IMG/VR virus record: IMGVR_UViG_3300036791_001056
Coordinates: 1-64,000 of that record
DNA length: 64,000 bases
Reading direction: 5' to 3' (one strand)
Origin: a virus
Shown: piece after piece, positions 1-64,000 of the stretch
Layout of the letters: each line of letters begins with the position of its first letter
Numbering within the stretch: position 1 is the stretch's first letter
Made by a program: the position numbers and the translations under genes
Notes under the pieces: model-generated
The model's database searches: none
What the model was told of the DNA's origin: nothing
What the model saw: the letters and a program-made list of their open reading frames with translations, nothing else

Positions 1-73
1 GTGGCCCCTTCACGATTTTTGCGGGGTCCCCTTGGGCCCCCCCCGCTTCTCAGTATGGTTCGGGAGGCTCTCC

Positions 74-2806
74 TCAACCGAGTTGTGCGCTGCCAACACT
101 AGCACAGCCGACCGCCTCGAGCAACTCGGCCGCGATGATCTTCACGGACCGGGCGCCGCGGCCCTTGACCCGCACAACCGTCGTCATCGCACCGGGCGCA
201 GCGTCCAGCCATCTCCGGTCCCGCCACGACTTCACCGTCCGGTCGAAGTCGTGGCCGTGGCGCTCGAGGAACTCGCGGAGCCACGCCGGCTTCACCGCGA
301 GGTACTCGCCCGGCTGCCACCGGCCCAGCCACCCGCCGCTCGGCGTGATGCTGTACAGCTCGCTCGTGTTCTCGACCCAGAACGCGCCCTGGTTCAGCGC
401 CACCTCGGTCGCCAAGACGAGCAGCGCCTGCTCGGGCCGGTCATCAGCACCCTCCTCGAGGGCGCCGCCGCCGGCCGCCAGGTCCGGCCACAGCCCACTC
501 GGTGCTGCCGGCACGATGCCAGCGCTGGCTGCTACCTCAGCGGCGAGCACCATCACCGCCACGCTGTCAGATCTCCGGCCCGCCACCGGCCCCGGCACCA
601 GCTCTCGGAGCCGCAGCGCCGCCATGCGGTGCCGGCTGCGCAGCTCGGCGGTGGTGATCTCAGCCAGCGCTCTCATGAACAGCTCTCCGGCGTGACCGTA
701 GCACACGCTGACCGCGTCTCGGACCGCATCAGCCATGGCGGCTGATGACATCGGGTCACCCTCAGCTGTGACCACCCGGGGCACCACGCCGCCCTGCTTG
801 GTGAAGCTGACGAGGGTGTTCTCTCCGCAGCTGATGATGACTGACTCGTACTGCACCTGGCTGAGCAGCCCGGAGCCGTCTTGCTTAGACCGGCCCTTGC
901 TGTGCCCCTCGGTGAGGCTGTACACCAGCGCTGCCACGCTCTCCGGCGCCGCCAGCTGCGACTCGTTCAAGAAGAACGGCAGGCCGCGCAGGCAGCTCAA
1001 GAAGTGCTCGTTGGCTACTAGCGTGTTGTTCCAGGCCTGCACCAGGCGTGCCGGGTCTCCCCACACCGACGCCGCCAGCCCCAGCGTCACCGTCTTACCT
1101 GTCGATGTCCCGGCCGAGATGTCAAAGACGAACGGGGCCTGCCCGAGAATCCGCAGCAGCGGCGCCGAGAGCGCAGCCGCCACAGCGGCGATGGGCAGCG
1201 GGCGCCCGGCGCAGCACTCCATCGCTGCTCGCCACCCGGCCACCGTGCCGCTGACCCGGTGCCCGGCCACCCACTCCCTCGTGTTCTTCACGTCACGGAT
1301 CCCGAACGGGCGCTCCGGGCCGAAGACGAACCGCCCGCCGGTCCCCTCGCCCTGCCAGCCGAGCTGAGTGGCCACCCGGGTCGACCGGGGCAGCAGCCAG
1401 CCGCCGTTCACTGCCGTGAGCTCGCCCAAGAACCGGGCCAGCGCTCCGGCCGTGTGCCCCGTCACCACGAGGTCTCCGAACAGCTTAGGCAGCTGCCGCG
1501 GGTCAGCGATGCTCGCCGCCGGCGTCATCACGCTCTTCTGCTCGGCCGCGATGTCCAGCCAGCGCAGCTCGTACCACACGTCATCGCCGCCGGCGTCGCT
1601 CGCCATTCCCGAAATGATGACCGGCCGGTGCGAAATGGGGGTGAAGTCCCGCACCTCCCCGTTCCGGTCTCTCACCTCGCGGAACACGCCGTCTTGCCGG
1701 ATGTCATAGCCCGGCGGCACCACGTAGTCATCGGGCACGAAGCTGGCCCACCCCGCCGGCCGGGCCACGCCGCTGCCGCCACCAGCTCCTGCCCACCCCG
1801 CATTGCCGCCCGGCAGCGCACCAGCCGGGTGCGCTCCGTTGCCGCTCACCGCTAGCGGCGCCGGCACCGGCAGGTTCTGGCTCCAGAGCTGCAGCGCGGC
1901 GCTCGGCAGGCCCGCGGTGCTCTCGTGCTTCTGCCGAGCGCTGCGGAAGAAGACCTCGAAGTCGCCCTCGGTCCACGGCCGCGCCGGGTCTCCCACCGGA
2001 GTATTAGCCAGCACGGCCCGCCAGATGCTCAGGGCGAGCCCCTCGCTCGCTCCCTGGGCAGCGAGCTGCGCCGTCAAGCTCAGCAGCGCGCGCCGCTGGC
2101 GGCCGTCTCCGGGCTCTCCGGCGCCGCTGGCCAGCAGGTCATCAATGCTCACCAGCGGGCCGGCGCTCTCACCGCCGCCTCTGCTGAACCCGCCGCCTGC
2201 CTCAGAGCTCCGCACCCGCCGCTGGCCGAGGAACAGGGCCAGCAGGTACGGCACCGCGGCCGGCCCGGCCTCCTCCGCCTCCTCCGCCTCGTACCGCCGG
2301 CCGCTGGGGTGCAGCGCCGGCGGCACGGCGCAGAACCCGTTGCTCTTAACCTCGCCCCGCCACCCGGCGCCGATCGGGCCCTGCACCGGCCAGCTCGTGA
2401 GCAGCTCGCCGCGGCGGTAGAGGAAGTGCATCCCGCCGCCGTCTCGCCCCGTCCGCCACGACCACGTGGTGCCGCGCAGCGGGCAGACCTCCTCCTCGAA
2501 GCGCTCGAGCGACGCCAGATCATCCCAGTCGAGAATGAGCGCACCGGCCGCCTCAGCGGTGACGATCCCCGGCTGCCAGTCGTGGCCCACGCTCCGCCAA
2601 GCGTGCCGCAGGTTCTCCCACTCGTGATCGCCGAACCGGGAGGCGTAGTCCTCGTAGGTGAACCCGGAGATCGCCGCCACCTTGGCGCCGTCTCGCCAGT
2701 ACCACGGCATGGGAGTGAACCCGCGTGACCGCCACCAGCCCGCAGCCTCGAGAGGCGCCAGCCCCGCCAGCATCGCCAGCTCCTCGCGGCCAGGGCTCAC
2801 GCACAC
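74..2806 (-). CDS. Bifunctional primase-polymerase fused to DUF927/SF3-like helicase
   Basis: N-terminal Prim-Pol motifs (LILDWD, TGRDGGGMHFLY, VPPALHPSGRRY); C-terminal Walker A AGTSTGKT and LPFFLNE. True start may be slightly downstream. Confidence 0.85.
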   Translation of the reverse strand: MCVSPGREELAMLAGLAPLEAAGWWRSRGFTPMPWYWRDGAKVAAISGFTYEDYASRFGDHEWENLRHAWRSVGHDWQPGIVTAEAAGALILDWDDLASLERFEEEVCPLRGTTWSWRTGRDGGGMHFLYRRGELLTSWPVQGPIGAGWRGEVKSNGFCAVPPALHPSGRRYEAEEAEEAGPAAVPYLLALFLGQRRVRSSEAGGGFSRGGGESAGPLVSIDDLLASGAGEPGDGRQRRALLSLTAQLAAQGASEGLALSIWRAVLANTPVGDPARPWTEGDFEVFFRSARQKHESTAGLPSAALQLWSQNLPVPAPLAVSGNGAHPAGALPGGNAGWAGAGGGSGVARPAGWASFVPDDYVVPPGYDIRQDGVFREVRDRNGEVRDFTPISHRPVIISGMASDAGGDDVWYELRWLDIAAEQKSVMTPAASIADPRQLPKLFGDLVVTGHTAGALARFLGELTAVNGGWLLPRSTRVATQLGWQGEGTGGRFVFGPERPFGIRDVKNTREWVAGHRVSGTVAGWRAAMECCAGRPLPIAAVAAALSAPLLRILGQAPFVFDISAGTSTGKTVTLGLAASVWGDPARLVQAWNNTLVANEHFLSCLRGLPFFLNESQLAAPESVAALVYSLTEGHSKGRSKQDGSGLLSQVQYESVIISCGENTLVSFTKQGGVVPRVVTAEGDPMSSAAMADAVRDAVSVCYGHAGELFMRALAEITTAELRSRHRMAALRLRELVPGPVAGRRSDSVAVMVLAAEVAASAGIVPAAPSGLWPDLAAGGGALEEGADDRPEQALLVLATEVALNQGAFWVENTSELYSITPSGGWLGRWQPGEYLAVKPAWLREFLERHGHDFDRTVKSWRDRRWLDAAPGAMTTVVRVKGRGARSVKIIAAELLEAVGCASVGSAQLG

Positions 2807-2980
2807 CTCCCCCGGGCTGACGGCGCACTGAAGATGGTGCGCGAATGCTCGTTGACCTCAGCACCAGGTGCGTCCCGCCGGGCGGGGCGGAGTGGGCGAG
2901 ATGTCGATCATATCTCAGGAACCGCGGCTTGGCTACCTAGTCATTTGATATAGTCATATCATCTCAGCCACCCGGAGCCA

Positions 2981-3050
2981 TGCTGAGCTGAGCAGAGCAG
3001 ACCTTAGTCTAGTAAACAGCAGTTCAGCATAGATGAGCGCAGCAGCTCAG
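2981..3050 (+). repeat. (NNNAG)n pentamer-phased tract
   Basis: ctgag ctgag cagag cagac cttag tctag ... ttcag catag atgag cgcag. Confidence 0.75.
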
Positions 3051-3105
3051 AATGCGCTGGCGGCGGCCAGGCCTTCTTACCCAGCCGTCGCTGGCGCATT
3101 TCTTG
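3051..3105. terminator. 17-bp hairpin, probable terminator
   Basis: aatgcgctggcggcggc pairs with gccgtcgctggcgcatt (with G-U pairs), followed by tctt; separates two oppositely oriented pentamer tracts. Confidence 0.6.
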
Positions 3106-3109
3106 AACT

Positions 3110-3360
3110 GTGCCTGGCTGAGCTTGCGTAAGCTAAGCTTGACTCAGCTATGCTTGGGTTTAAGCTCAGCTTTGCTGCACTCTGCTGAGGTGGAATGAGC
3201 TCAGGCAGCGAGTAACTTTGACCGCCGCCTGGCTGAGCTTAACTGAGCGCTGCTATGTTATGCTGATCTTTGCTGAGCACTGTTATGTTATGCTATGTTA
3301 TGCTGATCTTTGCGCCAACTGTGGTGCACTCTGCTGTGCTGGGCTTCGTTTAGCTGAGTG
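3110..3360 (-). repeat. (NNNAG)n pentamer-phased tract, minus strand
   Basis: CT recurs every 5 nt on the plus strand (gctgagcttgcgtaagctaagcttgactcagctatgct...). Confidence 0.8.
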
Positions 3361-3553
3361 CCTCTCGGCTCACCTCGAACGTGAACATGATCTCATCATC
3401 ACGCGCCGTGACCGTCACGACGTCATCCGCCGTGCACCTCCCACCCAGCTCACGGTCAATGGCGCCGAGTACCTTGCTCACCTCGGCCCAGTTTGATGGG
3501 CTCGGCAGCGCATCTCACTCGGCTCCTCTCAGTTCCCGCTTTTACCAGCCTGC

Positions 3554-4057
3554 TTATGCTGGTGGCCCATCCCACTGCTGCGCTCCGCTGTCATTCTGCG
3601 CCCGTGAGACGATCCACGCGCCATTGCGCGCGGCAAATGGCATGCTGATGCACTCGTTGCTCAGCACACACCACACGCTGGCGCCGTTACCGAGCGTAAT
3701 CTCATACCACCTCTGCCCATTGCTGGCCGAGCAGTTGCCCTCATACAGCCGAGCATTACCGGCCATTCCCGGGTCGGTGAGGCAGAGCCCGCTCGGCAGC
3801 AGCAGGTTGTAGCCGTCTCCCTGGCTCACGGCGGCAAACTGGAACCACGAGCGGTCTTGGCAGTTCCACAGCACCACATCAGTACCCGCAGCGCCGTTGG
3901 CCGGGTCCGCCGCGCACCAGAGCCCACCCGTCTGGTCGAACGGCATTGAGAATGCGTACGCCCGCGCCGGTGCTGTGACCGTGATCACCGCCAGCACTGC
4001 CATCACGATGACAGTCAGGCCACCCGTCTTAACCCGGCTCATCTTTTGCTCCTCCAT
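3554..4057 (-). CDS. Secreted ricin B-type lectin domain protein
   Basis: Signal peptide ending AYA; SGLCLTD, NGQRW and AQQW (QxW) repeats. Confidence 0.75.
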   Translation of the reverse strand: MEEQKMSRVKTGGLTVIVMAVLAVITVTAPARAYAFSMPFDQTGGLWCAADPANGAAGTDVVLWNCQDRSWFQFAAVSQGDGYNLLLPSGLCLTDPGMAGNARLYEGNCSASNGQRWYEITLGNGASVWCVLSNECISMPFAARNGAWIVSRAQNDSGAQQWDGPPA

Positions 4058-4069
4058 TCACGCGGTTAA

Positions 4070-4490
4070 CCTGTGCTGTGCTCATCTTTAGCTTGACTGG
4101 GCTTGACTGAGCTGAGTTGTCATTACTGAGCTGATCTTTACTATGCTGGACTGAGCTGCGCTTAAGCGCACTTGGTGCTGCTCAACTGTGATTCACTAAA
4201 GTTCTGTGCTGTGATCACCTTGGCTCAGCTTAGCCTCGCTCAGCTGCGGTTAGCTACGCTCGGTCTTAGCTGCGCTGAGGCAGGTATCTGCTGCGGCTAA
4301 TTATACTTAGCTGAGACGCGCTTGACACTGCTTAACTGTGATTCTGTGCTGCTGGGCAGCGCTGTGCTCTGGTGGGAATCAACAGCTGCCTGTGCTCTGG
4401 TCTGCTGAGCTCGGATGGACTCTGCTTAACTGTTCATTGGCTGTGCTGATCTTTACTTCTGCCGCGCTGAGCTCTGCATTGTTATGCTGA
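4070..4490 (-). repeat. (NNNAG)n pentamer-phased tract, about 420 nt
   Basis: Long AT-richer intergenic tract with CT every 5 nt on the plus strand. Confidence 0.85.
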
Positions 4491-4856
4491 GTTGAGGTCG
4501 CCGCGCAGCGCCGCCGTGAGCCCGGCCAGCGCCCCCTCGAGCCGACCCAGCCAGAACTCGCACCGCCGCTCCAGCGGGGCGCCGCAGGCTCCCGGCGGCG
4601 CCAGCTCAGTGCCCCGCAGGTCAGCCAGCGTCTCCTCAGCCACCTCGAGCGCCGAGCTGACCCAGCCATCGGTGCTGATCTCGCACTCCCACGCCGCCAC
4701 GTCACCGGCGCTCATGCTGCGCTCAGCGAGATCCATGGCATCGTGCAGTACTTCCACTCCCTGCAGCGCGATCACGCGCCACGTCGCAGCCAGCCGCTCC
4801 GCTAGCCGCGCCCGGTCTTCGGCAGTCAAGCCTGCCGCGCTAGTACTACTAGCCAC
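4482..4856 (-). CDS. Hypothetical protein
   Basis: ORF with GGAACGGAGGAAGAGG leader/RBS. Confidence 0.6.
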   Translation of the reverse strand: MASSTSAAGLTAEDRARLAERLAATWRVIALQGVEVLHDAMDLAERSMSAGDVAAWECEISTDGWVSSALEVAEETLADLRGTELAPPGACGAPLERRCEFWLGRLEGALAGLTAALRGDLNSA

Positions 4857-4932
4857 CTCTTCCTCCGTTCCTGGCAGTCACCCGGCCCGCGCCTAGCTCT
4901 CGGCAGGACCCGGGACGGGCGACCTGGTCACA

Positions 4933-4962
4933 ACTCTACCACACGTCCAGCTCGGTTGTAAA
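4933..4962 (-). promoter_or_regulatory. Conserved promoter TTTACA-N18-TAGAGT
   Basis: Matches repeated consensus with TGTGG extended -10. Confidence 0.7.
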
Positions 4963-5056
4963 CAAGTCCTGAGCGCGGCCAGCGGTAGCCAGCGCGGCCC
5001 GGCTTGCTATATTGTCGATCATAGGAAGCAGGAACCCCGAGTGAACGGAGGCGAGA

Positions 5057-5614
5057 ATGCCGGGAACTGACGCTCAGGCCGCTGCTAACGGCGGCCCCGC
5101 CCAGTTGATCCGCGTTCCGGACGACAGCGAGGTGCTGGAGTTCAGCGGGCACCAGGTGGGCCAGTCATCGACCGCGGGACCCCGGAAGTTCCGCTGGGTG
5201 ACCATTACCCTCTACCGCGTGGCCGACGGGACGGGACGCTACGTGCTGCACCGCGTGGGTGAGAGCCGGGTGTTCCACCAGCTCGACCGGTGCAACCGCG
5301 GCGTTCCCACGGCAGCCAGTGAGCTGCGGCGCGACGCTGTGCCGTGCATCGAGTGCCACCCACCTACCCGGGACGTGGCCGTCACGATGCCTCGCCTGCG
5401 GGTCAACGCCGAGACTGATCATCACGGGGCCGTGGTGTGCGCTGACGCCGCTGAGGTGCTGCGGCGCCTGCGGATGCGTGATCCGCTCGAGACGGCCGGT
5501 GGCCGCTCGGTCATCGGCAGCAATTACAGCGCACCCGCCCAGCGGCTGCTGGACGAGGCGCGCCTCGTGGACCCGGTCATCAATGAGGTGATGACAGCGG
5601 TCCGGAAGATCTGA
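5057..5614 (+). CDS. Hypothetical phage protein
   Basis: RBS GGAGG; CxxC motif. Confidence 0.7.
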   Translation: MPGTDAQAAANGGPAQLIRVPDDSEVLEFSGHQVGQSSTAGPRKFRWVTITLYRVADGTGRYVLHRVGESRVFHQLDRCNRGVPTAASELRRDAVPCIECHPPTRDVAVTMPRLRVNAETDHHGAVVCADAAEVLRRLRMRDPLETAGGRSVIGSNYSAPAQRLLDEARLVDPVINEVMTAVRKI

Positions 5615-5672
5615 TGAGCGTCACCTAGCTCTCAGAGTCACCAGAGGAACCAGGAACAGAGGAAGAGCGCAA

Positions 5673-6869
5673 ATGACCAGGGTTTCTGACATGATCCAGA
5701 TCGCTAAGCGCGGCGGGCTGCCCAGCGAGCGGCTGGCCAACGCAGGTGATCCGGACAAGGATCTCAAGGCCACATCGTGGCTGGTGCACCAGTTCATGCT
5801 CGAGGAGGCCCGGCGCCGGGAGGAGCGCGTCATTCCCGGCGCTGAGGAGGGCACTGAGTGGATCGAGTGGCACGGCACGCTCTCCTCGATCCTCGCTGCC
5901 CTGCACCTGGCCAGCCGCGATGACGAGCTGCAGCTGCGCACCGTCCGCCGGAACGTGAGTCACTGGCTCCGCAACCTCGGCAACGCCGTCTGCCTGCACC
6001 GCACGAACGGCCTCAGCGCAGATCCGGCGAAGGACACGCTCTGGGCGGTGCGCGCCGACTTCCGTGAGGTGCCGATGCCGCCGGGTCTGCCCATCATGAG
6101 CATGATCACGACGGCGCCGTCATCGCGGCATGCGCAGCTTGAAGAGTGGCACCAGCCCGCACCGCCGCCAGAACCAGCGCCCCCGGGCGACCGAGCTGAG
6201 GTCACCGCTGCGCCGCTAGTGGAGTCCGGCCGCATCGCCTGCCGTTACTGCTCAAACCGTGATTTCCAGCGGACGTACATCGCGCGGCACGTGTTCAAGG
6301 AGCACGCCAACGCGACCGACCTGCTGCTCGACGCCATCCGCCAGCGCGGCAAGGTCTTGTCCACCGACCTGCTCGACCTGCTGGTGCAGGCAACGTTCGG
6401 CGGTGCGGTGAGCACCGGGTTCGTCACGGACGCGCTGCGGGAGCCCACTCAGCGCGGAGTCATCTACACGGTGAAGGGCTGGGCTGGGCAGTTCTGGTAC
6501 GTCTGGGCGGCGACCACGCCGGCCAGTGACCCGGACCGGCCGATCGGCGCCGTTACCAGCGGCGTGCCCGTGACCAGCACGCAGCTCAGCTCACCGGATG
6601 AGCCGCCGCAAGAGCAGCAGCAGCTCGCGGCAGCTGATGTTGATGTGATCTCGCAGGCTGAGGAGGTCTCACCAGCGGCGGCACCCGCGCATCCCAAGCT
6701 GCGCCCGGTGAGCGAGCTGACGTCACCGGGCGGTGATGAGGTCACCGCCGCAATCGATGCGCTCGACGACGTTGTGCAGCGCTTGCGGTCCGTCCTGGCC
6801 GGCGTGACTCACGAGAACGCCGAGCTGCGGAGGTACCGCGACCGAGTCCGCTCGCTGCTCACCGATTAG
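5673..6869 (+). CDS. Hypothetical protein with C2H2-like zinc finger and C-terminal coiled coil
   Basis: CRYC...HVFKEH; RBS present. Confidence 0.65.
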   Translation: MTRVSDMIQIAKRGGLPSERLANAGDPDKDLKATSWLVHQFMLEEARRREERVIPGAEEGTEWIEWHGTLSSILAALHLASRDDELQLRTVRRNVSHWLRNLGNAVCLHRTNGLSADPAKDTLWAVRADFREVPMPPGLPIMSMITTAPSSRHAQLEEWHQPAPPPEPAPPGDRAEVTAAPLVESGRIACRYCSNRDFQRTYIARHVFKEHANATDLLLDAIRQRGKVLSTDLLDLLVQATFGGAVSTGFVTDALREPTQRGVIYTVKGWAGQFWYVWAATTPASDPDRPIGAVTSGVPVTSTQLSSPDEPPQEQQQLAAADVDVISQAEEVSPAAAPAHPKLRPVSELTSPGGDEVTAAIDALDDVVQRLRSVLAGVTHENAELRRYRDRVRSLLTD

Positions 6870-6886
6870 TAGTACAGTAAAAACCA

Positions 6887-6932
6887 GCGCTGCCGGCCGG
6901 AGGCAAGCGAAGGGGTCCCCGGCCGGCAGCGC
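6887..6932 (+). terminator. GC-rich hairpin
   Basis: gcgctgccggccgg ... ccggccggcagcgc. Confidence 0.5.
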
Positions 6933-6951
6933 GCTCACTGAGAAGGTGTGA

Positions 6952-7275
6952 GTGATGACGGAGCCTGATGAGAGAGCCAGCGCTCTCGCTGAGTACGAGA
7001 GCCGCACGCGCCGCGCTGATGACCTGCTGCGCCGGTTTGCGCTCCGGGAGTACCGCGCCGACGGCGCGAACGCTCACCTGACCGACTGCCCGGACGCCGC
7101 GGTCGCTGAGCTTGACAGCCAAGACGGGTCATACGGCTGCGAGACGGGCTGTGACTACCTCACGCTCACCGTGACGGTAACCTGCTCACACGATGAGACT
7201 GAGGAGTTCTCTTACGGTGAGTTCGGTGATCTGGCCAGAATCATCGAGGCCCTGGAGCGGGAGGCATCCGCGTAA
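6952..7275 (+). CDS. Hypothetical protein
   Basis: ORF, phage-like acidic protein. Confidence 0.6.
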   Translation: MMTEPDERASALAEYESRTRRADDLLRRFALREYRADGANAHLTDCPDAAVAELDSQDGSYGCETGCDYLTLTVTVTCSHDETEEFSYGEFGDLARIIEALEREASA

Positions 7276-7533
7276 TGAGCAGCCGGAAGGTGCGGTACCT
7301 GATAGCCCGCCGTCGCGCTCGCATCTGGGCCGCCCGGTTCGAAAACCAGTGCGTTGGATATGAGGGTGATGCGTTCGACCGGCGAAGGTGGAGGCAGCGC
7401 GGATGAGCTGGCGGTTCTACCGCGGGATCAGGTGCCGAGTGTGCAATGGGCTGTTTATGGACTGGCGCGATCACCGGCGTCACATTAAGAGGCATAAGAG
7501 AGCGGTCAAGCGCCGGCACCCGGCAGGTGCCCG

Positions 7534-8505
7534 GTGCTGATCTTGCTCGAGGGGCCTGACGGCGGCGGTAAGTCCACGCTCGCCGAGGCGCTGTGCACCG
7601 TGTGGGGCAGTAGTGGCACCAGAGATGAGTTCCACCTCATTCACACTGGCCCACCTGACCCGCCAGACCGGTGCATCTTCGAGGAGTACGAGCTGCAGCT
7701 GGACGCGCTGGCTGAGCGCTGCGTCTCATCAGGTGAGCTCGTCATTATGGACCGCTGGCACCTCGGTGATCCGGTCTATGCGCGATATCGCGCGATTCCC
7801 AAGAACCGCACCACGCCTGCCGGTGTGCTGCATATCGATATGGCCATCTCTGCGCTGGGTGTCAAGGTTATGTGCCTGCCGCCGCTCAAGGTGATCCAAG
7901 AGCGCGTGGCCCGTGATGGTGACTGGCTCATCAGCCAGGATGACCTGCCGCGGATCCACGCGGAGTACGCCACAATGGCTGATCTTTACGGGTACATCGT
8001 CCCGAACTGGCAGCTCGACCCGAGCGTAGCAGCCAAGTCACTCATCCGCCGGGCATTCGGCCGGGCTCACCTCGCGGCGCCGTTGTGGACCGCGTCGGCC
8101 GGCACCTACATCGGCTCGACCCAGCCGAACGTGGTCTTCGCCGGTGACGAGCTCGGTGGCAGCACCGAGAAGGGCACGTGCCTCGGCTTCCGGCGGCCGT
8201 TCACGCCAAAGCTGCCCGGGTCGTGCTCGGAGTGGCTGCTGCGGGCGCTGCTGGCCGCCGGTAATGGTATAGTAAGTAACTGCGGGCTGGTGAACGCGAA
8301 CCAGCCCGGCGTGGGCCTGGCCAAGCTGCGCCAACTCACGCCCAGCGCGCGCTGGGTGGCTCTCGGCCAGAGATCCGCTAGGGCGCTGGAGAGCGCAGGC
8401 ATCAGCCACCGGGTCGAGCAGCACCCGCAGTACGCTCGGCGGTTCCGGCACTCGGACCTGGCCGGGTACGCCGCCGAGCTGGCGGCTGCGGCGGAAGCGC
8501 AGTAG
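7534..8505 (+). CDS. dNMP (thymidylate-like) kinase fused to a uracil-DNA-glycosylase-like domain
   Basis: LEGPDGGGKST P-loop and IMDRW; C-terminal VVFAGDELG, VALGQRS and HPQY resemble UDG-superfamily motifs. Confidence 0.75.
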   Translation: MLILLEGPDGGGKSTLAEALCTVWGSSGTRDEFHLIHTGPPDPPDRCIFEEYELQLDALAERCVSSGELVIMDRWHLGDPVYARYRAIPKNRTTPAGVLHIDMAISALGVKVMCLPPLKVIQERVARDGDWLISQDDLPRIHAEYATMADLYGYIVPNWQLDPSVAAKSLIRRAFGRAHLAAPLWTASAGTYIGSTQPNVVFAGDELGGSTEKGTCLGFRRPFTPKLPGSCSEWLLRALLAAGNGIVSNCGLVNANQPGVGLAKLRQLTPSARWVALGQRSARALESAGISHRVEQHPQYARRFRHSDLAGYAAELAAAAEAQ

Positions 8506-8558
8506 AGTAATAGCACAGCCGGAAGTTAACCGAGCAGGAACAGATTGGTCTGAGGTGA

Positions 8559-9500
8559 TTGAGCATCGTGGAGATAGCCGCTGAGACCGGGTCTGAGGCG
8601 TACCTCAGTGCGCTCGAGCTGCTGGCCAGCCGCGGAGAGCGTGCGGCACCGCGCGGCATGGCAACCACCGAGCTGCGTAACGTCACGCTGCTAATCTCGG
8701 ACCCGCAGGAGGTCCACGTTCTCCGGACCGGCCGGAAGCCGAGCGCGGCCATCGCGGCCACCGAGGCTGCGCAGCTCATCGCGGGCGTCTCATCACTGGA
8801 GCAGCTCGACCTGGCCAGCGGCGGTAGGTTCTCGCAGTTCGCGGACGGCGGCCGCCTGAGGGGGGCGTACGGGCCGCGAGCGTGGGAGCAGCTGCAGCGC
8901 GTGGCGCAGGTGCTGGCCCGCGACGTCAGCACTCGGCAGGCAGTCGTGAGCGTCTGGCGGGGCGACGAGGGGAGCGCTGGGCGCGACGTGCCGTGCACGC
9001 TCTCTTACCAGTTCCTCCCGCGGGCCGGGCACCTCGAGCTGCGGACCAGCATGCGCAGCAATGACGCGTGGCTGGGGCTGCCGTATGACCTCGAGATCGC
9101 CCGGTGCCTGCTGCTCACCATGGCGTGGGCGGTGGGAATGCCGCCGGGACCGTACGCTCACACCGTGGGGTCGCTGCACGCTTACGACCGCGACGCCGCT
9201 GACATCGCTCGCGTGACTCTCGCGGGGTCTCAAGCTCTCAGCAGGGAGCCGGTCCCACCATTCATGCCACTGCCTGCAGCGGCGGATGAGCCCGCTTACG
9301 CGGTGCGGCGCTGGGAGCTGCGCGCCCTCGCGGCTGAGAGAGTCGTGCTGCGCCGCGCGGAGGAGCCCGATGACGCGAATCCCTGGCACGCGGCGCACGT
9401 CCCGCCGCTCCCTCCTGGGCAGCTGGGAATCTGGGAGTGGGAGACTTGCCGCACCTGCCGGTATGTGACTGACGGCGAGTGCGCGGAGTGCGTCCCGTGA
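8559..9500 (+). CDS. Thymidylate-synthase-superfamily enzyme, probable dCMP hydroxymethylase/methylase
   Basis: GAYGPR, TRQAV, DVPCT, MRSND motifs; GLPYD has Asp at the position where dUMP-specific TS has Asn. Confidence 0.8.
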   Translation: MSIVEIAAETGSEAYLSALELLASRGERAAPRGMATTELRNVTLLISDPQEVHVLRTGRKPSAAIAATEAAQLIAGVSSLEQLDLASGGRFSQFADGGRLRGAYGPRAWEQLQRVAQVLARDVSTRQAVVSVWRGDEGSAGRDVPCTLSYQFLPRAGHLELRTSMRSNDAWLGLPYDLEIARCLLLTMAWAVGMPPGPYAHTVGSLHAYDRDAADIARVTLAGSQALSREPVPPFMPLPAAADEPAYAVRRWELRALAAERVVLRRAEEPDDANPWHAAHVPPLPPGQLGIWEWETCRTCRYVTDGECAECVP

Positions 9501-9889
9501 CCCCGGCCGCCGCACCCTGGGTGTCTTGGGCCATCATCATCACAGCGCTGGTGCTCATCGTGCTCGTTGTAATCTTTGTCTTGACGCGGCCAACGGCCAC
9601 CGTCAGCGTGCTGCCGCCGGACCAGGAGTACCAGCCGGTCATGCTGGCTGACGCAGTGGTCAAGTCCAAGTGCACCCGGTGCAGCGGTGGCGTGCAGGCG
9701 CTCACCGGCCGGGCGTGGGGGCCGGTCCCAAGATCCATGCTGATGCTGGAGCGCACCCACGACGGCGATGACATCCACCGGCCGCCCCACGCCAACATCC
9801 GGCCCTGCACCAGCTGCGCGGGCCGGGGCTTTTACCTGACTCACCCGGAACTAGACAGCGTGATCAACGCAGATGGGAGTACCTCGTGA
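9497..9889 (+). CDS. Membrane protein with Zn-ribbon
   Basis: One TM helix plus CxxC..CxxCxGxG; GTGA overlap with upstream gene. Confidence 0.55.
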   Translation: MTPAAAPWVSWAIIITALVLIVLVVIFVLTRPTATVSVLPPDQEYQPVMLADAVVKSKCTRCSGGVQALTGRAWGPVPRSMLMLERTHDGDDIHRPPHANIRPCTSCAGRGFYLTHPELDSVINADGSTS

Positions 9890-10572
9890 CGCAGCCCGGC
9901 TACCGGCACCGCATCATCATTCAAGACCGGTCAGGCAGCATGAGATCGATAATCAAAGGTGCGCAGAGCGGCATCAGTGAGTTCTTCAGCTCAGAGGAGG
10001 CCGTGACGGCCGGCCGCGCCACCTACTCGCTGTGGGACTTCGACGCGGAGATCAGGTGCCTGCACCAGCTCGCGCCGCTCAGCGCGGTGCGTGACTATGT
10101 CATCCAGCCCCGGGGCATGACCGCCATGTACGATGCCATCGCCGTCGTGGTCATCAATGAGGGCGAGCTTCTCGCCGCGCTGCCGGAGCACGACCGGCCC
10201 GAGGACGTCACGGTGATCATCGCCAGTGACGGGCTGGAGAACCACTCGGTGAGGTACTCACGCGAGAGTGGCGGCGGGCCGCGCGTTCAAGCGCTGCTGG
10301 TTCACCAGCAGGAGAAGTACGGATGGCGGGTGCTCTACATGGGTACCAATCAAGACGCCTTCCGGGAGGCCGCCACGATTGGCGTCGCGACCCGCGACAC
10401 GCTCAGCTACGTGAACACCAGCGCTGGTGCGGCGAACGCCTGGTCAGCCAGCTCAAGCCTGCTGAGTCGCGCTCCTGTGGCGTCAGCCGCCCCGTGTGGC
10501 CAGGGCTTCGGCTACACGCAGGAGGAGCGCAGCCAGGGTGAGTCAGCCGAGCCGCAGGCACCATCAGCGTGA
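9886..10572 (+). CDS. vWA domain protein
   Basis: MIDAS DRSGSM, GMTAMYDAI, IASDGLEN. Confidence 0.85.
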   Translation: MTQPGYRHRIIIQDRSGSMRSIIKGAQSGISEFFSSEEAVTAGRATYSLWDFDAEIRCLHQLAPLSAVRDYVIQPRGMTAMYDAIAVVVINEGELLAALPEHDRPEDVTVIIASDGLENHSVRYSRESGGGPRVQALLVHQQEKYGWRVLYMGTNQDAFREAATIGVATRDTLSYVNTSAGAANAWSASSSLLSRAPVASAAPCGQGFGYTQEERSQGESAEPQAPSA

Positions 10573-10898
10573 GCGCTCCGCGCGGTCACGGCTACGATCA
10601 TCCGCTCGACAGCACAGGCGTGCTGCGGCTCGTGATGGCTGAGTACACGCGGGCTAAGTTGAAGCACGGTGAGAGCACGCTGGACAGCCCGCTGGCCGGT
10701 GACTTGGTGCGCCTGGCGGCGCTGGTCGAGGAGGTGGGTGAGGCGGCGAGTGAGCTCACTTACGACCGCTCCCGCACCTACGTCACCACTCAGACCGGCG
10801 CGGGCGTGCCGGTCACGGAGAGTCCGAGCCAGCGCCTCAGGAGGGAGCTCATCCAGGTCGCCAACGTGGCGCTGACGTGGGCTAGCATCTTGGAGTAA
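10569..10898 (+). CDS. MazG-like NTP pyrophosphohydrolase
   Basis: LVEEVGEAA...ELIQVA. Confidence 0.75.
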   Translation: MSAPRGHGYDHPLDSTGVLRLVMAEYTRAKLKHGESTLDSPLAGDLVRLAALVEEVGEAASELTYDRSRTYVTTQTGAGVPVTESPSQRLRRELIQVANVALTWASILE

Positions 10899-11075
10899 GC
10901 ACCAGGGAACGCAGCAGAGTTGAGCGACGTGAAGCAGAGACTAGCCAGCCATACCGTAGCATAGACTCAGTTAAGCTACACGAAGCAGAGACCGGTTAAG
11001 CCTAGCTGACCCGTAGCAAAGAGCACGTTAGCATGGTAAAGACTAGCTGAGTAGAGCCCAGTTCAGCAAAGGACC
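10899..11075 (+). repeat. (NNNAG)n pentamer-phased tract
   Basis: cagag ttgag cgacg tgaag cagag actag ... ctgag tagag cccag ttcag caaag. Confidence 0.85.
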
Positions 11076-11111
11076 CAGAATGACACACTCACCAGCATCA
11101 GCGAGCATGGC

Positions 11112-11393
11112 GTGACCGCATACCGCTACCGCCGAGGCCCAGTCCCACCGCCGGCGCTGCCCGAGGCAGCTGATACGTGCTGGGCGGCGCAGCGCGCGGT
11201 GCTGTACCGGTTCATGGAGTGCGATCACGATCCCGGCGCAGCGCGCAGCGTCCTCGCGGCGCTGGGCCTGCTGCGGGAGCGCCCGCGGCGCTTGGACGAT
11301 GACGGGCTCACTGATGCGCGGACCAGCCTGCTGTGGGACCCGGAGGGTGCGATCAGCCGGCCTGAGCACACGCGGCGAGCAGATCGCAGCTAA
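11112..11393 (+). CDS. Hypothetical protein
   Basis: ORF in operon. Confidence 0.45.
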   Translation: MTAYRYRRGPVPPPALPEAADTCWAAQRAVLYRFMECDHDPGAARSVLAALGLLRERPRRLDDDGLTDARTSLLWDPEGAISRPEHTRRADRS

Positions 11394-11428
11394 GCAGTCG
11401 AGAGACTTTTGCCTTCCAGGAGTGGATC

Positions 11429-11743
11429 ATGCTATCTTCCGTCACGCCGCCGCTGGCGACGGCGCAGCAGCGGCTGGCGCACGTGCGCCAGCACCAGCAG
11501 CTGATGGCTGAGCGGAGCTGCTCAGCGGCGCCGGTCGTGCTGGCCGCGTACCTCAGCAGCGGCTGCCCGCGCTGTCACAGTGTGATCCAGCCCGGTGACA
11601 CCATCGCGTCGTGGGGTGACGGGCTGGGCTGGTGCCACGCGGCGTGCCTCATCTGTCACGCTTGCGGGGAGTGGCTGCGCTCGGACGGCAGGTGCACATC
11701 GAGCGCAGCGCCCGCTGGTCTTCAGACTGGCGGTGAGGAGTGA
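11429..11743 (+). CDS. Cys-rich hypothetical protein
   Basis: RBS AGGAG; CxxC motifs. Confidence 0.55.
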   Translation: MLSSVTPPLATAQQRLAHVRQHQQLMAERSCSAAPVVLAAYLSSGCPRCHSVIQPGDTIASWGDGLGWCHAACLICHACGEWLRSDGRCTSSAAPAGLQTGGEE

Positions 11744-12006
11744 GGCGTAAGCGCCGGGCTAAGCTCGAGAGCCGCATCGCCTGCGCGCTCTACTACGCCG
11801 GTGAGCACGCTGGTTACGACGGTGATCATCACAAGATGTGGGTCATCGACCAGATGGTGCGGGCCCTGACGGGCTGCGGGCTGGTCAGGAAGACCGCTAC
11901 CGGCGCCAATGGTATGAGCTATAGTTATGAGGGGCAGGGCGAGAGCCCGGAGTACACGCAGTTCATCACGAGGCACCAAGACTGGGACGAGGGAATCGCG
12001 CCGTGA
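11740..12006 (+). CDS. Hypothetical phage protein
   Basis: GYDGDHHKMWVIDQMVRALTG; WDEGIAP terminus. Confidence 0.7.
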   Translation: MRRKRRAKLESRIACALYYAGEHAGYDGDHHKMWVIDQMVRALTGCGLVRKTATGANGMSYSYEGQGESPEYTQFITRHQDWDEGIAP

Positions 12007-12033
12007 GACCTGACAAGTACTGGGAGCTCATTC

Positions 12034-14781
12034 ATGACGTCACCACTCGCTGACGTCCAGCTTCACCTCATCAGCTCCATCGATGACTTGCTGGCGATGA
12101 GAGAGTGGGCCGGGCAGCAGCGCGACGTTCCCGTTGCCTTCGACACCGAGAGCGAGGGCCTGGTCCCGCAGCGCGACCGCCTGAGACTGGCGCAGCTCGG
12201 CGACCTGCGCCACGGCTGGGCGGCGCCGTTCGAGTGGTGCGGCGCCATCATCGAGCTGATCCGCGACATGATCCGGCGGCGCCAGTCCATCGTGGCCCAC
12301 AACTCGGGGTTTGACCACCGCTTCATCGAGCGCTGGCTGGGCTACTCGATCCCGTGGCACCTCGTCCACGACACCATGACCATCGCGGCGCTCGCTGACC
12401 CGACTCGGCCCAAGGGGCTGAAGCCGCTCGCGGCGCGCCTCATCGACCGGAATGCCACGGCGGGGCAGCACCTGCTTGATGAGGGCATGAAGAAGAACGG
12501 GTGGACGTGGGCCACCGTCCCGGCGGACTTCCCGCCGTACTGGTCATACGCCGCGCTGGATCCGGTCCTGACGTGTCACATCTGGGCCAGCCTCGCGCCC
12601 GGTGTCATCGAGACGGCGCCCGAGGCGTACGACCTCGAGAGGTCGGTCACGCCCCTGCTCTCAGCCATGATGGACGCCGGGCTGCTGGTCGACCGGCCGT
12701 ACACGCTCGGTAAGATCGAGGAGCTGGGTAAGTACTCGCGCGCCGCCCGGCGCTGGCTCGAGGATACCCACGGCGTGACCGGGCTCATGTCGGCCCGGCA
12801 GATCCACGCGGCGTTCACCCGGCTGGGCATGGTGATGACCGGTACGACGCCTACTGGCCTGCCGTCTATTACCAAGGAGCTGCTGGCCGCCATCGCGGCC
12901 GCGCCGCCAGGTGAGGTATCAGCCGCGTCACGTGACCTCGCGGTCACCGTTCTCAAGGCGCGCCACGCCGAGAAGATCACCGGCACGTACCTCGAGAACT
13001 TCCTCGAGATGTCGCAGGCAGATGGCGCTGTTCACTGCTCCATACGCCAGCTAGAGGCCCGGACCGGGAGAATGTGCCTGGCTAAGGGCACTATGATCGA
13101 CGGGCCTCGTGATCTGGTGAAGTACCCCACTGGAGTTCCTGTCGAGGACGTCCGGGCAGGAGATTGGGTATACTCATTTGGTAATGACGGTAACGTTAAA
13201 CCACAACGGGTCAAGAAGGTTCACGACAACGGTATTTTGCCAGTTATCCGGCTAGTGTATCGGCGAGCTGGGTTTCACGGCGGTGAGCTGATGGAGTTGA
13301 AGGCAACGCCCGATCACCGGATCGCACTACGGACGGGTGAGTATCGCGAACTACGCGATCTTAAGCCTGGTGATAAGCTCGGCTTTATGACTAGGTCTGT
13401 TTTCGGCGAGAATGGCGTGTTCCGGTCCATGATTGAGTGGAACGGCGGCAAGCGTGTCCACGAGCCCCGAGTGATCTGCCAGCCTACAGCACAAGAGGTA
13501 GTGCACCACAAGAATGAGTTGACGCTCGACCAGCGGCCGAGTAACCTTCAGCCACTGACGATTAAGCATCACACGCAAGAGCACGCTCTCATGAAAATGC
13601 GAGAGTTTACCGCAGAAGAGCTATCTGAGTTGAGTGACAGCGATAGTAATTACGGTCGCATCGCCAGTAAGCTAGGCGTCGGTAAGGGTGCGCTGATTCT
13701 CAGGTGCCGCGAGCTCAGCATACCAGTGCGAACACACCAAGAAAACATTAAGAAACACTGGCAGCAGGAGTGCCCGCTGTCGCCTACAGAGTTCTGGCGG
13801 CGGCTGGAGGAGCTTGGCGGTACTGGGAACGGGACCGGTGGTGGATCTAAGCTAGCACGTGAGCTGGGCGTCAGCTATAACTTGATCAGAAAGTGGAAGA
13901 AGGAGTTCAGCGAACATAATCATGAGGTTGTCGCGGTTATCGATGACGGTGAGAGCTTGCCAGTGTATGATCTTGAAATGGATGGTGAGCCGAACTTCAT
14001 CGCAGGTGAGCTCTGGGTTCATAACAGCTGCGCGGAGCCAAATCTTCAGAACTTGCCCCGCGACGATAAGATCGTCAGGGGCTGCTTCATTCCCCGGCCG
14101 GGTTATGTGTTCATATCGTGCGACTTCAGCCAGATAGAGATGAGAATCGCCGCTGCGCTCAGCGGCGACATGGGCCTCATCGCGGCGTTCGCCGAGTCTG
14201 ACAGCGGTGGCCGCGACTTCTACTCTGGCCTGGCTAGCGAGCTGTTCAGCGAGGAGGTGGAGAAGGAGGACCCGCGGCGGCAAGCGATAAAGTCTATGTC
14301 ATATGCATCCTTGTACGGAGCTGGCCTCGCGAAGCAAGCGCTCACGGCGGGCGTGACCGTGGCACAGCTTAAGCCCATCCGAGACGCGTTCAATGCGCGG
14401 TACCCCGGCCTCATCACGCTCACTAACCTGATCCAGCACGAGGCCAATGAGGGGCTGCAGGCCACCGGGGTGCCGTTCGTCCGCACCTCAACGGGACGGT
14501 ACCTGCCGTGCGACCGCAGCAAGATGTACGCGCTGCTCAACTACAAGATCCAAGCAGAGGCGGGTGAGTGCCTCAAGCGCGGCATCGCCAGCCTGGCTGC
14601 GGCGGGTCTCGCATCAGCCATGCGGGTGCCGGTCCACGACGAGGTGATCTTCGAGGTCCCAGCCCGTGACGCTGAGGAGCTGAAGCAGCTCGCGATGAGC
14701 GCGATGGCTGACACCGAGCGGTACGCGGTGCCGATCACGTGCGCAGCCAAGATCATGCCCGAGCGGTGGGTCAAGGGCTGA
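12034..14781 (+). CDS. Family A DNA polymerase with intein
   Basis: 3'-5' exonuclease FDTESE, AHN, YAALD; polymerase DFSQIEMR, K..SYASLYG, PVHDE. Confidence 0.95.
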   Translation: MTSPLADVQLHLISSIDDLLAMREWAGQQRDVPVAFDTESEGLVPQRDRLRLAQLGDLRHGWAAPFEWCGAIIELIRDMIRRRQSIVAHNSGFDHRFIERWLGYSIPWHLVHDTMTIAALADPTRPKGLKPLAARLIDRNATAGQHLLDEGMKKNGWTWATVPADFPPYWSYAALDPVLTCHIWASLAPGVIETAPEAYDLERSVTPLLSAMMDAGLLVDRPYTLGKIEELGKYSRAARRWLEDTHGVTGLMSARQIHAAFTRLGMVMTGTTPTGLPSITKELLAAIAAAPPGEVSAASRDLAVTVLKARHAEKITGTYLENFLEMSQADGAVHCSIRQLEARTGRMCLAKGTMIDGPRDLVKYPTGVPVEDVRAGDWVYSFGNDGNVKPQRVKKVHDNGILPVIRLVYRRAGFHGGELMELKATPDHRIALRTGEYRELRDLKPGDKLGFMTRSVFGENGVFRSMIEWNGGKRVHEPRVICQPTAQEVVHHKNELTLDQRPSNLQPLTIKHHTQEHALMKMREFTAEELSELSDSDSNYGRIASKLGVGKGALILRCRELSIPVRTHQENIKKHWQQECPLSPTEFWRRLEELGGTGNGTGGGSKLARELGVSYNLIRKWKKEFSEHNHEVVAVIDDGESLPVYDLEMDGEPNFIAGELWVHNSCAEPNLQNLPRDDKIVRGCFIPRPGYVFISCDFSQIEMRIAAALSGDMGLIAAFAESDSGGRDFYSGLASELFSEEVEKEDPRRQAIKSMSYASLYGAGLAKQALTAGVTVAQLKPIRDAFNARYPGLITLTNLIQHEANEGLQATGVPFVRTSTGRYLPCDRSKMYALLNYKIQAEAGECLKRGIASLAAAGLASAMRVPVHDEVIFEVPARDAEELKQLAMSAMADTERYAVPITCAAKIMPERWVKG
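13075..14025 (+). mobile_element. Intein (317 aa) with HNH-type endonuclease
   Basis: RTGRM|CLAKGT...TPDH...WVHN|SCAEPNLQN; internal VHHKNE...RPSNL; lower GC. Confidence 0.92.
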
Positions 14782-14784
14782 CCG

Positions 14785-14853
14785 CACCCAGGCCAAGCAT
14801 CAGCTCAGCTAACCTGAGAACAGCAGAGTCAAGATCAGTATAGCACAGCGCAG
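14785..14853 (+). repeat. (NNNAG)n pentamer-phased tract
   Basis: ccaag catcag ctcag ctaac ctgag aacag cagag tcaag atcag tatag cacag cgcag. Confidence 0.8.
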
Positions 14854-14882
14854 TTTACAACCGGGTCCCCGTGTGATATGAT
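14854..14882 (+). promoter_or_regulatory. Promoter TTTACA-N17-TATGAT
   Basis: Repeated consensus; followed by GAGGAACGGAGG leader. Confidence 0.75.
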
Positions 14883-14914
14883 GAACACCACGGCAACGAG
14901 GAACGGAGGACGAG

Positions 14915-15619
14915 GTGGGCTTGAGTAAGAGCAGGTGGTCATGGCGGTTCCGGCAGGCACAGCGCCGCTACAGCCGCGGGATCAGCGACATCTGGGCGAC
15001 CCGGCAGGACGCCCGCGGCCTCGCGGTGCACCTGCAGGACAGCTTGCCGATGTCGAGTAACACCGATTCATCATCGGTCGTCTGGGCCAGTGTGGTTCAC
15101 TCAGCTGAGGCATGGCACGGCAGGTTCCGGCTCCAGAGCTGCAGTGCGGCGAGCGCAGCTGAGCAGGAGTGGCTAGCGGCGCATCCAGCGGTGGCTGAGC
15201 AGCGGGTGCATGAGGCGGCGGCGGCGCTCGGCAGCGTGTGGTTCTGGGTGACTGACCGCCACAGCGGCGAGAAGTTCGCGGTTTACGTAGTCAAGTCACC
15301 CGGCGAGGACATGACCGTTGATCACGAGGCGGCGGCTGAGACCGAGAGCATCCTGGCTGATCACGAGGCTATGACCGCGATCGCTGAGGGTGAGGCTGAT
15401 CCGGGGCTCATCTCAGCTCACCGCGATGATACGGCTAGCAGTCTGGCTACGGTTATGGCCATCGAGGTAGCGGAAGGCATGGGACTGGACCCGGGCATGC
15501 CGATGACCGCGGGCCAGGGCCGAGCGTTCCGGCGGGCGTTCGCGGCACGGATGTCTGGAGAAGTACTGAGCGAGCCGGCATCTCAGGCGCAGTACGGCCC
15601 GGGAACACACTGCGAGTGA
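14915..15619 (+). CDS. Hypothetical protein
   Basis: Follows promoter and conserved leader. Confidence 0.55.
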   Translation: MGLSKSRWSWRFRQAQRRYSRGISDIWATRQDARGLAVHLQDSLPMSSNTDSSSVVWASVVHSAEAWHGRFRLQSCSAASAAEQEWLAAHPAVAEQRVHEAAAALGSVWFWVTDRHSGEKFAVYVVKSPGEDMTVDHEAAAETESILADHEAMTAIAEGEADPGLISAHRDDTASSLATVMAIEVAEGMGLDPGMPMTAGQGRAFRRAFAARMSGEVLSEPASQAQYGPGTHCE

Positions 15620-15748
15620 GCTGATGCGCAGCGCAGGAAGGCACCGTCGGCCGCACCGTCCGGTAACTTGGTTGCGGGTGGCGGAGCTCGTGAGCGCCGG
15701 CATCTGCGTCATCGCGGCGCTCGGCGCGCTGGCAGCGCTGATCACGCG

Positions 15749-16240
15749 ATGATCAGCTGGGACGCTGTGCCTGATGAGAGCGGTGTGTGGTCAGCCGAGC
15801 CGGTGCCGGGCACTGTTGCGTGGCTGGATCCCGGTAAGACCACGGGCTGGGCTAGTTGGTCGCCCACGGCAGGTGAGTTTGAGAGCGGTGAGCTGCTGTT
15901 CTTGCCACTGGGTGAGTGGCTGCGCCAGCGCCTCAGCGTCACTGTGTGGCTCGGCTGGGAGGCATACACCGTCCGCCCCGGCGGCGCCCGCATCAAGTTC
16001 CAGCCCGACTCACTCGAGGTGATCGGCATGACGCGCTGGCTCGCCTACAGCCAGTACGCCCGGGTTCTGCCGCCGCAGCAGCCCAGCGCCCGGCAGACCG
16101 GGCTGCTGCACTTGAAGAGCGCGGGCTGGCACCGGCCGGGCCTGGGTCACGCGAATGACGCGGCGGGGCACCTGCTGGCGTTCTTGCTGGCGTACCGGCT
16201 GGCGCCGCCCGAGCTGATGGGTAAGATTAGAGAGACTTGA
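15749..16240 (+). CDS. RuvC-like Holliday junction resolvase
   Basis: WLDPGKTTGW, WE, HANDAAGH. Confidence 0.75.
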   Translation: MISWDAVPDESGVWSAEPVPGTVAWLDPGKTTGWASWSPTAGEFESGELLFLPLGEWLRQRLSVTVWLGWEAYTVRPGGARIKFQPDSLEVIGMTRWLAYSQYARVLPPQQPSARQTGLLHLKSAGWHRPGLGHANDAAGHLLAFLLAYRLAPPELMGKIRET

Positions 16241-16258
16241 GGAAGAGGAGGCTGAGGA

Positions 16259-16816
16259 ATGACTCTCGTGGCCACATTTGATGAGGCAATCAACAGTGAT
16301 GACCCGCTGGTGCATTACCGAGCTGATGAGAGTGACTGGATGGCGCTGGTCGCGCTGCGGCTCGCCGCTGAGCGCCGGCTGCGCCAGCTCAGCTCGAGCC
16401 AGTGGACCGACACCGCGCGAGGGCTGGAGCAGATGTGGCAGTACCTGGAGCGCGATGAGATGTACGTCATCCGGCACGGCCCGCAGGCCGCCGGCTGCTT
16501 CGCGCTCACCGACCGGTCTGACCCGGAGTTCTGGTCAGGCGACCCGGAGCGCCGGCAGTTCCTGTACCTGCACAAGGTGATCGTCACACCCGACATGACG
16601 GGCGCCGGGGTGGGAGCGTACATCGTGGCTCAGACGATGAGTGATGCTGAGCAGCGCGGCTGCCTCGGCGCTCGGCTCCGGTGCTGGACGGGAAATGACC
16701 GGCTGCGCGCGGTGTGGGAGCGGCACGGGTTCACTTACCTGCGGACGGTTCCCGTTCCGGGTAGTGGCGCTGACGTGCTCATGGAGAGGAGGCTGGTGTG
16801 CCAGCAGCCAGCGTAA
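16259..16816 (+). CDS. GNAT acetyltransferase
   Basis: YLHKVIV..MTGAGVG; N..LRAVWERHGF. Confidence 0.85.
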   Translation: MTLVATFDEAINSDDPLVHYRADESDWMALVALRLAAERRLRQLSSSQWTDTARGLEQMWQYLERDEMYVIRHGPQAAGCFALTDRSDPEFWSGDPERRQFLYLHKVIVTPDMTGAGVGAYIVAQTMSDAEQRGCLGARLRCWTGNDRLRAVWERHGFTYLRTVPVPGSGADVLMERRLVCQQPA

Positions 16817-17310
16817 TCAATATAGCGGAAGAGTTCGCCGCGGACTTCATGCCAGAGTTCACTCCTGACCGCCGGCAGTGGGCGTTCCTGTGCGACATCG
16901 ACGGCACGTTGGCCAAGATGCACGGTGGTGATGAAGCGCGCGGGCCGTTCGACTGGGATCGCGTGGGTGAAGACCTGCCGAACGAGCCGGTCATCCGCGT
17001 CATCCGAGCCGTTAAGCTCGTGTACCCGGTGATCTTCGCGTCGGGTCGGATGGAGCAGTGCCGTGATCAGACCCACCAGTGGATCCGCGCGAACGTGTGC
17101 GATCACTCTTATGCGTGCTTTTGCCGGGCGCCGATGTGGCTGAGGGCTAATGATGACTTCCGGCCTGACCAGGCGGTGAAGCGCGAGATGTACGACCTCA
17201 TCACTGAGCGGTACCGCGTCATGGGCGTGTTCGATGACCGCCTCAAGGTCATCCACATGTGGCGTGAGCTCGGTCTCACCGTCTTTGACGTGGCGGGGTA
17301 CGAGCAGTGA
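16798..17310 (+). CDS. Polynucleotide 3'-phosphatase (Pnkp HAD domain)
   Basis: CDIDGTLA, SGR, DFRPDQAVK, FDDR; start may be the ATG at 16849. Confidence 0.85.
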   Translation: MPAASVINIAEEFAADFMPEFTPDRRQWAFLCDIDGTLAKMHGGDEARGPFDWDRVGEDLPNEPVIRVIRAVKLVYPVIFASGRMEQCRDQTHQWIRANVCDHSYACFCRAPMWLRANDDFRPDQAVKREMYDLITERYRVMGVFDDRLKVIHMWRELGLTVFDVAGYEQ

Positions 17311-17325
17311 GTGCACTCATCGTAA

Positions 17326-17562
17326 ATGAAGTACGGGTACAGCATCACTCAGCGCTCATACCCTGTGAGCGTGGTCTTCGCCGCGCTGAGCGTCGCGTAC
17401 ATCTGGCTCGCGCTCATCTTCTGGCGGCGCTGGTGGAACCGCCGGGGCAAGCGCGCTGCGCAGGCTCTCGGCCACAAGGCGCTCGCCAAGCTGCGTGAGC
17501 TCGTGAGCAGCATGCCCCGGCCCGCGCTGCCCCGGCTGCGCCCAGAGGGCGCGTCGAGCTGA
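17326..17562 (+). CDS. Small membrane protein
   Basis: Single hydrophobic helix followed by a basic tail. Confidence 0.5.
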   Translation: MKYGYSITQRSYPVSVVFAALSVAYIWLALIFWRRWWNRRGKRAAQALGHKALAKLRELVSSMPRPALPRLRPEGASS

Positions 17563-17758
17563 TGTCCTGGCCAGCAGCCGGGTTTATGTGATAGAGTTTA
17601 CAGCAAGTCCAGGTAGCAGATTCTCCTCGCGAGAGTGGAGCGTTACCTCGATGATCATCTCATCGCTGACCCCGCTAGGGTACGTCATCGTGGGCGTGGT
17701 GCTCGGCATCGCGCCCATCGTGGCGTGTTGCTGGCCCCGCCGGAAGACGAGGTAGCGC

Positions 17759-17995
17759 GTGATCGACGCCATAATGATGCTGTTCGGCCAGCCAACGCAG
17801 CACATGAGCACGCAGCAGAAGGCGCGCTGGCGGCAGTCATTCGGCAGCATGATCGTGGAGTACCAGGGACCCGCGTGCGCTGCGTGGCGCCAGGGCTCGG
17901 CTGACCTGTGTGAGCACGACTCGTGCTGGGACATCATGACTGAGGGCGCCACCGCTTACTACCGCCGTGTGGAGGCGCTAAGTGCCGGTCGCTGA
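17759..17995 (+). CDS. Hypothetical protein
   Basis: RBS GAGG; overlaps helicase start. Confidence 0.5.
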   Translation: MIDAIMMLFGQPTQHMSTQQKARWRQSFGSMIVEYQGPACAAWRQGSADLCEHDSCWDIMTEGATAYYRRVEALSAGR

Positions 17996-19766
17996 TCACG
18001 CTCCCGGCGGCCGGCCCGTCATCAGCGTTACTACGAACTTTACTGACCGCGACCGGATGCTCCTGGTCCCGGGCAGCGCGTTCAGTGGCGGCAGCACGTG
18101 GCACGTCCCACTCAGCTGGGCGAGCTGCGTCGTGCTGCGCAGCGTGTTCGGAGGCGAGCTGCGGCTGGGGCCTGGGCTGCGGGCGTGGGCGCACTCTGAG
18201 CGGAAACGCATCGAGCGGGCGCTGCTGCTGCGTGACGCGCTGGACCTGCCGCCCGGCTCACCAGGTGGCGCGCTGCTTGATGAGCTCGAGCGCGGCAGCG
18301 CGCGGCGCTTGAGACCGTTCCAGCGCGCGGACGTCGGTTACCTGGTGACAATGGAGCGCGCTGGGCTGTTTGCCCCGATGGGCGCCGGGAAGACCGCCGT
18401 GATGATCAGGACGCTGCAGGTGCTGCGCGCCATCGGGCGAAGCCCCTTTCCGTGCGTGGTCATCGCTCCCAACAGCGTTAAGGCAGCCGTGTGGCCTACT
18501 GAGCTCACGGCCTGGGCGCCGGAGATCAGCTTCACCGTCGTGGACGGTGGCGCCGCGGCGCGGCGTAAGCAGATCATCAGTGGAGCTGACGTTACCATCA
18601 TCAACTGGGAGGCCGTGGCCCTGCACAGCCGGGTCGCCGGGTACGGTGACATCCGGCTGACCGACAAGGACAAGCAGGTCAAGGAGCTCAACGAGCTTGG
18701 CCCGCGCGCTGTGATCATGGACGAGGCTGCTCGGCTGCGCGACGCCAGCACGCGGCAGTCACGGGCCGTCAAGTTCTTGGCGTCGCAAGCGCGGTTCCGG
18801 TTCGCGCTCACCGGGACTCCCGTGGCTGATGACCCGACGGACTTGTGGGGCATTCTTCACGTCGTGGCGCCGGACTGGCACCCCGGCAAGAGTAAGTTCA
18901 TGGACCGGTACGTCTTGACGGGCTACAGCCTGTACGGCGGGCTGGTCGTCATGGGACTGAAGCCTGAGGCTGATGATGAGTTCCGCCGCGTGACTCTGCC
19001 GCTGTACCGGCGGATCCCGAAGGAGATTATCCTACCCCAGCTGCCCGAGAAGCTGCCGCCGCAGGTCCGGCACACGCCGATGACTCCCGCGCAGGCTAAG
19101 CTTTACCGCCAGATGGAGCGTGACATGCTGGCGCAGGTTGATGACCTGCTCGTGGCGCAGAGCCCGATGATCCAAGTCATGCGGCTGATGCAGTTCGCGG
19201 CGGCGACGGCCAGCCACGTGGAGATCACGCGCGATGATGACGGGCGCCCGCATTACAAGATCGAGCTCGCTGAGCCGTCGTGCAAGATTGATGACCTCGT
19301 GGACGTGCTGGCTGAGCTGGGGGATGAGCCCCTGGTTGTCGCGGCAGTCTCACGGCAGCTCATCGACCTGGCTGCTGACCGGCTGCGGCGCGAGGGTATA
19401 TCGTGCGAGGCCATCGTGGGCGGGATGCCCGCTGCTGACCGGGCCGCTGCTGTCCGCCGGTTCCAGGACGGAGATGTCCGAGTCATCCTCCTGGTACTCG
19501 CCACCGGTGCTGAGGGGCTCAACCTGACTCGGTCACGCGTGATCTTGTTCATGCAGGAGGATTACCGGACCGATCTCAATGACCAGGCGGTCGACCGCGT
19601 CCACCGGATCGGGTCAGAGATCCACTCGAGCATCCAGGTGATCAAGCAGATCACTCCCAGGACCGTTGAGGAGCGTAAGCCCGTGATCTTGGCTGAGAAG
19701 CACAGCCGGATCGAGGAGGTGCTGCGCGACCGTGACGCGGTGACGCGCCTGCTCGGCGGCAGGTAG
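17982..19766 (+). CDS. SNF2-family helicase
   Basis: MGAGKT, MDEA, LTGTP, EGLNL, QAVDRVHRIG. Confidence 0.93.
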   Translation: MPVADHAPGGRPVISVTTNFTDRDRMLLVPGSAFSGGSTWHVPLSWASCVVLRSVFGGELRLGPGLRAWAHSERKRIERALLLRDALDLPPGSPGGALLDELERGSARRLRPFQRADVGYLVTMERAGLFAPMGAGKTAVMIRTLQVLRAIGRSPFPCVVIAPNSVKAAVWPTELTAWAPEISFTVVDGGAAARRKQIISGADVTIINWEAVALHSRVAGYGDIRLTDKDKQVKELNELGPRAVIMDEAARLRDASTRQSRAVKFLASQARFRFALTGTPVADDPTDLWGILHVVAPDWHPGKSKFMDRYVLTGYSLYGGLVVMGLKPEADDEFRRVTLPLYRRIPKEIILPQLPEKLPPQVRHTPMTPAQAKLYRQMERDMLAQVDDLLVAQSPMIQVMRLMQFAAATASHVEITRDDDGRPHYKIELAEPSCKIDDLVDVLAELGDEPLVVAAVSRQLIDLAADRLRREGISCEAIVGGMPAADRAAAVRRFQDGDVRVILLVLATGAEGLNLTRSRVILFMQEDYRTDLNDQAVDRVHRIGSEIHSSIQVIKQITPRTVEERKPVILAEKHSRIEEVLRDRDAVTRLLGGR

Positions 19767-19813
19767 ATATATAGTACGGTACGAGGAACGGAGAGTGTGA
19801 GGACAGTGAACCC

Positions 19814-20023
19814 ATGAGTGACTCAGCTGCGGCACGCACTGGGCAGGTGCTCAGCCTCGGCTCACCGCTGAGAATCATCAACGCTTACTCGGCCCGGCAC
19901 ACCAGCGGTCACGGGCTGGATCACTTCTTGGTGATCGCCTGCGGCGAGCACGAGATCAAGATCCGGTCATCACCGCACGGGAAGAACGTCGTCATTATGC
20001 TGAACGAGCGGGAGCTGCGGTGA
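19814..20023 (+). CDS. Hypothetical protein
   Basis: Preceded by GAGGAACGGAG leader. Confidence 0.5.
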   Translation: MSDSAAARTGQVLSLGSPLRIINAYSARHTSGHGLDHFLVIACGEHEIKIRSSPHGKNVVIMLNERELR

Positions 20024-20844
20024 GCCGGGTCTACTTTCACTCAGAGCACGGTGAGGCCGAGCTGTGGGGAGGTGAGCGCGCTCATCTCGGCGTGTTGTGC
20101 AGTCACGTGGCGCTCGGAGTCTTGAACGTGCAGCACAACTATGAGGCGCTGGCTGAGCTCATCAACCCGGCGTCATACCTCAAGAGACCGGTGAGCCCAG
20201 GTGAGCACCTGCGCTGGGTCAACTCAGTTGAGACGGCCATCCAGGTAGCGTACGTTGATGATTTGCTGTTCAGATGGCGCGGCCGGCCTGTCAACATGTG
20301 GGAGATGTGCCTGAACACCGCGGCGCGGATCGGTAACGACGCGCTGCGCCTCGCTGCGCGGATTCACGGCCAGTGCGAGATCCACTGTTATGTGGAGGGC
20401 ATCAACCGCTGGTGGCTGGCTGACGTCATCGACAGCGGGCTCGATGCGGGAGTGCTCCGGCAGCTGGCGCCGTACTTCAAGACGGCGTGTGATGATACCG
20501 GGCAGTGGGAGAGCGTGACGAGGTTGCTGCGCGACCGCGATGACGAGCCCGTGGTGTTGTCATACTCGATATGCGAGCAGTTCCCGAACCCGGACGCCGC
20601 AAACTGGTGCTCACCTTACGATGATGATGACACCAGTGATGCACGGCGCGAGTTGTGGGATGAGTTGCCTGATGACGAGCAGTGGCAGATCGCACTGCAG
20701 GCACTGAGACAGCGGGGCGGCGGACTGGAGCTGCAGCCCGCTGACTGGGACACGTTCTACTTCGGGTCTGGCCTGACGGCGCTGGACTTGACCGCCCGTG
20801 ACTGGCGCGACCGGCTGGATGAGAGACTGGAGGTCACAGCGTGA
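20020..20844 (+). CDS. Hypothetical protein
   Basis: Long ORF with GTGA overlaps at both ends. Confidence 0.7.
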   Translation: MSRVYFHSEHGEAELWGGERAHLGVLCSHVALGVLNVQHNYEALAELINPASYLKRPVSPGEHLRWVNSVETAIQVAYVDDLLFRWRGRPVNMWEMCLNTAARIGNDALRLAARIHGQCEIHCYVEGINRWWLADVIDSGLDAGVLRQLAPYFKTACDDTGQWESVTRLLRDRDDEPVVLSYSICEQFPNPDAANWCSPYDDDDTSDARRELWDELPDDEQWQIALQALRQRGGGLELQPADWDTFYFGSGLTALDLTARDWRDRLDERLEVTA

Positions 20845-21065
20845 CTGATGCGATTGAGCCGCGCGCAGCGGGTGATGAGGAGCTCTTGGCAGCGCTCACC
20901 ATCACCTGGCGAGCGATCCGAGAGCACGTTGTGACGAGCACCGCGCCCATCATCTGGAGCTGTGGTCCCCGGCCGCTCCAGTCGTCAGATGAGATCAGCA
21001 TCAGCGTGGGTAGCCGGCACTTTTCGGTCAGCGTCACTGATGCGGGGCTGATCACCGGTGAGTGA
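20841..21065 (+). CDS. Hypothetical protein
   Basis: RBS GGAGG; operon packing. Confidence 0.5.
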   Translation: MTDAIEPRAAGDEELLAALTITWRAIREHVVTSTAPIIWSCGPRPLQSSDEISISVGSRHFSVSVTDAGLITGE

Positions 21066-22032
21066 CGCGCCCATCATCCTGTCGCACAGCCAGCTCAAGT
21101 CATTCACGATGTGCCGGCGGCGGTGGTGGCTGGCGTGGCACCTCGGCTGGACTCTCAAGAGCGAGGTGCCGACGGGCGTTGTGCACATCGGCAGTCACAT
21201 CCACCTCGCCCTCGAGGGGTGGTACGGCTACGGCCTGGACCCGCTGCAGGTGCTGCGCTGGTCGTATGCTGATGTCATCGCGCAGCAGCCTGGGCACGCT
21301 GAGCAGCTGCGGAAGGACCTCGACCTGGCCGAGGCGATGGTCGATGGGTTCATGAGCTGGGCAGCAGCTGAGGGCATCGACCAGGGTCTGGAGGTCATCG
21401 CCACCGAGCACGAGGTCAGCCACGAGGTAAACCTGCCGGGAGCGGCCGGCCAGCAGGTGATCTTCCGCGCTAAGCTCGATCAGCTCGTGCGCCGTGAGAG
21501 TGATCACCGGCTCTTGTTTCGTGATTGGAAAACCGTAGGGGGCCTTGAAAAGAGCGCGGCGCTGCTGCTTGACCAGCAGATGCGGTTCTACGCGCTGCTG
21601 CAGGGACTGGTCCATCGTGATCCGCGCGACCGCGCTGATGGTGCCCTGTACGTTATGCTGAGGCGCTCTAAGCGGACAGCGCGCGCTACCGGGCCATTTT
21701 ACCAGCAGCTCGAGGTGACGTACAACCGGCACGATCTCAACAGCACGTACCTCCGCGCTGTCTCGGTGGCTGATGGCATCATGCGCACTAAGCAGCTGCT
21801 GGCGGGCGCTGATGGTAAGTTCTTCGCTGATCACCGGTACGCGTGCCCGCCGAACCCGACGGACTTCTGCACTTGGGGCTGTCAGTTTTTTAGGATCTGC
21901 GCGATGTTCGATGACGGCAGCCGGGTCGATGCTGCGCTGGCGGCCGAGTATGTTCAGGCGGATCCGTATAAATACTACGATACGTCGCGGATCCAGCGCG
22001 CTGTAACGGCGCTCAGCCCGGTACAGCAGTGA
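21058..22032 (+). CDS. Cas4/RecB-like PD-(D/E)xK exonuclease
   Basis: SHSQLKSF.MCRRRW, KLD, DWKT, QMRFY, C-terminal Cys cluster. Confidence 0.88.
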   Translation: MSDAPIILSHSQLKSFTMCRRRWWLAWHLGWTLKSEVPTGVVHIGSHIHLALEGWYGYGLDPLQVLRWSYADVIAQQPGHAEQLRKDLDLAEAMVDGFMSWAAAEGIDQGLEVIATEHEVSHEVNLPGAAGQQVIFRAKLDQLVRRESDHRLLFRDWKTVGGLEKSAALLLDQQMRFYALLQGLVHRDPRDRADGALYVMLRRSKRTARATGPFYQQLEVTYNRHDLNSTYLRAVSVADGIMRTKQLLAGADGKFFADHRYACPPNPTDFCTWGCQFFRICAMFDDGSRVDAALAAEYVQADPYKYYDTSRIQRAVTALSPVQQ

Positions 22033-22250
22033 CTGCTGCGCAGTCGCCACCTGCCGGCTTCTCGCTCGTGACGCAGATCGACAGCGGGTTCCACGGGTGG
22101 CACATGAGTGAGGGCGACTTCTTGCTGACGTGCGAGACGTGCTTCTGCGTCGTCCACAGCCGGCGCACCAGCGCTCACTCAGCGTGGGACGCTTGGCTGC
22201 TGACGACCCTGCCGCCCGGGCAAGTCAAGCCACCGAAGGGGGTGACGTGA
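22029..22250 (+). CDS. Small Zn-binding hypothetical protein
   Basis: CxxC...H motif. Confidence 0.45.
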   Translation: MTAAQSPPAGFSLVTQIDSGFHGWHMSEGDFLLTCETCFCVVHSRRTSAHSAWDAWLLTTLPPGQVKPPKGVT

Positions 22251-22475
22251 GTGAGTCCTGAGCAGGTACCCAGTGGCTACTCGCGAGCTGGCCAGATGAG
22301 TGGTGCTGGTCCTGGCCAAAGCTGGCTGCTGCGCTGTCACCGGTGCGCAACTGTGGTAAACTTCGCAGCAGATAGTGTTCATACTCACAATGAGTTTCAT
22401 GCCTACATCGATCGCACGCTGAGTAAGCTGAGCACCGCCACTGACCCGCGGAACTTCAGCCAGGGCTGGCACTAA
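22251..22475 (+). CDS. Small Zn-binding hypothetical protein
   Basis: CxxC...H..H motif. Confidence 0.45.
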   Translation: MSPEQVPSGYSRAGQMSGAGPGQSWLLRCHRCATVVNFAADSVHTHNEFHAYIDRTLSKLSTATDPRNFSQGWH

Positions 22476-22513
22476 TGTGAGCAGCTGTGATAGGATTCAT
22501 ATAACTCGCTGAC

Positions 22514-23311
22514 GTGATGGGAGTCTCATTGCCTGTGCCTCAGTACGGCATAAATGCGATATTCCACGGCCCGTCCAAGGCCGGTAAGTCATATCTCGGT
22601 GACACCACTCCCGGTCCTCGCGTCGTGTTGGACGCTGAGGCCGGCTCGCGGTTCACGCCGAGCAAGAAGATCTTGTGGGATCCCATCAGGCAGCAGCCCA
22701 ATGACTTGCTGGCCACCCCGGGCTGGGACACGGCACTGGTGCCGGTGCGCGACTTCCGGACGGTGCAGAAGGCGTTCGAGTGGCTGAACTCCGGCCAGCA
22801 CCCGTTCCGCAGCGTGGTCATGGACTCGATCTCTGAGGTGCAGCAAAGAGCTGTCGATGACATAGCGGGCACTAACCAGATGCAGACTCAGGACTGGGGC
22901 CAGCTGCTGCGCATCGTCTCGGACCTGGTGCGCAAGTTCCGAGACCTCGTCGCAAATCCCATCAAGCCGCTGGATGCGGTCGTCTTCATCGCGATGACGC
23001 GGCAGGTGAATGAGGTCTGGCGACCCTACGTGCAGGGTCAGCTCAGCACCACGCTGCCCTACTACGTAGACATAGTCGGCTACCTGGCACCCATCGTGAC
23101 GCCCGAGACCGGTGAGCTGACGCGGCGCCTGTTCACCGGCACGTTCCCGGGCTATGAGACCGGTGAGCGCGTCGGCGGATGCCTAGGCCCATTTACCGAC
23201 AGCCCGGACGTCAGCCGCATGCTGGCGACCATCCGGGCCCGGACTGACGCTGGCATCATCACAGCTGATGCCGGTGTCATCACAGCACAGCCGCAGCCGC
23301 TCTTGAGCTAA
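22514..23311 (+). CDS. Sak4-like AAA_24 ATPase (recombinase)
   Basis: GPSKAGKS, LDAEAG, VVMDSISE; lies between exonuclease and SSB. Confidence 0.85.
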   Translation: MMGVSLPVPQYGINAIFHGPSKAGKSYLGDTTPGPRVVLDAEAGSRFTPSKKILWDPIRQQPNDLLATPGWDTALVPVRDFRTVQKAFEWLNSGQHPFRSVVMDSISEVQQRAVDDIAGTNQMQTQDWGQLLRIVSDLVRKFRDLVANPIKPLDAVVFIAMTRQVNEVWRPYVQGQLSTTLPYYVDIVGYLAPIVTPETGELTRRLFTGTFPGYETGERVGGCLGPFTDSPDVSRMLATIRARTDAGIITADAGVITAQPQPLLS

Positions 23312-23370
23312 TCCCAGCTCAGCCGAGCATGAGCTAAGCTAAGCCAAGTAGAGCAGCACCCAGCGCAGAC
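23305..23370 (+). repeat. (NNNAG)n pentamer-phased tract
   Basis: cccag ctcag ccgag catgag ctaag ctaag ccaag tagag. Confidence 0.75.
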
Positions 23371-23384
23371 CGAAGGGAGAGCGC

Positions 23385-24050
23385 GTGACTACCGTTCCGT
23401 GGAGTGACCTGCAGAAGGCGGCCGGGGAGGCGGGATTTGACCCAGTTCCAGCCGGTACGTACGACGTCGTGATCGACACCGCGCAGGCTAAGACGGCCGC
23501 TACCGGTAAGAACATGATCGCCGTTAAGTTCAAGGTTGAGAACGGCCCGCAGCAGGGCAAAACGATCTTCAACCAGTTCGTGCTCTCACCCGACAGTGCC
23601 AATGCGCTCGCGTTCTTCTTCCGGCACATGACCGCGCTGGGTCTCGGTGAGGCGTACTTCGCGGCGCAGCCCCCGCTCGAGCGGGTGGCAGGTGACCTCA
23701 TCGGGCGGCGGTGCCAAGTTCAGGTGTCCATCCGGCAGTGGCAGGGCACAGACCGCAACCAGGTCGAGGCGGTGGCCCCGCCCGTGGGCGGGCCGGGCGC
23801 CGCGCCAGCACCCGCAGGCCTGCCCGGGATGACTCCCGGCGGCGCACCAGCGGGACCGGCACCGGGTGTTCCGGCCACGTCACCCGCTCCTGCCGGCCTA
23901 GCACCGGCACCTCCCGCGCCGCCAGCATCTTCTCCCCGGCAGTCACCACCGCCCGCAGTCCCGCAGGTACCGGTGACTGTGCCCTCACCAGCACCATCGC
24001 CCACGCCGCCCCCGCCTCCCGGCATGGGTGACGATGACCTGCCGTTCTGA
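23385..24050 (+). CDS. DUF669-like single-stranded DNA-binding protein
   Basis: PVPAGTY, Pro-rich linker, DDDLPF tail. Confidence 0.85.
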   Translation: MTTVPWSDLQKAAGEAGFDPVPAGTYDVVIDTAQAKTAATGKNMIAVKFKVENGPQQGKTIFNQFVLSPDSANALAFFFRHMTALGLGEAYFAAQPPLERVAGDLIGRRCQVQVSIRQWQGTDRNQVEAVAPPVGGPGAAPAPAGLPGMTPGGAPAGPAPGVPATSPAPAGLAPAPPAPPASSPRQSPPPAVPQVPVTVPSPAPSPTPPPPPGMGDDDLPF

Positions 24051-24628
24051 TGAGCCGGTACCGCTCGGATCCTGACGTGACCGTCACGCTCCGCGGCGCC
24101 GCGCGCGCCGCGCGCCTCGCGGACATCGGCGGCGCGCGGCATGTCGTGATCGATGTGGACGGCTGCCTCACACCCGGCTACCAGGTGATGGACGAGTCAG
24201 GCAGTAAGCCCGTCAAGGTGTTCGGCCTCGATGACTTCGCGGCGCTGATGCGCTGGTGGGGCATGTTCGACGTCACAGCAGTCACCAGCGACCTCTGCCC
24301 GCCTACGATCGCGCGGCTAGAGAGCTGGGGAGTGCCCCTGACGGAGGCACCAGCCGAGTCAGCTGCCCGCGTCAGCGTTATCCGAGCCATTACCGGCTCA
24401 GACCTCATGACGTGCGTATATATTGGCGACGGGTATCATGATGCATCTGTCATGCACCAGGTCGGGTTCGGGATCGCGCCAGCTGACGCGTGGCCCGAGA
24501 CGGCCCGGGCAGCGGACGGGGTCACCAGCGCGCCGGGTGGGCGCCGCGCGGTCGCGCTGGCGCTTGACTTCATCGGCGAGAACCTGCTGGCCAGCCCTGG
24601 ACAGGGCCGATCACCAGGTGTAAGATGA
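24050..24628 (+). CDS. KdsC-like HAD sugar-phosphate phosphatase
   Basis: IDVDGCLT, YIGDGYHD, APADA, PGGRRAV. Confidence 0.85.
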   Translation: MSRYRSDPDVTVTLRGAARAARLADIGGARHVVIDVDGCLTPGYQVMDESGSKPVKVFGLDDFAALMRWWGMFDVTAVTSDLCPPTIARLESWGVPLTEAPAESAARVSVIRAITGSDLMTCVYIGDGYHDASVMHQVGFGIAPADAWPETARAADGVTSAPGGRRAVALALDFIGENLLASPGQGRSPGVR

Positions 24629-24649
24629 GAGAGGAAGGGAGATGAGCCA

Positions 24650-25546
24650 GTGGAACTGTGCGTAGGAGCCACGAGTCGCATCGTGGTCGAGGAGGCCGCG
24701 AAGCTGGGTGTGGCGCAGATCATCGCGAGCCGGCGGCAGGTCAATGCCGGTGGCGGCTACACCGGCTTGACGCAGCGCGATCTCGTAAAGACTGTTCAAG
24801 ACATCAATCCCACGGTGAAGATCATCCGAGATCACGGCGGACCGTACCAGAACGGTGATCCCCACGACAACTGGGTCCGAGAGCTCGATGAGGACGAGCG
24901 TGCTGGCTTCGACGGGCTGCACCTGGACGTGTCCACGCTGCCTCGTGATGATCAGGTAAAGGAGCTGCAGCGGCTCGTCAACCGCTACGCGACCAGTGGC
25001 GTCACCAGCATCCAGATCGGCGGAGAGCGGGACAGCCAAGCGTGGCTGTTCGTCTTGCTGGCCGCGACGCTGGCGGCAGGCGCGCACCCGTCTCACTGCG
25101 TTACCGCGCTCGGCGGGCACGTTCACGCAGACAGGCAGTGCGGAGAGCTGCTCTCGGTTCCCGAGGCCCGGCACGTCACCCTGATGTATCACGCCCTGGG
25201 CGTTAAGACGGTCGCGCACAACACTGACTTCTGCGACCGCGGTAAGTATTCATCAGCGGTCGACGCGATGAACGTGGCGCCTGAGTTCGGAGTCATCGAG
25301 ACAGATGCGTGGCTGCGCGCCGCCGGGCCGGATGTGGCCAGCGAGCTGCTTAAGTCCGGGTACGAGTCGCAGCGCTGGCTGCGCTGGTTCGGCGCCGGCT
25401 CGCGCGGCACCCGGTTCGAGCGCGCCCGCTGCGGGCTGCGGTACATCTGGGCCGAGCTGCTGCCGGACCTCCAGCAGGCCGAGTGGTACCCGCGAGCAGA
25501 GCAGTACGTGAGGCAGGAGGTCAGTGATGCCATCGCAGCCGGCTGA
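24650..25546 (+). CDS. GatZ/KbaZ/UxaE-like TIM-barrel sugar epimerase
   Basis: GGYTG, RDHGGP, GFDGLHLD, AHNTD, NVAPE. Confidence 0.7.
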   Translation: MELCVGATSRIVVEEAAKLGVAQIIASRRQVNAGGGYTGLTQRDLVKTVQDINPTVKIIRDHGGPYQNGDPHDNWVRELDEDERAGFDGLHLDVSTLPRDDQVKELQRLVNRYATSGVTSIQIGGERDSQAWLFVLLAATLAAGAHPSHCVTALGGHVHADRQCGELLSVPEARHVTLMYHALGVKTVAHNTDFCDRGKYSSAVDAMNVAPEFGVIETDAWLRAAGPDVASELLKSGYESQRWLRWFGAGSRGTRFERARCGLRYIWAELLPDLQQAEWYPRAEQYVRQEVSDAIAAG

Positions 25547-26024
25547 GTCACCTGCGCCGATGCCACCCCAAGGTGACTGTGGCGCGTGGGTGAGTGATGA
25601 TGCATCGCTGCCGCAGCGCAAGTATTCGACGGGTAAGCTCATCAGTGCCCTCGGTGAGCTGCCCTGGGGCGTAACTGTTCACCAGAAGCCGTGGGGCACC
25701 GAGCAAGAGCTGTCACTGCCCGTCCTGAACTTTACCGTTAAGCGGCTGGTCGTCCGGAGTAACGCGCGGACGTCACTGCAGGTTCACGAGAGCAAGGACG
25801 AGGTCATCATTATCCTCGGCCCGGATGACCCGCCAGAGATCCAAGAGCGCGGCTTCGTCGAGCTCGCGGTGCTCGGCGGAGAGCTGACGGTGGTAGACCT
25901 GCCGGTGATTCACGTCCCTCCGAGCGTAACGCACCGCGTTACCGGGCCGCTGGAGTACCTTGAGATCTCCACGTACCACCCGGATGATGTGATCCGGCTA
26001 GCGGATGATTACGGGCGGTCATGA
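25524..26024 (+). CDS. Cupin sugar isomerase (mannose-6-P isomerase C-terminal type)
   Basis: KPWG, TSLQVHESKDE, HR, EIST, DVIRLADDYGR. Confidence 0.8.
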   Translation: MMPSQPAESPAPMPPQGDCGAWVSDDASLPQRKYSTGKLISALGELPWGVTVHQKPWGTEQELSLPVLNFTVKRLVVRSNARTSLQVHESKDEVIIILGPDDPPEIQERGFVELAVLGGELTVVDLPVIHVPPSVTHRVTGPLEYLEISTYHPDDVIRLADDYGRS

Positions 26025-27538
26025 TGAGTAACTCAGCTTTCGTCATCCTCGCCGCTGGCCGTGGCAGCCGGATGGGCCGGGTGGGAGAGAGCCTGCACAA
26101 GGCGCTCTTGCCGTTGAGCCAGAAGGCGATTCTCACTCACCTCATCGAGCTCGGCCCGCCTGATGCTGAGCTCATCATCTGCACCGGGTACCGCTCTGGC
26201 CAGCTGCGGGATTACATGGCGCTGGCGCATCCTGGGACGCCGGTAACGTGGGTTCACGTGCCGGGCTGGTCAGAACCCGGTGGCGGTCCCGGTGCCTCGC
26301 TGCTGGCGGCGCGTGAGGCGATCGGCGGGCGCAGCCTCGTAGTCACGTCGTGCGACACGCTCTGGGACCGTGACCCGACGCTGTGGCACGCTGATCTCGA
26401 GTCGTGGGCTGCCCACGCGCCTATTCCGGCGGGCAGTGCTCCTGAGCGCTGGTGCCGGCTGGCTGTGACGGGTGACCGCGTCAGCGCGGTGATCGACAAG
26501 AGCTCGGGTGAGTTGGGAGCAACGCGGGCGTACACGGGCCTCGCGCACATTGCCGTCACTGATCTGGCGGCGTTCTGGCGCGGCATCGAGGCGGGGCAGC
26601 TGCTGAACGGCGAGCTGCGGGACCCGGCCGGGCTGGCTGCGCTCGCTGAGCGAGGACGGCTGCGCGGTCGCCGCATCGGGTGGCTGGACACGGGTGACAT
26701 GATGGCGTACCGGCGCGCTGTCATCCTCCGTGACGGGTATGACTGGTCGAAGAGTCAAGAGGCCACGTGGGTGCTGCCCAGCAGCGGGCGCGTCGTTAAG
26801 TGGTGGGCAGACAGCGCAGCGGCGCTGCGCACCGCTCAGCGGCAGCGCTGGCTCACTGAGTTCGGCACCAGCGTCTCTGCCATCGAGGCGCAGCGCAACT
26901 CAATGCTTGGGCTGCGGTATGTCCCCGGTATCATCGGCTATGACGCGGTTAAGAGCGCTGATGATCTCACCGCGCTGCTGTCATCTCCACAGTTCGCGGC
27001 GATCTCACGGCCAGTCAAGGTAGATCCGGCTGCTGCGCGCGCCGCGTGCAGCAATTTCTACCATCTTAAGACCTTGACCCGGGTGAGCATGCTGCGCCAG
27101 CCGGTCCGGTCACTGGCTAGTGACGTTGCCCAGCAGATCCGCTGGGATGATGTGATCAATCACCCGCTTCCATCACGGTTTCACGGTGACTTCAATCTCG
27201 GGAACATGATCTTCGACGGGCAAGACTGGCGGTTTATCGACTGGCGCGACTCATTCGACGGCGCCTTCGGCACGCTCTGGGGTGACTACCGGTACGACGC
27301 CGCTAAGTTCCTCGCCGGTCTGCGCGTCCGATGGGACTGGGCACGGCACGGTGACTTCACGCCGTGGGCGACCGGGCGCGTGCTGTACCAGCACGCCCGC
27401 GAGCTGCTGGGCATCACGCCCGGCGTTGAAGAGATCGGGGTGCTGTCACTGCTGGCGTCTGCACCGCTGCACGAGGTGCCGCTGGACGAGGTGCTGGTGA
27501 CGCGCGCGGCCGAGTGGATGAGTGAGCTGAGGACGTAA
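26021..27538 (+). CDS. Sugar nucleotidyltransferase fused to APH/choline-kinase-like phosphotransferase
   Basis: ILAAGRGSRM..KALLPL, WLDTG; HGDFNLGN, FIDWR. Confidence 0.85.
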   Translation: MMSNSAFVILAAGRGSRMGRVGESLHKALLPLSQKAILTHLIELGPPDAELIICTGYRSGQLRDYMALAHPGTPVTWVHVPGWSEPGGGPGASLLAAREAIGGRSLVVTSCDTLWDRDPTLWHADLESWAAHAPIPAGSAPERWCRLAVTGDRVSAVIDKSSGELGATRAYTGLAHIAVTDLAAFWRGIEAGQLLNGELRDPAGLAALAERGRLRGRRIGWLDTGDMMAYRRAVILRDGYDWSKSQEATWVLPSSGRVVKWWADSAAALRTAQRQRWLTEFGTSVSAIEAQRNSMLGLRYVPGIIGYDAVKSADDLTALLSSPQFAAISRPVKVDPAAARAACSNFYHLKTLTRVSMLRQPVRSLASDVAQQIRWDDVINHPLPSRFHGDFNLGNMIFDGQDWRFIDWRDSFDGAFGTLWGDYRYDAAKFLAGLRVRWDWARHGDFTPWATGRVLYQHARELLGITPGVEEIGVLSLLASAPLHEVPLDEVLVTRAAEWMSELRT

Positions 27539-28986
27539 TGCTCCGGATCGCTTACGGTAAGCTCGGCCGCATCGTCATATTTGACCAGAGCAAGTGGAAG
27601 ATGTCGGGTGAGGCGGAGGCTACCAACCTGCTGTACCGGCTCGCCGAGCGGAACCCGGCCATAGAGTGGCACGTTATCGGGAAGTCATCGGGTACTCCTG
27701 ACCCGCGCTACCCGAACATCGTGCGGTACTGGGACGAGAGCACGCCGAAGTCAGCGTGGGGCGTGGTTCCGGGTGGCGGTGGGCACATGTGCAATCACTG
27801 CAAGACTCCTGTGACCGAGTACACGTACCGGCTGCTGTGCTGTGGGCGCTCCAAGAGTGCGACCGAGTATGAGGAGCACCTCGCGCAGCTGGCTCCCAGC
27901 TTGGACGGTGCGGTGTTCCACCTGGGACAGCACGGCACCAGCCATAACTTCATTCCCAAGGTCGGGCGCACTTGGGATGACCAAGCGAGAGACGCCCGGG
28001 TGCGCCCGTACGTCTGGGCATTCAACTACGGCGGGTACGCGGTCCGAGCTCTCAACGCGCTCATGGACGCGCATGACGGCGAGACGGGCCGCATGGCGTG
28101 GCTCTGCCCGGACCCGCGGAACTACATGAACGGCCGCGACGTCAAGTGGCCCACGGGACTGGACGAGTTTGAGCCCGTCTTGGCGCAGTACGGCTGCGTG
28201 CTCAACGGCGTTCACGAGCGCTGGCGAGATGGCCGGCGGCCAGATCACCTCGGCATGGATGCCCGCATCGACGGCGGCACGTGGCGAGTTCAGCACCACT
28301 ACCGGCAGTCAGGCCTGGACATGCAGATGCTGCCCGATGACTGGGAGAGCTGGCCCGGCGAGGCATTTGCTGACCGGCATCCCATCGGTGTGGTGTCCAC
28401 GGCTGCGTACCTGCCACGCCGCGACTTCCGGCGCAGCGCGATGATCGCTGACTGGGTGCTGAGCAGCTTCCCGAGCGCGCCCATCTACGGGAAGTGGGAT
28501 GACCGGTCACTGGCTGACCTGCCCGCTGGCGCTAATATAGCAGCCAACACCCCTCACGACTTTGCTCAGCTCTTGGGATCGCTGCGGACGACGGTTGTTC
28601 TCCCGCCGACTCCCGCGGGCGCAGACGGGATGAAGTGGTGCACCGCTAAGCCGTGGCAAGCGTTCGCGGCGCGCGCCGTCGCATTCATGCTGCCGCCGGT
28701 GGACGCGCAGGGCTGGGTGATCCCGGCCACCCGGCAGGTGCCGGGCACGAGGCAAGTAGGAGTGGGTCTCTGGTCAGCCCGAGATGACTGGGCTGATGAG
28801 GACCTGCACCTCGCGAGCTGGCTGCGGCCCCAGAGCCCAGCTGAGCTGCAGGTGCGTGCCCACGCCGCGAGCACCAGCCCGGCCACGTGGGAGTGGCTCG
28901 TGACGGCGCAGCGGCGGCTGCTGGCTCGGCGGTGGGAACTGCGTGAGATAGAGTCTAGCATCGAGGAGAGGCTGAAGCTGAGATGA
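27538..28986 (+). CDS. Putative DNA glycosyltransferase (GT-B-like)
   Basis: N-terminal LRIAYGK beta-strand, PIYGKW, TAKPWQ; position in sugar and nucleotide operon; family assignment is inferred. Confidence 0.55.
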   Translation: MLRIAYGKLGRIVIFDQSKWKMSGEAEATNLLYRLAERNPAIEWHVIGKSSGTPDPRYPNIVRYWDESTPKSAWGVVPGGGGHMCNHCKTPVTEYTYRLLCCGRSKSATEYEEHLAQLAPSLDGAVFHLGQHGTSHNFIPKVGRTWDDQARDARVRPYVWAFNYGGYAVRALNALMDAHDGETGRMAWLCPDPRNYMNGRDVKWPTGLDEFEPVLAQYGCVLNGVHERWRDGRRPDHLGMDARIDGGTWRVQHHYRQSGLDMQMLPDDWESWPGEAFADRHPIGVVSTAAYLPRRDFRRSAMIADWVLSSFPSAPIYGKWDDRSLADLPAGANIAANTPHDFAQLLGSLRTTVVLPPTPAGADGMKWCTAKPWQAFAARAVAFMLPPVDAQGWVIPATRQVPGTRQVGVGLWSARDDWADEDLHLASWLRPQSPAELQVRAHAASTSPATWEWLVTAQRRLLARRWELREIESSIEERLKLR

Positions 28987-29216
28987 GTGAGAAGTACGAG
29001 AGCGCTGCTGATCTGGCGGCCAAGGTGGACTACGAGGGCAGTGTTGCCGACGCCATCATCGGTTACGGGATCAAAACCGAAGACCTGCCGGACGAGACTC
29101 CTCCTGATGTCCGTGCGGCGTGGGACCGGGTAGCGGGCATAACTGATGACGTCAACTACATCATCGAGTGGCTCGATGATGTTCAATCAGCAGCTGATGG
29201 GGATGAGCGTGAGTGA
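28983..29216 (+). CDS. Hypothetical protein
   Basis: Overlapping start/stop packing. Confidence 0.6.
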   Translation: MSEKYESAADLAAKVDYEGSVADAIIGYGIKTEDLPDETPPDVRAAWDRVAGITDDVNYIIEWLDDVQSAADGDERE

Positions 29217-29788
29217 GTAGTACCGACGGCTGGCGCTGGCTCGAGTCGACCCGTGAGCTGCAAGAGACCGCTTACGGCGTGGACTTCAGCCAGCCTCAGA
29301 CAGGTGCGCAGCGCGCGGACAACATGGTTCACCAGGGCTTTGCGCTGATCATCGAGCTCGCTGAGGCGTTCGGCGAGATCCAGTGGAAGGACTGGGCGCA
29401 GAACCGCGGCGTTATCAACCGTGACGCGATGGTGGGTGAGCTCGTGGACACCGCGCACTTCTTGGCGAACATGCTCACTTACCTCGATGTGACCGATGAT
29501 GAGTGGGAGCTGCGCTACCGCGAGAAGCAAGAGCGCAACCGCGCCCGCCAGCTGCACGGCTATGATGCGGCCGCGACTAAGTGCCCGGAGTGCAAGCGCG
29601 AGCTGGACAAGCCCGGCGCCGTCCGGCTCGGCCGGCGGCGCTCGGCAGACAGCAGCACGCCGCTGGTGTGCGACATGTGCCGGGTCTGGCTGGGCTGGCT
29701 GTCGCGTGATGACCTGGTTATCTGGCGGCCGGGCGTGAGCGTTCCGCAGGTGACATCGGCGTCGTTGTGCGGTCGAGGCGACGAATGA
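29213..29788 (+). CDS. Dimeric dUTPase/dCTPase (T4 gp56-like) with C-terminal Zn ribbon
   Basis: ELAEAFGEIQWKDW...GELVDTAHF...KQERNRARQ..GY. Confidence 0.8.
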   Translation: MSSTDGWRWLESTRELQETAYGVDFSQPQTGAQRADNMVHQGFALIIELAEAFGEIQWKDWAQNRGVINRDAMVGELVDTAHFLANMLTYLDVTDDEWELRYREKQERNRARQLHGYDAAATKCPECKRELDKPGAVRLGRRRSADSSTPLVCDMCRVWLGWLSRDDLVIWRPGVSVPQVTSASLCGRGDE

Positions 29789-30315
29789 GCGCGTTTAACC
29801 CGCTGACGCGCCCATCGTGGGACGAGTGGGGGCTGGGACTGGCTGCCGCGGTGGCTACCCGCGGCGAGTGCACCCGCCGGCGGATCGGCGCGGTCATCGT
29901 GAGCCGGCGCAGCCGGCAGGTGTGGGCCGGGTACAACGGCGCGCCGCCGGGAGCTAAGAGCTGCCTGCAGGGAGCGTGCCCCCGGGGACGGCACTTCGAG
30001 TTGGCTCGCGCCCAGCGCTTGGACGCGTCGACGGCCACGCAGTGTGCCTGTGGCAACGCGTGGCCGTGTCACCTGGCGGTCCTGCCGGACAGCGCGTACG
30101 ACACGGGAGAGGGCGCCTGCATCGCCACTCACGCCGAGCTGAACTGCCTGCTCGACGCTGGGAGGGCGCAGCTGAGCGCTGACTGCGTGATGTACGTGAG
30201 TGACCAGCCGTGTCCGGGCTGCCAGAAGATCGTAGCCGGGTACATCAGCCGCATCGTGTGGCCTGGTGGTGAGATCAGCGTGCCCAGAATTCATGTGCCG
30301 CCAGAATTCAAATAA
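29785..30315 (+). CDS. dCMP deaminase
   Basis: RPSWDE, GYNG, HAELN, PCPGC. Confidence 0.92.
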   Translation: MSAFNPLTRPSWDEWGLGLAAAVATRGECTRRRIGAVIVSRRSRQVWAGYNGAPPGAKSCLQGACPRGRHFELARAQRLDASTATQCACGNAWPCHLAVLPDSAYDTGEGACIATHAELNCLLDAGRAQLSADCVMYVSDQPCPGCQKIVAGYISRIVWPGGEISVPRIHVPPEFK

Positions 30316-30341
30316 GTTTTCGATCGTGGTATGATAGAGTC

Positions 30342-32153
30342 GTGACCTACACCTTCCTGGACTGCCAGGGATTCGCCGGAGGCTTCGCTTGCGGTGCCAC
30401 GCTGGCGGGCTTTAAGCTCATCGGTAAGCAGGAGAACCCGAAGAACTTCGGTGGCCTGCTCATGGAGGCCAACCGAGCGCTGCTCGGTGATGACTGGCAG
30501 ACCCAAGCGTGCGCGCCTGCTGAGTGGGAGCCCATCCGTGCCCACGTGGTGTTCGGGAACCCGCCGTGCTCGGGATTCTCGAACTTCAGCGCCGGGACGG
30601 GTGCGTACGGCATCGACTCCAAGATCAATGACTGCATGTGGGACCTGCACCACTACGCGGCGAGGGTGCGGCCTCATATTGTCATCATGGAGTCTGTGGC
30701 GCAGGCGTTCAGCAAGGGCCTGCCGCTGATGCAAGAGCTGTCGGCTACCCTGCGCCGCGAGTCCGGGCTGGCGTACCGGACCACCCACGTCATTCAAGAC
30801 AACTACTCGGTAGGCGGCTGCACGCTGCGGCGTCGGTACTTTCTCGTGAACAGCCTGGTCCCGTTTGGCGTCGAGAGGTTCGAGCACACGTGGCTGCCCA
30901 CCGTGGGAGACGCCATCAGTGACCTGCGCTCACTTCCCGCATCGTGGGATGCGCAGCGGTACCAGGCGCCGCCGACGTGGTGGTCGCACCAGCTGCGCTC
31001 ACCTGACGGGCTGGTGGACGGGCACAGCGTCATTCCGGTCCCGAACATGCAGCGCCTCTCGGCGCTGCAGCGCGATCACGTGCGGTGGGAGCCGGGTGAC
31101 CGCGAGTCCGAGATGCTGCAGAAGTACTACAATGAGTTTGGTGAGCTGCCGGAAGAATATGATTACCAGTCGCACGCCAGCCACACGCGGCACCTCTCGC
31201 GGGCCAAGCACCTCATTGACCGCGGTCTCGAGACGGGAGGCTACGGCCAGACGCGGTACTGGCCGTGGGACCAGCCCGGCCGCGTCATCACCGGTCACGG
31301 CCCGTACCAGGTCCGGCACCCAGACAACAGACCGTACACGCACCGTGAGACCGCGCGCATCATGGGATTCCCAGATGACTGGGTGTGCGGCTCGCTGCGG
31401 CACATCAAGGGCATGCACCAGTACTGGGGCAAGGGAACGTCAGTTCACCCGGCGCTGTGGATCACGAGCTGGGCGCGCGAGTCGCTGGACGGGAACCCGG
31501 GCAGCCTGCAGGGTCAAGTGCTGCCTGACGGCAGCCATCTCATCGATGTCTCACCTGACTGGAAGGCGGCTGCTCGGCGGCTGGGCATCGCTGAGCAGTT
31601 CGGGCTGGCGGTCCGAGACGCGCAGACCCGGGTGCTGCCGCCGGCTGCGCCAGAGTCCGAGGAAGAGGAGAGGATCGAAGTGAGTGACGAGGAGATCAGT
31701 GACCTGCTCGATGCTGAGCTGCTGATGCATCCTGATGACGATCCGGAAGAGCCAGCTGAGCTAGATCACCAGCGCAGCGCGGACTTCAGCGATGAGGCGG
31801 CTGAGCTGCCTGAGTGGGAGCGGGAGCTGCTGGCGCGCCAGCACGTGCCGCCTCCTGACGCACTGGTGGTTCCCGAGACTCTCACTACTGGCGCAGACAA
31901 CAAGCGCTACCCAGGGTGGGAGTATGACCGGAGCCCGGCGAAGGGACCCACGTGGCGACCGGAGGTCCTGGACCGGCTGGTTGACCTAGCGCAGCTGAGC
32001 ACCGGGGCCGACGCTAAGCCGGGGCAGGTCGCCGTCGTCATCAACAGCGCAGCGTTCCGAGACACGCACGGGGCCCAAGAGCTGCGGGGCTGCGCGTCTT
32101 ATCACGTCACACAGGCCCGGGCGCGGTTGGCGCAAGAACGATCACCAGGGTGA
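30342..32153 (+). CDS. C5 cytosine DNA methyltransferase with acidic C-terminal extension
   Basis: GFAGGF (motif I variant), GNPPCSGFS, MESV, RRRYF, RETARIMGFPDDW. Confidence 0.85.
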   Translation: MTYTFLDCQGFAGGFACGATLAGFKLIGKQENPKNFGGLLMEANRALLGDDWQTQACAPAEWEPIRAHVVFGNPPCSGFSNFSAGTGAYGIDSKINDCMWDLHHYAARVRPHIVIMESVAQAFSKGLPLMQELSATLRRESGLAYRTTHVIQDNYSVGGCTLRRRYFLVNSLVPFGVERFEHTWLPTVGDAISDLRSLPASWDAQRYQAPPTWWSHQLRSPDGLVDGHSVIPVPNMQRLSALQRDHVRWEPGDRESEMLQKYYNEFGELPEEYDYQSHASHTRHLSRAKHLIDRGLETGGYGQTRYWPWDQPGRVITGHGPYQVRHPDNRPYTHRETARIMGFPDDWVCGSLRHIKGMHQYWGKGTSVHPALWITSWARESLDGNPGSLQGQVLPDGSHLIDVSPDWKAAARRLGIAEQFGLAVRDAQTRVLPPAAPESEEEERIEVSDEEISDLLDAELLMHPDDDPEEPAELDHQRSADFSDEAAELPEWERELLARQHVPPPDALVVPETLTTGADNKRYPGWEYDRSPAKGPTWRPEVLDRLVDLAQLSTGADAKPGQVAVVINSAAFRDTHGAQELRGCASYHVTQARARLAQERSPG

Positions 32154-32395
32154 GCGTCACCGTGCCGGGCGTGAGCGCGCCCGGCTACAGCGCCATCGCG
32201 GGCGCCGTCACGGGCGTCGTGCTCTGGGTGCTGAGCACGTATGCCTTCAGCGGCCGCGCGGTGCCCGCGCCCATCGAGGGCGCGGCGTGGGTGCCGATCC
32301 CGGCCGCGGTCAGCGGCTTGGCCGCGCTCGTCACCCGGCGGAGCACGACCTCAACGACATCAGCTCCCTCACCAGCGGAATCATCACATCGCTGA
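32150..32395 (+). CDS. Small two-TM membrane protein
   Basis: Two hydrophobic segments. Confidence 0.55.
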   Translation: MSVTVPGVSAPGYSAIAGAVTGVVLWVLSTYAFSGRAVPAPIEGAAWVPIPAAVSGLAALVTRRSTTSTTSAPSPAESSHR

Positions 32396-32414
32396 GCTGA
32401 CGCGTGAAAGACGG

Positions 32415-32443
32415 TTTACAAGCCCAGTGACTTGTGATAGAGT
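32415..32443 (+). promoter_or_regulatory. Promoter TTTACA-N17-TAGAGT
   Basis: Repeated consensus. Confidence 0.75.
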
Positions 32444-32512
32444 TTCTATCGTTAGCCCGCCGGGGCAGGGATGGGGCGAAGGTCCGGAGCCTCTCGGCCA
32501 GGTTGACGCGCA

Positions 32513-32564
32513 GTGACCGGCAGGCAGCTGTAACTCCTCACAGGGCTGTCTGCCTGCCGGTCAC
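32513..32564 (+). other. 15-bp perfect hairpin
   Basis: gtgaccggcaggcag / ctgcctgccggtcac. Confidence 0.6.
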
Positions 32565-32934
32565 GGCAACAACTCCATAGCGAGGTACCCAGATGAGGGC
32601 GTGCGCCCAGCGCTCAGCACTCACGCTGAGCGAGCGCCAGCAGGAAGCCGACGAGGCCTGGCGGTTCTACGGTGAGCGACCCGCGCGCGGGCTGCAGGGA
32701 GACTGATCATCTCCAGACTCACGTGCTGTGCGTACAGCCTCACCTGGGTATCTCGCAGTACGGTCGAGCACTCATGCCTGGCCCCGCAGCGGGGAGACAC
32801 TGGCACCGAGAGCCTCAGCCGGTAAAATCAGTTTGGCCCGCCGGCAACGGTGGTATAGTAGGTAACGTAACACAGCACGACCGGAGCCTCGGCTCCCTCC
32901 GCCCGCACGTGGCCGGAGTAGCCTCCCTTGGGAG

Positions 32935-32953
32935 ATTTGAGAACTCCATAGTG
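32935..32953 (+). promoter_or_regulatory. rrn-leader boxA-like antitermination element
   Basis: ATTTGAGAACTCCATAGTG resembles the actinobacterial rrn leader TTTGAGAACTCAA(T/C)AG; lies between TGGTATAGT (-10, 32851-32859) and the first tRNA. Confidence 0.6.
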
Positions 32954-33013
32954 AAGCCATCGTGACGGGCGGCGCAGGTCAGATACCGGGCCTGCGCCGA
33001 CCTGTCCACACAA

Positions 33014-33084
33014 GCGGACGTCGTCCAACGGTAGGACAGTGGTCTCCAAAGCCACTTATGGGGGTTCGAATCCTCCCGGCCGTG
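33014..33084 (+). tRNA. tRNA-Trp(CCA)
   Basis: Cloverleaf; loop ctccaaa. Confidence 0.9.
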
Positions 33085-33092
33085 CGTTACAC

Positions 33093-33164
33093 GGGCTGGT
33101 AGCATAGCGGTAGTGCATCGCGTTCGCAGCGCGGTGACCCGGGTTCGAGTCCCGGCCGGTCCAC
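33093..33164 (+). tRNA. tRNA-Ala(CGC)
   Basis: Cloverleaf; G3:U70. Confidence 0.9.
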
Positions 33165-33393
33165 GACCCATCCTGCGGGAGTCATAATAGCGGGCGCAGC
33201 CATAGCGCGCGGCGGCGAAGCCGACGGGCAAAAGCGCGCAGGTGACCGGCGACCGTCTGCAGCGGAAGCGCCGGCACCGACTGGTCCGAAAGTTGCCGGC
33301 CATCCCAGGCGCGAGACGTCACCGGGACGCGGTAGGACCTCACATCCACCTGGGCACCCCTGCGCAATCCTGCTTGGTGCCCAGGGGGAACAT

Positions 33394-33466
33394 GGGCGGC
33401 TAGCTCTAACGGTAGAGCGACTCCCTTGCACGGAGAAGGTTCGGGGTTCAAGTCCCCGGCTGTCCA
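33394..33466 (+). tRNA. tRNA-Ala(TGC)
   Basis: Cloverleaf; loop cttgcac. Confidence 0.9.
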
Positions 33467-33611
33467 CGGCCGGAAGTCACGGGTTCGAGTCCCGTCTCAT
33501 CACTTGAGACGGCGTGATCACCTTTAGTGCTGATTAGTACGCATGGCGGGACATCAGCACGGCGAGGGGCGCGCTGGTGATGAGTACCTCAGCGGCAGAG
33601 GCCGGCACTCT

Positions 33612-33685
33612 GGGGCTGTAGCGCAGCTTGGTAGCGCAACTGCATGGCATGCAGTAGGTCGCGGGTTCAAATCCCGCCTGCTCCA
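33612..33685 (+). tRNA. tRNA-Ala(GGC)
   Basis: Cloverleaf; loop atggcat. Confidence 0.9.
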
Positions 33686-33792
33686 CCTGGGAGATGGCAA
33701 GTCTGCCGGCATGTGTAGAGGGCCGTGACGGGTACCTCAGCGGGGGTGATACCGAAGGCCGGGTGTCTCCGGCGGCAAACCAGCAGGTTCAG

Positions 33793-33865
33793 CGGAAACG
33801 AGGAAGACGGTTAATCCACCTGGCTGGGGGCCAGGTAACACCGGGTCCGACTCCCGGGTTTCCGA
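33793..33865 (+). tRNA. tRNA-Pro(GGG)
   Basis: cggaaac/gtttccg acceptor; loop ctggggg; T-loop TCCGA variant. Confidence 0.8.
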
Positions 33866-33884
33866 CGCAAGTTTAAAAACAGGG

Positions 33885-33959
33885 CGGAATGTAGCGCAGC
33901 TTGGTTAGCGCACCGCGTTCGGGACGCGGGGGCCGGCGGTTCAAGTCCGCCCATTCCGA
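33885..33959 (+). tRNA. tRNA-Pro(CGG)
   Basis: Cloverleaf. Confidence 0.92.
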
Positions 33960-33960
33960 C

Positions 33961-34347
33961 GTGGTTTACTACGGTGAACAACGACGCCAATATCAACGTG
34001 AACGACGCGCACAACTCCGGGCAGCGTGGTTCGCAGGTAAAATATGCGCGCACTGTGGTGCCACTGATAAACTTGAGCTAGATCACATTGATCCGGCAAC
34101 TAAGATCTCACACGTAATCTGGAGTTGGAGCGCAGAACGGCGTGATGCTGAGCTAGCTAAATGTCAAGCACTCTGTAAAGTGTGTCATCAGCGGAAATCA
34201 ACTGATGAATCACGTGCTTTGCAAGTCGGTTCAACCGTACCAGCCGATCGAAAAGAAAAGATCAGAGCGGCACTAAAAGAACGGTACAACACACCTGAAG
34301 GCCGAGCGCACATGCGCTGGGTCTCTCATCACCGGAGCATCGCGTAA
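33961..34347 (+). CDS. HNH endonuclease
   Basis: CAHC..LELDHIDP...CQALCKVCH; lower GC. Confidence 0.85.
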   Translation: MVYYGEQRRQYQRERRAQLRAAWFAGKICAHCGATDKLELDHIDPATKISHVIWSWSAERRDAELAKCQALCKVCHQRKSTDESRALQVGSTVPADRKEKIRAALKERYNTPEGRAHMRWVSHHRSIA

Positions 34348-34404
34348 GGGTCAGCGCGCCAGCTTTGGGAGCTGGGAGATGGGGTTCGAGTCCCTGTGTT
34401 CCGA
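34333..34404 (+). tRNA. tRNA-Pro(TGG)
   Basis: Cloverleaf; loop tttggga. Confidence 0.88.
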
Positions 34405-34660
34405 CGATGCGGGTTAGCTGCCCGCAGAGGTGATGCCGGAATAATCCCTACGCCCAGGCTGGGGGATAACGGCAGCGCGACGGCAGGCCGAGAGGTAACT
34501 TACCGGAGGCGCGGCTAGCGACCGCAACTGACGTGGGGTAGCCCCCGAACGCGCAGGCGTCTCGACTTACCGGCAACTCTGGGACGAGACGTGCGGGAAG
34601 CCAGTCCCGCTCACCGCTTCCCCACCAGTGTTTAACTAATAAGCGGCACTGGTGGGCGAT

Positions 34661-34732
34661 GGCACTCTAGCTGAGACGGATTAGCGCATGCCTGAAGAGC
34701 TTGAGAGGCCGGCTCGATACCGGCGGGTGCCA
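34661..34732 (+). tRNA. tRNA-Phe(GAA)
   Basis: Cloverleaf; loop ctgaaga. Confidence 0.85.
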
Positions 34733-34918
34733 CGTAAGCGTGCCAAGGTTAGCTGCTGAGTTTAATCTGGCCGGGTGAGTAGCGCTCCACTCGGTAAGTC
34801 TGGTTCGTGCATGGACCAGATCGCACGCTTCCCGGGGTACGGTGTCGTCACCCTGTGAGCCGAGTACCTGCAGGTCTCGGCGAAATTCAGGCTCTGGCAC
34901 GACGCGGCCCCGGGACTT

Positions 34919-34989
34919 GCGGATGTAGCTCAGTGGCAGAGCAGGTGCCTTCCAAGCATCCAACCGGGGTCCGATTCCCCGTATCCGCT
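34919..34989 (+). tRNA. tRNA-Gly(TCC)
   Basis: Cloverleaf. Confidence 0.9.
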
Positions 34990-34994
34990 CTTAC

Positions 34995-35066
34995 GCGCCG
35001 CTAGCTCAGCGGAAGAGCAGTGGACTCTTAATCCAACGGTCGGGGGTTCGATCCCCTCGCGGCGCA
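34995..35066 (+). tRNA. tRNA-Lys(CTT)
   Basis: Cloverleaf. Confidence 0.92.
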
Positions 35067-35077
35067 CCGAATTACAT

Positions 35078-35159
35078 ACCCGAGTGGTGGAATGGCAGAC
35101 ATGGCAGGCTCAAACCCTGCTGCCCTAGTGGTGTGCGGGTTCAATTCCCGCCTCGGGTA
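35078..35159 (+). tRNA. tRNA-Leu(CAA)
   Basis: Cloverleaf with variable arm. Confidence 0.9.
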
Positions 35160-35228
35160 CTTGCCGCGATCAGACTGGGGGTCACCGATCGCAGGCGAGG
35201 CAGCGGCTCTCCCCCCGAGCCGCTGCTC

Positions 35229-35305
35229 TCTACCGGGTGGGTTGCCGGCATCCCATCATGGCTCTGAACCATGGCCACGCAGGTTCGACTCCTGCTCCGG
35301 TAGCT
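35229..35305 (+). tRNA. tRNA-Gln(CTG)
   Basis: catgg-ctctgaa-ccatg; atypical D arm. Confidence 0.8.
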
Positions 35306-35366
35306 CTGGCGCTCACTGCTGTGACCGTCGTCTCGCTCACCTCCGATCCGCGTGGGCGCCAGTTAC

Positions 35367-35437
35367 GCCTCTTTAGCTCAGTGGCAGATCACCGCACTCG
35401 TAGCGCGGTGACCTGGGTCCGATTCCCAGTTGAGGCT
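35367..35437 (+). tRNA. tRNA-Thr(CGT)
   Basis: Cloverleaf. Confidence 0.85.
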
Positions 35438-35450
35438 CGGGTAAACCTAT

Positions 35451-35524
35451 GTTCTCGTAGCCCAACGGCAGGAGGCACGGCGTTGAGGTCGCCGGCAGTG
35501 CGAGTTCGAATCTCGCCGGGAACA
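35451..35524 (+). tRNA. tRNA-Leu(GAG), short variable region
   Basis: cggcg-ttgaggt-cgccg. Confidence 0.85.
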
Positions 35525-35751
35525 CGTAGACCTTTCGCCAGCTCACAGAGCTGTTATTAGGCGCGACAAACCAGCAGCTAGGTGGCAGTTGCTGCTGACA
35601 AATCGTGCGCTGCTGTCACCAGAAAGCGGAAGCTCACATGACTGGCCGGGAAGCTGGCTGCGCAGTAAGCGGTGAGCCTGTGTCAGGGAGCCAGCGCGCA
35701 TGCTCTGGGTTGAGTATGCACCACCCGTGTGATCTCCCGCTCACACGCTCC

Positions 35752-35820
35752 GCCCCTGGGTCCGGCGACCGTCGTCCCCCTGTAAGGGAAGATCGCTCGG
35801 CTCGACACCGAGCGGGGGCT
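35752..35820 (+). tRNA. tRNA-Thr(TGT), degenerate D arm
   Basis: gcccctg/cgggggc acceptor; loop cctgtaa. Confidence 0.65.
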
Positions 35821-35971
35821 CACAGCGTACGGCAAGCTTAATAAGAGCGAGATCAGGCATTGTACGGCTAAACGCGTCTCGTGCGACGTACGGTTACGTT
35901 CACAGCAATCGTCGCTAAAAAATTAAACTAGCCACAGCGGGATTCGCCGCCGTACGCTCATACTTTACTGC

Positions 35972-36042
35972 TCCCGGGTCGTCTAAGGGCAGGATGCGGC
36001 GCTTTGAACGCCGAAGATGCGGGTTCGAGTCCAGCCCCGGGA
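35972..36042 (+). tRNA. tRNA-Gln(TTG)
   Basis: Cloverleaf. Confidence 0.88.
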
Positions 36043-36213
36043 ACGCAAGTGTGGTACGCTGGCACGGTGCCTCGCCGCGGGAATACCACAGAGCGTCACC
36101 GGCAGCGCCGGAATCACCGGCCGATGAAGTCGGGTAAGCACGGCAGCGGGCACGACAGCAAGCTGCGGCTGCGCAAGCGCGAGCTCAACCAGCACATTCG
36201 GCCCCGTAATCAC

Positions 36214-36285
36214 GCCTCTTTAGCTCAGTGGCAGCGCACCGCCATGGTAAGGCGGAGGTCGTGGGTCCGATTCCCACTCGGGGCT
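36214..36285 (+). tRNA. tRNA-Thr(GGT)
   Basis: Cloverleaf. Confidence 0.85.
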
Positions 36286-36320
36286 CAAAGGCTGGACATT
36301 GAACTCCAGCCACCCCTCCC

Positions 36321-36393
36321 GCGGTTATAGCTCAGCAGGCAGAGCGCCACCTTCCCAAGGTGGATGTCGCCGGTTCGATCCCGGTTAGCCGCT
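36321..36393 (+). tRNA. tRNA-Gly(CCC)
   Basis: Cloverleaf. Confidence 0.9.
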
Positions 36394-36397
36394 CGAT

Positions 36398-36529
36398 GGC
36401 GAGTCGAAGACTTACCGGTTATCCCGAGCCAAAATTTCGGGAGTAGCTCAGTGGTAGAGCGCCGCCGCAAGGCGGAGGACGTGGGTTCGAACCCCACCTC
36501 TAACGCCGGTGATCATCATCACATTCGCC
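36398..36529 (+). ncRNA. Y-RNA-like Y0 with D/GNRA-stem/T tRNA-like module
   Basis: ggcgagt/attcgcc closing stem, GTCGAAG, CCGGTTA...CCGGT; same scaffold as the array at 40.9-41.9 kb. Confidence 0.75.
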
Positions 36530-36599
36530 TCACCCGAGTCACCAGCGCAGAGTGCAGATGAGGTGCGCATAGTTTCGTAGCTGCGCTGGTGCTCGCAGT

Positions 36600-36673
36600 G
36601 TGACTGTAGCTCAGTTGGTTAGAGCACCTGCTTGCCAAGTAGGAGGTCGCGGGTTCGAACCCCGTTAGTCACT
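36600..36673 (+). tRNA. tRNA-Gly(GCC)
   Basis: Cloverleaf. Confidence 0.9.
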
Positions 36674-36674
36674 C

Positions 36675-37223
36675 ATGACCAGACAGCGTGTATGGGTGGA
36701 TGAAGATTTGATCTCAGCAATATCATCATCTAGCACACTCGCTGAGGTATGTAGGAAGCTGAATCTCAAGCTAGCCGGTAGTACTTACGTAATGATGCGT
36801 AGGCACATCAAACGACTTGACGTTGACATTAGTCACTTTACTGGTCAAGCATGGATGCTTGGCCGAGTAAAAAGCGTGGAACAAGCACGATCTGATTTGC
36901 TGCCAAGAATGACGAAAAACTCCACGCCATTTGGCTATCGGCGGTTGATTGCCTCTGATTTTAAAGAAGCTAAATGTGAAGAATGTGAGCTAACTGAATG
37001 GCGTGGGCAGCCGCCACCATTGCAGCTCGATCACATCGATGGTGATCGAACGAACAATGTACTGGATAATCTGCGAATTTTGTGCGCAAACTGCCATATG
37101 CTTACAGAAACGTGGGGTTTTAAACGAAGACATGACGGCCTAGCCCAATCTGGCAGGAGGCACACGGCTCAGACCCGTGGATGTGTCGGTTCGAGTCCGA
37201 CGGTCGTCACGCAAGGAGAGTGA
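36675..37223 (+). CDS. HNH endonuclease
   Basis: CEEC..WRG..LQLDHIDGDRTNN..NLRILCANCH; lower GC. Confidence 0.9.
   Translation: MTRQRVWVDEDLISAISSSSTLAEVCRKLNLKLAGSTYVMMRRHIKRLDVDISHFTGQAWMLGRVKSVEQARSDLLPRMTKNSTPFGYRRLIASDFKEAKCEECELTEWRGQPPPLQLDHIDGDRTNNVLDNLRILCANCHMLTETWGFKRRHDGLAQSGRRHTAQTRGCVGSSPTVVTQGE
37134..37209 (+). tRNA. tRNA-Leu(CAG), short variable region
   Basis: cacgg-ctcagac-ccgtg. Confidence 0.85.
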
Positions 37224-37301
37224 ACCGGACAGGCGCGCCGGTCCTCGTTGCTACCGAGTGAGCGGTCGGAAGGCCGTGGGAATCATGTTCTCCGCTCTCC
37301 G
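37215..37301 (+). tRNA. tRNA-Ser(GCT), 8/4 fold
   Basis: 8-bp acceptor, 4-bp T stem, long variable arm, G73. Confidence 0.8.
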
Positions 37302-37429
37302 CGCCCGCGCGCCGCGCTCTAAGTCGCTCTGGTCGTACTCCACCCCGTCCTCTGGAGCGTATGGTGATCATCAGTATGTGGCGTCCCCACGTTGATAAAA
37401 TCCCGCTGAGTGCGGCGCGCGAGCTTAAT

Positions 37430-37515
37430 GGAAGATGAACCTGCCAGGCGGCAGGCACCGGCTGGAACCCGCGTGGGCGTCAACTGGCGCTGGGAATCGT
37501 GCTCTCCGTCTTCCG
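37430..37515 (+). tRNA. tRNA-Ser(GGA), 8/4 fold
   Basis: ggaagatg/cgtcttcc acceptor; loop ctggaac. Confidence 0.8.
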
Positions 37516-37541
37516 CGGCTTCACGGTCAGGTAATTCACAT

Positions 37542-37627
37542 GGAGAGTGAACCGCGCGGGCGCGCGGGCTCGCCTCGAAAGCGATGTGGCGTCAGTTGGC
37601 GCTGGGAATCGTGCTCTCCGCTCTCCG
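37542..37627 (+). tRNA. tRNA-Ser(CGA), 8/4 fold
   Basis: Loop ctcgaaa. Confidence 0.8.
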
Positions 37628-37734
37628 CGGCCTAACCACCTTTCGCGTGAGCTCTCACCGCGAAGCTGGCGGCCTAGGGAACCTAGCTGGTCAATGGTGC
37701 GGGTGCCAGCCAGCTCGCAGGTAGGGTTTAGGCG

Positions 37735-37805
37735 AGCATGGTCTAACAGAGCTGAGTACAGCGAACAGAAGCAGTGCGTAGTGAAGTATAGCGCAGATCA
37801 GTCAC
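37735..37805 (+). repeat. (NNNAG)n pentamer-phased tract
   Basis: cagag ctgag tacag cgaac agaag cagtg cgtag tgaag tatag cgcag atcag. Confidence 0.75.
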
Positions 37806-37806
37806 T

Positions 37807-37892
37807 GGAGAGTGAATTGAGCGGGAGCTCGAGCTCGCCTTGAAAGCGAAGCGGCGTCGCGAGGCGCTGAGGGTCAGGACCTCCATTCTCCG
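37807..37892 (+). tRNA. tRNA-Ser(TGA), 8/4 fold
   Basis: Loop cttgaaa; T stem gagg/cctc. Confidence 0.8.
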
Positions 37893-38021
37893 CTGTGCGA
37901 CGTGGTGTAGCAGATACGATCAAGAAATTAGCACGCTGGCGGCGCGAGATCCCGGGTGAGGGCATCATCACTGAGCCAGAAGGTCCGGTGGAGAATCGGG
38001 AATCTGGTCGTCAGCACTCAC

Positions 38022-38097
38022 TGCACGCGGTCATCTGGTTGGTGGATCCCGTCTGATAAGCGGGGTGTGCTGGGTTCGACTCCCAGGCGTGCAACCA
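38022..38097 (+). tRNA. tRNA-Ile(GAT)
   Basis: Cloverleaf; encoded CCA. Confidence 0.85.
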
Positions 38098-38098
38098 T

Positions 38099-38170
38099 GG
38101 CGAGATAGCTCAGCGGCAGAGCGCTCGGCTCATAACCGAGAGGGCGTGGGTTCGGTGCCCACTCTCGCTA
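38099..38170 (+). tRNA. tRNA-Met(CAT), elongator
   Basis: Cloverleaf. Confidence 0.85.
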
Positions 38171-38172
38171 CG

Positions 38173-38247
38173 CGGCCGGTAGCTCAGCCGGTTCAGAGCA
38201 GCGGACTCATAATCCGCCGGTCCTGGGTTCAAGTCCCAGCCGGCCGA
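38173..38247 (+). tRNA. tRNA-CAT (Ile2 or Met)
   Basis: gcgga-ctcataa-tccgc. Confidence 0.85.
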
Positions 38248-38305
38248 CACAGGAGGTCAGATGCCCGGTAAACAGGTGGTCGCGCGAATACAGCAGGCGT
38301 GACCG

Positions 38306-38377
38306 GCCCCGCTAGCGCAACGGCAGAGCGGCGGACTTTTAATCCGACAGTTCGGGGTTCGAGTCCCCGGCGGGGCA
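38306..38377 (+). tRNA. tRNA-Lys(TTT)
   Basis: Cloverleaf. Confidence 0.9.
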
Positions 38378-38379
38378 CG

Positions 38380-38585
38380 CTCAGAAAGAGCTGAGCTCAG
38401 ACTAGCTGGTATCAGTGAAGCAGTGCTAATCTCAGCGCAGCGCGGCATACCTCAGCTCAGTGCGATGGAGCATAGCAGCGAAAAGCTCAGGTCCCAGCGC
38501 ACCAAAGAGCAGCTTACCGCAGCTCAGCTGACGAGAGCAAAGATTAGGAAAGCCGAGATTAGCTTAGTTGTAACCTTAGCTCAGC
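38380..38585 (+). repeat. (NNNAG)n pentamer-phased tract between tRNAs
   Basis: ctgag ctcag actag ... gagag caaag attag gaaag ccgag attag cttag; resumes at 38665-38722. Confidence 0.88.
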
Positions 38586-38659
38586 GTGCCACTGGCGCAA
38601 TCGGACAGCGCTGCCGTCTTCTAAGCGGTTGGTTCCCGGTTCGAGTCCGGGGTGGCGCA
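38586..38659 (+). tRNA. tRNA-Arg(TCT)
   Basis: Cloverleaf. Confidence 0.88.
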
Positions 38660-38728
38660 CCTTGCGAAGCTAAGTGGAGTTAAGCGGTGCTTAGTCCAGC
38701 AGAGTAAAGTTAAGCGAAGTACTTATGC

Positions 38729-38800
38729 GCGCTGATAGTGCAGCGGATAGCACGGCGACCTCCTAAGTCGCAGGCCCGAGTCCGAATCTCGGTTGGCGCA
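38729..38800 (+). tRNA. tRNA-Arg(CCT)
   Basis: Cloverleaf. Confidence 0.88.
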
Positions 38801-38842
38801 CCCAGTAAGATGTGGTATAATTGTTAACAGTAGTCTCCGTGA

Positions 38843-38916
38843 GCTCCTATGGACAAAGCGGTTAAGTTGCCTGCCCCTCAAGCAGGAGATTCCCGGTTCG
38901 AATCCGGGTGGGAGCA
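38843..38916 (+). tRNA. tRNA-Glu(CTC)
   Basis: Cloverleaf. Confidence 0.9.
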
Positions 38917-38988
38917 CGCGCGGTAGTGTAACGGCAACATGCCGGGCTCATAACCCGGGTGATGCGGGTTCGAGTCCCGCCTGCGCAT
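38917..38988 (+). tRNA. tRNA-fMet(CAT)
   Basis: C1:A72 mismatch; GGG/CCC anticodon stem. Confidence 0.85.
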
Positions 38989-39003
38989 CGTTAGGTGATC
39001 AAC

Positions 39004-39075
39004 GGCCCCATCGTCTATGGGTTAGGATCGGCGGTTTTCACCCGCCGGAACGGAGTTCGACTCTCCGTGGGGCTG
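39004..39075 (+). tRNA. tRNA-Glu(TTC)
   Basis: Cloverleaf. Confidence 0.9.
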
Positions 39076-39076
39076 C

Positions 39077-39150
39077 AGCGGAGTGGAGCAGTTCGGTAGC
39101 TCGGTGGGCTCATAATCCACAGGTCCCGGGTTCAAATCCCGGCTCTGCCA
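39077..39150 (+). tRNA. tRNA-fMet-like (CAT), second copy
   Basis: 1:72 mismatch; TGGAGCAG..GGTAGCTCG D arm. Confidence 0.85.
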
Positions 39151-39196
39151 CGGGGACGGCTGGTTTCGTGTGGCCACTTGGCCAGCCGTCACTCAT

Positions 39197-39268
39197 TCCG
39201 GTCTGGCCAAACGGCAAGGCGCCGAGCTGTTAACTCGGACATTCGGGGTTCGACTCCCTGGACCGGAG
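39197..39268 (+). tRNA. tRNA-Asn(GTT)
   Basis: Cloverleaf. Confidence 0.92.
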
Positions 39269-39296
39269 CGGGTGGCCTCAGGCTGCCACCTGCCGA

Positions 39297-39368
39297 GCTG
39301 GCGTAGTGTATCGGTGTGCACGGCACCCCGTCAAGGTGCTAGGGCGAGTTCAACTCTCGTCGTCAGCG
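39297..39368 (+). tRNA. tRNA-Asp(GTC)
   Basis: Cloverleaf; G73. Confidence 0.85.
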
Positions 39369-39414
39369 CGATGCGCGGCAGCCGTGCCTGCATACCGTTG
39401 TCGCGCATCATTTT

Positions 39415-39486
39415 GCTCGAGTGGCTCAGCGGAAGAGCACCGCCCCGACACGGCGGAGGTCGCTGGTTCGATCCCAGCTTCGGGCA
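39415..39486 (+). tRNA. tRNA-Val(GAC)
   Basis: Cloverleaf. Confidence 0.9.
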
Positions 39487-39612
39487 CGCAGTTGTGCAGA
39501 GGGATTCTAGACAACTCCAGCGTGGTGCAAGTGCATACCCGGAGCAGCCAGCCGCAAGTCCACGCGCTCAGCCATCACGGGTGGGAGAGGTTGAGACCGC
39601 ACAATTGCCACG

Positions 39613-39684
39613 GTTCCCATGGTGAAACGGATATCATACCGGGCTACGAACCCGGAGGCCTCAGTTCGATTCTGGGTGGGAACA
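39613..39684 (+). tRNA. tRNA-Arg(ACG)
   Basis: Cloverleaf. Confidence 0.9.
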
Positions 39685-39685
39685 C

Positions 39686-39819
39686 GCTGCGGTGGTGTAA
39701 AGGGATCCAAGTGGGCGCCCGCCTGGTCCTATTCCGGCGGCCGGCATTCGCGAGGCCGGCGCAGGTGATGCATGCTGGCCATTAAGCCAGGAGTGGAGGT
39801 TCAAGTCCTCCCTGCAGCC
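39686..39819 (+). ncRNA. tRNA-like RNA with roughly 60-nt D-loop insertion
   Basis: Acceptor gctgcgg/ctgcagc, T arm ggagg-ttcaagt-cctcc, 6-nt anticodon-position loop cattaa. Confidence 0.65.
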
Positions 39820-39848
39820 CACTGTTTTCTAGGAATAGAGAAATAGAG

Positions 39849-40064
39849 ATGATAAGGCTATTTCTAATAATAGTCATCTGTAGCTATCGACTAATTCCAG
39901 TCCGTATTCGCAGGATCTGGTCGTTTGGGTGTTCGACAAGTTATCAGGGTCTGGTTGCAGTCCGGTCGACGCCTACAGCAGCAGCAGCTATCACAGAGTT
40001 CAGGAAGTTTGCCAGTCTTAGGCATGAAGGTGGCGGGGTTCCCAGCTTTGAGTGGGGAAAGTAA
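39849..40064 (+). CDS. Small low-GC ORF, weakly YidD-like
   Basis: N-terminal amphipathic helix ..VICSYRLIP and GCSTSY..AV. Confidence 0.35.
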   Translation: MIRLFLIIVICSYRLIPVRIRRIWSFGCSTSYQGLVAVRSTPTAAAAITEFRKFASLRHEGGGVPSFEWGK

Positions 40065-40082
40065 TCCCGTTCCCTGCATCAT

Positions 40083-40197
40083 ACCGTTGGTAGTGTAAAG
40101 GTAACACGCTCGAGTTCACGCTGCTGCCAGTTACCGGTTACCTGGCAGTAAGCGGGCTCCACAGAGATGACGGTTCAAGTCCGTTCCAGCGGTACCA
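40083..40197 (+). ncRNA. tRNA-like RNA with giant anticodon arm
   Basis: accgttgg/ccagcggt acceptor plus ACCA; normal D and T arms; long hairpin in place of anticodon arm. Confidence 0.7.
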
Positions 40198-40198
40198 A

Positions 40199-40270
40199 GC
40201 GTGGTTAGCTCAGCGGAAGAGCAGCTGGTCCACACCCAGCAGGCCGGGGGTTCGAGCCCCTCACTACGCA
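40199..40270 (+). tRNA. tRNA-Val(CAC)
   Basis: Cloverleaf. Confidence 0.88.
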
Positions 40271-40272
40271 CC

Positions 40273-40345
40273 GGGTCGTGATCCAAGTGGTTGAGGAAGC
40301 TGCCTGTGACGCAGTTATTAGCGGGTTCGAATCCCGCACGACCCT
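40273..40345 (+). tRNA. tRNA-His(GTG)
   Basis: Cloverleaf; G-1:C73. Confidence 0.85.
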
Positions 40346-40456
40346 CGGGGCTCGAGTCTCGTAGCCTAGTGCCTAGGACAGCCGATACTGCCAGAGAGAT
40401 GACGCGTCTAGCTCTCTGGTGAGTCGCTGGTGCGGGCATAACCCACGAGACCGCAC

Positions 40457-40535
40457 GCCAGATGTGGGCGACGGATCGCCCAGCTGACTGTAAATCAGCC
40501 GCCTCGGCAGCCCCCGTTCGACCCGGGGATCTGGC
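40457..40535 (+). tRNA. tRNA-Tyr(GTA)
   Basis: gctga-ctgtaaa-tcagc; variable arm; 6-bp D stem. Confidence 0.8.
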
Positions 40536-40603
40536 TCGCAGATGGTGACCTGCACAAGCTCCGCTCTCCGAGGTTGAATCCGTCGGCTCGGAGAGCGGAC
40601 CAC

Positions 40604-40673
40604 GCTTCCGGTAACGGACAGTACCCTCGTCCCTCCGAAGGATGGGTGCCCGGTTCGACTCCGGGCGGAAGTA
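40604..40673 (+). tRNA. tRNA-Arg(CCG)
   Basis: cgtcc-ctccgaa-ggatg; weak D arm. Confidence 0.75.
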
Positions 40674-40690
40674 CGGCGGCTGCGGAACTT

Positions 40691-40749
40691 GGGCGTAAGG
40701 TGGCTGGTTGCCACGGCGCGCGAGGCGGGTTCGATTCCCGCTGCGTCCA
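40691..40749 (+). ncRNA. Anticodon-less tRNA-Ala-like mini RNA
   Basis: gggcgta/tgcgtcc with G3:U70 and A73; D-like hairpin; perfect T arm. Confidence 0.6.
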
Positions 40750-40801
40750 CGCAGCAGCGACGTGGCTGTGAACTCGCATGCGCACCGCGCCGCTGCTCCA
40801 T

Positions 40802-40872
40802 CTCACCATGACCGAGAGGCGAGGTACGCGCCTGCAAAGCGCGGCACGCGGGTTCAAATCCCGCTGGTGAGT
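40802..40872 (+). tRNA. tRNA-Cys(GCA)
   Basis: Cloverleaf; U73. Confidence 0.9.
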
Positions 40873-40881
40873 CGGAACCTA

Positions 40882-40955
40882 GCACGGGTCGAAGCTGACC
40901 GGTTATCAGATCACATCTGGCCAAGAAATACCGGGAAGCGCTCACGCATCTGTGC
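40882..40955 (+). ncRNA. Y-RNA-like Y1 (minimal)
   Basis: gcacgggt/atctgtgc stem; GGGTCGAAG; CCGGTTAT..CCGG. Confidence 0.7.
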
Positions 40956-40966
40956 CCAGACCTCAA

Positions 40967-41038
40967 GCGTGGGTCGAATGACCGCCGGTTATCATCACGT
41001 TAGTTATGTCCGGTGATCACGTACTGCTGCATCCACGT
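40967..41038 (+). ncRNA. Y-RNA-like Y2 (minimal)
   Basis: gcgtgggt/atccacgt stem; same scaffold. Confidence 0.7.
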
Positions 41039-41047
41039 CAGCGTCAC

Positions 41048-41126
41048 CCACAGGGTCGAAGACAGCTGGGTTATCTGCGCCAGCAGGTCACCGTCTAACC
41101 CAGTTGCCACCTACATCATCCTGTGG
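41048..41126 (+). ncRNA. Y-RNA-like Y3 (minimal)
   Basis: ccacagggt/atcctgtgg stem; inner stem covaries (ctgggtta/taacccag). Confidence 0.7.
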
Positions 41127-41140
41127 TAGAGTTACTTACA

Positions 41141-41205
41141 TGAGCGGGTCGATGCTCACCGGTTACCGGTAAAGTGATCCGGTGAGCGCTCAACTCATCC
41201 GCTCA
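41141..41205 (+). ncRNA. Y-RNA-like Y4 (minimal)
   Basis: tgagcgggt/atccgctca stem. Confidence 0.7.
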
Positions 41206-41255
41206 CGCCCGTCACGGTCTGGTACAACTGAATTAGACTTCACCCCCCAAGTTTG

Positions 41256-41395
41256 CGGCGTGGGCGCGGGTCGAACGTCAGCCGGTTATCTTTCTGCAAA
41301 AAGGAAACAGTAGGTTCGATTCTTATCAGTCTCTTCGGAGGCTGGGTATGGCACCAGTAAACCCGGTTGCGATCATCACATCCGCGGCTGCGCCG
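41256..41395 (+). ncRNA. Y-RNA-like Y5, permuted tRNA module with GCA anticodon-like loop
   Basis: Order: anticodon hairpin, T arm, UUCG-capped acceptor stem, D-like arm. Confidence 0.75.
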
Positions 41396-41405
41396 GAGGC
41401 TTGGG

Positions 41406-41550
41406 TGGTCTGGTGGGGCGAAGTCACGTCGGTTATCTCTTTTGGGAAGAGGTAGTGCAGGTTCGATTCCTGCTCGGCCAGCTCACTGGCCGATAGTGTA
41501 ACGGCAGCACGCTAAACGTCCGGCAGGCATCATCATCTCCACCAGGACCA
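41406..41550 (+). ncRNA. Y-RNA-like Y6, permuted tRNA module with TGG anticodon-like loop
   Basis: Anticodon hairpin, T arm gcagg-ttcgatt-cctgc, closed acceptor stem, D arm. Confidence 0.8.
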
Positions 41551-41561
41551 GCCTCAGCTCG

Positions 41562-41683
41562 CAGAGCGGGCATGGGTCGACCACGTACCGGTTACCGAAG
41601 GTTCGACTCCTCCCGTCCCCACCTCACGGGGACGTGCCCTTGGGGGCACACCGGTTGTCATCACTACATCCGTGCCCGCTCTG
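41562..41683 (+). ncRNA. Y-RNA-like Y7 (T-acceptor-D module)
   Basis: 16-bp closing stem; T arm, closed acceptor, D-like hairpin. Confidence 0.75.
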
Positions 41684-41706
41684 GAGGCTGAATACTTCTG
41701 ATGTGA

Positions 41707-41861
41707 CCTGACGGGTCGAAGTTGCGCCGGTTACCTTCATTTAATCTGGAAGTCGTGGGTTCGAGTCCCGCTCCTGGTCTGTTATCAGACTGGGATAGCT
41801 CAGTGGGTAGAGCACCAGACCGGCAACAGTCGCCGGTGCACGGCACCAAGCATCTGTCAGG
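41707..41861 (+). ncRNA. YrlA-type Y RNA Y8
   Basis: GGGTCGAAG; T arm, closed acceptor, D arm, and ccaga/tctgg anticodon stem linking to the Ro-binding helix. Confidence 0.85.
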
Positions 41862-41914
41862 CCAGCACTTACATGCGAGAGCATCCGCCGTGAGGCGGGT
41901 CGATCTGATGGGAG

Positions 41915-43594
41915 ATGATCGTCATGACGAGTCGTGACGCGCTCGCCGGGTTCAACCCGGCAGTCACGCCGCAGACCCAGCCAGCTCCGGGACGCACCGA
42001 CATGGTGAAGGGACCTGCTGGCGGGTACGGCTTCCAGAAGGACCGGTGGAACCAGCTCGAGGACTTCTTGATTCTCGGGACCACCGGCGGCAGCTACTAC
42101 CTCGGCCAGGACCAGCTGACTCAGCAGAACGTGAGCGTGGTCATCGAGCTAGCCAAGTCGCACGGTGCGCAGCTCGTGCAGCTCGTGGTTGAAATTTCAA
42201 CCTCAGTCCCACCGCGCGCTCCGAAGAACCGGGGATGCCTGTACGCGCTGGCTGCCGCATCAGCGTTCGGTGACCCAGCTGCTGTGCAGGCCGTCAAGGC
42301 GGCGCTGCCTCAAGTCGCGCGGACCACCGATCACCTGGCTGCGTTCTTCGGCTACCGCAAGCTGCTGAAGAGCAAGACCACCGCGCGTGGGACGTCACCG
42401 GTCGCTGGTCGCGCCTACCGCTCGGCGCTCGCTGCGTGGTTCACGGCGAGCGACGTCAATGACGTCGCGTTCCGGGCCTGCAAGGCCCGCCAGCGGAAGA
42501 CTCCGGCCGGCGAGGCGTTCGACCTGCGGGACGCGATCCGCATGGCGCACCCGGCGAGCGACACGCCCGAGCGGCAGCTGCTCTTCCGGTGGCTGGCCGG
42601 CAAGGCCGATGACGCAGAGGCAGCGCGGGTGCTGCCGGCGGTTGACAACTTCATCACGGCGCAGGCCGTGAAGACTCCGGCTGAGGCGATCCGCGTGGTT
42701 ACCGACCGGCGCGTTCCCTGGGAGTTCTTGCCCTCCGCTGTCCTCGCAGACAGGGGGGTGTGGGAGGCGCTCACCGAGACCATCGGCGTGACAGCGCTGA
42801 TCCGGAACCTGGCGCGAATGACCCGCATCGGGACTCTCGCTCCATTCGCCGCGGCCAACGTTACGGTGATCCGGCGGCTCACCAGCGCAGAGGCACTGGC
42901 GAGGGGGCGCATTCACCCGATGGACGTGTACCTCGCGCTGCGGGTCTACGCGGCCGGCACTAGCCAGCCGAATCCCAAGGCTGAGCGCTCCACCTGGACT
43001 CCGGTCCCGGAGATCCTCGATGCGCTCGAGGTCGCGTACGACCTCAGCCACGGCCACGTGCAGCCGTCAGGTAAGAAGTTCGTCCTCGCGGTAGACTCAT
43101 CAGGCTCGATGACGTATGGCCACGTGTCATTCACCGGTGCTAACCTGGGTCAGGCATATCACGTCGCATCAGCCATCGCTACGATGATTAAGCGCATTGA
43201 AGGCGCGAACGTCCACGTCGTTGATGTAGACACGGCAGTCCGGAACTCACGGATCACCCCACGCACCAACCTGCGCGAGATCTCATCGTGGCGAGCTAGT
43301 GGCGGAGGCACTGACCTCTCGCTGCCCATGACGTACGCGATGCAGTACGATCTCCGGGTCGACGGCTTCGCGCTGCTCACGGACAACGCGACGTGGGCCG
43401 GGCACATTCACCCATTCCAGGCGCTCGAGCAGTACCGCCAGCGGTACAACCCCGGCGCGCGGTTCGTGGACATCAGCATGGTGCCTTCCGGGTTCAGCGT
43501 CGCTGATCCCAAGCATGAGGGCGTGATCAACATGACCGGGATGGACGCGTCACTGCCCGTGGCGCTGGCCGGGTACCTCCGTGCTGCGGGGTGA
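41915..43594 (+). CDS. Ro60/Rsr TROVE-domain RNA-binding protein
   Basis: AGGYGF..D.WNQLEDFLILGTTGGSYY, ALIRNLARMT, RIHP, vWA domain DSSGSM/GGTD/TDN; likely start at 41924. Confidence 0.93.
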   Translation: MIVMTSRDALAGFNPAVTPQTQPAPGRTDMVKGPAGGYGFQKDRWNQLEDFLILGTTGGSYYLGQDQLTQQNVSVVIELAKSHGAQLVQLVVEISTSVPPRAPKNRGCLYALAAASAFGDPAAVQAVKAALPQVARTTDHLAAFFGYRKLLKSKTTARGTSPVAGRAYRSALAAWFTASDVNDVAFRACKARQRKTPAGEAFDLRDAIRMAHPASDTPERQLLFRWLAGKADDAEAARVLPAVDNFITAQAVKTPAEAIRVVTDRRVPWEFLPSAVLADRGVWEALTETIGVTALIRNLARMTRIGTLAPFAAANVTVIRRLTSAEALARGRIHPMDVYLALRVYAAGTSQPNPKAERSTWTPVPEILDALEVAYDLSHGHVQPSGKKFVLAVDSSGSMTYGHVSFTGANLGQAYHVASAIATMIKRIEGANVHVVDVDTAVRNSRITPRTNLREISSWRASGGGTDLSLPMTYAMQYDLRVDGFALLTDNATWAGHIHPFQALEQYRQRYNPGARFVDISMVPSGFSVADPKHEGVINMTGMDASLPVALAGYLRAAG

Positions 43595-43770
43595 CTCACC
43601 TGAGGCGGCGGTCACTGAGCTCAGTGGCCGCCGCTCTGCCATGTAGAAATCATCAGCTTGAGCGAGACCACCGTCTGGCTGCGTGCTCACGGCGGGTGCG
43701 GTGGCGGTGGCCTCACGACGCCCTGATCCCCATCATCGTGGGCGTGGCTGCCGCGCTGCTGGTGATCTGG

Positions 43771-43799
43771 TTTACATCGTGATGATGATGTGGTAGAGT
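43771..43799 (+). promoter_or_regulatory. Promoter TTTACA-N17-TAGAGT
   Basis: Repeated consensus plus GAGGAACGGAGG leader. Confidence 0.75.
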
Positions 43800-43830
43800 T
43801 AGCATCACGAACCGAGGAACGGAGGAAGAG

Positions 43831-44832
43831 ATGAGTGATACCGCAGTAGTGGAGCCAAGCGCAGCAGCGCCAGTTGACGCGCCAGTAGCCCCCACGCTGG
43901 TCATCCCGCCCACCAGCGGCCGGATCTTGCCGTGGCAGGGCATCGCTGCCGGAGACAGTGAAGACAGCGCGCTGACCTGCCAGCAGATGCTCAGCAGCGC
44001 CGGGCTGGACTGGGAGGTCGGCATCCGGCCGTACATGCGCCAGACCGCCGCCGGGCTGGTCACGTCGGCTAAGATGTTCGAGACGTACCGCCAGGACACG
44101 GACGATCACATCGGCGCTGCCGAGCTCGGTGGCGTGAAGTCGCGCTACGCGCTCCTGCAGAACCGTGAGGCGTTCGACTTCGGTGACGGCCTGGTAGAGC
44201 GCGGCCTCGGCCGCTGGACGCACGCAGGCTCGCAGCAGGGCGGCGCCAAGATCTTCATGACGATGCTGCTCGAGGAGCAGTTCCAGGTGCTCGGCTCTGT
44301 GCCGATGAAGACGTACTTGTTCCTCTCCAGCAGCCATGACGGCGCCCGATCACTCGCCGGGTTCGTCACCCCCATCAACGTGTGGTGCACTAACCAGACC
44401 GCTGCTGTCCGCCGGGACAACGTGGACCGCTTCACGATCCAGCACACCTCCTCAATGAGGGAGAAGCTGCTGGAGGCGCAGAACGCGCTGCTCCGGGCTG
44501 GCCAGTACAGCACGCTCATCCAGGAGCACGCCGAGCTGCTGGCTGCTACCCCCGTTGGTGAGCGCAAGGCGCGGAATGTGCTCATGAAGGTCATCCCAGA
44601 GCGCCGGCCACGGCGCGAAGAGATGATCAGCGGGATCATCTACGTGTTCAAGAACTCGCCCACCATCGAGGGATTCCGTGACAACGGGTGGGGCCTGCTG
44701 AACGCGGTCACCGAGTACATGGACCACATCAAGCCTCAGCGGAACGCCAACGCGCGGTACGAGTCGATCACCTTCGGAGAGGGCGCCAAGGCCCGCCTGG
44801 CCACCGCTCGCATCTTGGCCGGGTCTAACTAG
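43831..44832 (+). CDS. DUF932 (DUF945-like) protein
   Basis: AGLDWEV, Y..LQNREAF, SSHDG, CTN, WGLLNAVTEY.DH. Confidence 0.88.
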   Translation: MSDTAVVEPSAAAPVDAPVAPTLVIPPTSGRILPWQGIAAGDSEDSALTCQQMLSSAGLDWEVGIRPYMRQTAAGLVTSAKMFETYRQDTDDHIGAAELGGVKSRYALLQNREAFDFGDGLVERGLGRWTHAGSQQGGAKIFMTMLLEEQFQVLGSVPMKTYLFLSSSHDGARSLAGFVTPINVWCTNQTAAVRRDNVDRFTIQHTSSMREKLLEAQNALLRAGQYSTLIQEHAELLAATPVGERKARNVLMKVIPERRPRREEMISGIIYVFKNSPTIEGFRDNGWGLLNAVTEYMDHIKPQRNANARYESITFGEGAKARLATARILAGSN

Positions 44833-45191
44833 TGATGAGCAGCGAGAGGCCGCCGGGCACCAGCTCGGCGGCCTCTGGCGTGATTAGTGATGCTGATGAC
44901 GGCTACGCGCGGATGGCTGCCGTCATCACCGGGCTCAGCGGGCGCGCGGTCAGCAGGCAGTGCGTGTGGCAGTGGTGGCGGCGGCGTGACCGGACTGGGT
45001 TTCCCGAGGGCACGCTCACGCTGGGTCGCACTAAGCATCACCGGGTGTTCAGCGAGGACGCGGTCACCGTCTGGTGGGACACGTACCAGCACCACGTCCG
45101 CCGGTCGTTCTGGCGGACGGGTTTACAGCACGCGGGCAGATGTGATACAGTTTACAACGTAGGAACTGAGCGGAGGTGGGAATCGTGGTGA
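44832..45191 (+). CDS. Putative HTH/excisionase-like DNA-binding protein
   Basis: VSRQCVWQW...GFPE...VF...V..WW. Confidence 0.5.
   Translation: MMSSERPPGTSSAASGVISDADDGYARMAAVITGLSGRAVSRQCVWQWWRRRDRTGFPEGTLTLGRTKHHRVFSEDAVTVWWDTYQHHVRRSFWRTGLQHAGRCDTVYNVGTERRWESW
45122..45151 (+). promoter_or_regulatory. Promoter TTTACA-N18-TACAGT
   Basis: Repeated consensus. Confidence 0.65.
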
Positions 45192-45532
45192 TCTCCCGGC
45201 AGTGCGCGGCCAGCATGCACCTGCACTGCGCTGAGCCAGCCGGCTGCGCGTGTCCCGTTTGCCACAACATCTGCAGCGTGTGCGGCCAGCGCGTGATGAA
45301 CGTCATCACACTGCCTGATCATCCGGCCATCCTCGCTGATGTCCGGGGAACCGGCGCGTGCGCTGCGTGCTACGGCACGCTCACCGCGCTGCTGCCCAAG
45401 GGGCAGGGCTGCGAGGTCTGCGGCGCACCCCAGGGGTACCGGAATCTCCGAGACCCAGCGGGCTTGTACAAGTGCCAAGACTGCCACGTCGCAGCGGGCA
45501 CAGCGGCGCTGTGGACGGTGAGCCCGCCGTGA
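45176..45532 (+). CDS. Cys-rich zinc-binding protein
   Basis: Multiple CxxC motifs; RBS GGAGG. Confidence 0.6.
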   Translation: MGIVVISRQCAASMHLHCAEPAGCACPVCHNICSVCGQRVMNVITLPDHPAILADVRGTGACAACYGTLTALLPKGQGCEVCGAPQGYRNLRDPAGLYKCQDCHVAAGTAALWTVSPP

Positions 45533-45804
45533 AGCGCCGCCACCGGTCATTCTCATACCAGCCGGGTCACCTACCTCCCACGTGGAGTCCGGAGTGGGAG
45601 AACACACCTGAGCAGTACGCGCAGCAGGTTCAGCTGCGCCGCGAGCTGATCGCGGCGGGTAACCCGGGCATGAGCGGGCGGGACGTGAAGATAGCCGAAG
45701 TGGTCTCCCGGCTCGCGGGAGACGCCGGGCTCACCGACAGCTCGGTGATGTTCGTTGTAAGGCAGCTGGCGGCCGCGCTGGATGAAGTTGAGGATTCCAC
45801 GTGA
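45529..45804 (+). CDS. Hypothetical protein
   Basis: GTGA overlap start. Confidence 0.5.
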   Translation: MKRRHRSFSYQPGHLPPTWSPEWENTPEQYAQQVQLRRELIAAGNPGMSGRDVKIAEVVSRLAGDAGLTDSSVMFVVRQLAAALDEVEDST

Positions 45805-45853
45805 TCTCAGTTAAAACGGCTGCCGGCATCAGCGCCGGTGCCGTCAAAGGAGG

Positions 45854-46132
45854 ATGACAGTGTACGGTCAGAATCACAGGTTCTGCCAGCGGTGCGGTCA
45901 CGTCGTGCCCATGGGTCGCCCCATGTGCGGCGGGTGCCGGACGCCATTCAGCTCGCTGATGGCATATGACCTGGCGTTCGACCAGGGCATGGCTGAGCCG
46001 GGCATCGGGTTCGACCCGTGGGACGGTCAGGTGGCCATCGACATCCCGGGCACCGATCTCGCCTTCGAGCCGGGCACGGGTGAGATCGACCTGGACCTGG
46101 GTGGCATCGACATCCCGCTGGGTGACTGGTGA
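45854..46132 (+). CDS. Zn-ribbon protein with acidic tail
   Basis: RBS AGGAGG; two CxxC motifs. Confidence 0.65.
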   Translation: MTVYGQNHRFCQRCGHVVPMGRPMCGGCRTPFSSLMAYDLAFDQGMAEPGIGFDPWDGQVAIDIPGTDLAFEPGTGEIDLDLGGIDIPLGDW

Positions 46133-46551
46133 ATCAGCACACAATGAGCGATGACATTGACGTTACCCCGGCACGGGTGATCCGTGAGAACTTCCGCTGG
46201 CTGGCCCCCGTCGCGATCGTTGGCTGCACGCTCATCGGTCTGTTCGGGGTGTTCTGCCTCGTGGCGTGGCCACTGCACGCCTGGCTCTGGCACCAGCAGG
46301 TCAACCTGCAGAACAGCGTGTACCAGGACAGCCCGGGAGCGCAGCAGGCCGACATCGACCAGCTGGAGAGTGCTGTTCAAGCCATCTCCGGATCGGTCGA
46401 CGGCAGCCAGATCATCGCTGACGTGAACCAGGCCTGCAAGTTCGCCACCCGGATCACGATCATGCCGCCTGGTGACGCTCCCTGGGTGGCGCAGAACTGC
46501 CTAGCGGGGTCCATCTCGCCGAGCAGCACATACAGCAGCGCAGGAAGCTGA
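46129..46551 (+). CDS. Membrane protein
   Basis: One TM helix. Confidence 0.65.
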   Translation: MNQHTMSDDIDVTPARVIRENFRWLAPVAIVGCTLIGLFGVFCLVAWPLHAWLWHQQVNLQNSVYQDSPGAQQADIDQLESAVQAISGSVDGSQIIADVNQACKFATRITIMPPGDAPWVAQNCLAGSISPSSTYSSAGS

Positions 46552-46564
46552 GAGGGAGACAGGA

Positions 46565-47317
46565 ATGAGGGACTGGGAGAAGAGGCTCAGCCGGGTCGGT
46601 GCAGCGGCTGGCGCCGCGGTCATGGCAACCGCCTGGGTGACCGCGTGCAGTCAGTCACAGAACGGGGGCACGGCACTGGATCACAACGACTCCAGTGCGA
46701 TCTCCACGCACTACCTGACGGTCCAGCCGCCGTACTACCCCACGGGCATCTCGATCTACCGCGAGAACCTGAACGCCATCGAGGCTGCTCATGTGCTCGG
46801 CCTGAACACCACGAGCTTCTTCTGGCAGAACGGCCGGACGGACCCGTACTTCTGGTGCCCGAGCCGGGGCGGAGCGGTGCCGAACACCGCGCAGCTGACG
46901 AACCCGCAGTACGTGCAGCCGGATCCCAACGCGTCCAACGGGTCAGTCATCATCAGCAACATGGACCCGGACGGCGTGTACCCGCCGACGAACAGCAGCG
47001 GGACCGCTGTCGTGTGCATCGACAGCCGGGGACGCGACTACTTCGCGTACGCTGAGGGTGAGGTGACGCAGTTCTCAGCCGCGGCCACGTGGGACTTCTC
47101 AGCCAATCACGGTCACGGCGGGATCGTGGTCACGGGCGCCCCGGCGATGCCGGTCTGTGAGGTGACGTACGCGAGCGTCCCGCAGTCAGGTGGCGGCACT
47201 AAGCGTGAGGCCGTCACAGAGTGCACCGCGCCCAAGGGCTCGGTCGCTCCCCGCGTGGGTGCGGCTGACCAGGCACCGGCACCAGTACCGGTACTCACAC
47301 CAACCGCGCCCAGCTGA
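46565..47317 (+). CDS. Lipoprotein
   Basis: Lipobox VTAC; NMDPDGVY motif. Confidence 0.7.
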   Translation: MRDWEKRLSRVGAAAGAAVMATAWVTACSQSQNGGTALDHNDSSAISTHYLTVQPPYYPTGISIYRENLNAIEAAHVLGLNTTSFFWQNGRTDPYFWCPSRGGAVPNTAQLTNPQYVQPDPNASNGSVIISNMDPDGVYPPTNSSGTAVVCIDSRGRDYFAYAEGEVTQFSAAATWDFSANHGHGGIVVTGAPAMPVCEVTYASVPQSGGGTKREAVTECTAPKGSVAPRVGAADQAPAPVPVLTPTAPS

Positions 47318-47640
47318 ACACCCAGCTGTCTGCGGAGACGGAGAGCAGCACGCCGTTCTTCTGCGGCAGCAACAGCTCGGAGAGCAAGTGCACTCAGATG
47401 ACTGTGCTCATCAGCAGCGTTGCGCCGTCAGATCCCGCGGTCCAGCAGCTGTACAACCAGCAGATCGCCGCTGAGCAGGCTGTGGCCGTTAACCAGGCAC
47501 GGCTCAAGGCAGCGCAAGAGCTGTACGGTGCGTACGCTCAGTACTTCCTCGGCCTGCAGGACCTGGCCACCGAGTGCCGGACCTGCACCATCTTCGTCGG
47601 GACACCCGCCGGCATTCCCGTGGTCAAGTCTGGCAAGTAG
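47311..47640 (+). pseudogene. Possible C-terminal remnant of a band-7/SPFH-like protein
   Basis: In-frame PFFCGSN..C followed by a coiled coil; N-terminus absent. Confidence 0.35.
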
Positions 47641-47659
47641 TGCGTCTCTGGTTCGCATC

Positions 47660-47765
47660 ATTCATAGCAAAGCCAAGTGCGTCATCGTGGAGCTGAGTTA
47701 AGTGGAGTTGAGTTCAGCGCACTGAAGTACAGCACAGCTCAGCAGGGCAAAGTCAGAGCTAAATG
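47660..47765 (+). repeat. (NNNAG)n pentamer-phased tract
   Basis: tggag ctgag ttaag tggag ttgag ttcag cgcac tgaag tacag cacag ctcag. Confidence 0.85.
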
Positions 47766-47875
47766 GCCAAGTTTTTGCGCAGAAAAGTCGCCATCAGCAC
47801 GTTTACGTGCATCTAGTATGGTACTATCAGCTCAGCACGAACAAAAAATCATCGACTGAAGGAGAGAGACAAATA

Positions 47876-48715
47876 GTGTCTCGGATCAAGTCGGTCATCG
47901 CCGCGGCTGCCGTCGCGGTGACGATCATGGGCGGCTCAGCCGCTCTGGCGAGCGCAGCGAGCGCCGCTACCGCTAGCATTGGCGTCACCCAGAACACCTC
48001 AGGTGAGGCCGGGTACTACGTCAACGACAACGGCAACTGGCACATTCGCGACGCGCACGCCGCGTTCACCGTGACCGCTGCCATGAAGTCGACCACCGAT
48101 GAGTCCACCGTTAACAACGCGGTGGGCGCTGAGCTCTGCGACCCGAACAGCGGCGACGCAGCGCAGATCGGTCTGCTGTGGGAGGGTCCGGTCACGGGCT
48201 TCGAGCTGGCTGCGCAGACCGGCAACCTCGTGCCCACCACGCAGGACCCGTGCATCCAGGACGGCGTGATCACGTCGACTCCCGACCACGTGCTGATCGG
48301 CGGTGGCGACGGCTGGACCATCCGCGTGGGTGACCAGGTCTCGGTGGACGTCTTCTACAACCCGGCTACGAGCGGGCGCTTCCGGTCGCACGTGATCCAG
48401 TACACCGCGTGCGACGTCACCCAGGACGTGTGCCGGCAGGCGTTCGACCGCGTCCGCGTGGAGAACTTCTTCGAGGCCGGCATCGGCGTCCTGAACACTG
48501 ATGCGCCGCTGCTCACCGCGCCGGCTCTTAACCCGCTGGTCAGCTTCACCGCTGCCACCTTCACCAACTACCTCGGCACCGTTCACGGCGTGCTGCAGGG
48601 CGGCTGGGAGCTGAAGGAGGCCGTGACCGTCAACGGCGCGAGCCAGCCGACGCTGCAGCCGTCGGCGCCGAGCGGCAGCGCGTTCTCGGTCGCTGAGGGC
48701 AGCGCATCTGCTTAG
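47876..48715 (+). CDS. Secreted beta-rich protein
   Basis: RBS AAGGAG; signal peptide ending ASA. Confidence 0.7.
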   Translation: MSRIKSVIAAAAVAVTIMGGSAALASAASAATASIGVTQNTSGEAGYYVNDNGNWHIRDAHAAFTVTAAMKSTTDESTVNNAVGAELCDPNSGDAAQIGLLWEGPVTGFELAAQTGNLVPTTQDPCIQDGVITSTPDHVLIGGGDGWTIRVGDQVSVDVFYNPATSGRFRSHVIQYTACDVTQDVCRQAFDRVRVENFFEAGIGVLNTDAPLLTAPALNPLVSFTAATFTNYLGTVHGVLQGGWELKEAVTVNGASQPTLQPSAPSGSAFSVAEGSASA

Positions 48716-48738
48716 TTACATCTTCGCACGATCATACA

Positions 48739-48773
48739 GCCGGCCGGCAGCTAGAGCTCAGCTGCCGGCCGGT
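48739..48773 (+). terminator. Hairpin terminator
   Basis: ccggccggcagct / agctgccggccgg. Confidence 0.65.
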
Positions 48774-48790
48774 GGCTCACTCAGGCCTGA

Positions 48791-48819
48791 TTTACACCGA
48801 GGAAGTCGTGTGATACTGT
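48791..48819 (+). promoter_or_regulatory. Promoter TTTACA-N17-TACTGT
   Basis: Repeated consensus. Confidence 0.7.
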
Positions 48820-49030
48820 TTACACTAGGAACCGAGCCAGGAAGAGAGCAGGAGGGACGCGAGGTGGATCGAGAGACGGCGCTCGCGGTCTTGACGCGGG
48901 CCAGGGTAGCGCCTCACCAGGCACTGCGGCTGATTAACCAGGCGCACCGAGACCTCATCTCAGCGCAGGGGTACCAGCCGGGTGACATCGTGATCTTGAG
49001 TATGCCCCGTGCTACGTTCATGATCGGGCG

Positions 49031-49282
49031 GTGGCGGTAGTGAGTAATAAGCTCAGCGAGCTGAGTGACCAAGAGCTCACAGATGAGCTGCGGCGCCGCG
49101 AGTCTGATCAGCGGCGCATTCGAGTTCTGGCAGAGGTGGAACGGCGCCGGCAGTATGAGGCGCAGCGCACGCACAAGATCGTAACTGAGGGCGATAAGCT
49201 CCAGCTCACGCTGGACCAGATGCTGGCGCTTGAGGACTTCTTCCGCGTCATCTTCGCAGAGGATGAGGATAGCGGATCATGA
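49031..49282 (+). CDS. Hypothetical protein
   Basis: Coiled-coil ORF. Confidence 0.5.
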   Translation: MAVVSNKLSELSDQELTDELRRRESDQRRIRVLAEVERRRQYEAQRTHKIVTEGDKLQLTLDQMLALEDFFRVIFAEDEDSGS

Positions 49283-49460
49283 GTCGTGATACGCAGCCAC
49301 TGAGCATCTTGGACGCCGAGCGTGACTGGCTCGTGGCTGATTACTGGCGGATGACGCGCCGCGCTGAGATTCATCAGTGCTGGGTTCGCGCCGTCGCTGA
49401 TCGTGAGCGCTCAGACAGGTGTGATCACCGGCGTGCAGGCATTCGGCGCACAGGAAGAGA

Positions 49461-49820
49461 GTGGAGATGCGGAAGAAGACGGTACCAACCCTGATTCAGG
49501 CTCACCCTGATCCGGTGATGGAGCAGCGGCTCGAGCACATTCGGCTGCTGCGCCGGCTGCGCAACCAGTGCTTGACGCAGGTTGAGCAGTACCAAGAGAC
49601 GATCAGCACCACTCACGATCAAGACATGAAGGCCATCCGCGAGTGCCGGATCGGCAACATCATCGACACGACCATGAATAGCTTGCTGAGCGTCAGCGCC
49701 ACTCGCCGGCACGAGGCAGAGGCGGCGATCAGCGATCAGCACGCGCGGGTTCACGAGTTGAGCGCTCAGATCACAGATGTCACCAGCGCACTAGACCCGG
49801 CAGACCTGGCGTACCTCTGA
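49461..49820 (+). CDS. Hypothetical coiled-coil protein
   Basis: ORF with RBS. Confidence 0.55.
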   Translation: MEMRKKTVPTLIQAHPDPVMEQRLEHIRLLRRLRNQCLTQVEQYQETISTTHDQDMKAIRECRIGNIIDTTMNSLLSVSATRRHEAEAAISDQHARVHELSAQITDVTSALDPADLAYL

Positions 49821-50197
49821 TGAGCTTTGACGAGTACAGCTCAGCGCGGCAGCGCGGTAATCCGCCGGTGTTCACCCGCGTTTACCAGCACGACGGTGAC
49901 CAGGCACACCTGCGGACCACAGACGGGTGCCAGGACATCTTGTGCCTGCTGATGGAGACGCCGTGCTGCTTTGCTGATGATAATGTGTGCTGCTGCGGTG
50001 AGCGGGACAGCGTAAGCGTGTGCGCGTGCCTGCACGTGACCGATTACCATCCCAACTCGTGGCTCGGCACCGGCAGCCAAGATGAGTATGACCAAGCTGA
50101 GCAGTTGCCTCTGTGCCTGCGATGCTTCGCCATCCGGGAGAGGCAGCTGCCTGACGTCAACCTCGACCGCGGGCATCACATCGACCTGCGCAGCTAA
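49820..50197 (+). CDS. Cys-rich hypothetical protein
   Basis: WLGTGSQDEY..LPLC..C. Confidence 0.55.
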   Translation: MSFDEYSSARQRGNPPVFTRVYQHDGDQAHLRTTDGCQDILCLLMETPCCFADDNVCCCGERDSVSVCACLHVTDYHPNSWLGTGSQDEYDQAEQLPLCLRCFAIRERQLPDVNLDRGHHIDLRS

Positions 50198-50204
50198 CGC
50201 CTGG

Positions 50205-50233
50205 TTTACATCAGAGTGGTAGTGTGGTAAACT
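50205..50233 (+). promoter_or_regulatory. Promoter TTTACA-N17-TAAACT
   Basis: Repeated consensus plus GAGGAACGGAG leader. Confidence 0.75.
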
Positions 50234-50269
50234 AGCTAGTAGTTGAGGAGTTGAGGAACGGAGCCAGGA

Positions 50270-50920
50270 ATGAGTGCCAGAGTGTCCGCCCCCCACGAGA
50301 ACACGTACCGCACCCCGCGGTTCGCCAACCAGCCGATGATCGACCTGCTGAAGAACCTGCTCACCGCGCACGAGCTGTACACCGGGCACTTTGACCGGCT
50401 GTGGAAGATGCTCGAGGCGCACGAGATCGATGTTCGCACACCGGGTGACGGCACTAAGATCCCGCTTTCTACGGGCATGGATGCCATCGACTGGGTCAAG
50501 GGCTACATCGCCCGGCACAACCTTCAGCCGAAGTCAGCCATCACAGCGCCAGTGGCCAGCGAGCGCTCAGCAGCACCCACCGCCGTTAAGTACGGCGTGT
50601 ACCGCTACGATGGCGATGTTTACATCGTCGTTGAGAGCAAGAAGAACACTGACCGGACCTACGCCAAGCGGATGCAGGAGTCGCCGCCGCGCCTGACCGC
50701 ACGCGGCGAGGAGGTTGACTTCGAGTGGGTGTACGCACCGGGAATCATCTGGAAGCTCACTGAAGAGCACCGCATGACTCTCGATGACGCCCGTGACCTG
50801 ATGATCAGGTACGGCCGGTGCCTGAAGTGCCGGCATCCGCTGAAGGCCGCCAAGACCCTGCAGACCGCTGAGGAGACCGGCGTGATGGTTGGCCCCGTCT
50901 GCCGGAAGTACTTCTCTTGA
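50270..50920 (+). CDS. DUF6011-like protein
   Basis: YGRCLKCRHPL...GPVC. Confidence 0.7.
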   Translation: MSARVSAPHENTYRTPRFANQPMIDLLKNLLTAHELYTGHFDRLWKMLEAHEIDVRTPGDGTKIPLSTGMDAIDWVKGYIARHNLQPKSAITAPVASERSAAPTAVKYGVYRYDGDVYIVVESKKNTDRTYAKRMQESPPRLTARGEEVDFEWVYAPGIIWKLTEEHRMTLDDARDLMIRYGRCLKCRHPLKAAKTLQTAEETGVMVGPVCRKYFS

Positions 50921-51236
50921 TCATCCTTGCAAGCATCCCGCGCCAGGACGGAGGAGGTAGTGGCTACTTGTACTGGTTACATCGCTTACAGCGGATCTTC
51001 GCGCATCGACCAGCCATGCGGTCATGGATGCCGTTGCGGTCATCACTGCTGGCTGTGAGCATGAGCATGTTGGTGAGCGAGAGCTTTGTGAAATGCACGC
51101 CGAGGAGGCGCGCTCCGGGGTCTTGCTCTGCGGTACTTGCCTGGACCACGAGTCCGAGTCACACTGCTGCCGACTGCGGGTGCTGGCAGCAGGACGGAGG
51201 CCGTAGTTTTACCTATGAATTGAGAGGAGGCATCAG

Positions 51237-51830
51237 ATGACCGAGGTCAGCTCAGCTGACGTGAGTCAGCGCCCAACTGGCAAGGTCATTCTCCGGCTGC
51301 TGACAGATGCTGGTGATGCCGGTGAGCTGGCGTCCGTGCTGGCCCGGCACTTCACCGCGCCTCTCAACCAGCAGCGCCGGAACGCGCTCACCAATCACTG
51401 GCTGACCCGCTACCAGCGGCATCAGTACGTGCGCCGGTCAGCAGTGACTGAGCCGTCACCTGTGTATAAGAACACACCGGTCTACCGCTGGTTCATCACG
51501 GATCACGGCCGCGCGTACCTGGAGCGAGGCTGCGTCAGCGAGCTGCAGCAACTGCGCGCTGAGCTGCGTGCTCAAGACACGCAGCGCATGATGCATATTC
51601 ATGCTGTCCAGCTGCGTGCGCTTGCTGATGGCCCGGCGCTGATTGCTGCACTGCCGCTTAAGTGCCTGACGCGGCGCACTGAGCTGGTGCGCGCTCTCCG
51701 GCGACGGTACCTCACACTGGAGGAGATTGGTCAGATGATGGGGGTGACGCGCGAGCGCATCCGGCAGCTGGAGGCAGGAATCGACGGTCACCAGTGCCCA
51801 GATTGCGTGAACGAGAAGAAGAACTCATGA
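51237..51830 (+). CDS. DNA-binding protein with sigma-70 region 4 HTH
   Basis: TLEEIGQMMGVTRERIRQLE. Confidence 0.8.
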   Translation: MTEVSSADVSQRPTGKVILRLLTDAGDAGELASVLARHFTAPLNQQRRNALTNHWLTRYQRHQYVRRSAVTEPSPVYKNTPVYRWFITDHGRAYLERGCVSELQQLRAELRAQDTQRMMHIHAVQLRALADGPALIAALPLKCLTRRTELVRALRRRYLTLEEIGQMMGVTRERIRQLEAGIDGHQCPDCVNEKKNS

Positions 51831-52204
51831 GCAGAATGATTAATCAAGTTGTCACTCACCGCTTCATGTGGTGGGCGCCCTGGGGCATCACTCGGTGGTG
51901 GCTTCCTCGGATGTTCCTCGGCGGGGATGAGTGGTGCAACGTGCCGTGGTGCGTGAACGTGCCGCCGCTCGGCTGCTTCATCTTCTTTAAGCCGCTAGGT
52001 CAGCTGCGCAAGTTCCCGTGCGCTACGCACTGGTGGGAGATGTACCAGGAAGAGCAGGCAGATTATGCGCCGTGTGGCTGGCTGCGTGGCGGGCAGATCA
52101 ACAAGAGCAATCACATCCACGCTGAGCTGGATGCTCTGTGCCCAGAGGCGTGGTCGTGGCTGCTGGGAGGAGAGGCAGAGCGTGAGCGATCTCTGGAGCA
52201 CTGA
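51827..52204 (+). CDS. Hypothetical protein
   Basis: ATGA overlap; Trp-rich. Confidence 0.5.
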   Translation: MSRMINQVVTHRFMWWAPWGITRWWLPRMFLGGDEWCNVPWCVNVPPLGCFIFFKPLGQLRKFPCATHWWEMYQEEQADYAPCGWLRGGQINKSNHIHAELDALCPEAWSWLLGGEAERERSLEH

Positions 52205-52443
52205 TCACCGCGGCTGCGCAGCCCCAGCGCATCTTCCATGGGCATCTGCACCGGTGGCGAGATGAGCTCATCGAGGCGCCTTGGGGGCCGGTCCACGTAA
52301 CTGGGCTAAATTATGACGGTCACGTCGGCAACTGGCTCGTTATCGATGCACAGACGCTAAAAGACACTGCTCTAAGTGACTGAAGTGATGCCTCACGTCA
52401 TAATGTGATATGATCAATGCATGACTCTCGATGAGGAGCTGCG

Positions 52444-53691
52444 TTGATCAAGAGGATAATCTGGCACGGCAATGCTCCCTGGGTGGGATCGGGCTACGGC
52501 GAGCAGACCGCGCTGTTCGTACCGCTCATCAAGGCACTGGGCTATGAGATCATCATCAGCACGTTCTCCGGGCTGCAGGGTGCGCCGCTGGACTGGAACG
52601 GGATGGTCGTGCTGCCCGCTACCCAAGATGCGTACGGCGCAGACGGGATCCCAGCGCACGCTCACCACGGAGGCGCTGATGTCGTCATCGCGCTGATGGA
52701 TGCCTGGGCGCTGAACGCTGAGCTCGTCAAGAGCGCGCCTCTCGCGTGCTGGATGCCGGTTGATGTGGGGAGACGCGACCCAGCGGGCAGCAGTGAGATC
52801 TTGCCCGGCCTCGGTGACGCTGACGTGAACTTTCTCACCGCTAGCGGCGCCGTTCCCATCGCGATGAGCCGGTGGGGAGAGGCCGCCCTGGCGCATGCTG
52901 GGTTTGAACCGCTGTATGTTCCGCACGGCGTGGACACCACCGTCTTCACCCCGCGCGCTGACCGCGACGAGCTGCGCGAGCGGCTAGGCCTGACGGGTAA
53001 GTTCGTGTTCATCATGATCGCGGCGAACAAAGACGCGATCCGGAAGAGCTTCTTCCCGCAGCTCGAGGCGTTCGGGCGCTTCCGCCGGAAGTACTGCCCG
53101 GAGGCGGTGCTGCTCATTCACAGCTTGATCGCCAACTCAGGCGGGCTGGATCTGCAGCGCATGGCGCAGGAGACGGGCATCGATGACGCGGTGATCTTCT
53201 CCAGCCAGTACAAGACGCTCATGGGTCTGTTCAAGCCGGCCGACATCGCGGCGCTCATCAATCAAGCTGATGTAGGAACCAACACCGCGATGGGTGAGGG
53301 GTTCGGGATCACGCAGCTGGAGATGCTGGCCTGTGGCGTGCCGTGCGTTACCACGCGCGGGTCCGCCATGACCGAGATCGCGCTCAGTCACGACTGGTGC
53401 GCTGAGGGTGACGCGTTCTGGAACCCGACGCACTCAGCGCGCTGGGTAACGCCGTTCATCTCGAGCATAGTGGACCGGTACGCGTACGCCTATGAGCAGC
53501 TGACGGGATCAGGCGCTGCCGGTGTCCGCCAGCAAGCGCGCCAGCGGGCGCTGAGGTATGACGCGAGTGCCATCACGGACCGGTACTGGCGGCCAGCACT
53601 GGCTGAGCTCGACCGGCGGCTGATGGATCGCCAGCGCAAAACAGATGAACAACAGAGGACTGGTGGGGCAGAAGATCAGCAATCAGCCTAA
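52444..53691 (+). CDS. GT4-family glycosyltransferase
   Basis: SGYGEQT, VPHGVD, GEGFGI..LE..ACGVP. Confidence 0.9.
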   Translation: MIKRIIWHGNAPWVGSGYGEQTALFVPLIKALGYEIIISTFSGLQGAPLDWNGMVVLPATQDAYGADGIPAHAHHGGADVVIALMDAWALNAELVKSAPLACWMPVDVGRRDPAGSSEILPGLGDADVNFLTASGAVPIAMSRWGEAALAHAGFEPLYVPHGVDTTVFTPRADRDELRERLGLTGKFVFIMIAANKDAIRKSFFPQLEAFGRFRRKYCPEAVLLIHSLIANSGGLDLQRMAQETGIDDAVIFSSQYKTLMGLFKPADIAALINQADVGTNTAMGEGFGITQLEMLACGVPCVTTRGSAMTEIALSHDWCAEGDAFWNPTHSARWVTPFISSIVDRYAYAYEQLTGSGAAGVRQQARQRALRYDASAITDRYWRPALAELDRRLMDRQRKTDEQQRTGGAEDQQSA

Positions 53692-53743
53692 CGTGTGATA
53701 TTGTGGTGATCAGTTAGACTGATGAGTCACATAGGAGGTTAAC

Positions 53744-54022
53744 GTGACAGCTACTGCGGCTGAGACGCGTAAAGCACACCGCGAGGACATCGCTACCATT
53801 ATCCCAGCTAATAAGCGCGATGCGCTGGGCATTATGGCCAAGGCACTGACCGCGCACCTGACGGGCGTCACGCTGGAGCAGATCCTCAGCGAGAGCCTGC
53901 ACTCGCTGACGCAGGCTGAGCGCAGCCGCCTCGAGTGGGCGCGCGACGAGTTCCTCCGGCGGATCAACGGCACCAAGGCAGCGGCGGCAGCGCAGAACGG
54001 TGCTGACGAGCCTGATGAGTGA
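53744..54022 (+). CDS. Hypothetical protein
   Basis: RBS AGGAGG. Confidence 0.65.
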   Translation: MTATAAETRKAHREDIATIIPANKRDALGIMAKALTAHLTGVTLEQILSESLHSLTQAERSRLEWARDEFLRRINGTKAAAAAQNGADEPDE

Positions 54023-54105
54023 GTTAGCCACAGGCGCCGCTGGTGCGTGCCGCTGGCGGCGCCTGTTGCATCTCAACGCTGATGTGGTAGAATATTATCA
54101 GGAAC

Positions 54106-54576
54106 GTGGAACGGAGGAGTCAGGTGGACATTAAGATCATAGTCAGCGGGCGTCAACCATCACCCGCCGCGCCGTATGCGGACGGCTGGTGCCAAACCTG
54201 CGGCAACCCCGTCACCCGCGAGCATAGGTGCTGCTGCTGGTGCCACGTCGCCGACACGTTGCAACGGTTCCTCGGGATGGACTTCGACGCCTCGGCCGAT
54301 AAGGCGGCCCGCATGTGGGACGCGATTCCTGACGCTGACAATGAGCGGGTGTGGACCGCTGCCTACGCCGACGATCACCAGGTCGACGCGTACGCGCCGC
54401 CTCCCGAGCTGGCCGCCCTGTGCGAGCAGGACGCCATCAACCACCCGGACGACGACCCGTGCCCTCAGTGCGGACGCCGCCAGCACGACGACGAGGCCAA
54501 CCCGGCGACCTGCCAGGCGTGCGGCTGGACCCTGGCGGTGGCGCGGCACCCGATTGGGGCTGGTGACTCAGCGTGA
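54106..54576 (+). CDS. Cys-rich hypothetical protein
   Basis: CxxC motifs; promoter and leader upstream; start may be near 54124. Confidence 0.5.
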   Translation: MERRSQVDIKIIVSGRQPSPAAPYADGWCQTCGNPVTREHRCCCWCHVADTLQRFLGMDFDASADKAARMWDAIPDADNERVWTAAYADDHQVDAYAPPPELAALCEQDAINHPDDDPCPQCGRRQHDDEANPATCQACGWTLAVARHPIGAGDSA

Positions 54577-54712
54577 TCATCATCGGCTGGCTCATCGCGA
54601 TTCTCATCTTTGCCACGATCGTCCTGATAGTGCTGCGTTGGCTCGTCCAGTTCACCGTGCTGTGGTGCCGCTGGGTCAAGTACCTGTGGACCCGGCACTA
54701 GAGACACGAAGA

Positions 54713-54750
54713 GAGACCCTGCTCACGGATGGGTACGTGAGCAGGGTCTC
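54713..54750. terminator. Bidirectional terminator hairpin
   Basis: gagaccctgctcacg / cgtgagcagggtctc at the point where the two transcription directions converge. Confidence 0.75.
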
Positions 54751-54766
54751 CTGTCTGCGTGATGAG

Positions 54767-55540
54767 TTAAGAGACTCCCATGAGCGCGGGCCACGTCTCT
54801 GGCCCGATGACGCCGTCATCAGTGACGCCCGCGCTCGCCTGCAGTGACCGCACGGCCGCTTCGGTTACCGGGCCGAAGTTCCCGTCGATGATGAGGTTCC
54901 GGCCACGCGCACAGCACAGGCCTTGTGCCGTCCGGACCAGCTGGCCGGTCGCACCGGGCTGAAGAGTGAGAAGAGCATTCATCAAGTTTACCTGCCAGTC
55001 AGGTTCTGAGCCGGATGGTGACGAGGGCTGCGTGTCCCAGAACGGCAGTGAGCTTACCGCAACGGACTCATCATACGCGCTGAACGCCACGTACTGAGTC
55101 ATCTCATCACCTAGGTGAATGTGCTGGATGCCCGTCCAGTCAGCTCCCCAGTAAAGATCATCGGGCACGTCATTCCCGAAGACTGATGCTTGACTGCCGT
55201 ACACGATCATCACGTACCCGGCCGTCTTCAAGCGCTGGTAAGCGTCTTGCACGTACGCGGCGTTTACGGCGGTCTCCACGTCCCACGCGACGAGGCAGCC
55301 CTTAGGGGCCTTGAGGCCCGTGAGCTGGCGGACAGCAGCACTCACGTCAGTGGCGGCGCTGGCCCGCGCCGGGTTACTGCGGACGAAGACCGGTAGCCGG
55401 TACCGCGCCCGCTGCGCGGTGATCTCAGCTGCTGACCAGATGTGCGGTGTGTCACCGCCGATGTAAAAGCACACGCCGTCGGTGGCCGGATGATCAGTCA
55501 CCGGGAACGCTGAGTCCCAGAACGTGAGCGTTGCTCCCAT
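54767..55540 (-). CDS. Endolysin (GH25/DUF1906-like muramidase plus PG-binding domain)
   Basis: AWDVET, VYGS, WGADW; DGNFGPVT..AVRSLQ..DGVIGPETW. Confidence 0.85.
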   Translation of the reverse strand: MGATLTFWDSAFPVTDHPATDGVCFYIGGDTPHIWSAAEITAQRARYRLPVFVRSNPARASAATDVSAAVRQLTGLKAPKGCLVAWDVETAVNAAYVQDAYQRLKTAGYVMIVYGSQASVFGNDVPDDLYWGADWTGIQHIHLGDEMTQYVAFSAYDESVAVSSLPFWDTQPSSPSGSEPDWQVNLMNALLTLQPGATGQLVRTAQGLCCARGRNLIIDGNFGPVTEAAVRSLQASAGVTDDGVIGPETWPALMGVS

Positions 55541-56499
55541 TACACTCCCATCTTCAGTGCGCGATTGATCCCATCATCCAGGGTGACGACCGGCTCGAAG
55601 AACTGGCGCATCTGCGTAACGTCAGCCACGCGATGCATGACGCCCAGTGGCTGAGCGCGCTGCACTTGGATAACCGGCTCATAACCAGCGGCGGCGCACA
55701 TGCGCTGCGCCAGCGCTAGCATCGTTACCGGCTCACCCCAGCCGAGATTCACCGGGCCGTCGAGGTCCTTCTTGATCATGAGCAAGATGGCTCGGCAGAT
55801 GTCATCCACGTGAATCCAGTCTCGGACCTGCCGCTCAGAGCCCCAGATGACGAATGGGTCCTGGTGCTGGCGCGCCCGCGCTGCGAATGCCGGAAACGGG
55901 TAGCAGTCATCTTGGTCCTCGCCGTAGCCCGAGAACGGGCGCACGATGCTGACCTTCAGCCCATCAGCGCGCGCCAGCGCGGCGAGCTTCTCACCCGTCA
56001 GCTTGCACCAGCCGTACAGCGAGTCGGGCTGCCACAAGAGTGCACGATCTGCATCAGCCTCACGCAGTGACGTGGGCTGCCACGCGTCTTCCGCTACCGG
56101 TGCTGCGCTTACTGCAGTGCGCGACTCAATGAACTCAGTTCCGGCTGACTGCATTACCAGTAGCTGATCTGCTGACCGTTGCAGCGCCACCGGGTACACC
56201 GCTGATGATGAGAGGTACACGATCCGGTCTGGCCGCGTTCGCCGCGCCCAGCGGAACATGGCAGCGTCCAGCTCCAAGTTCACGGCCTGCGCGAGTGGAT
56301 CACCGTCAATGACCTCACGACCACCTACTACGGCCGCAGCGTGCACGACAACGTCATACTTGGTGCTGCTGCGGAAGTAGTCCAGGGCGTTGCGGCCCGT
56401 CTTAACGTCGATGCCGTAGACCTTGCAGCCCGCGGCCTGCAGCGCGGCGCCTACGTGCCTGCCGATGAATCCTGCGCTGCCGGTGACCAGCGCCTTCAC
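55540..56499 (-). CDS. NAD-dependent epimerase/dehydratase
   Basis: VTGSAGFIG, SSSAVY, YGWCK, RDWIHVDD. Confidence 0.92.
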   Translation of the reverse strand: MKALVTGSAGFIGRHVGAALQAAGCKVYGIDVKTGRNALDYFRSSTKYDVVVHAAAVVGGREVIDGDPLAQAVNLELDAAMFRWARRTRPDRIVYLSSSAVYPVALQRSADQLLVMQSAGTEFIESRTAVSAAPVAEDAWQPTSLREADADRALLWQPDSLYGWCKLTGEKLAALARADGLKVSIVRPFSGYGEDQDDCYPFPAFAARARQHQDPFVIWGSERQVRDWIHVDDICRAILLMIKKDLDGPVNLGWGEPVTMLALAQRMCAAAGYEPVIQVQRAQPLGVMHRVADVTQMRQFFEPVVTLDDGINRALKMGV

Positions 56500-57056
56500 T
56501 TGCACCCCCAGATCTGGTAGCTCGCTGGCGCCCAGCCCGAGCCGGGCCGCGAGAGGTAGTGAGCGCAGCACATGTACTCGGGCTGCCAGCCCGCTGCGGT
56601 GAGCATGGCGTGTACGCCGTCAGTGTCCCAGCCCCAGTAGTGCTGATCGTTGCTGTCCGTCACCTCGCCGATGGGCGTGGACAGCGCGAGCGTGTCAGCC
56701 CGCAGCCGGATCTGCCTCAGCACCTCATCCGGGTCATCCAGGTGTTCGATTGTCTCTGAGCAGATGAACAGTCCCACGTGCGGGATCTGCTGGATGGTCT
56801 CTTCGATCGGCCCGCAGATCTCATACCCCGGTGCGAAGTCACCGAGAATCAGCTGCTGAGGCGCCAGTGCCCGACCGATCGCCGCGTCGCCGCACGACAG
56901 GTCAGCGATCACATCAGGAATGCCCAGCTCGCGGATCAGCGCGATCGTCTGCGCGACGCGCAGCCGGTGATCGGGCCAGAAGGCGTGAGCGTGCGGCTCA
57001 GCGCAGATCTCTCTCAGCCGGTCCCAGGTGTGCGCTGGGCGCAGCCGGATCCTCAT
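56496..57056 (-). CDS. Class I SAM methyltransferase
   Basis: DLSCGDA, SETIEHL.DP. Confidence 0.8.
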   Translation of the reverse strand: MRIRLRPAHTWDRLREICAEPHAHAFWPDHRLRVAQTIALIRELGIPDVIADLSCGDAAIGRALAPQQLILGDFAPGYEICGPIEETIQQIPHVGLFICSETIEHLDDPDEVLRQIRLRADTLALSTPIGEVTDSNDQHYWGWDTDGVHAMLTAAGWQPEYMCCAHYLSRPGSGWAPASYQIWGCK

Positions 57057-57652
57057 TTGACTGCTACGATCGCCTGAAAGCACTGCAGGCGCGTCTCACC
57101 GCTGAAGATATTCGTGCCGCCGCTGCACTCGGTCTGGTAAATGGGTCGCCAGCCTCCGCGTTCAATAACGTTGCGATAGCCCGTCAGGTCCCACGCCCAC
57201 GTGTGAATGGGATTGTGCCACTCACCCGTCTCACGCGAGGGTGATGAGACGATGATGGTTCTGCCGGCAGGAATCCGCTGCAGAAACCTTACTGGGTCCG
57301 CCAAGTGCTCCAGCACCTCACTAGCGATGACCACATCACCGTACTCGAGCTCATCTGTGATGATATCACACTGCCTGACGTCCAGTCCCTGAGCTTGAGC
57401 GTGCTGGACATCACCAGTGCCGAGCTCATACCCCCAAGCGCGCTGGCTCATGGCCAAGATCTTCAGCAGTGCGCCGTCACCACAGCCCACATCAGTGACT
57501 CGCAGGCTCTCATCAGCGCTGAGTCCCATGACCAGATTCACGAGGTTCGTGACCATCTGCGCGCGCTGCTTAAACCCAGGCTGGTTCTCGAGATCCATCC
57601 ATGGGCGGCTGGCGCTGATTACATCCAGCCCCTCGAGGGGGCCCCACTCCAC
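57053..57652 (-). CDS. Class I SAM methyltransferase
   Basis: DVGCGDG, SEVLEHLADP. Confidence 0.85.
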   Translation of the reverse strand: MEWGPLEGLDVISASRPWMDLENQPGFKQRAQMVTNLVNLVMGLSADESLRVTDVGCGDGALLKILAMSQRAWGYELGTGDVQHAQAQGLDVRQCDIITDELEYGDVVIASEVLEHLADPVRFLQRIPAGRTIIVSSPSRETGEWHNPIHTWAWDLTGYRNVIERGGWRPIYQTECSGGTNIFSGETRLQCFQAIVAVK

Positions 57653-58276
57653 TTACACACCATCCCTCAGCCGGATGATGACCAGCGCGTGCCGTGATCC
57701 TCCGGGAGCCAGCGCGGTAAAGCCGTGCCAGAACTGCTCATCACGGAAGATCAGCACGCTGCCGGCGGGCAGCTCCTCGCGGAGCACCTCCTCTTGCTCA
57801 CCCGTCCGCAAGAAGCTCGCGCCTCCACCCGGCGTCCTGAACAGCGTCCAGATCGCGACGACGTCACCGAACTGATCTTGATGAGGACCCACCTCTACCT
57901 GATCGTCATACCGGAAGTACGTTAGTGCGATCTTCCCGGAGCTGTGGCGCAGCTCCGGCGGGATCAAGTCCAGGAATGCTGTAACCGCGAGCCCGAGCCC
58001 CTCACGCACGATGAAGACGCGCGGGTCATCCGCTGAGCCAAACAGTGAGTCGGCCTCAAACACCCAGCACTGGCCGTCCGCGCCGATCTCATACCGCACG
58101 ACGTCGCGGGCGAACATCTTGCCCCGGGTGCCGATCTCGGTTCCTTGATGCATCAGGTGACTGTTGAACGCCTCTACGACGTGCTCTTCGCGCGGCATGC
58201 TCACGCCATCTGTGGTCAGCACCGCCCAGCCTTGATCAGTCAGCTCGGTGTGAACGCGCGAGAGCACATCGCTCAC
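57653..58276 (-). CDS. 2OG-Fe(II) oxygenase
   Basis: HQD...H...R motif. Confidence 0.75.
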   Translation of the reverse strand: MSDVLSRVHTELTDQGWAVLTTDGVSMPREEHVVEAFNSHLMHQGTEIGTRGKMFARDVVRYEIGADGQCWVFEADSLFGSADDPRVFIVREGLGLAVTAFLDLIPPELRHSSGKIALTYFRYDDQVEVGPHQDQFGDVVAIWTLFRTPGGGASFLRTGEQEEVLREELPAGSVLIFRDEQFWHGFTALAPGGSRHALVIIRLRDGV

Positions 58277-58941
58277 AGCAGTCTCCTGATGACATCAGCG
58301 TCCATCGCTACTTGCTGATGGAACGCGGCGCCGTCAAAGCCGGGGACCATGCCCTCGGCGCCGAGCATCTTCCGGCCCTCAGCGTACGTCTGGTCATCGT
58401 GGTTCCCCGTCACATCAGCCCGGTCGTGCATGATCTCAATGTCCACCGGGTCGTGCCGGCCTAGCGCCTCACCCACGCGCTGCCAGTACGTGTCCATGTG
58501 ACTGGACGGTGACGCACACCCCGTCGCGTCTGACCACGCCTTAGGCCACGCAGGAGCGATGTTCGCGTGGTGAACGTGATTAGCGTGCGGCCAGATCACC
58601 GCTGGCCGGTGCTCTCGGATGACGCGGTCCCAGCCCGGCGTGAGCATGCGCATGTCATCATTGAACCACATGAGCCACTCACCCGTGGCCTGCTTAGCCA
58701 GCGCGTTCAGGTACAGGTGCAGGTTGTTGTACCCGTAGCGCTCAGGCGCTACCCACAAGTGCGCACTCGCTGGCCAGAACGGGCTCGTGCTCACCGTGCT
58801 CATCTCAACATCATCAGGATCTGCCGCTACGATGAGCTCAAGCTCATCACGATCAGTGACAGAATCATAGAGCGTGCGAATCGCGGTCAGCAGGCTGACT
58901 CTCCGGCCTCGTGACGCCAAGAGCACACTGATGGAAGTCAC
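58273..58941 (-). CDS. GT2-like (GT-A) glycosyltransferase
   Basis: ISVLLASRGR, WFNDD. Confidence 0.8.
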   Translation of the reverse strand: MTSISVLLASRGRRVSLLTAIRTLYDSVTDRDELELIVAADPDDVEMSTVSTSPFWPASAHLWVAPERYGYNNLHLYLNALAKQATGEWLMWFNDDMRMLTPGWDRVIREHRPAVIWPHANHVHHANIAPAWPKAWSDATGCASPSSHMDTYWQRVGEALGRHDPVDIEIMHDRADVTGNHDDQTYAEGRKMLGAEGMVPGFDGAAFHQQVAMDADVIRRLL

Positions 58942-59016
58942 GCTGCGGTCCCATCTTCTCCATCGTTATACATCTTCTGTGACCTGACACGATTTTATCA
59001 TGTGAACGCGGCTTAC

Positions 59017-59448
59017 TTACTTGGGTGGGCAGCTCTCCAGCTCTTGCTCAGCGGGAGGTGGAGGCGGGGTCGGCTGCTGCTTTCGCAGCAGTGATCGCGC
59101 AGCGCGCCTCATCACGCCACCGAGCGTGACGCCGAACGTCCCGTGGACCTGCGCTGATATGACGAGGAAGCCTCGCCACAAGATGATGCCGCCGACCATC
59201 CACAGCGCTGTGATGCTGATCCACTCCAGCAGCATCAGCTGGCTCTTCCCCAGCCCGAAATCAGTTTCCAGAATGGATCCCAGCAGCGCCAGTGCGATCG
59301 CTATCTCAAGCGTGACGATGTTGATTCCCCAGAATGACCGCCACCACGGCCACAACCATCCGATAAACGTTATGAACACGATGCTGGCCCAGAACGCGAC
59401 GTTCATCCCCCACTCGGCGAGATCGAGCAGGTACTGCGGTATCGTCAT
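59017..59448 (-). CDS. Three-TM membrane protein (holin candidate)
   Basis: Hydrophobic helices; upstream of endolysin. Confidence 0.55.
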   Translation of the reverse strand: MTIPQYLLDLAEWGMNVAFWASIVFITFIGWLWPWWRSFWGINIVTLEIAIALALLGSILETDFGLGKSQLMLLEWISITALWMVGGIILWRGFLVISAQVHGTFGVTLGGVMRRAARSLLRKQQPTPPPPPAEQELESCPPK

Positions 59449-59672
59449 GTTTTCCTGCTGCTCTCAATCAGCTGAATAATCGCGTCAGCCACGTGATTTT
59501 TCTGGTGAAGCTTCCGGATGGCAGGTGCCAAGACTGAGCGTTCCCAGTCAAGCTTCTGCTCTTGGCTCGTCAGGTCGGCCGCCGCCTGGCGGGCGGACTG
59601 CGCGGTGACCACTCTCGCCTGAGCGATTTCCCCGGTTGGTTCGGGCATGCAGCGCCTCCGGAAGAGCTTCAT
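59445..59672 (-). CDS. Hypothetical protein
   Basis: ATGA overlap with downstream gene. Confidence 0.55.
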   Translation of the reverse strand: MKLFRRRCMPEPTGEIAQARVVTAQSARQAAADLTSQEQKLDWERSVLAPAIRKLHQKNHVADAIIQLIESSRKT

Positions 59673-59970
59673 GGCCTGCCTGAGTCCTGACTGCGTTCAT
59701 GACGCTGGTGACCATCTGCAGCGCCTCTGTGGTAGACTCTCCGCGCTGGCTGGCGATTCGCAGCGCATCGCGAGTCTTCTCGTGCGCGTCCCGCTCTTGC
59801 ATGTACAGCGACTTCCACTCGCTGCACTCTTCTTGCGTGCGGTCTAGCTCTCGAGATGACACGATCCAGCCCTTGAGCCACACGATGATCCAGAGCCCGG
59901 CGACGCCACCGTTTGTGAGCAGTGGCACGTACTGCGCCAGGTCTGACCACTGGATTCCTGAGGTACTCAT
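59548..59970 (-). CDS. Membrane-anchored coiled-coil protein
   Basis: One TM helix plus coiled coil; typical of lysis regions. Confidence 0.6.
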   Translation of the reverse strand: MSTSGIQWSDLAQYVPLLTNGGVAGLWIIVWLKGWIVSSRELDRTQEECSEWKSLYMQERDAHEKTRDALRIASQRGESTTEALQMVTSVMNAVRTQAGHEALPEALHARTNRGNRSGESGHRAVRPPGGGRPDEPRAEA

Positions 59971-59973
59971 CGA

Positions 59974-61770
59974 CTATTCGCAGAGCCATACGACGCCGAA
60001 GTTACTCTGGTGACCGGCTGTGACGTTGGTACTGAATGTGGCGCCTCCGTCTTGCTGCTGGTACTGGGGCATTACCGAGTCCCCGGCGCGCAGGTAATAG
60101 ATGCCGATTGCGTCAGCGCCGGGCCCCGTCGGGACGGTGTTGGTGCTGATGTGCTGGTACGTGTCAGGCAGCGACGCACCCGGCGGGCTAGCCAGCACGC
60201 CTGCCATCAGTGACGCCGTAGCTGACGCGGTAGCTTGGATAAAGCCTCCCTGCACGAGGTACCAGCCACTGACCGGAGCCGAGTACTTATTACTGGCACC
60301 GCTGGTCCAGCCGCCGTAATTGTCACCTGCGGAGGCGTGGACGATTCCTCCCAAGGTGTCCATGGTAATTGTGTGCCACGCGTTCTGCGATAGTCCCGTT
60401 TGCGCGGTGTTCTGCCACGCGAGCATGTATGGCCGCTGGAGAAAGAAGCTGAGGTCGCCCGTCAAGTGAGTCTGGAACTGCGCGGTGAGATTGGTGCTGG
60501 ACGTCGTCAAGTTGCTGCCCGGCGTGCCAGCCTGCCACCGGAATCCCACATCGGGTGCGGGCCACGCTACCGAGCCGTTTGATCCCGCCAGCGTGCTCAG
60601 CCACACGCCGAGCAGCCGGCTCGGCTGGGTGTTGCTGAGCGCATCAGTACTGCTGGCGTTGGTGAACAGCTGAACGGTGTCGCCTTGCTGCAGGTCCAAG
60701 AGCCGCGTTACCTGCGCTGAGTGATTGGTGGAGACGGCACCAGTGGCGTATCCCGGCCCCCACCAGACAGTACCTCCGTTAACGCGGATTCCCGCCAGCA
60801 GTGATCCCGTGGAGGCGGCCGTGTACCACGTCATGCCGTGAACGAGGTACACACCCGTCACGGGAACGGTGTATGTGTTCGAGCCGGCGCTCCACGCTCC
60901 CCACGAGTCGATCTGCGCGGTAGTCAGCGGCACTAGCGTGTTCGTGTTCGCCGTGATGGCTGTGCTTAGTGTGGTTCCCACGCGGAACACGGGTGGATTG
61001 TACAGGAACTTCAGCGGGTTGCCGAGAGCAGCGCCGCTGAGCAGTGAGCTCGTCACAGCACTGCTCGGTGTCCAGGCCGTCGGTGTGGGCGGGCTGCCGG
61101 TGCCTGTTGTGGCGCCGCCGGTGCTAACGCAGACCCACGTACCGTAGAATCGCGTCTGCTGCCCACTCCAGTCCAGTGACGTAGGACCGACCGTTGTGAA
61201 TGAGAATGAGCTGGATGACGCGTCTGCGCAGAATCCCTCGAGGCTGGTGAACTGGCCACTGCTCGCGCTCACCAGATCGAGGACATACGGCCCGTTGTTG
61301 TGCGCTGTCGACGATAGCTGGTAGCCGCCGGGTACGACAGTCCCATTCTCATTCAGTGCTGCGCCAGATACCCCGGCGTTGGTTGTCGATGAGAAGTTTG
61401 GCGATCCCCAGATGAGATGATAGCCACCGTTCTGGCCAGCGGCTCCTGCTGATCCGGGAACTGCCGGGTTGTACCGGCCGCTGGAGTTCTGCCACTGCGT
61501 ATCACCGCCCCCGCCGAACAGTGACGCTGAGTCAAAGAAGTTCAGCCACGCGAACCCGGCACCCGTCGTTGATGTGAACACGCCTGTTGGTGAGCTGGCC
61601 TGGCCACTGGCCGCTGACTGCAGTGCCTCAAACAGCAGCTGCCTGTTGGCCGTGTACAAAATGCCGTTAGGCGTGAAGTTGTTGCCCGGCGTGAACGTGT
61701 ACAGCGTGGTATTCAGGTACTTCGCGGTGACGTTCCCGTCTGTTGTGAACGTTACCGGGTTGACAGGCAT
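59974..61770 (-). CDS. Minor tail/fibre protein with repeated C1q-like jelly-roll domains
   Basis: YTVPVTGVYLV..LQQGDTVQL and YSAPVSGWYLV..LRAGDSV. Confidence 0.75.
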   Translation of the reverse strand: MPVNPVTFTTDGNVTAKYLNTTLYTFTPGNNFTPNGILYTANRQLLFEALQSAASGQASSPTGVFTSTTGAGFAWLNFFDSASLFGGGGDTQWQNSSGRYNPAVPGSAGAAGQNGGYHLIWGSPNFSSTTNAGVSGAALNENGTVVPGGYQLSSTAHNNGPYVLDLVSASSGQFTSLEGFCADASSSSFSFTTVGPTSLDWSGQQTRFYGTWVCVSTGGATTGTGSPPTPTAWTPSSAVTSSLLSGAALGNPLKFLYNPPVFRVGTTLSTAITANTNTLVPLTTAQIDSWGAWSAGSNTYTVPVTGVYLVHGMTWYTAASTGSLLAGIRVNGGTVWWGPGYATGAVSTNHSAQVTRLLDLQQGDTVQLFTNASSTDALSNTQPSRLLGVWLSTLAGSNGSVAWPAPDVGFRWQAGTPGSNLTTSSTNLTAQFQTHLTGDLSFFLQRPYMLAWQNTAQTGLSQNAWHTITMDTLGGIVHASAGDNYGGWTSGASNKYSAPVSGWYLVQGGFIQATASATASLMAGVLASPPGASLPDTYQHISTNTVPTGPGADAIGIYYLRAGDSVMPQYQQQDGGATFSTNVTAGHQSNFGVVWLCE

Positions 61771-64000
61771 TACCAGCCCAGCACATTCGAGCCGAGGTTG
61801 TCATACGGCGAGACGTCAGCAGTGAGTACCTCACCCTCTTGCACGTAAGGTGACTGCTGGTACGTCACTGTGTACACTCCTGGCCCGATCTTAGTGTCCA
61901 CCTTCTGGATGATCACCGGCAGGCTGTACACCTGCGCTCCTACCGGCCGCCGGTTCGTAACGGCTACGTCTGCGACGTCAGTCTGCAGCACCTTGGTAAA
62001 GAACAGCGGGTTCTTCATCGGGTTTACCGTGACCTGCTGGACACGCAGCCGTGGCTGCGCGTACTTACTCAGCCGCCAGTAAGCCACGTCATACGCGTCT
62101 TGCGCAGACGAGCCGGAAACGGTGACTGCTTGTGGCCCGCGCGTGAAGTACTGGTTGATAGATGACTGGCTCTTCTCGACCGGAGAGATGAGGGTAGACG
62201 GTCCCTGGGTGAGAGTTCCCTGCGTTACGTTCTGGACGTATGTGTTGTCATAGTCCAGGCCGAAGGCCGGGTCATACGCCACCTCACCAGCGGTGAGCGT
62301 TACCACAGCCGCTTGAGTATAGATTGAGTTGCCCGCGCCGAGAGTGGGAGCGATCCGCGCATAGCCGAATGCGGCACTAGAGTCAGATATTTGCGTCGTC
62401 TGGACGAACGTCCACGTACTGGCTTGAACGGTGAGCGTAGCTGTGGTTGTCGAGAGGAATGAGTGTGAGCTGTCTTGCCAGTCAAAGCCAATGATCACGG
62501 TTGACTGCGTTGTGAACACCCAGGCACCAATGGTGTATTGAGTTGATGCGCTGGCGGCGAACGGCGTGCCAGACTCTTCTGCCGCGGCAGCGCCTGCCCC
62601 GCTGATGGTAAAGAGCAGTGCCCAGTGGTACTGTGCGCCTGCAGGTGGGCTGCTGGTAGCACTGATTGTGCCGTTCAGCGCGCTCCATGATGATGTGCTG
62701 CCATTGGTGAAGAACGCGTTCGCGTTCAAGATTGCCAGCGCGTTGTCCCCGAACGTCACACTGCTCGGTGTGTTGAACGTGGTTGGCCGTGGTAGCAAGA
62801 CGAGGTTCCCATTGCCGCTGCAGTACCACGTGGCGCCGCTGCTGATTGCGTCACTGTTCAGTGCGTCAGCCAGCGCGGTGCCATTGGTAGCGTAAGCAGC
62901 AGACAATTGGAAGGCATCAGTGATGCTACTGCCTGGGCCTCCCGGGCTCAGGCCAAGAGTAGCCCACGCCAGGTAGCGCCCGAAGCGTGTGGAGATTGAG
63001 TCACCGCTGAAGCCAGTGACGCCGGCTGAGTAGTGTGACGCGATCCGTGCTGGGCTCATGGCGTAAGAGTAGATGTTGCTGTACGCCTGCGAGTAATTTA
63101 TCCCGGGAGTGGACGGTGAGTAGGTGTACGGTGCCTGCCCCAGCGTGACTGCTACGAGTGGTTGCTGCAGGAAGTTCGTCGTGACCGCGAATGAGTTCCC
63201 ACCGTTGAGGTAGCACGTCCCGGCTCCGCCGGGCTTAATCACCAGCATGACGTGAGTCAACGCGCCCCAGTTAATGGAAATTGAGTTCGAAGCGGTGATG
63301 CCAGCCGCCGCGTGCTCAATCAAGATCTGGTACTGTGAGGATGAGATCGCCTCGACGCCAATGGCTCCATACCACCCAGGTGGCCAGTTTACCTTGGCCG
63401 CCGCTGGCTGAGCGCCGAGTGATGGCGTGGTGTACAGCGTGACGTTCCACGTGTTCAGCACCGTTACGCCTGGATTGGGGATGATCGCCCAGTACTCAAC
63501 CGTTATCCCGCTGCTTGCGGTGACGCCGGGCAGTGCCGTGTCTGGCCCGTAGATCGCACCTGACTGGCGGAATCCGCTGAAGTCAGGAGAGCTCAGCCCC
63601 GTGACGCCCATCGCGGTGCCCGAGTCGCCCAAGAACCCGATGGACTGACCCGTCTGGATGTTGCTGCCGATGTACGTGGCGGTCTTCTGGTTGCTGCGGC
63701 TGGTGTTGACCGCGATGAGCCCATTGGCGTTTGCCGCTGTGAACTGCACACCGTTAGCCGTGTTGCTGCTGGTCGAGTATGATTCGCTGAACGGGAAGCA
63801 GAAGTACGGGCCATCAGCAAGGATCTCACCCTGCACAGCAGACGGCAAGTTCACTGATGTAACTACACCAATCTGGTCAGTCGCGATCATCAGCGAGAAG
63901 CCCCACTGCCGCATGTCGGGCCAGACCTGCGGCCACCGCTCGACAAACCCGCTGCCGACAGCGTACCGGCGGCCGTGCCAGAACGCGGACACGCGGACTG
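61770..64000 (-). CDS. Minor tail protein (LamG-like plus carbohydrate-binding module), N-terminus outside the window
   Basis: GFVERWP, ITVEYW, RIASHY; Thr/Ser-rich. Confidence 0.75.
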   Translation of the reverse strand, partial: VRVSAFWHGRRYAVGSGFVERWPQVWPDMRQWGFSLMIATDQIGVVTSVNLPSAVQGEILADGPYFCFPFSESYSTSSNTANGVQFTAANANGLIAVNTSRSNQKTATYIGSNIQTGQSIGFLGDSGTAMGVTGLSSPDFSGFRQSGAIYGPDTALPGVTASSGITVEYWAIIPNPGVTVLNTWNVTLYTTPSLGAQPAAAKVNWPPGWYGAIGVEAISSSQYQILIEHAAAGITASNSISINWGALTHVMLVIKPGGAGTCYLNGGNSFAVTTNFLQQPLVAVTLGQAPYTYSPSTPGINYSQAYSNIYSYAMSPARIASHYSAGVTGFSGDSISTRFGRYLAWATLGLSPGGPGSSITDAFQLSAAYATNGTALADALNSDAISSGATWYCSGNGNLVLLPRPTTFNTPSSVTFGDNALAILNANAFFTNGSTSSWSALNGTISATSSPPAGAQYHWALLFTISGAGAAAAEESGTPFAASASTQYTIGAWVFTTQSTVIIGFDWQDSSHSFLSTTTATLTVQASTWTFVQTTQISDSSAAFGYARIAPTLGAGNSIYTQAAVVTLTAGEVAYDPAFGLDYDNTYVQNVTQGTLTQGPSTLISPVEKSQSSINQYFTRGPQAVTVSGSSAQDAYDVAYWRLSKYAQPRLRVQQVTVNPMKNPLFFTKVLQTDVADVAVTNRRPVGAQVYSLPVIIQKVDTKIGPGVYTVTYQQSPYVQEGEVLTADVSPYDNLGSNVLGW

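What the first reader, a model, noticed from the sequence alone, without database searches (positions are those of the whole stretch)
2981..47765. Dispersed (NNNAG)n tracts with 5-nt phasing, mostly oriented with transcription
Seen: about ten intergenic tracts (2981-3050+, 3110-3360-, 4070-4490-, 10899-11075+, 14785-14853+, 23305-23370+, 37735-37805+, 38380-38585+, 38665-38722+, 47660-47765+). AG recurs every 5 nt, with occasional slips, for roughly 10-80 units while the other three positions vary freely, so these are not simple tandem duplications. AG is on the sense strand in all but the first tract, and tracts often start right after a stop codon or tRNA. Established: Bacillus TRAP wraps RNA through (G/U)AG triplets spaced by 2 nt, the same period. 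Inference: loading sites for an oligomeric or ring-shaped RNA- or ssDNA-binding protein (antitermination, processing, sponge), or a phased DNA-architecture signal. No cognate protein is identified here.
Basis: partly seen in the sequence, partly recalled or inferred. Interest (0 to 1): 0.82.

Follow-up and report, generated by a model that had tools for sequence, protein, structure and literature searches.

The report
Phage VIPR guide-RNA arrays, AGY type
The 5-nt-phased AG tracts are guide-RNA (vrRNA) arrays of a phage VIPR system, a CRISPR-like RNA-guided silencing system first described in 2026, here with an AGY instead of GGY scaffold and with arrays scattered over the whole genome, some lying between tRNA genes.

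Summary
AG recurs every 5 nt in 12 intergenic regions of the window and 21 in the 146,953-bp phage genome. That gives 267 high-power windows against 2.2 in shuffles, and only AG/CT shows period 5. The unit is A-G-[C .60/T .24/A .16/G .01]-N-N, on the transcribed strand in all regions but one.

The cognate protein lies outside the window, at genome 140930-141553(-). It is a 207-aa RAMP whose family profile matches PDB 36pp "SUSP1 Vipr protein" over its full length (E 2.5e-48). A vap1-like gene follows it, and the longest perfect repeat run lies between the two.

Homologues of this one protein sit beside AGY-phased arrays in 10 otherwise unrelated viral contigs (GC 0.35-0.66). The tracts are therefore vrRNA arrays of a VIPR system (bioRxiv 2026). 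One Vipr protomer binds each 5-nt repeat, and the NN bases read target DNA.

Three things differ from the characterised systems:
- The scaffold is AGY, and the two residues that contact G1 in SUSP1 Vipr are replaced.
- Arrays are dispersed genome-wide, whereas four other AGY-type phages keep them at one locus.
- Two inter-tRNA spacers are filled by arrays.

No targets and no RNA data were found. First readers of a neighbouring window of this genome noted the same gene and arrays.

The parts
2986..3045 (+). Solo AGY/NN array of 12 in-phase units (10 with AG). It is the only array antisense to its neighbouring genes. A terminator-like hairpin follows at 3081-3094.
3115..3154 (-).
3300..3375 (-). 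AGY/NN array of 12 in-phase units. The stretch 3155-3299 between this and the previous array is looser AG-phased sequence with an internal duplication.
4068..4276 (-). Multi-guide AGY/NN array region with about 32 AG-anchored units in three in-phase runs. It runs up to the ribosome-binding site of gene 3554-4057(-).
4387..4473 (-). AGY/NN array (13 AG-anchored units, 9 in phase) just downstream of the stop of gene 4482-4856(-). A sigma-70-like promoter match (4328 to 4300, - strand) separates it from the 4068-4276 arrays.
10913..11074 (+). AGY/NN array region with three in-phase runs of 7, 8 and 12 units, between genes 10569-10898 and 11112-11393.
14802..14856 (+). AGY/NN array of 11 units (8 perfect in a row), 21 nt after the PolA stop at 14781. 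A promoter-like site at 14854-14882 follows it.
23316..23371 (+). AGY/NN array of 8-10 units, between the stop of gene 22514-23311 and the next start at 23385.
37750..37804 (+). AGY/NN array of 11 units inside the tRNA block, between tRNA-Leu 37134-37210 and tRNA-Ile 38022-38097.
38389..38570 (+). Two AGY/NN runs (21 and 13 units) that fill the 207-nt spacer between tRNA-Lys 38306-38378 and tRNA-Arg 38586-38661.
38668..38722 (+). AGY/NN array of 11 units that fills the 67-nt spacer between tRNA-Arg(tct) 38586-38661 and tRNA-Arg(cct) 38729-38802. tRNA processing would give this guide defined ends.
47666..47745 (+). AGY/NN array of 16 in-phase units, between genes 47398-47640 and 47807-48715.

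Best explanation
The tracts are vrRNA guide arrays of a phage-encoded VIPR (Viral Interference Programmable Repeat) system. Shown here: the genome encodes a Vipr RAMP protein at genome 140930-141553(-), outside the window. A vap1-like accessory gene (140185-140742, -) follows it. Both are embedded in the strongest arrays. The same protein family sits next to AGY-phased arrays in unrelated phages. Inferred from the characterised SUSP1 and P. fulva systems: the arrays are transcribed with their neighbours and cut into guides of roughly 10-20 units. Vipr protomers then polymerise on each guide, one per 5-nt unit. Each protomer sequesters the fixed A-G-Y and exposes the two variable bases. The exposed dinucleotides pair with double-stranded target DNA, skipping every third target base, and this silences transcription of competing phages, satellites or prophages. 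Particular to this phage: the scaffold is AGY rather than GGY. This goes with replacement of the two residues that read G1 in SUSP1 Vipr (H17 becomes D27, D177 becomes N189). About 26 in-phase runs are spread over 21 intergenic regions of the genome. Three of those regions lie inside the tRNA block, where RNase P and RNase Z processing of the flanking tRNAs would release them (inferred).
For: Protein: P0001 matches PDB 36pp_D 'SUSP1 Vipr protein' with phmmer E 3.4e-6. The family profile A1 matches it at E 2.5e-48 over profile positions 1-192 and chain residues 1-190. tblastn hits the vipr locus of phiSUSP1 itself. The AF2 model has pLDDT 87.3 and pTM 0.80, and its best folds are Csm3/Cas7 RAMPs at E about 1e-6. 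A C-terminal G-loop is conserved, with invariant R151 and R191 matching SUSP1 R138 and R179. Co-occurrence: when every ORF of this genome was compared with tract-bearing viral loci found by pattern alone, only this protein recurred. It was found in 10 loci of GC 0.35-0.66, next to the array on the same strand. Array form: fixed trinucleotide plus variable dinucleotide, runs of 7-23 units, as published for vrRNAs. My caller recovers the published GGY arrays in SUSP1 and finds GGY arrays in Trine, LittleE, MakoManhole, Medea1 and LESphi2. Locus: the longest perfect run (10-11 units) lies directly downstream of vipr. The next gene is homologous to the gene that follows vipr in other phages, weakly including SUSP1 vap1. 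Conservation: relatives L108 (Vipr 34% identical) and L225 (81% identical) keep arrays in the same intergenic slots with different NN. As in the published systems, no self-target appears above the shuffled-guide null (paper). Scaffold change: all 11 A-dominant systems lack His at position 17 and an acidic residue at position 177. All 11 systems with D/E177, including 4 tested blind, have G1.
Against: There is no expression or processing evidence. The only run holding this DNA is a soil metagenome. No target was found for any guide. No conserved 3' tail like that of type II vrRNAs was detected, so guide boundaries are unknown. In SUSP1, changing GGY to AGY abolishes silencing, so AGY use here depends on an untested change of protein specificity. 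The residue rule is only partly predictive: four blind-tested Viprs without an acidic 177 use A/T or G/T at position 1, not A. Most arrays lie far from vipr in intercistronic or 3'-UTR positions, which would also suit a cis role on mRNAs.
Confidence: 0.88

Rival explanations
1. The dispersed tracts act in cis on the phage's own mRNAs. Vipr or another protein coats the 3'-UTR or intercistronic repeats to control processing, stability, termination or translation of neighbouring genes. They would not be released as trans-acting DNA guides. Only the arrays at the vipr locus would be true guides.
For: Most arrays start within a few nt of a stop codon and end at the next ribosome-binding site, on the sense strand. 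No targets were found. No conserved tail was detected. Four other AGY-type phages keep their arrays at the vipr locus only.
Against: Dispersed and vipr-adjacent arrays share the same unit logo and run lengths. NN is as variable in the dispersed arrays as in the vipr-adjacent ones, which a pure loading site does not need. Arrays between tRNAs have no neighbouring mRNA to regulate. Solo vrRNAs away from vipr are documented as functional guides. No TRAP-like protein is present.
Confidence: 0.06
2. Some or all of the tracts are decoys. These would be vrRNA-like RNAs that titrate or redirect the Vipr of a competing phage, or this phage's own, instead of silencing a specific rival gene.
For: Satellites and VIPR-null phages carry solo vrRNAs that redirect a rival's VIPR complex. 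There are about 26 runs, and no targets were found for them.
Against: The phage has an intact vipr and a vap-like gene of its own. A decoy against GGY-type rivals would need GGY scaffolds, but only about 12% of units here begin with G. Decoy guides in the literature still have defined targets, namely host REP elements.
Confidence: 0.04
3. The tracts are degenerate pentanucleotide microsatellites or a DNA-level signal, such as primase GCT sites or phased DNA structure, with no RNA function.
For: Simple AGNNN microsatellites are common in viral contigs. The densest tracts lie near the primase-helicase gene and a divergent promoter region.
Against: Units are highly diverse, with AG(Y) fixed and NN free. 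Polarity follows transcription. Arrays persist in the same slots in relatives while NN changes. They co-occur with one protein family across unrelated phages. PolA relatives L001 and L002 have no tracts in the syntenic 18-22 kb.
Confidence: 0.02

Closest known systems
Type II VIPR of Escherichia phage SUSP1 and the P. fulva prophage (bioRxiv 10.64898/2026.04.26.720920, .720927 and 10.64898/2026.10.15.759431)
   Same: The Vipr protein is homologous (profile E 2.5e-48). A vap1-like gene follows it. Arrays of 5-nt units with a fixed trinucleotide and a variable dinucleotide lie upstream and downstream of vipr. No self-targets were found.
   Different: The scaffold is AGY rather than GGY, and GGY>AGY inactivates the SUSP1 guide. 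The G1-contact residues H17 and D177 are replaced by D27 and N189. No conserved pseudoknot tail was found. There are 21 array regions spread over 147 kb rather than about 4 vrRNAs at one locus. The host is probably an actinobacterium, and the genome comes from a soil metagenome.
Non-canonical VIPR arrays: NNNGG, YNNNG and NNNNG, and GAC/NN, CAC/NN, WGT/NN and TGH/NN (bioRxiv 10.64898/2026.10.21.760802)
   Same: They have 5-nt periodic arrays with an altered fixed trinucleotide next to a Vipr-like fold. YNNNG and WGT/NN overlap with the AGY units seen here.
   Different: An A-dominant AGC/AGT scaffold (A 0.85-1.0 at position 1) is not named in the texts I could read, and the figures are not held. 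Those reports describe arrays beside the effector gene, not genome-wide dispersal or tRNA-flanked guides.
Solo or orphan vrRNAs of SUSP1-family phages and F5 satellites
   Same: These are vrRNAs located away from, or without, a vipr gene.
   Different: They occur as 1-2 solo vrRNAs at the former vipr locus or on satellites. Here about 18 extra array regions coexist with an intact vipr in one genome.
Class 1 CRISPR Cas7/Csm3 backbone filaments on crRNA
   Same: The fold is RAMP: RRM core, G-loop and thumb. One protomer binds per short RNA segment.
   Different: The period is 6 nt on a contiguous spacer. CRISPR systems also have repeat-spacer arrays of 60-79 nt, cas operons and adaptation genes, none of which is present here.
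Bacillus TRAP and its (G/U)AG repeats
   Same: AG recurs about every 5 nt, and one subunit binds per repeat.
   Different: No TRAP domain is present in the genome. The constrained neighbouring base is 3' of AG, not 5'. Runs of up to 23 units, and regions of 30+ units, exceed an 11-mer ring.
Engineered polycistronic tRNA-gRNA arrays (own knowledge, not checked in the library)
   Same: A guide RNA is placed exactly between two tRNAs, so RNase P and RNase Z define its ends. Here those are the arrays at 38389-38570 and 38668-38722.
   Different: That design is synthetic and made for Cas9 guides. This would be a natural arrangement, and processing is inferred, not shown.

Membership tests
VIPR system | Vipr protein: a minimal RAMP with RRM core, thumb and C-terminal glycine-rich loop | tested here: met
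   The family profile matches PDB 36pp_D 'SUSP1 Vipr protein' at E 2.5e-48 over its full length. The single sequence gives E 3.4e-6. The AF2 model has pLDDT 87 and its best folds are Csm3/Cas7. The G-loop and the R151 and R191 equivalents of SUSP1 R138 and R179 are invariant.
VIPR system | Tandem 5-nt repeats with a fixed trinucleotide alternating with a hypervariable dinucleotide, about 9-16 units per guide | tested here: met
   The logo is A 1.0, G 1.0, C/T/A .60/.24/.16, then two variable positions. There are 26 in-phase runs of 7-23 units. The period-5 signal far exceeds shuffles.
VIPR system | Canonical GGY scaffold | tested here: not met
   Position 1 is A in 85% of units at the vipr locus and G in 12%. 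Related non-canonical consensus motifs are accepted in the literature, so this defines a variant and does not exclude membership.
VIPR system | Arrays flank the vipr gene on its strand | tested here: met
   Arrays at 141580-141663, 140782-140918 and 140053-140102, all on the - strand, bracket vipr and the next gene.
VIPR system | Adjacent vipr-accessory (vap) gene | tested here: met
   The gene at 140185-140742(-) is homologous to the gene downstream of vipr in Trine, LittleE, MakoManhole and prophiBWHA-1. The match to SUSP1 vap1 is weak (E 5e-5, and 1e-7 for the L108 orthologue, in a 10-sequence database). It belongs to phrog_5926.
VIPR system | Invariant structured 3' tail capping each guide (type II) | tested here: inconclusive
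   No shared non-scaffold k-mer or boundary motif was found among 19 array regions. Other AGY-type loci do show tail-like punctuation, for example L066. The types differ in array architecture.
VIPR system | Guides expressed as small RNAs that co-purify with Vipr | not testable with these tools
   No RNA run is listed for this DNA. The only holder is a soil metagenome.
VIPR system | NN strings match rival-element DNA under the 1-nt-skip rule, with no self-targets | tested here: inconclusive
   No self-target exceeds the shuffled-guide null, as published. No external target was found in the held loci or in exact-seed scans of viral, genome and metagenome collections, where hits were at chance level.
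TRAP-type RNA-binding attenuation | TRAP (TrpBP, PF02081) protein and 9-11 (G/U)AG triplets with 2-3 nt spacers | tested here: not met
   PF02081 is absent from the genome although the control genomes are detected. The base 5' of AG is unconstrained and the base 3' of AG is Y. Runs are longer than one ring.
CRISPR-Cas | Repeat-spacer array with a period of about 60-79 nt, plus cas operon | tested here: not met
   The period is 5 nt. The RAMP stands alone with one accessory gene. Rfam finds only tRNAs in the window.

The most novel reading that the evidence does not exclude
This phage lineage has turned VIPR from a one-locus device into a genome-wide guide repertoire. About 26 AGY-type guides ride in the 3' UTRs and intercistronic gaps of early and middle operons and in tRNA spacers, so they are made in step with different transcription units and are trimmed by the tRNA-processing enzymes. 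The switch from G to A at scaffold position 1 is encoded by loss of the His17/Asp177 pair. That switch would insulate the system from GGY-type VIPRs of competitors. The guides may also reach beyond rival phages to host genes.
Probability: 0.3. Interest if true: 0.75.

Novelty: new variant of a known kind. Interest (0 to 1): 0.5.

Why it matters
It also adds three testable points to VIPR biology:
- A natural AGY scaffold goes with substitutions at the two G1-contact residues, which suggests a specificity code for orthogonal guide/protein pairs.
- One complete 147-kb phage genome carries about 26 guide runs at 21 sites, far more dispersed than in the described loci.
- Guides sit exactly between tRNAs, a natural counterpart of engineered tRNA-guide arrays.

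The Vipr family is very large (7,570 clusters at 50% identity), so scaffold variants may be common.

Tried and rejected
- **Nucleotide searches** of the PolA gene and of tract 4040-4500 against isolated phages gave no match.
- **PolA relatives** L001 and L002 have no tracts, so they were no help for comparison.
- **Rfam** at gathering threshold found only tRNAs. No hammerhead or other ribozyme lies between guides.
- **TRAP**: PF02081 is absent.
- **Ro60** (41915-43594), a ring-shaped RNA binder, was considered as the cognate protein and dropped once Vipr was found.
- **Primase-site, RNase E-site and Rho-site ideas** were considered from memory only and dropped for lack of fit to the logo.
- **AGCAGAG and AGCAAAG as guide boundaries**: both are enriched in arrays, but they are ordinary in-phase units (NN = AG or AA) at variable positions.
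- **Alignment of syntenic arrays** between this genome and L225 gave 67-74% identity. Repeat composition inflates that figure, so I did not use it as a measure of NN turnover.
- **Self-target search**: under skip rules 0-2 the own genome gave nothing above the null. The 2 Mb of held loci also gave nothing above the null.
- **Exact-seed target scans**:
  - The viral scan with the 9-unit seed of the tRNA-flanked guide gave one sequence in two GC-0.46 contigs, scoring 20/22, which is consistent with chance.
  - The viral scan with the post-vipr guide gave 0 hits.
  - The viral scan with the 8-unit seed of the 14802 guide gave 26 hits, close to a rough chance estimate (about 30, from a guessed collection size). 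The shared peptide motif among them is forced by the pattern itself.
  - The genome-contig scan gave 7 hits, all in low-GC unrelated organisms.
  - Two metagenome scans gave 0 hits.
- **Vipr relatives in reference prokaryote genomes**: alignment A1 was too divergent to seed the scan. The closer alignment A2 found no relative.
- **RNA evidence**: no RNA holder is listed for this DNA.
- **Simple residue rule** 'non-acidic 177 means A1': rejected by the blind test, where two loci use A/T and two use G/T.

Full report
**Observation**

The window is the first 64 kb of a complete-looking 146,953-bp phage genome with 64% GC. Its features:
- a family-A DNA polymerase with an intein
- a PrimPol-DUF927 primase-helicase
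- 39 tRNA genes
- a Ro60 orthologue

It has no nucleotide match among isolated phages, and its PolA is under 40% identical to actinophage polymerases. The only public run holding the DNA is a soil metagenome.

All ten reported tracts are real. The period-5 power of AG exceeds 6.5 in 267 sliding windows, against 2.2 in Markov shuffles. Only AG and its complement CT behave this way, and not at periods 4, 6 or 7.

Genome-wide I find 26 chains in 21 regions, with 304 AG-anchored units. Twelve of those regions are in the window. Nearly all lie outside gene calls.

The unit is A-G-[C .60/T .24/A .16/G .01]-N-N, that is, AGY/NN. Polarity follows the local direction of transcription. The only exception is 2986-3045(+).

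**Finding the cognate protein**

I scanned IMG/VR for AGHNN x8 and AGYNN x9. Besides plain microsatellites, this returned about 25-30 loci with diverse-unit AGY-phased arrays at GC 0.35-0.69.

I then compared every ORF of this genome with those loci by tblastn. One protein recurred: genome 140930-141553(-), 207 aa, named P0001. It was found in 10 loci, next to the array and on its strand.

In this genome the same gene is bracketed by arrays, and the longest perfect run (10-11 units) is directly downstream of it.

P0001 has no Pfam domain and belongs to phrog_4652, of unknown function. It does match PDB 36pp 'SUSP1 Vipr protein' (E 3.4e-6). A 15-sequence profile matches that chain end to end at E 2.5e-48. 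tblastn also hits the vipr locus of phage SUSP1 directly.

The AlphaFold model (pLDDT 87) is a RAMP, and its best solved folds are Csm3/Cas7.

The next gene, 140185-140742(-), is homologous to the gene that follows vipr in Trine, LittleE, MakoManhole and prophiBWHA-1. It matches SUSP1 vap1 weakly.

**What is known**

Three 2026 preprints describe VIPR systems.
- Vipr is a phage-borne minimal RAMP.
- vrRNAs consist of 9-16 units of a fixed GGY and a variable NN, plus a 3' tail.
- One protomer binds each repeat in a right-handed helical filament.
- The NN bases pair with double-stranded DNA, skipping every third target base.
- Binding silences transcription of rival satellites and prophages.

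Alternative scaffolds (NNNGG, YNNNG, NNNNG) and solo vrRNAs are mentioned in these papers. A fourth preprint lists further non-canonical units: GAC, CAC, WGT and TGH.

My caller reproduces the published SUSP1 arrays. It also finds GGY arrays next to the Vipr homologues of Trine, LittleE, MakoManhole, Medea1 and LESphi2. The tracts in the window are therefore vrRNA arrays.

**What differs here**

*1. The scaffold is AGY.*

Position 1 is A in 85-100% of units in 9 of 11 AGY-type loci, and 75-80% in the other two. In SUSP1, changing GGY to AGY abolishes silencing.

The SUSP1 structure paper states that G1 is read by H17 and D177.
- In all 7 GGY systems I examined, these positions are H and D/E.
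- In all 11 AGY systems they are N/D/S/A and N/G/S/T.
- The G2 and Y3 contacts, R138 and R179, are invariant.

A tree needs at least two changes of scaffold type, but with weak support.

I then tested the rule blind on eight further Vipr contigs chosen by residue class.
- All four with an acidic residue at 177 use G1, even with N or S at position 17.
- The four without an acidic residue use A/T (two loci) or G/T (two loci).

So 'acidic 177 means strict G1' held in 11 of 11 systems. 'Non-acidic means A' is not general.

*2. The arrays are dispersed.*

I applied one stringent pattern (AGYNN x7, at most 1 mismatch).
- This genome is hit at five loci between 4 kb and 141 kb.
- Four other AGY-type phage records, two of them complete, are each hit at a single locus of at most 1.7 kb.
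- The reversed-pattern controls give zero hits.

The close relative L225 keeps arrays in the same slots, including one after a DUF6915 gene about 6 kb from vipr, with different NN.

*3. Arrays fill tRNA spacers.*

Arrays fill the 207-nt and 67-nt spacers between tRNA-Lys, tRNA-Arg(tct) and tRNA-Arg(cct). Another lies between tRNA-Leu and tRNA-Ile. Release by RNase P and RNase Z is an inference.

I found no mention of tRNA-flanked or genome-wide dispersed arrays in the texts I could search. The figures are not held.

**Limits**

There are no RNA data. No conserved 3' tail was found, so guide boundaries are unknown.

No targets were found:
- The own genome, under skip rules 0-2, gives nothing above the null.
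- The 2 Mb of held loci give nothing above the null.
- Six exact-seed scans of the large collections gave only chance-level hits.

The absence of self-targets agrees with the published systems. The failure to find external targets says little, because the scans required exact seeds and the host is unknown.

**Verdict**

The feature is a VIPR system, so the kind is already known. This instance is a variant in three ways: the AGY scaffold with matching protein substitutions, a very large dispersed guide set, and tRNA-embedded guides.

First-stage notes on the neighbouring window of this genome had flagged the RAMP gene and the arrays independently. I reached the same reading before seeing them and tested it here.

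Noticed in passing
window 41915-43594 (+), and 40457-41482: A Ro60 orthologue (TROVE plus Ro60 vWA domains) sits directly after the tRNA block. ARAGORN's odd calls just upstream are an 81-nt 'tRNA-Phe(aaa)' at 40457-40537 and a 'tRNA-Pro(tgg)' at 41406-41482.
   Followed up: no
window 12034-14781 (+): The family-A DNA polymerase is interrupted by an intein. Intein_splicing and an HTH match lie between the exonuclease and polymerase domains.
   Followed up: no
L066:2114-2846 (-) (IMGVR_UViG_3300028805_000210): In this unrelated GC-0.50 phage, each AGY run of about 12 units ends in a conserved element of about 16 nt (AAAGTTATATCCCAAC), repeated about every 78 nt. This looks like a tail or handle punctuation, which the window's arrays lack.
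   Followed up: partly
L255:1415-1569, L257:241-719, L261:1153-1487: Other Vipr loci use further scaffolds. L255 and L257 use [A/T]GY units, and their Viprs have C or S at position 17 and T at 177. L261 uses [G/T]GT units, each guide ending GGCAA-TGAGG, and its Vipr has Q at 17 and T at 177.
   Followed up: partly
window 3155-3299 (-): Between two clean arrays lies a looser AG-phased stretch with a direct duplication of about 45 nt (the motif ...AAAGATCAGCATAACATAGCA... occurs twice). This suggests arrays grow by local duplication.
   Followed up: no
window 30342-32153 (+) and 26021-27538 (+): A C5 cytosine DNA methylase and a MobA-like nucleotidyltransferase fused to a phosphotransferase-like domain may be DNA-modification or anti-restriction functions.
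   Followed up: no

Follow-up and report, generated by a model that had tools for sequence, protein, structure and literature searches.

Sugar-Nucleotide Genes Coupled to a Predicted DNA Glycosyltransferase Gene in the Replication Module of a Soil Phage

RESULTS

The DNA analyzed here (the window) covered positions 1 to 64,000 of an IMG/VR virus record of 146,953 bp, which CheckV rated as 100% complete and which came from a soil phage of about 147 kb. We found a string of 11 translationally coupled genes, all on the + strand, downstream of the SSB gene (DUF669; 23385 to 24050, + strand; PF05037, E = 5e-11; PHROG 378 SSB). The junctions in the string were overlaps of 1 to 23 nt or gaps of no more than 26 nt, and no terminator-like sites were found on the + strand between positions 20000 and 34000. 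An earlier note on this DNA had named eight of the genes, and all eight were located on the + strand at the positions assigned to them, with the string lying directly 3' of the SSB gene. Two small ORFs also belonged to the string. The 77-aa ORF (28983 to 29216, + strand) overlapped each neighbor by 4 nt, and its sole match was PHROG 22497 (unknown function; E = 1e-4); the 81-aa ORF (32150 to 32395, + strand) closed the string and had no match in a family search. The operon had also been described as self-contained. This description did not hold, because a TS homologue and a dNMP kinase were encoded at 7534 to 9500, and an SDR, two methyltransferases, and two more glycosyltransferases (GTs) were encoded at 52 to 59 kb.

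The string began with four sugar genes, which are referred to here as the cassette. The first gene (24050 to 24628, + strand) encoded a KdsC-like HAD phosphatase, with matches to TIGR01670 (E = 6e-16) and NF007019 (E = 8e-10) that were both below the cut-off and a DxD nucleophile motif (DVDGC). Its similarity to RB69 gp51 was not significant. The predicted role of this protein is to strip the terminal phosphate from a sugar 1,omega-bisphosphate, as in AfhF or GmhB. The second gene (24650 to 25546, + strand) encoded a compact GatZ/KbaZ-like TIM barrel with the class II aldolase fold. This assignment came from structure, as the Pfam score was 22.6 bits against a cut-off of 26.7. The AF2 model (pLDDT 95.7) matched 3txv in Foldseek (E = 1.7e-14, TMq 0.72), followed by 2fiq and then class II aldolases, and the profile of the family matched 2fiq with an E value of 4e-6. 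The metal-site motifs DHGGP, HxD, and AHNxD were invariant, and the family numbered more than 2000 homologues, each about 295 aa long. We predict that the barrel is a ketose-phosphate epimerase or an aldolase.

The third gene (annotated as 25524 to 26024, + strand, although its start probably lies downstream of 25524) encoded a small cupin resembling the C-terminal part of PMI (PF01050, E = 3e-4; TIGR01479, E = 2e-4; both below the cut-off). The cupin and GatZ-like genes occurred together in 57 of 80 loci, and the cupin is predicted to be an aldose-ketose phosphate isomerase. The fourth gene (26021 to 27538, + strand) encoded a fusion of an N-terminal sugar-1-phosphate nucleotidyltransferase (PF12804, E = 3e-14) and a C-terminal APH-fold sugar kinase (PF01636, E = 2e-4), in which GxGxR, K27, and HGDxxxxN...DWR were invariant. 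In hhalign comparisons, the profile of the fusion matched RB69 ORF053c (probability 95.9, E = 6e-9) and ORF052c (probability 96.6, E = 7e-10), and the HGDxxxxN kinase motif lined up with that of RB69 gp52:53, the AfhE equivalent. Judged by these alignments, the fusion is distantly homologous to AfhE. The earlier proposal that these are activated-sugar genes was thus strengthened, since the same kinase-phosphatase-nucleotidyltransferase logic has been experimentally shown for the phage UDP-arabinose route (PMC13326640). None of the operon proteins matched a SIS-type isomerase, and a GatZ-like barrel and a cupin were present instead; a sugar other than arabinose is therefore likely.

The gene that follows the cassette (27538 to 28986, + strand) encoded a 482-aa protein with no match in Pfam, PHROG, or NCBIfam. 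The earlier note had called it a putative GT and had proposed that its predicted structure be compared with DNA glycosyltransferases. The AF2 model (pLDDT 94.9) had a GT-B fold, and T4 DNA beta-glucosyltransferase (BGT) was its lone best match among 48,161 PDB representatives searched with VIA-align (Z 23.2, rmsd 3.3 Å, 312 of 333 residues aligned; next chain, Z 17.9). T4 BGT was again the top match when VIA-align was confined to the best 1000 chains from Foldseek; over the two scans, it scored Z 23.2 to 23.3 with 312 to 317 residues aligned, and the next chains scored Z 17.9 to 18.7. In BFVD, the second-best viral match bore the name "DNA beta-glucosyltransferase" (E = 5.5e-14). Similarity at the sequence level was found neither to T4 BGT (hhalign probability 10%) nor to the RB69 GT. 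Homologues fell into 94 clusters, and the family was located in 68 viral loci, within a replication and nucleotide-metabolism module with the gene order SSB-GT-...-dUTPase-C5MT. It looks like a phage transferase family that had no prior name.

Based on the model, the 482-aa protein is predicted to be a DNA 5hmC glycosyltransferase, and we infer that its acceptor is DNA rather than protein. It could instead act on a protein, cell-wall, or small-molecule acceptor, leaving the DNA with bare 5hmC or unmodified. GT-B enzymes with diverse acceptors reached Z 15 to 18 against the model, and the protein lacked sequence homology to any DNA GT, both of which fit such an acceptor. However, T4 BGT stood more than 5 Z above all other families in the full PDB-representative scan and was covered nearly end to end, the GT gene kept a fixed place between the SSB and dCTPase genes in more than 60 loci, and it adjoined the TS homologue gene in rearranged genomes (in locus L019, the order was C5MT-TS-x-x-GT). 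We consider a non-DNA acceptor unlikely.

A cytosine-type TS homologue, of the kind that the earlier note had cited for T-even phages, was encoded at 8559 to 9500 (+ strand; PF00303, 59 bits), and it carried the signature of a 5-hydroxymethyl-dCMP synthase. Its closest PDB entry was the CMP hydroxymethylase MilA (5b6d, E = 6e-22), and its pairwise match to T4 gp42 had an E value of 5e-7. In TS homologues, N177D confers cytosine specificity, L143D/E leads to a hydroxymethyl rather than a methyl group, and D169N marks 5-hydroxy-C (PMC13326640). The protein had the catalytic Cys (DVPCT), Asp at the positions of E. coli L143 and N177 (GLPYD), and an unchanged D169; therefore, 5hmC is predicted rather than 5hoC. 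All 10 tested records of related viruses that bear the GT also encoded the TS homologue, always with Cys, Asp143, Asp169, and Asp177. Relatives without the 482-aa GT family (Gordonia phage GMA2 and DSL-LC01) likewise had an Asp-type TS, and the co-occurrence of the GT and the TS homologue may reflect lineage inheritance.

Directly upstream of the TS homologue gene was a gene (7534 to 8505, + strand) for a dNMP/thymidylate-kinase-like P-loop kinase (residues 1 to 150; PHROG 761 thymidylate kinase, E = 3e-12). It shared 30% identity over its full length with the "thymidylate kinase" of phage DSL-LC01, and its C-terminal domain of about 170 aa had no Pfam match. The kinase is predicted to convert 5hm-dCMP to 5hm-dCDP. 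Within the string, the gene at 29213 to 29788 (+ strand) encoded an all-alpha NTP pyrophosphatase of the dUTPase_2/MazG-like type (PF08761, E = 3e-9; PHROG 18650, E = 2e-22). It matched T4 gp56 in a pairwise BLASTP comparison (E = 3e-6) and is predicted to be a dCTPase/dUTPase. The gene at 29767 to 30315 (+ strand) encoded a dCMP deaminase (PF00383, E = 3e-13; PHROG 174, E = 1e-34).

The gene at 30342 to 32153 (+ strand) encoded a C5-cytosine DNA methyltransferase-like protein (residues 1 to 370; PF00145, 52.7 bits, cut-off 22) with the motifs GNPPCSGFS (PPC intact), ESV, RRRYF, and RE.ARIMGFPD. The C-terminal 230 aa had no match in Pfam or Atlas. A homologue was encoded in 55 of the 68 GT loci, in the DNA examined around the GT gene. 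The earlier note had counted this enzyme among the hypermodification genes. We do not credit it to the route because 5-substituted cytosine is no substrate for a C5-MTase. No TET/JBP enzyme was matched across the whole genome. A conserved C5-MTase-like enzyme is also hard to reconcile with complete replacement of C. A post-replicative route of the TET/JBP type, in which the C5-MTase makes 5mC that is then oxidized and glycosylated, or a modified base that is 5hmU, would fit the conservation in the module of a C5-MTase with an intact PPC motif and the presence of the dCMP deaminase and dUTPase-family genes. However, besides the missing TET/JBP match, ThyX was not found, and the base-specificity position of the sole TS homologue was occupied by Asp rather than Asn in all relatives examined. 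We regard such a route as highly improbable.

The other sugar genes were located at 52 to 59 kb. A second GT, of the GT4/GT1 family, was encoded at 52444 to 53691 (+ strand; PF00534, E = 3e-10; PHROG 2170, E = 2e-22) and might use the NDP-sugar in place of the BGT-like GT. On the - strand were genes for a NAD-dependent sugar epimerase/dehydratase (SDR; 55540 to 56571; PF01370, E = 1e-36), two tandem SAM methyltransferases or methyltransferase-like proteins (56496 to 57083 and 57053 to 57652; Methyltransf_23, E = 4e-9 for the latter), and a small putative GT (58273 to 58941; PHROG 14945, E = 3e-6), which was the first gene of this minus-strand sugar operon. The SDR likely tailors the NDP-sugar. 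It shared 38 to 45% identity with the closer GT-adjacent SDRs of relatives and 26 to 29% with the others.

The cassette was restricted neither to this phage nor to DNA modification. Of 80 other viral loci sampled, 76 carried it, mostly without the 482-aa GT family or TS, and capsid genes adjoined in some. In L084, L086, and L094, the cassette (46 to 49% identity) adjoined portal, protease, and capsid genes and GT2/GT4 genes, and it was contiguous with homologues of the SDR and the tandem methyltransferases of the window (51 to 59% identity). The cassette-adjacent SDR in L084 and L094 was 52 to 53% identical to that of the window, and the tandem methyltransferases were 51 to 59% identical to the cassette-adjacent methyltransferase-family pair in L084 (cluster c12, in which the Pfam methyltransferase match sits on the L094 member). 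These arrangements suggest that the cassette in the three loci serves virion glycosylation. In the complete relatives G001 and G002, GT2-like gene clusters were located elsewhere in the genome.

Because the cassette adjoins capsid genes in other phages, virion glycosylation is a live rival explanation. Specifically, the BGT-like GT might draw on UDP-glucose or another host donor to glycosylate 5hmC DNA. The rare NDP-sugar of the cassette, tailored by the SDR and methyltransferases, might go via the GTs at 52 to 59 kb to virion proteins or the host envelope. The setting of L084, L086, and L094 favors this division of labor, as does the proximity of the window's SDR/methyltransferase operon to genes for a GT4 enzyme and a small GT. 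Furthermore, a sugar gene was not detected beside the GT gene in L038 and L039, and a lone NTP-transferase-type gene was beside it in L014 and L015; as few or no sugar genes adjoin, the GT in these loci may use a common host donor. In contrast, the cassette was translationally coupled to the BGT-like GT gene here and in L002, L004 to L006, and L010, and an SDR gene lay directly after the C5-MTase gene, inside the nucleotide module, in L004 and L010. The GT tree also followed the kind of neighboring sugar genes: members with an upstream nucleotidyltransferase-kinase gene formed one clade (SH-aLRT 100; 8 of 9 members), and more distant GTs had SDRs, NTP transferases, or an unassigned 350-aa family as neighbors instead. 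Separate uses for the two sets of genes are a serious but not a probable explanation.

DISCUSSION

The GT fold, the hydroxymethylase homologue, and the logic of the sugar genes support the hypermodification reading of the earlier note; its self-contained operon and its role for the C5-MTase were not upheld. We think it somewhat probable that, as in T4, 5hmC is made in place of cytosine before replication and is then glycosylated on the DNA with a rare NDP-sugar of the phage's own making. We infer all steps from homology, anatomy, and gene neighborhood. The gp56-like pyrophosphatase (29213 to 29788) would convert dCTP and dCDP to dCMP, the Asp-type TS homologue (8559 to 9500) would produce 5hm-dCMP, and the dNMP kinase (7534 to 8505) would give the diphosphate; a host NDP kinase and the phage PolA would then bring 5hm-dC into DNA. 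The dCMP deaminase would supply dUMP for host thymidylate synthesis. In the sugar arm, the GatZ-like barrel (epimerase/aldolase) and the cupin (isomerase) would yield a rare aldose omega-phosphate from a central ketose phosphate. C1 would then be phosphorylated by the kinase half of the fusion, the KdsC-like HAD would take off the terminal phosphate, and the nucleotidyltransferase half would form the NDP-sugar, which the SDR and methyltransferases (55.5 to 57.6 kb) may tailor further. The BGT-like GT-B enzyme (27538 to 28986) would attach this sugar to 5hmC in DNA at its hydroxymethyl group.

The phage shares its set of functions with the T4 glucosyl-hmC system (gp56, gp42, gp1, cd, and beta-glucosyltransferase). 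The Cys/Asp signature of the TS homologue is common to both, the pyrophosphatase is gp56-like, and the nearest solved structure to the GT is T4 BGT. However, the phage GT is 130 aa longer than BGT with undetectable sequence similarity, the replication module, built on PolA/SNF2/AAA_24/DUF669, resembles those of actinophages, and a C5-MTase-like gene occupies the position of Dam in T4. The donor probably differs as well: with four NDP-sugar enzymes encoded ahead of the GT, it is unlikely to be host UDP-glucose, and because the phage has its own activated-sugar pathway, the sugar is probably not glucose.

In the Afh system of RB69, DLP3, and HY126, an arabinose-5-phosphate isomerase, the AfhE nucleotidyltransferase-kinase, the AfhF HAD phosphatase, and arabinosyltransferases lead to arabinosyl-5-hydroxycytosine (PMC13326640). 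Both systems have an N-terminal nucleotidyltransferase/C-terminal kinase fusion with a partner HAD phosphatase, and in both, the sugar genes cluster with genes for a TS homologue and a DNA GT. In this phage, however, a KdsC-like phosphatase takes the place of AfhF, a GatZ-like barrel and a cupin replace the isomerase, the TS homologue has D169, and the GT is unrelated to that of RB69.

The NDP-heptose route consists of the GmhA isomerase, the HldE/HddA kinase, the GmhB HAD phosphatase, and the HldE/HddC nucleotidyltransferase. The same four steps (isomerization of a ketose phosphate, phosphorylation of C1, removal of the terminal phosphate, and addition of the nucleotide) are shared, but each is assigned to another protein family here: the SIS protein is replaced by a cupin and a GatZ-like protein, the ribokinase or GHMP kinase by an APH-fold kinase, and GmhB by a KdsC-like HAD. 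Actinobacteriophages have virion glycosylation clusters in which GT and methyltransferase genes lie near capsid genes, and the cassette of L084, L086, and L094 sits in exactly such a setting. The window likewise has homologous SDR/methyltransferase genes and extra GTs, but 25 kb separate them from its cassette, which is coupled to the BGT-like GT.

The novelty here is a cassette tied to a predicted DNA glycosyltransferase: it is coupled to the BGT-like GT gene in the DNA-replication module, beside a 5hmC-type nucleotide pathway. Glycosylated 5hmC would shield the phage DNA from host nucleases.

Operon organization and genome context

The window spans the first 64 kb of a 146,953-bp IMG/VR genome that CheckV rated as complete. 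The G+C content of the window was about 65%, and the genes between 5 and 32 kb were on the + strand throughout. Family searches placed a replication region on this strand, with genes for an intein-interrupted family A DNA polymerase (12034-14781), an SNF2 helicase (17982-19766), a PD-(D/E)XK nuclease (21058-22032), an AAA_24 ATPase (22514-23311), and a DUF669 SSB (23385-24050). The polymerase insert had Intein_splicing and HTH matches at residues 421-664 and separated the exonuclease domain from the polymerase domain. The replication module also held a GNAT acetyltransferase gene and a gene with a PNKP-type HAD phosphatase domain (PF25109, E 3e-37), both within 16259-17310. Elsewhere in the window, a possible phage sigma factor of 197 aa, with a sigma-70 region 4 domain, was encoded at 51237-51830, and a 559-aa protein (41915-43594) matched PHROG 850, "RNA-binding protein" (E 2e-48).

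In tblastn searches, the closest deposited phages were Micrococcus phage Kurnik, three Gordonia phages (GMA2, Sixama, and GodonK), large phages of Microbacterium and Arthrobacter, and DSL-LC01, an Actinomycetia phage assembled from metagenomic data. Because the nearest phages are actinobacterial, the host is probably an actinobacterium, as judged by sequence similarity.

The region from 24050 to 32395 contained 11 ORFs with overlaps of 1-23 nt or gaps of no more than 26 nt, and no terminator-like sites were found on the + strand between 20 and 34 kb. The gene labels assigned in the earlier note were each borne out by family searches, with varying strength. Clear matches were obtained for a fusion of NTP_transf_3 and APH domains (the NT-kinase), a dCMP deaminase, a dUTPase_2 protein, and a C5-MTase, while the matches for the KdsC-like HAD protein, the GatZ-like protein, and the cupin fell under the curated cut-offs. 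A 77-aa ORF had no Pfam match at E <= 1. When 50,697 deposited phage genomes were searched, neither megablast with the operon nor tblastn with the glycosyltransferase (GT), the NT-kinase, and the GatZ-like protein returned a match.

Fold of the 482-aa glycosyltransferase

The 482-aa protein encoded at 27538-28986 had been called a putative GT, and comparison of its predicted structure with DNA glycosyltransferases had been suggested. It had no match in any of the family libraries searched, and its family comprised about 94 protein clusters, none named and none with a Pfam domain. An AlphaFold2 model built from a 64-sequence alignment (pLDDT 94.9, pTM 0.92) showed a GT-B fold, and the best solved match was T4 DNA beta-glucosyltransferase (BGT), which was also the top Foldseek match (E 1e-7). 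In VIA-align, the first three BGT entries scored Z 23.0-23.3 and the fourth 22.5, with an rmsd of 3.3-3.7 A over 312-321 of 333-351 residues; the best non-BGT chain, a GT4 enzyme, scored 18.7. A separate scan of 48,161 PDB representatives placed BGT alone on top, with a Z score of 23.2 versus 17.9 for the next chain and a best superposition of 3.3 A rmsd over 312/333 residues; the T4 alpha-GT scored 16.4 and the HY126 arabinosyltransferase 14.2 in the same scan. Among predicted viral structures, two matches (E 2e-17 and 5.5e-14) were far ahead of the remainder, and one of the two carried the name DNA beta-glucosyltransferase.

Sequence comparisons gave no corresponding signal. The family profile aligned with T4 BGT at a nonsignificant hhalign probability of 10.5%, comparisons with the RB69 GT (ORF050c) and GMA2 Orf59 were likewise not significant, and profile and sequence searches of PDB sequences found nothing, nor was there a Pfam match. 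The invariant residues of the family included D192, R194, R200, R299, K371, and D389. On the basis of the model, the 482-aa protein is BGT-like by fold and is not classed within CAZy family GT63.

Gene neighborhoods of the glycosyltransferase family

We read the neighborhoods of the GT in IMG/VR loci, 68 of which encoded the family. The gene order in almost all 68 was PolA, helicase, nuclease, AAA_24, SSB, GT, variable genes, dUTPase_2, and C5-MTase. The variable genes adjoining the GT encoded sugar-nucleotide enzymes: an NT-kinase in 8 loci (with the GatZ-like protein and cupin in 5 and the HAD protein in 3-5), SDR epimerase/dehydratases in 16, and plain NTP transferases in 11. A family of about 350 aa was encoded directly downstream of the GT in 27 relatives (for example, at 11332-12378 in L012); it had no Pfam match at E <= 1 and no homologue within the genome of the window phage, and a second transferase and a sugar-modifying enzyme are two possible roles for it. 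A 282-aa protein adjoining the GT in relatives also had no Pfam match at E <= 1. In DSL-LC01, the same position was occupied by an unrelated GT and a UDP-galactopyranose mutase, and in GMA2 a GT1-family GT lay between the SSB and dUTPase genes. These differing genes after the SSB gene mark the position as a variable glycosylation slot.

In a quick maximum-likelihood tree, GTs with an upstream NT-kinase formed one clade (SH-aLRT 100, 8/9 members). This clade fits co-evolution of donor and transferase, and relatedness alone could also yield it.

Predicted synthesis of the modified base

The genome encoded one TS homologue, at 8559-9500, which matched PF00303 with 59 bits (cut-off, 24.3) and whose best solved relative was the CMP 5-hydroxymethylase MilA (E 6e-22). 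Its DVPCT motif aligned with the catalytic Cys of TS (C146 in Escherichia coli), MilA, and T4 gp42. Where the E. coli enzyme has L143 and N177, the homologue had Asp (motifs DVPC and GLPYD), and the motif MRSND kept Asp169 in the window protein and all relatives examined, so the D169N mark of 5hoC synthases was lacking. In the TS family, N177D signals cytosine specificity, L143D/E signals a hydroxymethyl rather than a methyl product, and D169N marks 5-hydroxy-dCMP synthases (PMC13326640). With Asp at positions 143 and 177 and a retained Asp169, the enzyme is predicted to make 5hm-dCMP, not 5ho-dCMP or dTMP. Two other sources of the base chemistry were considered and removed: a post-replicative 5mC oxidation route, because the 146,953-bp genome gave no TET/JBP match (PF12851, E <= 1), and a second thymidylate synthase, because ThyX was absent from the genome.

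The gene directly upstream of the TS homologue was thymidylate-kinase-like. The C-terminal domain of this dNMP kinase (7984-8505, about 170 aa) remained without a Pfam match at E <= 1, which left the "UDG-like" label given to it earlier unconfirmed. The two-domain protein was conserved whole in DSL-LC01 (30% identity, 306 aa).

A TS homologue was found in 10/10 GT-bearing virus records tested, with the same four residues in all. GMA2 (KR063281, 24713-25555) and DSL-LC01 (OQ999401, 988-1848) carried the same TS type, with Asp143, Asp169, and Asp177 in sequence comparison, without this GT family. The base pathway thus appears to be a lineage trait, and the 10/10 co-occurrence is weaker evidence than it appears. 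The TS-type genes of these two phages were deposited as hypothetical or as "thymidylate synthase". Their 5hm-dCMP-synthase signature predicts that cultured Gordonia phages of this group carry modified cytosine. In L019, a complete 66-kb relative with a rearranged gene order, genes for a C5-MTase-like protein, the TS homologue, two small proteins, and the BGT-like GT were contiguous (6760-11251), an arrangement that amounts to a compact version of the system.

Sugar-nucleotide genes

The NT-kinase contained a PF12804 domain (residues 8-115) and a PF01636 domain (residues 371-431), and its family kept GxGxR/Lys nucleotidyltransferase motifs and HGDxxxxN...D kinase motifs. Profile and sequence searches of PDB sequences found nothing for this protein. 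By hhalign, it matched the two halves of the RB69 equivalent of AfhE (both from AY303349) with probabilities of 95.9% (ORF053c, nucleotidyltransferase) and 96.6% (ORF052c, kinase), with the catalytic motifs aligned. In the Afh route to arabinosylated 5-hydroxycytosine, the kinase activity of AfhE yields arabinose 1,5-bisphosphate, from which AfhF takes the 5-phosphate, and UDP-arabinose is formed by the N-terminal domain of AfhE (PMC13326640). An AfhE-type NT-kinase was common to this route and the window phage, whereas for the SIS arabinose-5-phosphate isomerase of the route, no operon protein matched SIS isomerase or KdsD/GutQ models. A KdsC-like HAD protein with a DxD motif adjoined the NT-kinase, and its BLASTP match to RB69 gp51 reached only E 0.019. 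KdsC-type enzymes take terminal phosphates off sugar acids.

The isomerase slot was filled by a GatZ-like barrel protein and a small PMI-like cupin. The GatZ-like protein scored 22.6 bits against PF08013, under the cut-off of 26.7, and had 298 aa compared to about 420 aa for GatZ. Its model (pLDDT 95.7) matched the GatZ-family structures 3txv and 2fiq (E 1e-14, TMq 0.70-0.72) and then class II aldolases, and the DH, HxD, and HNxD motifs were invariant in the family. Some GatZ-family enzymes are ketose-6-phosphate 4-epimerases. Taken with the fold and the cupin, this activity makes it plausible that the cassette turns a ketose phosphate into a rare aldose phosphate, although the sugar is not nameable from sequence or fold.

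Cassette genes in other settings

The GatZ-like family had >2000 clusters. In 80 other viral loci with a GatZ-like gene, an NT-kinase was present in 76 and a cupin in 57, mostly without this GT or TS. Distant copies lay in large sugar clusters with genes for SDR, DegT aminotransferase, TylF methyltransferase, and HAD-NTP transferase proteins. Close copies (46-49% identity; L084, L086, and L094) adjoined portal, prohead protease, and major capsid genes, and their surroundings also held GT2, GT4, SDR, and methyltransferase genes.

The window contained a second sugar locus (52444-58941), in which a GT4 glycosyltransferase gene lay on the + strand (52444-53691) and a string on the - strand encoded a small GT (58273-58941), a 207-aa protein, two methyltransferase or methyltransferase-like proteins, an SDR, and a peptidoglycan-binding lysin-like protein. 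Within this string, at 55.5-57.6 kb, the SDR and both methyltransferases were 51-59% identical to those flanking the cassette in L084 and L094, which suggests that the cassette product may be tailored further. Alternatively or in addition, the product may supply a system that glycosylates the virion or the envelope. The main rival reading follows from this: the cassette sugar would go to virion proteins, and the DNA GT would use a host donor. In 16 relatives, the same SDR family was also encoded directly next to the BGT-like GT, and in L004 and L010 its gene immediately followed that of the C5-MTase; these positions tie it to the DNA module too. We regard the split use as unlikely. The idea that the BGT-like enzyme was the only GT of complete cassette-bearing relatives was ruled out, because two such genomes (G001 and G002) each had three GT2-like genes elsewhere.

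C5-MTase-like protein

The C5-MTase matched PF00145 with 52.7 bits (cut-off, 22), and its motifs (GNPPCSGFS, ESV, RRRYF, RETARIMGFPD, and GKGTSV) were, at the sequence level, those of an active enzyme. Its 230-aa C-terminal tail had no Pfam match at E <= 1 and nothing in the Atlas. A homologue was present within the fetched DNA of 55/68 GT loci and also in GMA2, Kurnik, and DSL-LC01. The earlier note had proposed that the phage attaches an unusual activated sugar to modified cytosine. The BGT-like GT and the predicted T4-like 5hmC pathway supported that interpretation in part. The C5-MTase is hard to place in it, because 5-substituted cytosine is no substrate for a C5-methyltransferase. The protein might target residual cytosines or host DNA, or it might have another role.

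Discussion

We lean toward a mechanism in which a T4-like 5hmC pathway supplies the base, a BGT-like transferase modifies it, and a rare NDP-sugar made by the phage is the donor. A fuller proposal, which we put forward tentatively and hold to be somewhat short of probable, is that the cassette makes a rare and possibly further tailored NDP-sugar, that the BGT-like family in this phage lineage attaches the sugar to 5-hydroxymethylcytosine, and that the C5-MTase-like protein is a partner in the pathway. If true, the locus would add a new DNA hypermodification and give a cassette of GatZ-like, cupin, NT-kinase, and KdsC-like proteins its first defined acceptor. Systems of this kind are already known from T4 and from the Afh route of RB69; what is new for such systems is the transferase family, together with the sugar cassette and the host lineage.

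Glycosylated cytosines are a main means by which phages escape restriction and CRISPR, and to our knowledge nearly all known examples are from T4-like phages that infect Gram-negative bacteria. The locus predicts such a strategy in a high-GC soil phage lineage related to Gordonia and Micrococcus phages, and it puts forward a specific acceptor, open to direct testing, for a biochemically uncharacterized sugar-activation cassette. The sugar, if identified, would extend the list of DNA glycans, with relevance to 5hmC-mapping enzymes and to the prediction of phage restriction resistance. Because GMA2 and its relatives with the Asp-type TS homologue are in culture, the modified cytosine predicted for them is directly testable.

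Follow-up and report, generated by a model that had tools for sequence, protein, structure and literature searches.

An expanded array of Y RNA genes precedes the Ro60 gene of a soil phage

What is the run of repeated, structured units that precedes the Ro60 gene in the 147-kb genome of a soil phage, and what could the variable parts of these units be for? Ro60 and its Y RNAs form a conserved RNA-surveillance particle. The Deinococcus radiodurans complex of Rsr, Yrn1 and PNPase (RYPER) is the model for a Y RNA tethering the Ro60 ring to an exoribonuclease, and the region upstream of rsr in D. radiodurans encodes several Rsr-bound RNAs. We know of no partner for the tRNA-like module of YrlA. 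In 254 bacteria and 22 phages the gene encoding YrlA is a same-strand neighbour of rsr, and YrlA and YrlB of M. smegmatis co-immunoprecipitate with Rsr (PMC4201824). Ro60 of the Thermus phage phiLo binds two upstream Yrl RNAs and complexes with host PNPase in vitro (PMC12135203).

We analysed a 64-kb stretch of the phage genome (here denoted the window). Eight units, Y1 to Y8, lie back to back on the + strand at 40882-41861, 62-1042 nt upstream of the Ro60 start. They share one scaffold: a closing stem, GG(G/T)CGA, a second stem, (C/G)GGTTAY, a variable cargo, CCGG, CATC and the other side of the closing stem. The strict pattern GG[GT]CGA, 4-12 nt, [CTG][CG]GGTTA[CT] gave eight matches in the 64 kb, all on the + strand, from 40887 to 41734, and its 5' motif was found nowhere in the window outside the array. 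A scanner that combines a looser 5' motif with a closing helix (5 bp or longer) whose 3' anchor is (C/T)AT(C/T) recovered 8/8 units with no match on the minus strand and an average of 0.38 in shuffled windows; a weak match at 39928, with a 5-bp helix, is a probable false positive. All eight units fold with the closing stem, an internal loop and the second stem. Pattern, scanner and folds thus confirm the eight-unit array with a single scaffold that a sequence-only reading of this DNA had described.

A covariance model of the part common to the units, here denoted the handle, was built from four window and 46 foreign units (model R1). R1 scored Y4 at 53.8 bits, Y5 at 51.0, Y1 at 48.5, Y2 at 44.8, Y3 at 36.7 and Y7 at 32.2 (E 4e-12 to 2e-6), and missed Y6 and Y8, with filters off as well, since it does not bridge their ~100-nt cargo; these two units are supported by scanner closing helices of 9 and 8 bp and by Rfam YrlA scores of 24.4 and 41.6 bits, respectively. 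A weak R1 match on the minus strand at 40455-40529 (13.3 bits, E 0.28) was disregarded. At the gathering threshold Rfam detected tRNAs only, whether in the window or in the 20 related loci scanned, and neither megablast nor blastn found relatives of the array among cultured phages.

The 5' side of the handle is formed by a closing helix that ends in GG, followed by GUCGAA, and the 3' side by CA(Y)AUC(C/U); a second helix, closed by CGG/CCG, precedes UUAY. Nine units share this handle, namely those of the array and a remote unit, Y0. The closing stems of the nine units all differ in sequence and all pair, as had been claimed for the eight. In a 50-unit handle alignment 94.4% of the cells were paired, compared with 81.3% in shuffles and no more than 50% after partners were slid, a result that is partly circular for the inner five pairs of the closing helix because these were used by the scanner to select units; helix 2 was not used in the selection. 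Cells changed on both sides numbered 120 against 31.7 expected, 11 pairs changed on both sides among the 50 units, and 0/500 shuffles reached the observed values of pairing or covariation. The covariation set was free of relatives of >65% Ro60 identity. In related loci R1 gave 237 matches, each of them on the same strand as Ro60 and, with few exceptions, just upstream of it. The handle helices covary across paralogs and more than 100 loci; covariation, whose absence in related phages the sequence-only reading had named as refuting its proposal, is strong in these loci.

Bacterial Y RNAs are recognized by proximity to Ro60, by the motif GNCGAAN0-1G and by a stem formed by the paired ends (Chen et al. 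2014, PMC4201824). The eight units lie within ~4 kb of the Ro60 ortholog on the same strand, and Y0 lies 5.4 kb upstream of the Ro60 start. Their 5' and 3' ends pair, the internal loop holds the Ro60-binding motif, and covariation is seen. The motif is exact in Y0, Y1, Y2, Y3, Y5, Y6 and Y8, with one deviation each in Y4 (GUCGAUG) and Y7 (GUCGACC). Together these data support the view of the units as Y RNA genes of the Ro60 locus that combine a constant handle with variable modules.

Four units are minimal: Y1 (40882-40955, 74 nt), Y2 (40967-41038, 72 nt) and Y3 (41048-41126, 79 nt, with the motif variant TGGGTTAT), each seen by pattern, fold, scanner and R1, and Y4 (41141-41205), at 65 nt the smallest, in which GUCGAU replaces GUCGAA and which scanner and R1 detect. 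They are minimal, as had been proposed, and carry no tRNA-like elements, indicating that they are YrlB-like minimal Y RNAs and not YrlA. Their pairwise identity is only 39-52%, and for this reason we rejected an origin by recent tandem duplication. A promoter-like TTGCCA-17 nt-TAGAGT at 41104-41132, 9 nt before Y4, is a match to consensus only.

The tRNA-like domain of YrlA (T arm, loop-closed acceptor stem and D arm, with the anticodon-position stem as the link to the handle) is full in Y8 (41707-41861), the unit that adjoins Ro60. All 114 positions of the YrlA model align in this canonical YrlA-type unit (E 2.3e-7), with an anticodon-position stem CUGG/CCAG, a T arm, a closed acceptor stem and a D arm; a 'Lys-like' loop was rejected, those bases being an internal loop in the YrlA alignment. 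Y6 (41409-41546, with an outer stem extending to ~41396-41555; scanner, fold and YrlA score) has the 5' motif variant GGGGCGAA and all three elements: its handle leads into an anticodon-like hairpin with the loop UUUGGGA, and beyond this lie a T arm, an acceptor hairpin of 8 bp and a D arm. The tRNA-Pro(tgg) that ARAGORN reports at 41406-41482 is a false call on Y6, in which handle bases serve as the acceptor stem; similar false calls occur in cellular arrays, e.g. tRNA-Glu in locus L020. The domain is partial in Y5 (41265-41386, outer stem to ~41256-41395; scanner, R1 and fold), where the anticodon-like hairpin that follows the handle has the loop CUGCAAA and precedes a weak T arm, an acceptor-like hairpin and a degenerate D region. 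It is also partial in Y7 (41562-41683; R1 and a fold z of -4.6), which has a 14-bp closing stem and, in its cargo, a T-arm-like hairpin with a single mismatch and an acceptor-like hairpin; a GC hairpin takes the place of the D arm. The assignment of Y7 and Y8 as YrlA-like therefore stands for Y8 and only in part for Y7, with its mismatched T arm and no D arm.

Y0, the ninth handle-bearing unit (36398-36529, + strand; R1 28.6 bits, E 2.3e-5), lies within the tRNA cluster 4.4 kb upstream of the array. It has the handle variant GAGUCGAA ... CAUUCGCC, and its cargo comprises a hairpin and then a tRNA body in the normal order of D arm, anticodon-position stem, here capped by a GCAA tetraloop, and T arm (MFE -56.7 kcal/mol, z -4.0; partial Rfam tRNA match at 36441-36500). 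The open acceptor stem and free 3' end for CCA or aminoacylation that mark a tRNA are absent from these units: the stem in the acceptor position is loop-closed in Y5-Y8 and replaced by the handle in Y0. The search with Rfam YrlA (RF02553) that had been suggested as a check left every unit below the gathering threshold of 69 bits, with Y8 and Y6 scoring as given above. Loci of Nonomuraea, Streptosporangium and mycobacteriophages likewise reach only 36-43 bits on RF02553 (42.9 in L020 and 37.4 in mycobacteriophage JayJay, which is cluster C-sized), every one tested being below the gathering score; the threshold thus excludes actinobacterial members generally.

Y5 and Y6 had been called anticodon-bearing. 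The loops of their 5-bp/7-nt hairpins match those of tRNA-Cys and tRNA-Pro(UGG) of the phage itself, respectively, at 7/7 positions, and to this extent the description holds. Such hairpins are not special to the phage: anticodon-like hairpins with C-U-NNN-A-A loops are a trait of the whole Y RNA family, chromosomal units included, and orthologs do not keep the same 'anticodon' triplet. The literature searched yielded no description of these hairpins in this family, and S. Typhimurium YrlA is stated to be without an anticodon loop (bioRxiv 10.1101/312249).

Upstream of the array is a cluster of tRNA genes (33014-40873, + strand) with 38 ARAGORN calls. Its last members are tRNA-Arg(ccg) and tRNA-Cys(gca), and 8 nt separate its end from Y1. 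In ~25 metagenomic loci the tRNA genes stand in the same order, with Y units and Ro60 after them. The spacers around Y1-Y4 measure only 8-14 nt, a scan of the array found no intrinsic terminators between units, and cluster and array are probably one co-transcription unit. The inter-unit motif CGTCA-6 nt-TGGTACA at 41210-41226 (+ strand; one match in the window, 0.01 expected) recurs within the Y arrays of the nearest relatives L093 and L095, and the version of L002 has AGTCA; we rejected it as a sigma-70 promoter, its distance to any -35-like hexamer varying among relatives.

The Ro60 (Rsr) gene, of 556 amino acids, occupies 41924-43594 on the + strand. The ORF also opens at an ATG at 41915; the start at 41924 is more likely because the database copy has 556 amino acids and GGGAGA sits 8 nt upstream. 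The gap after Y8 is therefore 62 nt, which corrects the ~50 nt first given for an array that does precede a TROVE/vWA gene. The protein matches Pfam TROVE (3.8e-18) and vWA_Ro60 (9.1e-35), PHROG 850 and, over the full length, the PDB entries 2NVO (Deinococcus Rsr, 1.7e-71) and 1YVP (Ro60, 2.8e-62). In the leader we read from the sequence a hairpin, CAUCCGCC-GUGA-GGCGGGUCGA (41882-41903, + strand), which shows both conserved strands of the handle helix in swapped order, and the ribosome-binding site GGGAGA (41910-41915) follows 6 nt past it. Most of 116 distinct related leaders have UCCGCC, a 3-6 nt loop and GGCGGGUCGAA, then GGAG and ATG: 82/116 pass a loose detector and ~75 have the canonical stem.

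The phage Ro60 is 56-60% identical to Streptosporangiales Ro60 and 32-37% to that of cultured phages, with the closest relatives, P0002 and P0003, at 75% and 67% identity. A single-protein search of IMG/VR with Ro60 gave no matches; an alignment query did retrieve relatives. In a FastTree tree with SH-like support, 21/21 rows labelled tRNA-array-linked fall within one 29-row clade (support 86), the window is placed in one group with L093, L095 and L002 (support 100), and this clade linked to tRNA clusters is separate from the cultured phages. The host is probably in or near Streptosporangiaceae. Chromosomal loci of Streptosporangiales (Nonomuraea, Streptosporangium, Actinomadura, and also Sphaerisporangium) typically have a four-unit array in which a single minimal unit is followed by two tRNA-like units, each bearing an anticodon-like hairpin, and by a canonical YrlA next to Ro60; their arrays do not exceed four units, all within ~630 nt, and have no tRNA cluster beside them. 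Phage-like relatives, in which a tRNA cluster, Y units and Ro60 are likewise syntenic, have 3-6 units. The premise that Ro60 usually has one or two neighbouring Y RNAs, from which the sequence-only reading had started, is thus wrong for this lineage.

The phage array shares with the Streptosporangiales arrays the handle sequence, both helices, the module order and the leader hairpin, and differs in that it has four minimal units where they have one, an additional tRNA-like unit that is degenerate, and the remote ninth unit. With eight units and Y0 it is an approximately twofold expansion of the four-unit array of the host lineage, and the largest found here. An exact-pattern scan of IMG/VR (GGGTCGAA ... 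CGGTTAY), in which the matches listed were mostly single chance matches, led to the phages G001 and G002. In the uncultured complete phage G001 (IMG/VR, 109 kb, locus L266) Ro60 is likewise preceded by ~six GGGTCGAA ... GGTTAY units (five R1 matches and one read by eye), but these are fewer, alternate with tRNA-Val, tRNA-Ala and tRNA-Gly genes, and lie in DNA of much lower GC.

Compared with YrlA and YrlB of S. Typhimurium and M. smegmatis (PMC4201824, RF02553), the units are likewise rsr-adjacent on the same strand, with GNCGAA(N)G near the 5' end, a 5'/3' stem with an internal loop, UUAY before the variable region and, in Y8, the full YrlA domain. The phage has nine genes instead of one or two, however, four units are without the tRNA-like domain, and in Y5 and Y6 the anticodon-like hairpin replaces the poorly conserved 'V' stem-loop of YrlA. 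Mycobacteriophages (Chen et al. 2014) and phiLo, with Yrl1 and Yrl2 (PMC12135203), also have a phage Ro60 with Y RNA genes just upstream and a CGAA-containing internal loop between two stems; known phage examples hold ~2-3 units (two R1 matches and one YrlA match in JayJay, two units in Farewell, about two in StarPlatinum). The likeness to RYPER lies in the full-length match of Ro60 to the Rsr structure 2NVO, whereas the tRNA-like parts of Yrn1 are arranged differently. The Y RNA array of this locus is real but of a known kind, not a new system or architecture, and we are confident that the phage is a large actinophage carrying the canonical Ro60/Y RNA system, Rsr with YrlA/YrlB-type RNAs, in a genuinely expanded array.

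From these comparisons we infer that the array may provide Ro60 tethers or tRNA decoys. Enzyme recruitment and decoys against tRNA-targeting host defences, which the sequence-only reading had put forward, are likewise candidate roles. As tethers, the units would be transcribed with or after the tRNA cluster and the transcript cut into discrete RNAs of ~65-155 nt, each of which would bind the outer surface of the phage Ro60 ring via its handle, yielding a mixed population of particles. The variable modules would then tether Ro60 to different partners, either host PNPase, as in RYPER and phiLo, or proteins with affinity for the tRNA elbow or the anticodon loop. Genes for RtcB and for a CCA-adding enzyme are absent from the phage, which thus encodes no obvious effector. 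The handle-like leader hairpin may let free Ro60 repress its own translation. The array could derive from a host-type array by duplications, which would be old given the low identity of the four minimal units.

In a more specific form, which we hold as a tentative and somewhat unlikely possibility, the array is a multiplexed set of Ro60-mounted mimics of tRNAs and anticodon stem-loops, the hairpin after UUAY being a true anticodon-arm mimic. This hairpin has a 5-bp stem and a 7-nt loop with C32-U33, three free positions and A37-A38. It would bring Ro60 and a recruited nuclease to readers of the anticodon loop, for which tRNA-cleaving toxins, modification enzymes and synthetases are candidates, or would shield tRNAs from them, and multiplied units would cover more targets while 38 phage tRNAs flood the cell.

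We judge it unlikely that the units are decoys or sponges rather than tethers, soaking up host anticodon nucleases or tRNA-binding defence proteins or titrating host Ro60, with phage Ro60 only stabilising them. The 7/7 loop identities of Y5 and Y6 to phage tRNAs and the joining of the array to the 38-tRNA cluster, which holds across a phage clade, are consistent with decoys; tRNA-cleaving toxins acting on specific anticodon loops are common in actinobacteria, and titration of host Ro60 is conceivable since chromosomal Streptosporangiales loci have this handle too. However, chromosomal Y RNAs carry the same anticodon-like hairpins, which are thus not a phage counter-defence invention, the triplet varies between orthologs, and no defence or anti-defence gene was identified adjoining the locus. 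Very improbable is a single long structured 5' leader of the Ro60 mRNA, with cis-acting Ro60-binding sites that buffer or autoregulate Ro60. The lack of intrinsic terminators between units, the very short spacers and the hairpin at the ribosome-binding site, kept in most relatives, would suit such a leader, but each unit closes on itself by pairing of its ends, like free Y RNAs, the homologous YrlA and YrlB of M. smegmatis are discrete RNAs on Northern blots (PMC4201824), Y0 lies 4.4 kb away among tRNAs, and the units of G001 alternate with tRNA genes, which must be excised. That the units are decaying tRNA-derived repeats or pseudogenes without a function of their own is disfavoured and hardly credible: their position where a tRNA cluster ends, the T arms, D arms and anticodon-like hairpins within them, and the one tRNA call by ARAGORN would fit this reading, but their most conserved part is a covarying, non-tRNA handle tied to Ro60 by strand and position in more than 100 loci, four minimal units have no tRNA parts, and the paralogs, old at 39-52% identity, all keep both helices.

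With the units read as Y RNAs borne by Ro60, basic Ro60 biology is unchanged, and the value of the locus is that of a rich, tractable variant, not of a new system. Actinobacterial Ro60 genes normally come with an ordered array of four Y RNA genes; in one phage clade the array is fused to a tRNA cluster and has grown to up to nine genes, and therefore one Ro60 may be programmed by many interchangeable RNAs. The comparative set of ~240 units defines the Ro60-binding handle by covariation, and the conserved handle-like hairpin at the Ro60 ribosome-binding site is a candidate autoregulatory switch. Furthermore, the family-wide mimicry of anticodon loops points to anticodon-reading proteins as candidate effectors. 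If the hairpins are true anticodon-arm mimics, this would suggest a class of candidates for the effector of YrlA-type RNAs, which has long been missing, and would fit the proposal that YrlA, reportedly, arose from dimeric tRNA transcripts.

The eight units Y1-Y8 lie back to back on the plus strand, upstream of the Ro60 gene. A strict pattern scan of the 64 kb for their 5' motif (GG[GT]CGA, 4-12 nt, [CTG][CG]GGTTA[CT]) gave exactly eight matches, all eight on the plus strand, between 40887 and 41734. Y1-Y8 (40882-41861) were also recovered by a scanner that relaxed the 5' motif and required a closing helix anchored on a 3' CAUC; it gave 0.38 matches per shuffled window, one probable false positive at 39928 and no units on the minus strand of the window. 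Each unit folds into a closing stem, an internal loop, a second stem and a variable cargo, which ranges from ~16 nt in Y4 to ~100 nt in Y8. With a ninth unit, Y0, included, no two closing stems have the same sequence and 9/9 pair. The sequence-only reading had claimed a scaffold shared by eight units and closing stems that are unlike in sequence yet paired; both claims held, the second for all nine units.

Bacterial Y RNAs adjoin rsr on the same strand and carry a 5' GNCGAAN0-1G motif, and in the YrlA subfamily a conserved YUAY leads into a tRNA-like domain (PMC4201824). The exact GNCGAAN0-1G motif is present in 7/9 units and UUAY in 9/9. A covariance model of the common handle (R1), built from an alignment of 50 minimal units (A2), scored six window units at 32-54 bits; the cargo of Y6 and Y8 is too long for the model to bridge, and these two units are supported instead by closing helices of 9 and 8 bp, respectively, and by matches to Rfam YrlA. 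Y8 aligned to 114/114 positions of the Rfam model with 41.6 bits and Y6 scored 24.4 bits, so the YrlA search that had been proposed as a check did find both, although below the 69-bit threshold. Loci of Nonomuraea, Streptosporangium and mycobacteriophages, from which Chen et al. 2014 had reported phage YrlAs (PMC4201824), likewise scored just 36-43 bits, and the threshold is therefore uninformative for actinobacteria. The window units are Y RNAs, arranged as four minimal units, Y5 and Y6, a degenerate Y7 and a YrlA-type Y8.

The alignment A2 comprises the four minimal window units and 46 minimal units of other loci. Its two-helix handle forms standard pairs in 94.4% of cells, compared with 81.3% in column shuffles and at most 50% with slid partners, and both sides of a pair changed in 120 cells against 31.7 expected; 0/500 shuffles equalled any observed pairing measure. 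The inner five pairs of helix 1 served as a selection criterion of the scanner; selection made no use of the outer pairs or of helix 2. Judged from this alignment, the handle covaries across the Y unit family.

R1 also detected Y0 at 36398-36529, where it is flanked by tRNA-Gly(ccc) and tRNA-Gly(gcc) of the tRNA cluster. The handle variant of Y0, GAGUCGAA ... CAUUCGCC, has A-U in place of G-C at a pair that is otherwise invariant, a compensatory change found also in the relatives L095 and L002. The Y0 cargo is a tRNA body with the normal order of D, anticodon-position and T elements, in which a GCAA (GNRA) tetraloop replaces the anticodon loop. Handle units were seen inside tRNA clusters of relatives too (L095 471-537 and 2293-2371; L002 1527-1601).

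The source record (146,953 bp, rated complete in IMG/VR), of which the window covers the first 64 kb, encodes phage replication genes in the window (primase/helicase, DNA polymerase, helicase) and tRNA genes at 33.0-41.5 kb, 39 called by ARAGORN and 33 confirmed by Rfam. ARAGORN's final call, 'tRNA-Pro(tgg)' at 41406-41482, falls on unit Y6 and is an artefact. An HNH endonuclease ORF (182 aa) lies within the cluster at 36675-37223. The phage encodes neither RtcB nor a CCA-adding enzyme, and the genes neighbouring Ro60 and the array have no informative annotation. The plus-strand gene at 41915/41924-43594 encodes the Pfam TROVE and Ro60 vWA domains, and the whole of its product can be aligned with both Deinococcus Rsr (2NVO, E 1.7e-71) and Xenopus Ro60 (1YVP); by these matches the gene is a canonical Ro60. 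The true start is probably ATG 41924, because the protein is 556 aa long in the database and a GGGAGA is found 8 nt ahead of this codon.

Ahead of this gene we noticed a hairpin at 41882-41903 (CA(Y)A-UCCGCC, a loop of 3-6 nt, GGCGGGUCGAA), placed 4-12 nt before the Ro60 GGAG ribosome-binding site, in which the two strands of the Y RNA handle helix are both present, with their order exchanged. This hairpin recurs in most of 116 distinct related leaders (L002-L132), chromosomal and phage, 82 by a loose detector and ~75 with the canonical stem, which hardly varies in sequence, unlike the loop. The hairpin is a candidate autoregulatory operator of Ro60.

Y5 and Y6 had been described as anticodon-bearing, and their loops, CUGCAAA and UUUGGGA, are indeed identical to the anticodon loops of the phage tRNA-Cys and tRNA-Pro(UGG), respectively, but such loops are not peculiar to the phage. 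In 118/177 distinct T-arm units, a 5-bp/7-nt hairpin precedes the T stem with a spacing like that of tRNA (3-7 nt). U at loop position 2 with a purine at position 6 is found in 79/118 hairpins (67%), compared with 7.4% of 9,584 chance hairpins within Ro60 reading frames, and C-U-NNN-A-A loops in at least 48/118 (41%), with at least 28 different middle triplets, compared with 0.03%. More broadly, anticodon stem-loop mimicry by the hairpin that follows UUAY extends across the family of ~240 Y units (L002-L133 and the window), and CUG-N-AAA loops are favoured in Nonomuraea minimal units. The published account treats the element at this position as a poorly conserved 'V' stem-loop (PMC4201824), and Salmonella YrlA was stated to be without an anticodon loop in the work that proposed the origin of YrlA from dimeric tRNA transcripts (bioRxiv 10.1101/312249). 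In the part of the literature covered, we found no published description of anticodon-loop mimicry in Y RNAs. An anticodon arm retained from the first tRNA is consistent with the dimeric-transcript origin. It is possible that the units act as decoys or in anti-defence; a purely phage-specific counter-defence origin is disfavoured, since chromosomal Y RNAs carry the same hairpins.

The phage Ro60 shares only 32-37% identity with the Ro60 of cultured phages, 56-60% with chromosomal Ro60 of Streptosporangiales and 60-75% with metagenomic proteins. On 132 related loci R1 gave 237 matches in 95 loci, all on the Ro60 strand and nearly all directly upstream of Ro60. A stricter scan found 0, 1, 2, 3 and 4 units in 19, 20, 38, 20 and 17 loci, respectively; chromosomal loci carry up to four units within ~630 nt, which does not fit the earlier claim that one or two Y RNAs per Ro60 are the norm. 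As many as four Y RNA genes, in an ordered array, precede chromosomal Ro60 in Nonomuraea, Streptosporangium, Sphaerisporangium, Actinomadura and relatives (L012-L090; e.g. L020:2378-2955), and ARAGORN miscalls some of the units as tRNAs (tRNA-Glu(ctc) in L020, tRNA-Phe(gaa) in L024). In Nonomuraea thailandensis, unit 1 is minimal (77 nt) and has a 5-bp/7-nt hairpin, units 2-3 (~135 nt each) have this hairpin followed by a T arm, a closed acceptor stem and a D arm, and unit 4 is a canonical YrlA adjoining Ro60; the order of types is the same as in the phage array.

The synteny of the window, in which a tRNA cluster has Arg(ccg) and Cys(gca) as its last genes and is followed by Y units and Ro60, is common to ~25 metagenomic loci, where the gap from the last tRNA to Ro60 is 117-665 nt compared with 1042 nt in the window. 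In the Ro60 tree, 21/21 tRNA-array-linked rows fall within one 29-row clade (SH-like support 86) placed among Streptosporangiaceae and Thermomonosporaceae branches. The window Ro60 clusters with L093, L095 and L002 (support 100), which have 3-4 adjacent units and 0-2 within tRNA clusters. An uncultured phage of much lower GC (G001, complete, 109 kb) has ~six units, fewer than the window, directly before Ro60 and alternating with tRNA-Val(tac), tRNA-Ala(tgc) and tRNA-Gly(gcc) (L266, G001:C1:43823-46923). Cultured phages have about 1-3 units. The nine units are thus the largest set among the loci compared and an expansion of a common arrangement. Since Y1-Y4 are just 39-52% identical pairwise, and no closer to one another than to foreign units, the expansion appears old, with the helices kept in each copy. 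In Streptomyces phage StarPlatinum (gene 132, L275 3124-3459) and Mycobacterium phage Farewell (gene 35, L135 2349-2486), a small 'hypothetical protein' gene is annotated directly before the Ro-like gene, at the site where Y units sit in the studied loci, and R1/YrlA matches lie a short way upstream of these ORFs (2910-3097 and 2150-2329, respectively); both genes may be misannotations.

Spacers of 8-14 nt were measured for Y1-Y4, a scan of the array found no terminators between units, and one promoter-like consensus match, the variant TTGCCA-17 nt-TAGAGT, ends 9 nt before Y4. TTTACA-17 nt-TAGAGT, with TG before the -10 hexamer, is found ahead of the tRNA cluster (32415-32443) and in identical form directly after the Ro60 gene, ahead of a DUF932 gene (43771-43799). 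A further inter-unit motif (CGTCA, 6-9 nt, TGGTAYA; 41210-41226) has one match in the window, with 0.01 expected, and recurs within the Y arrays of L093, L095 and L002, the last reading AGTCA; the spacing of the motif is inconsistent with a sigma-70 promoter. The units may be transcribed together with the tRNAs or after them and then excised.

Ro60 binds the stem of Y RNA, whose variable module serves as a tether for partners such as PNPase. Phage phiLo has a Ro60 that binds the two Yrl RNAs encoded upstream of it and enters complexes with the PNPase of its host (PMC12135203). It is well supported that the array is a real Y RNA set of a canonical Ro60 system, new in size and composition and not in kind. 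Each RNA would load onto the phage Ro60 through the common handle, and the different modules would yield particles with different partners.
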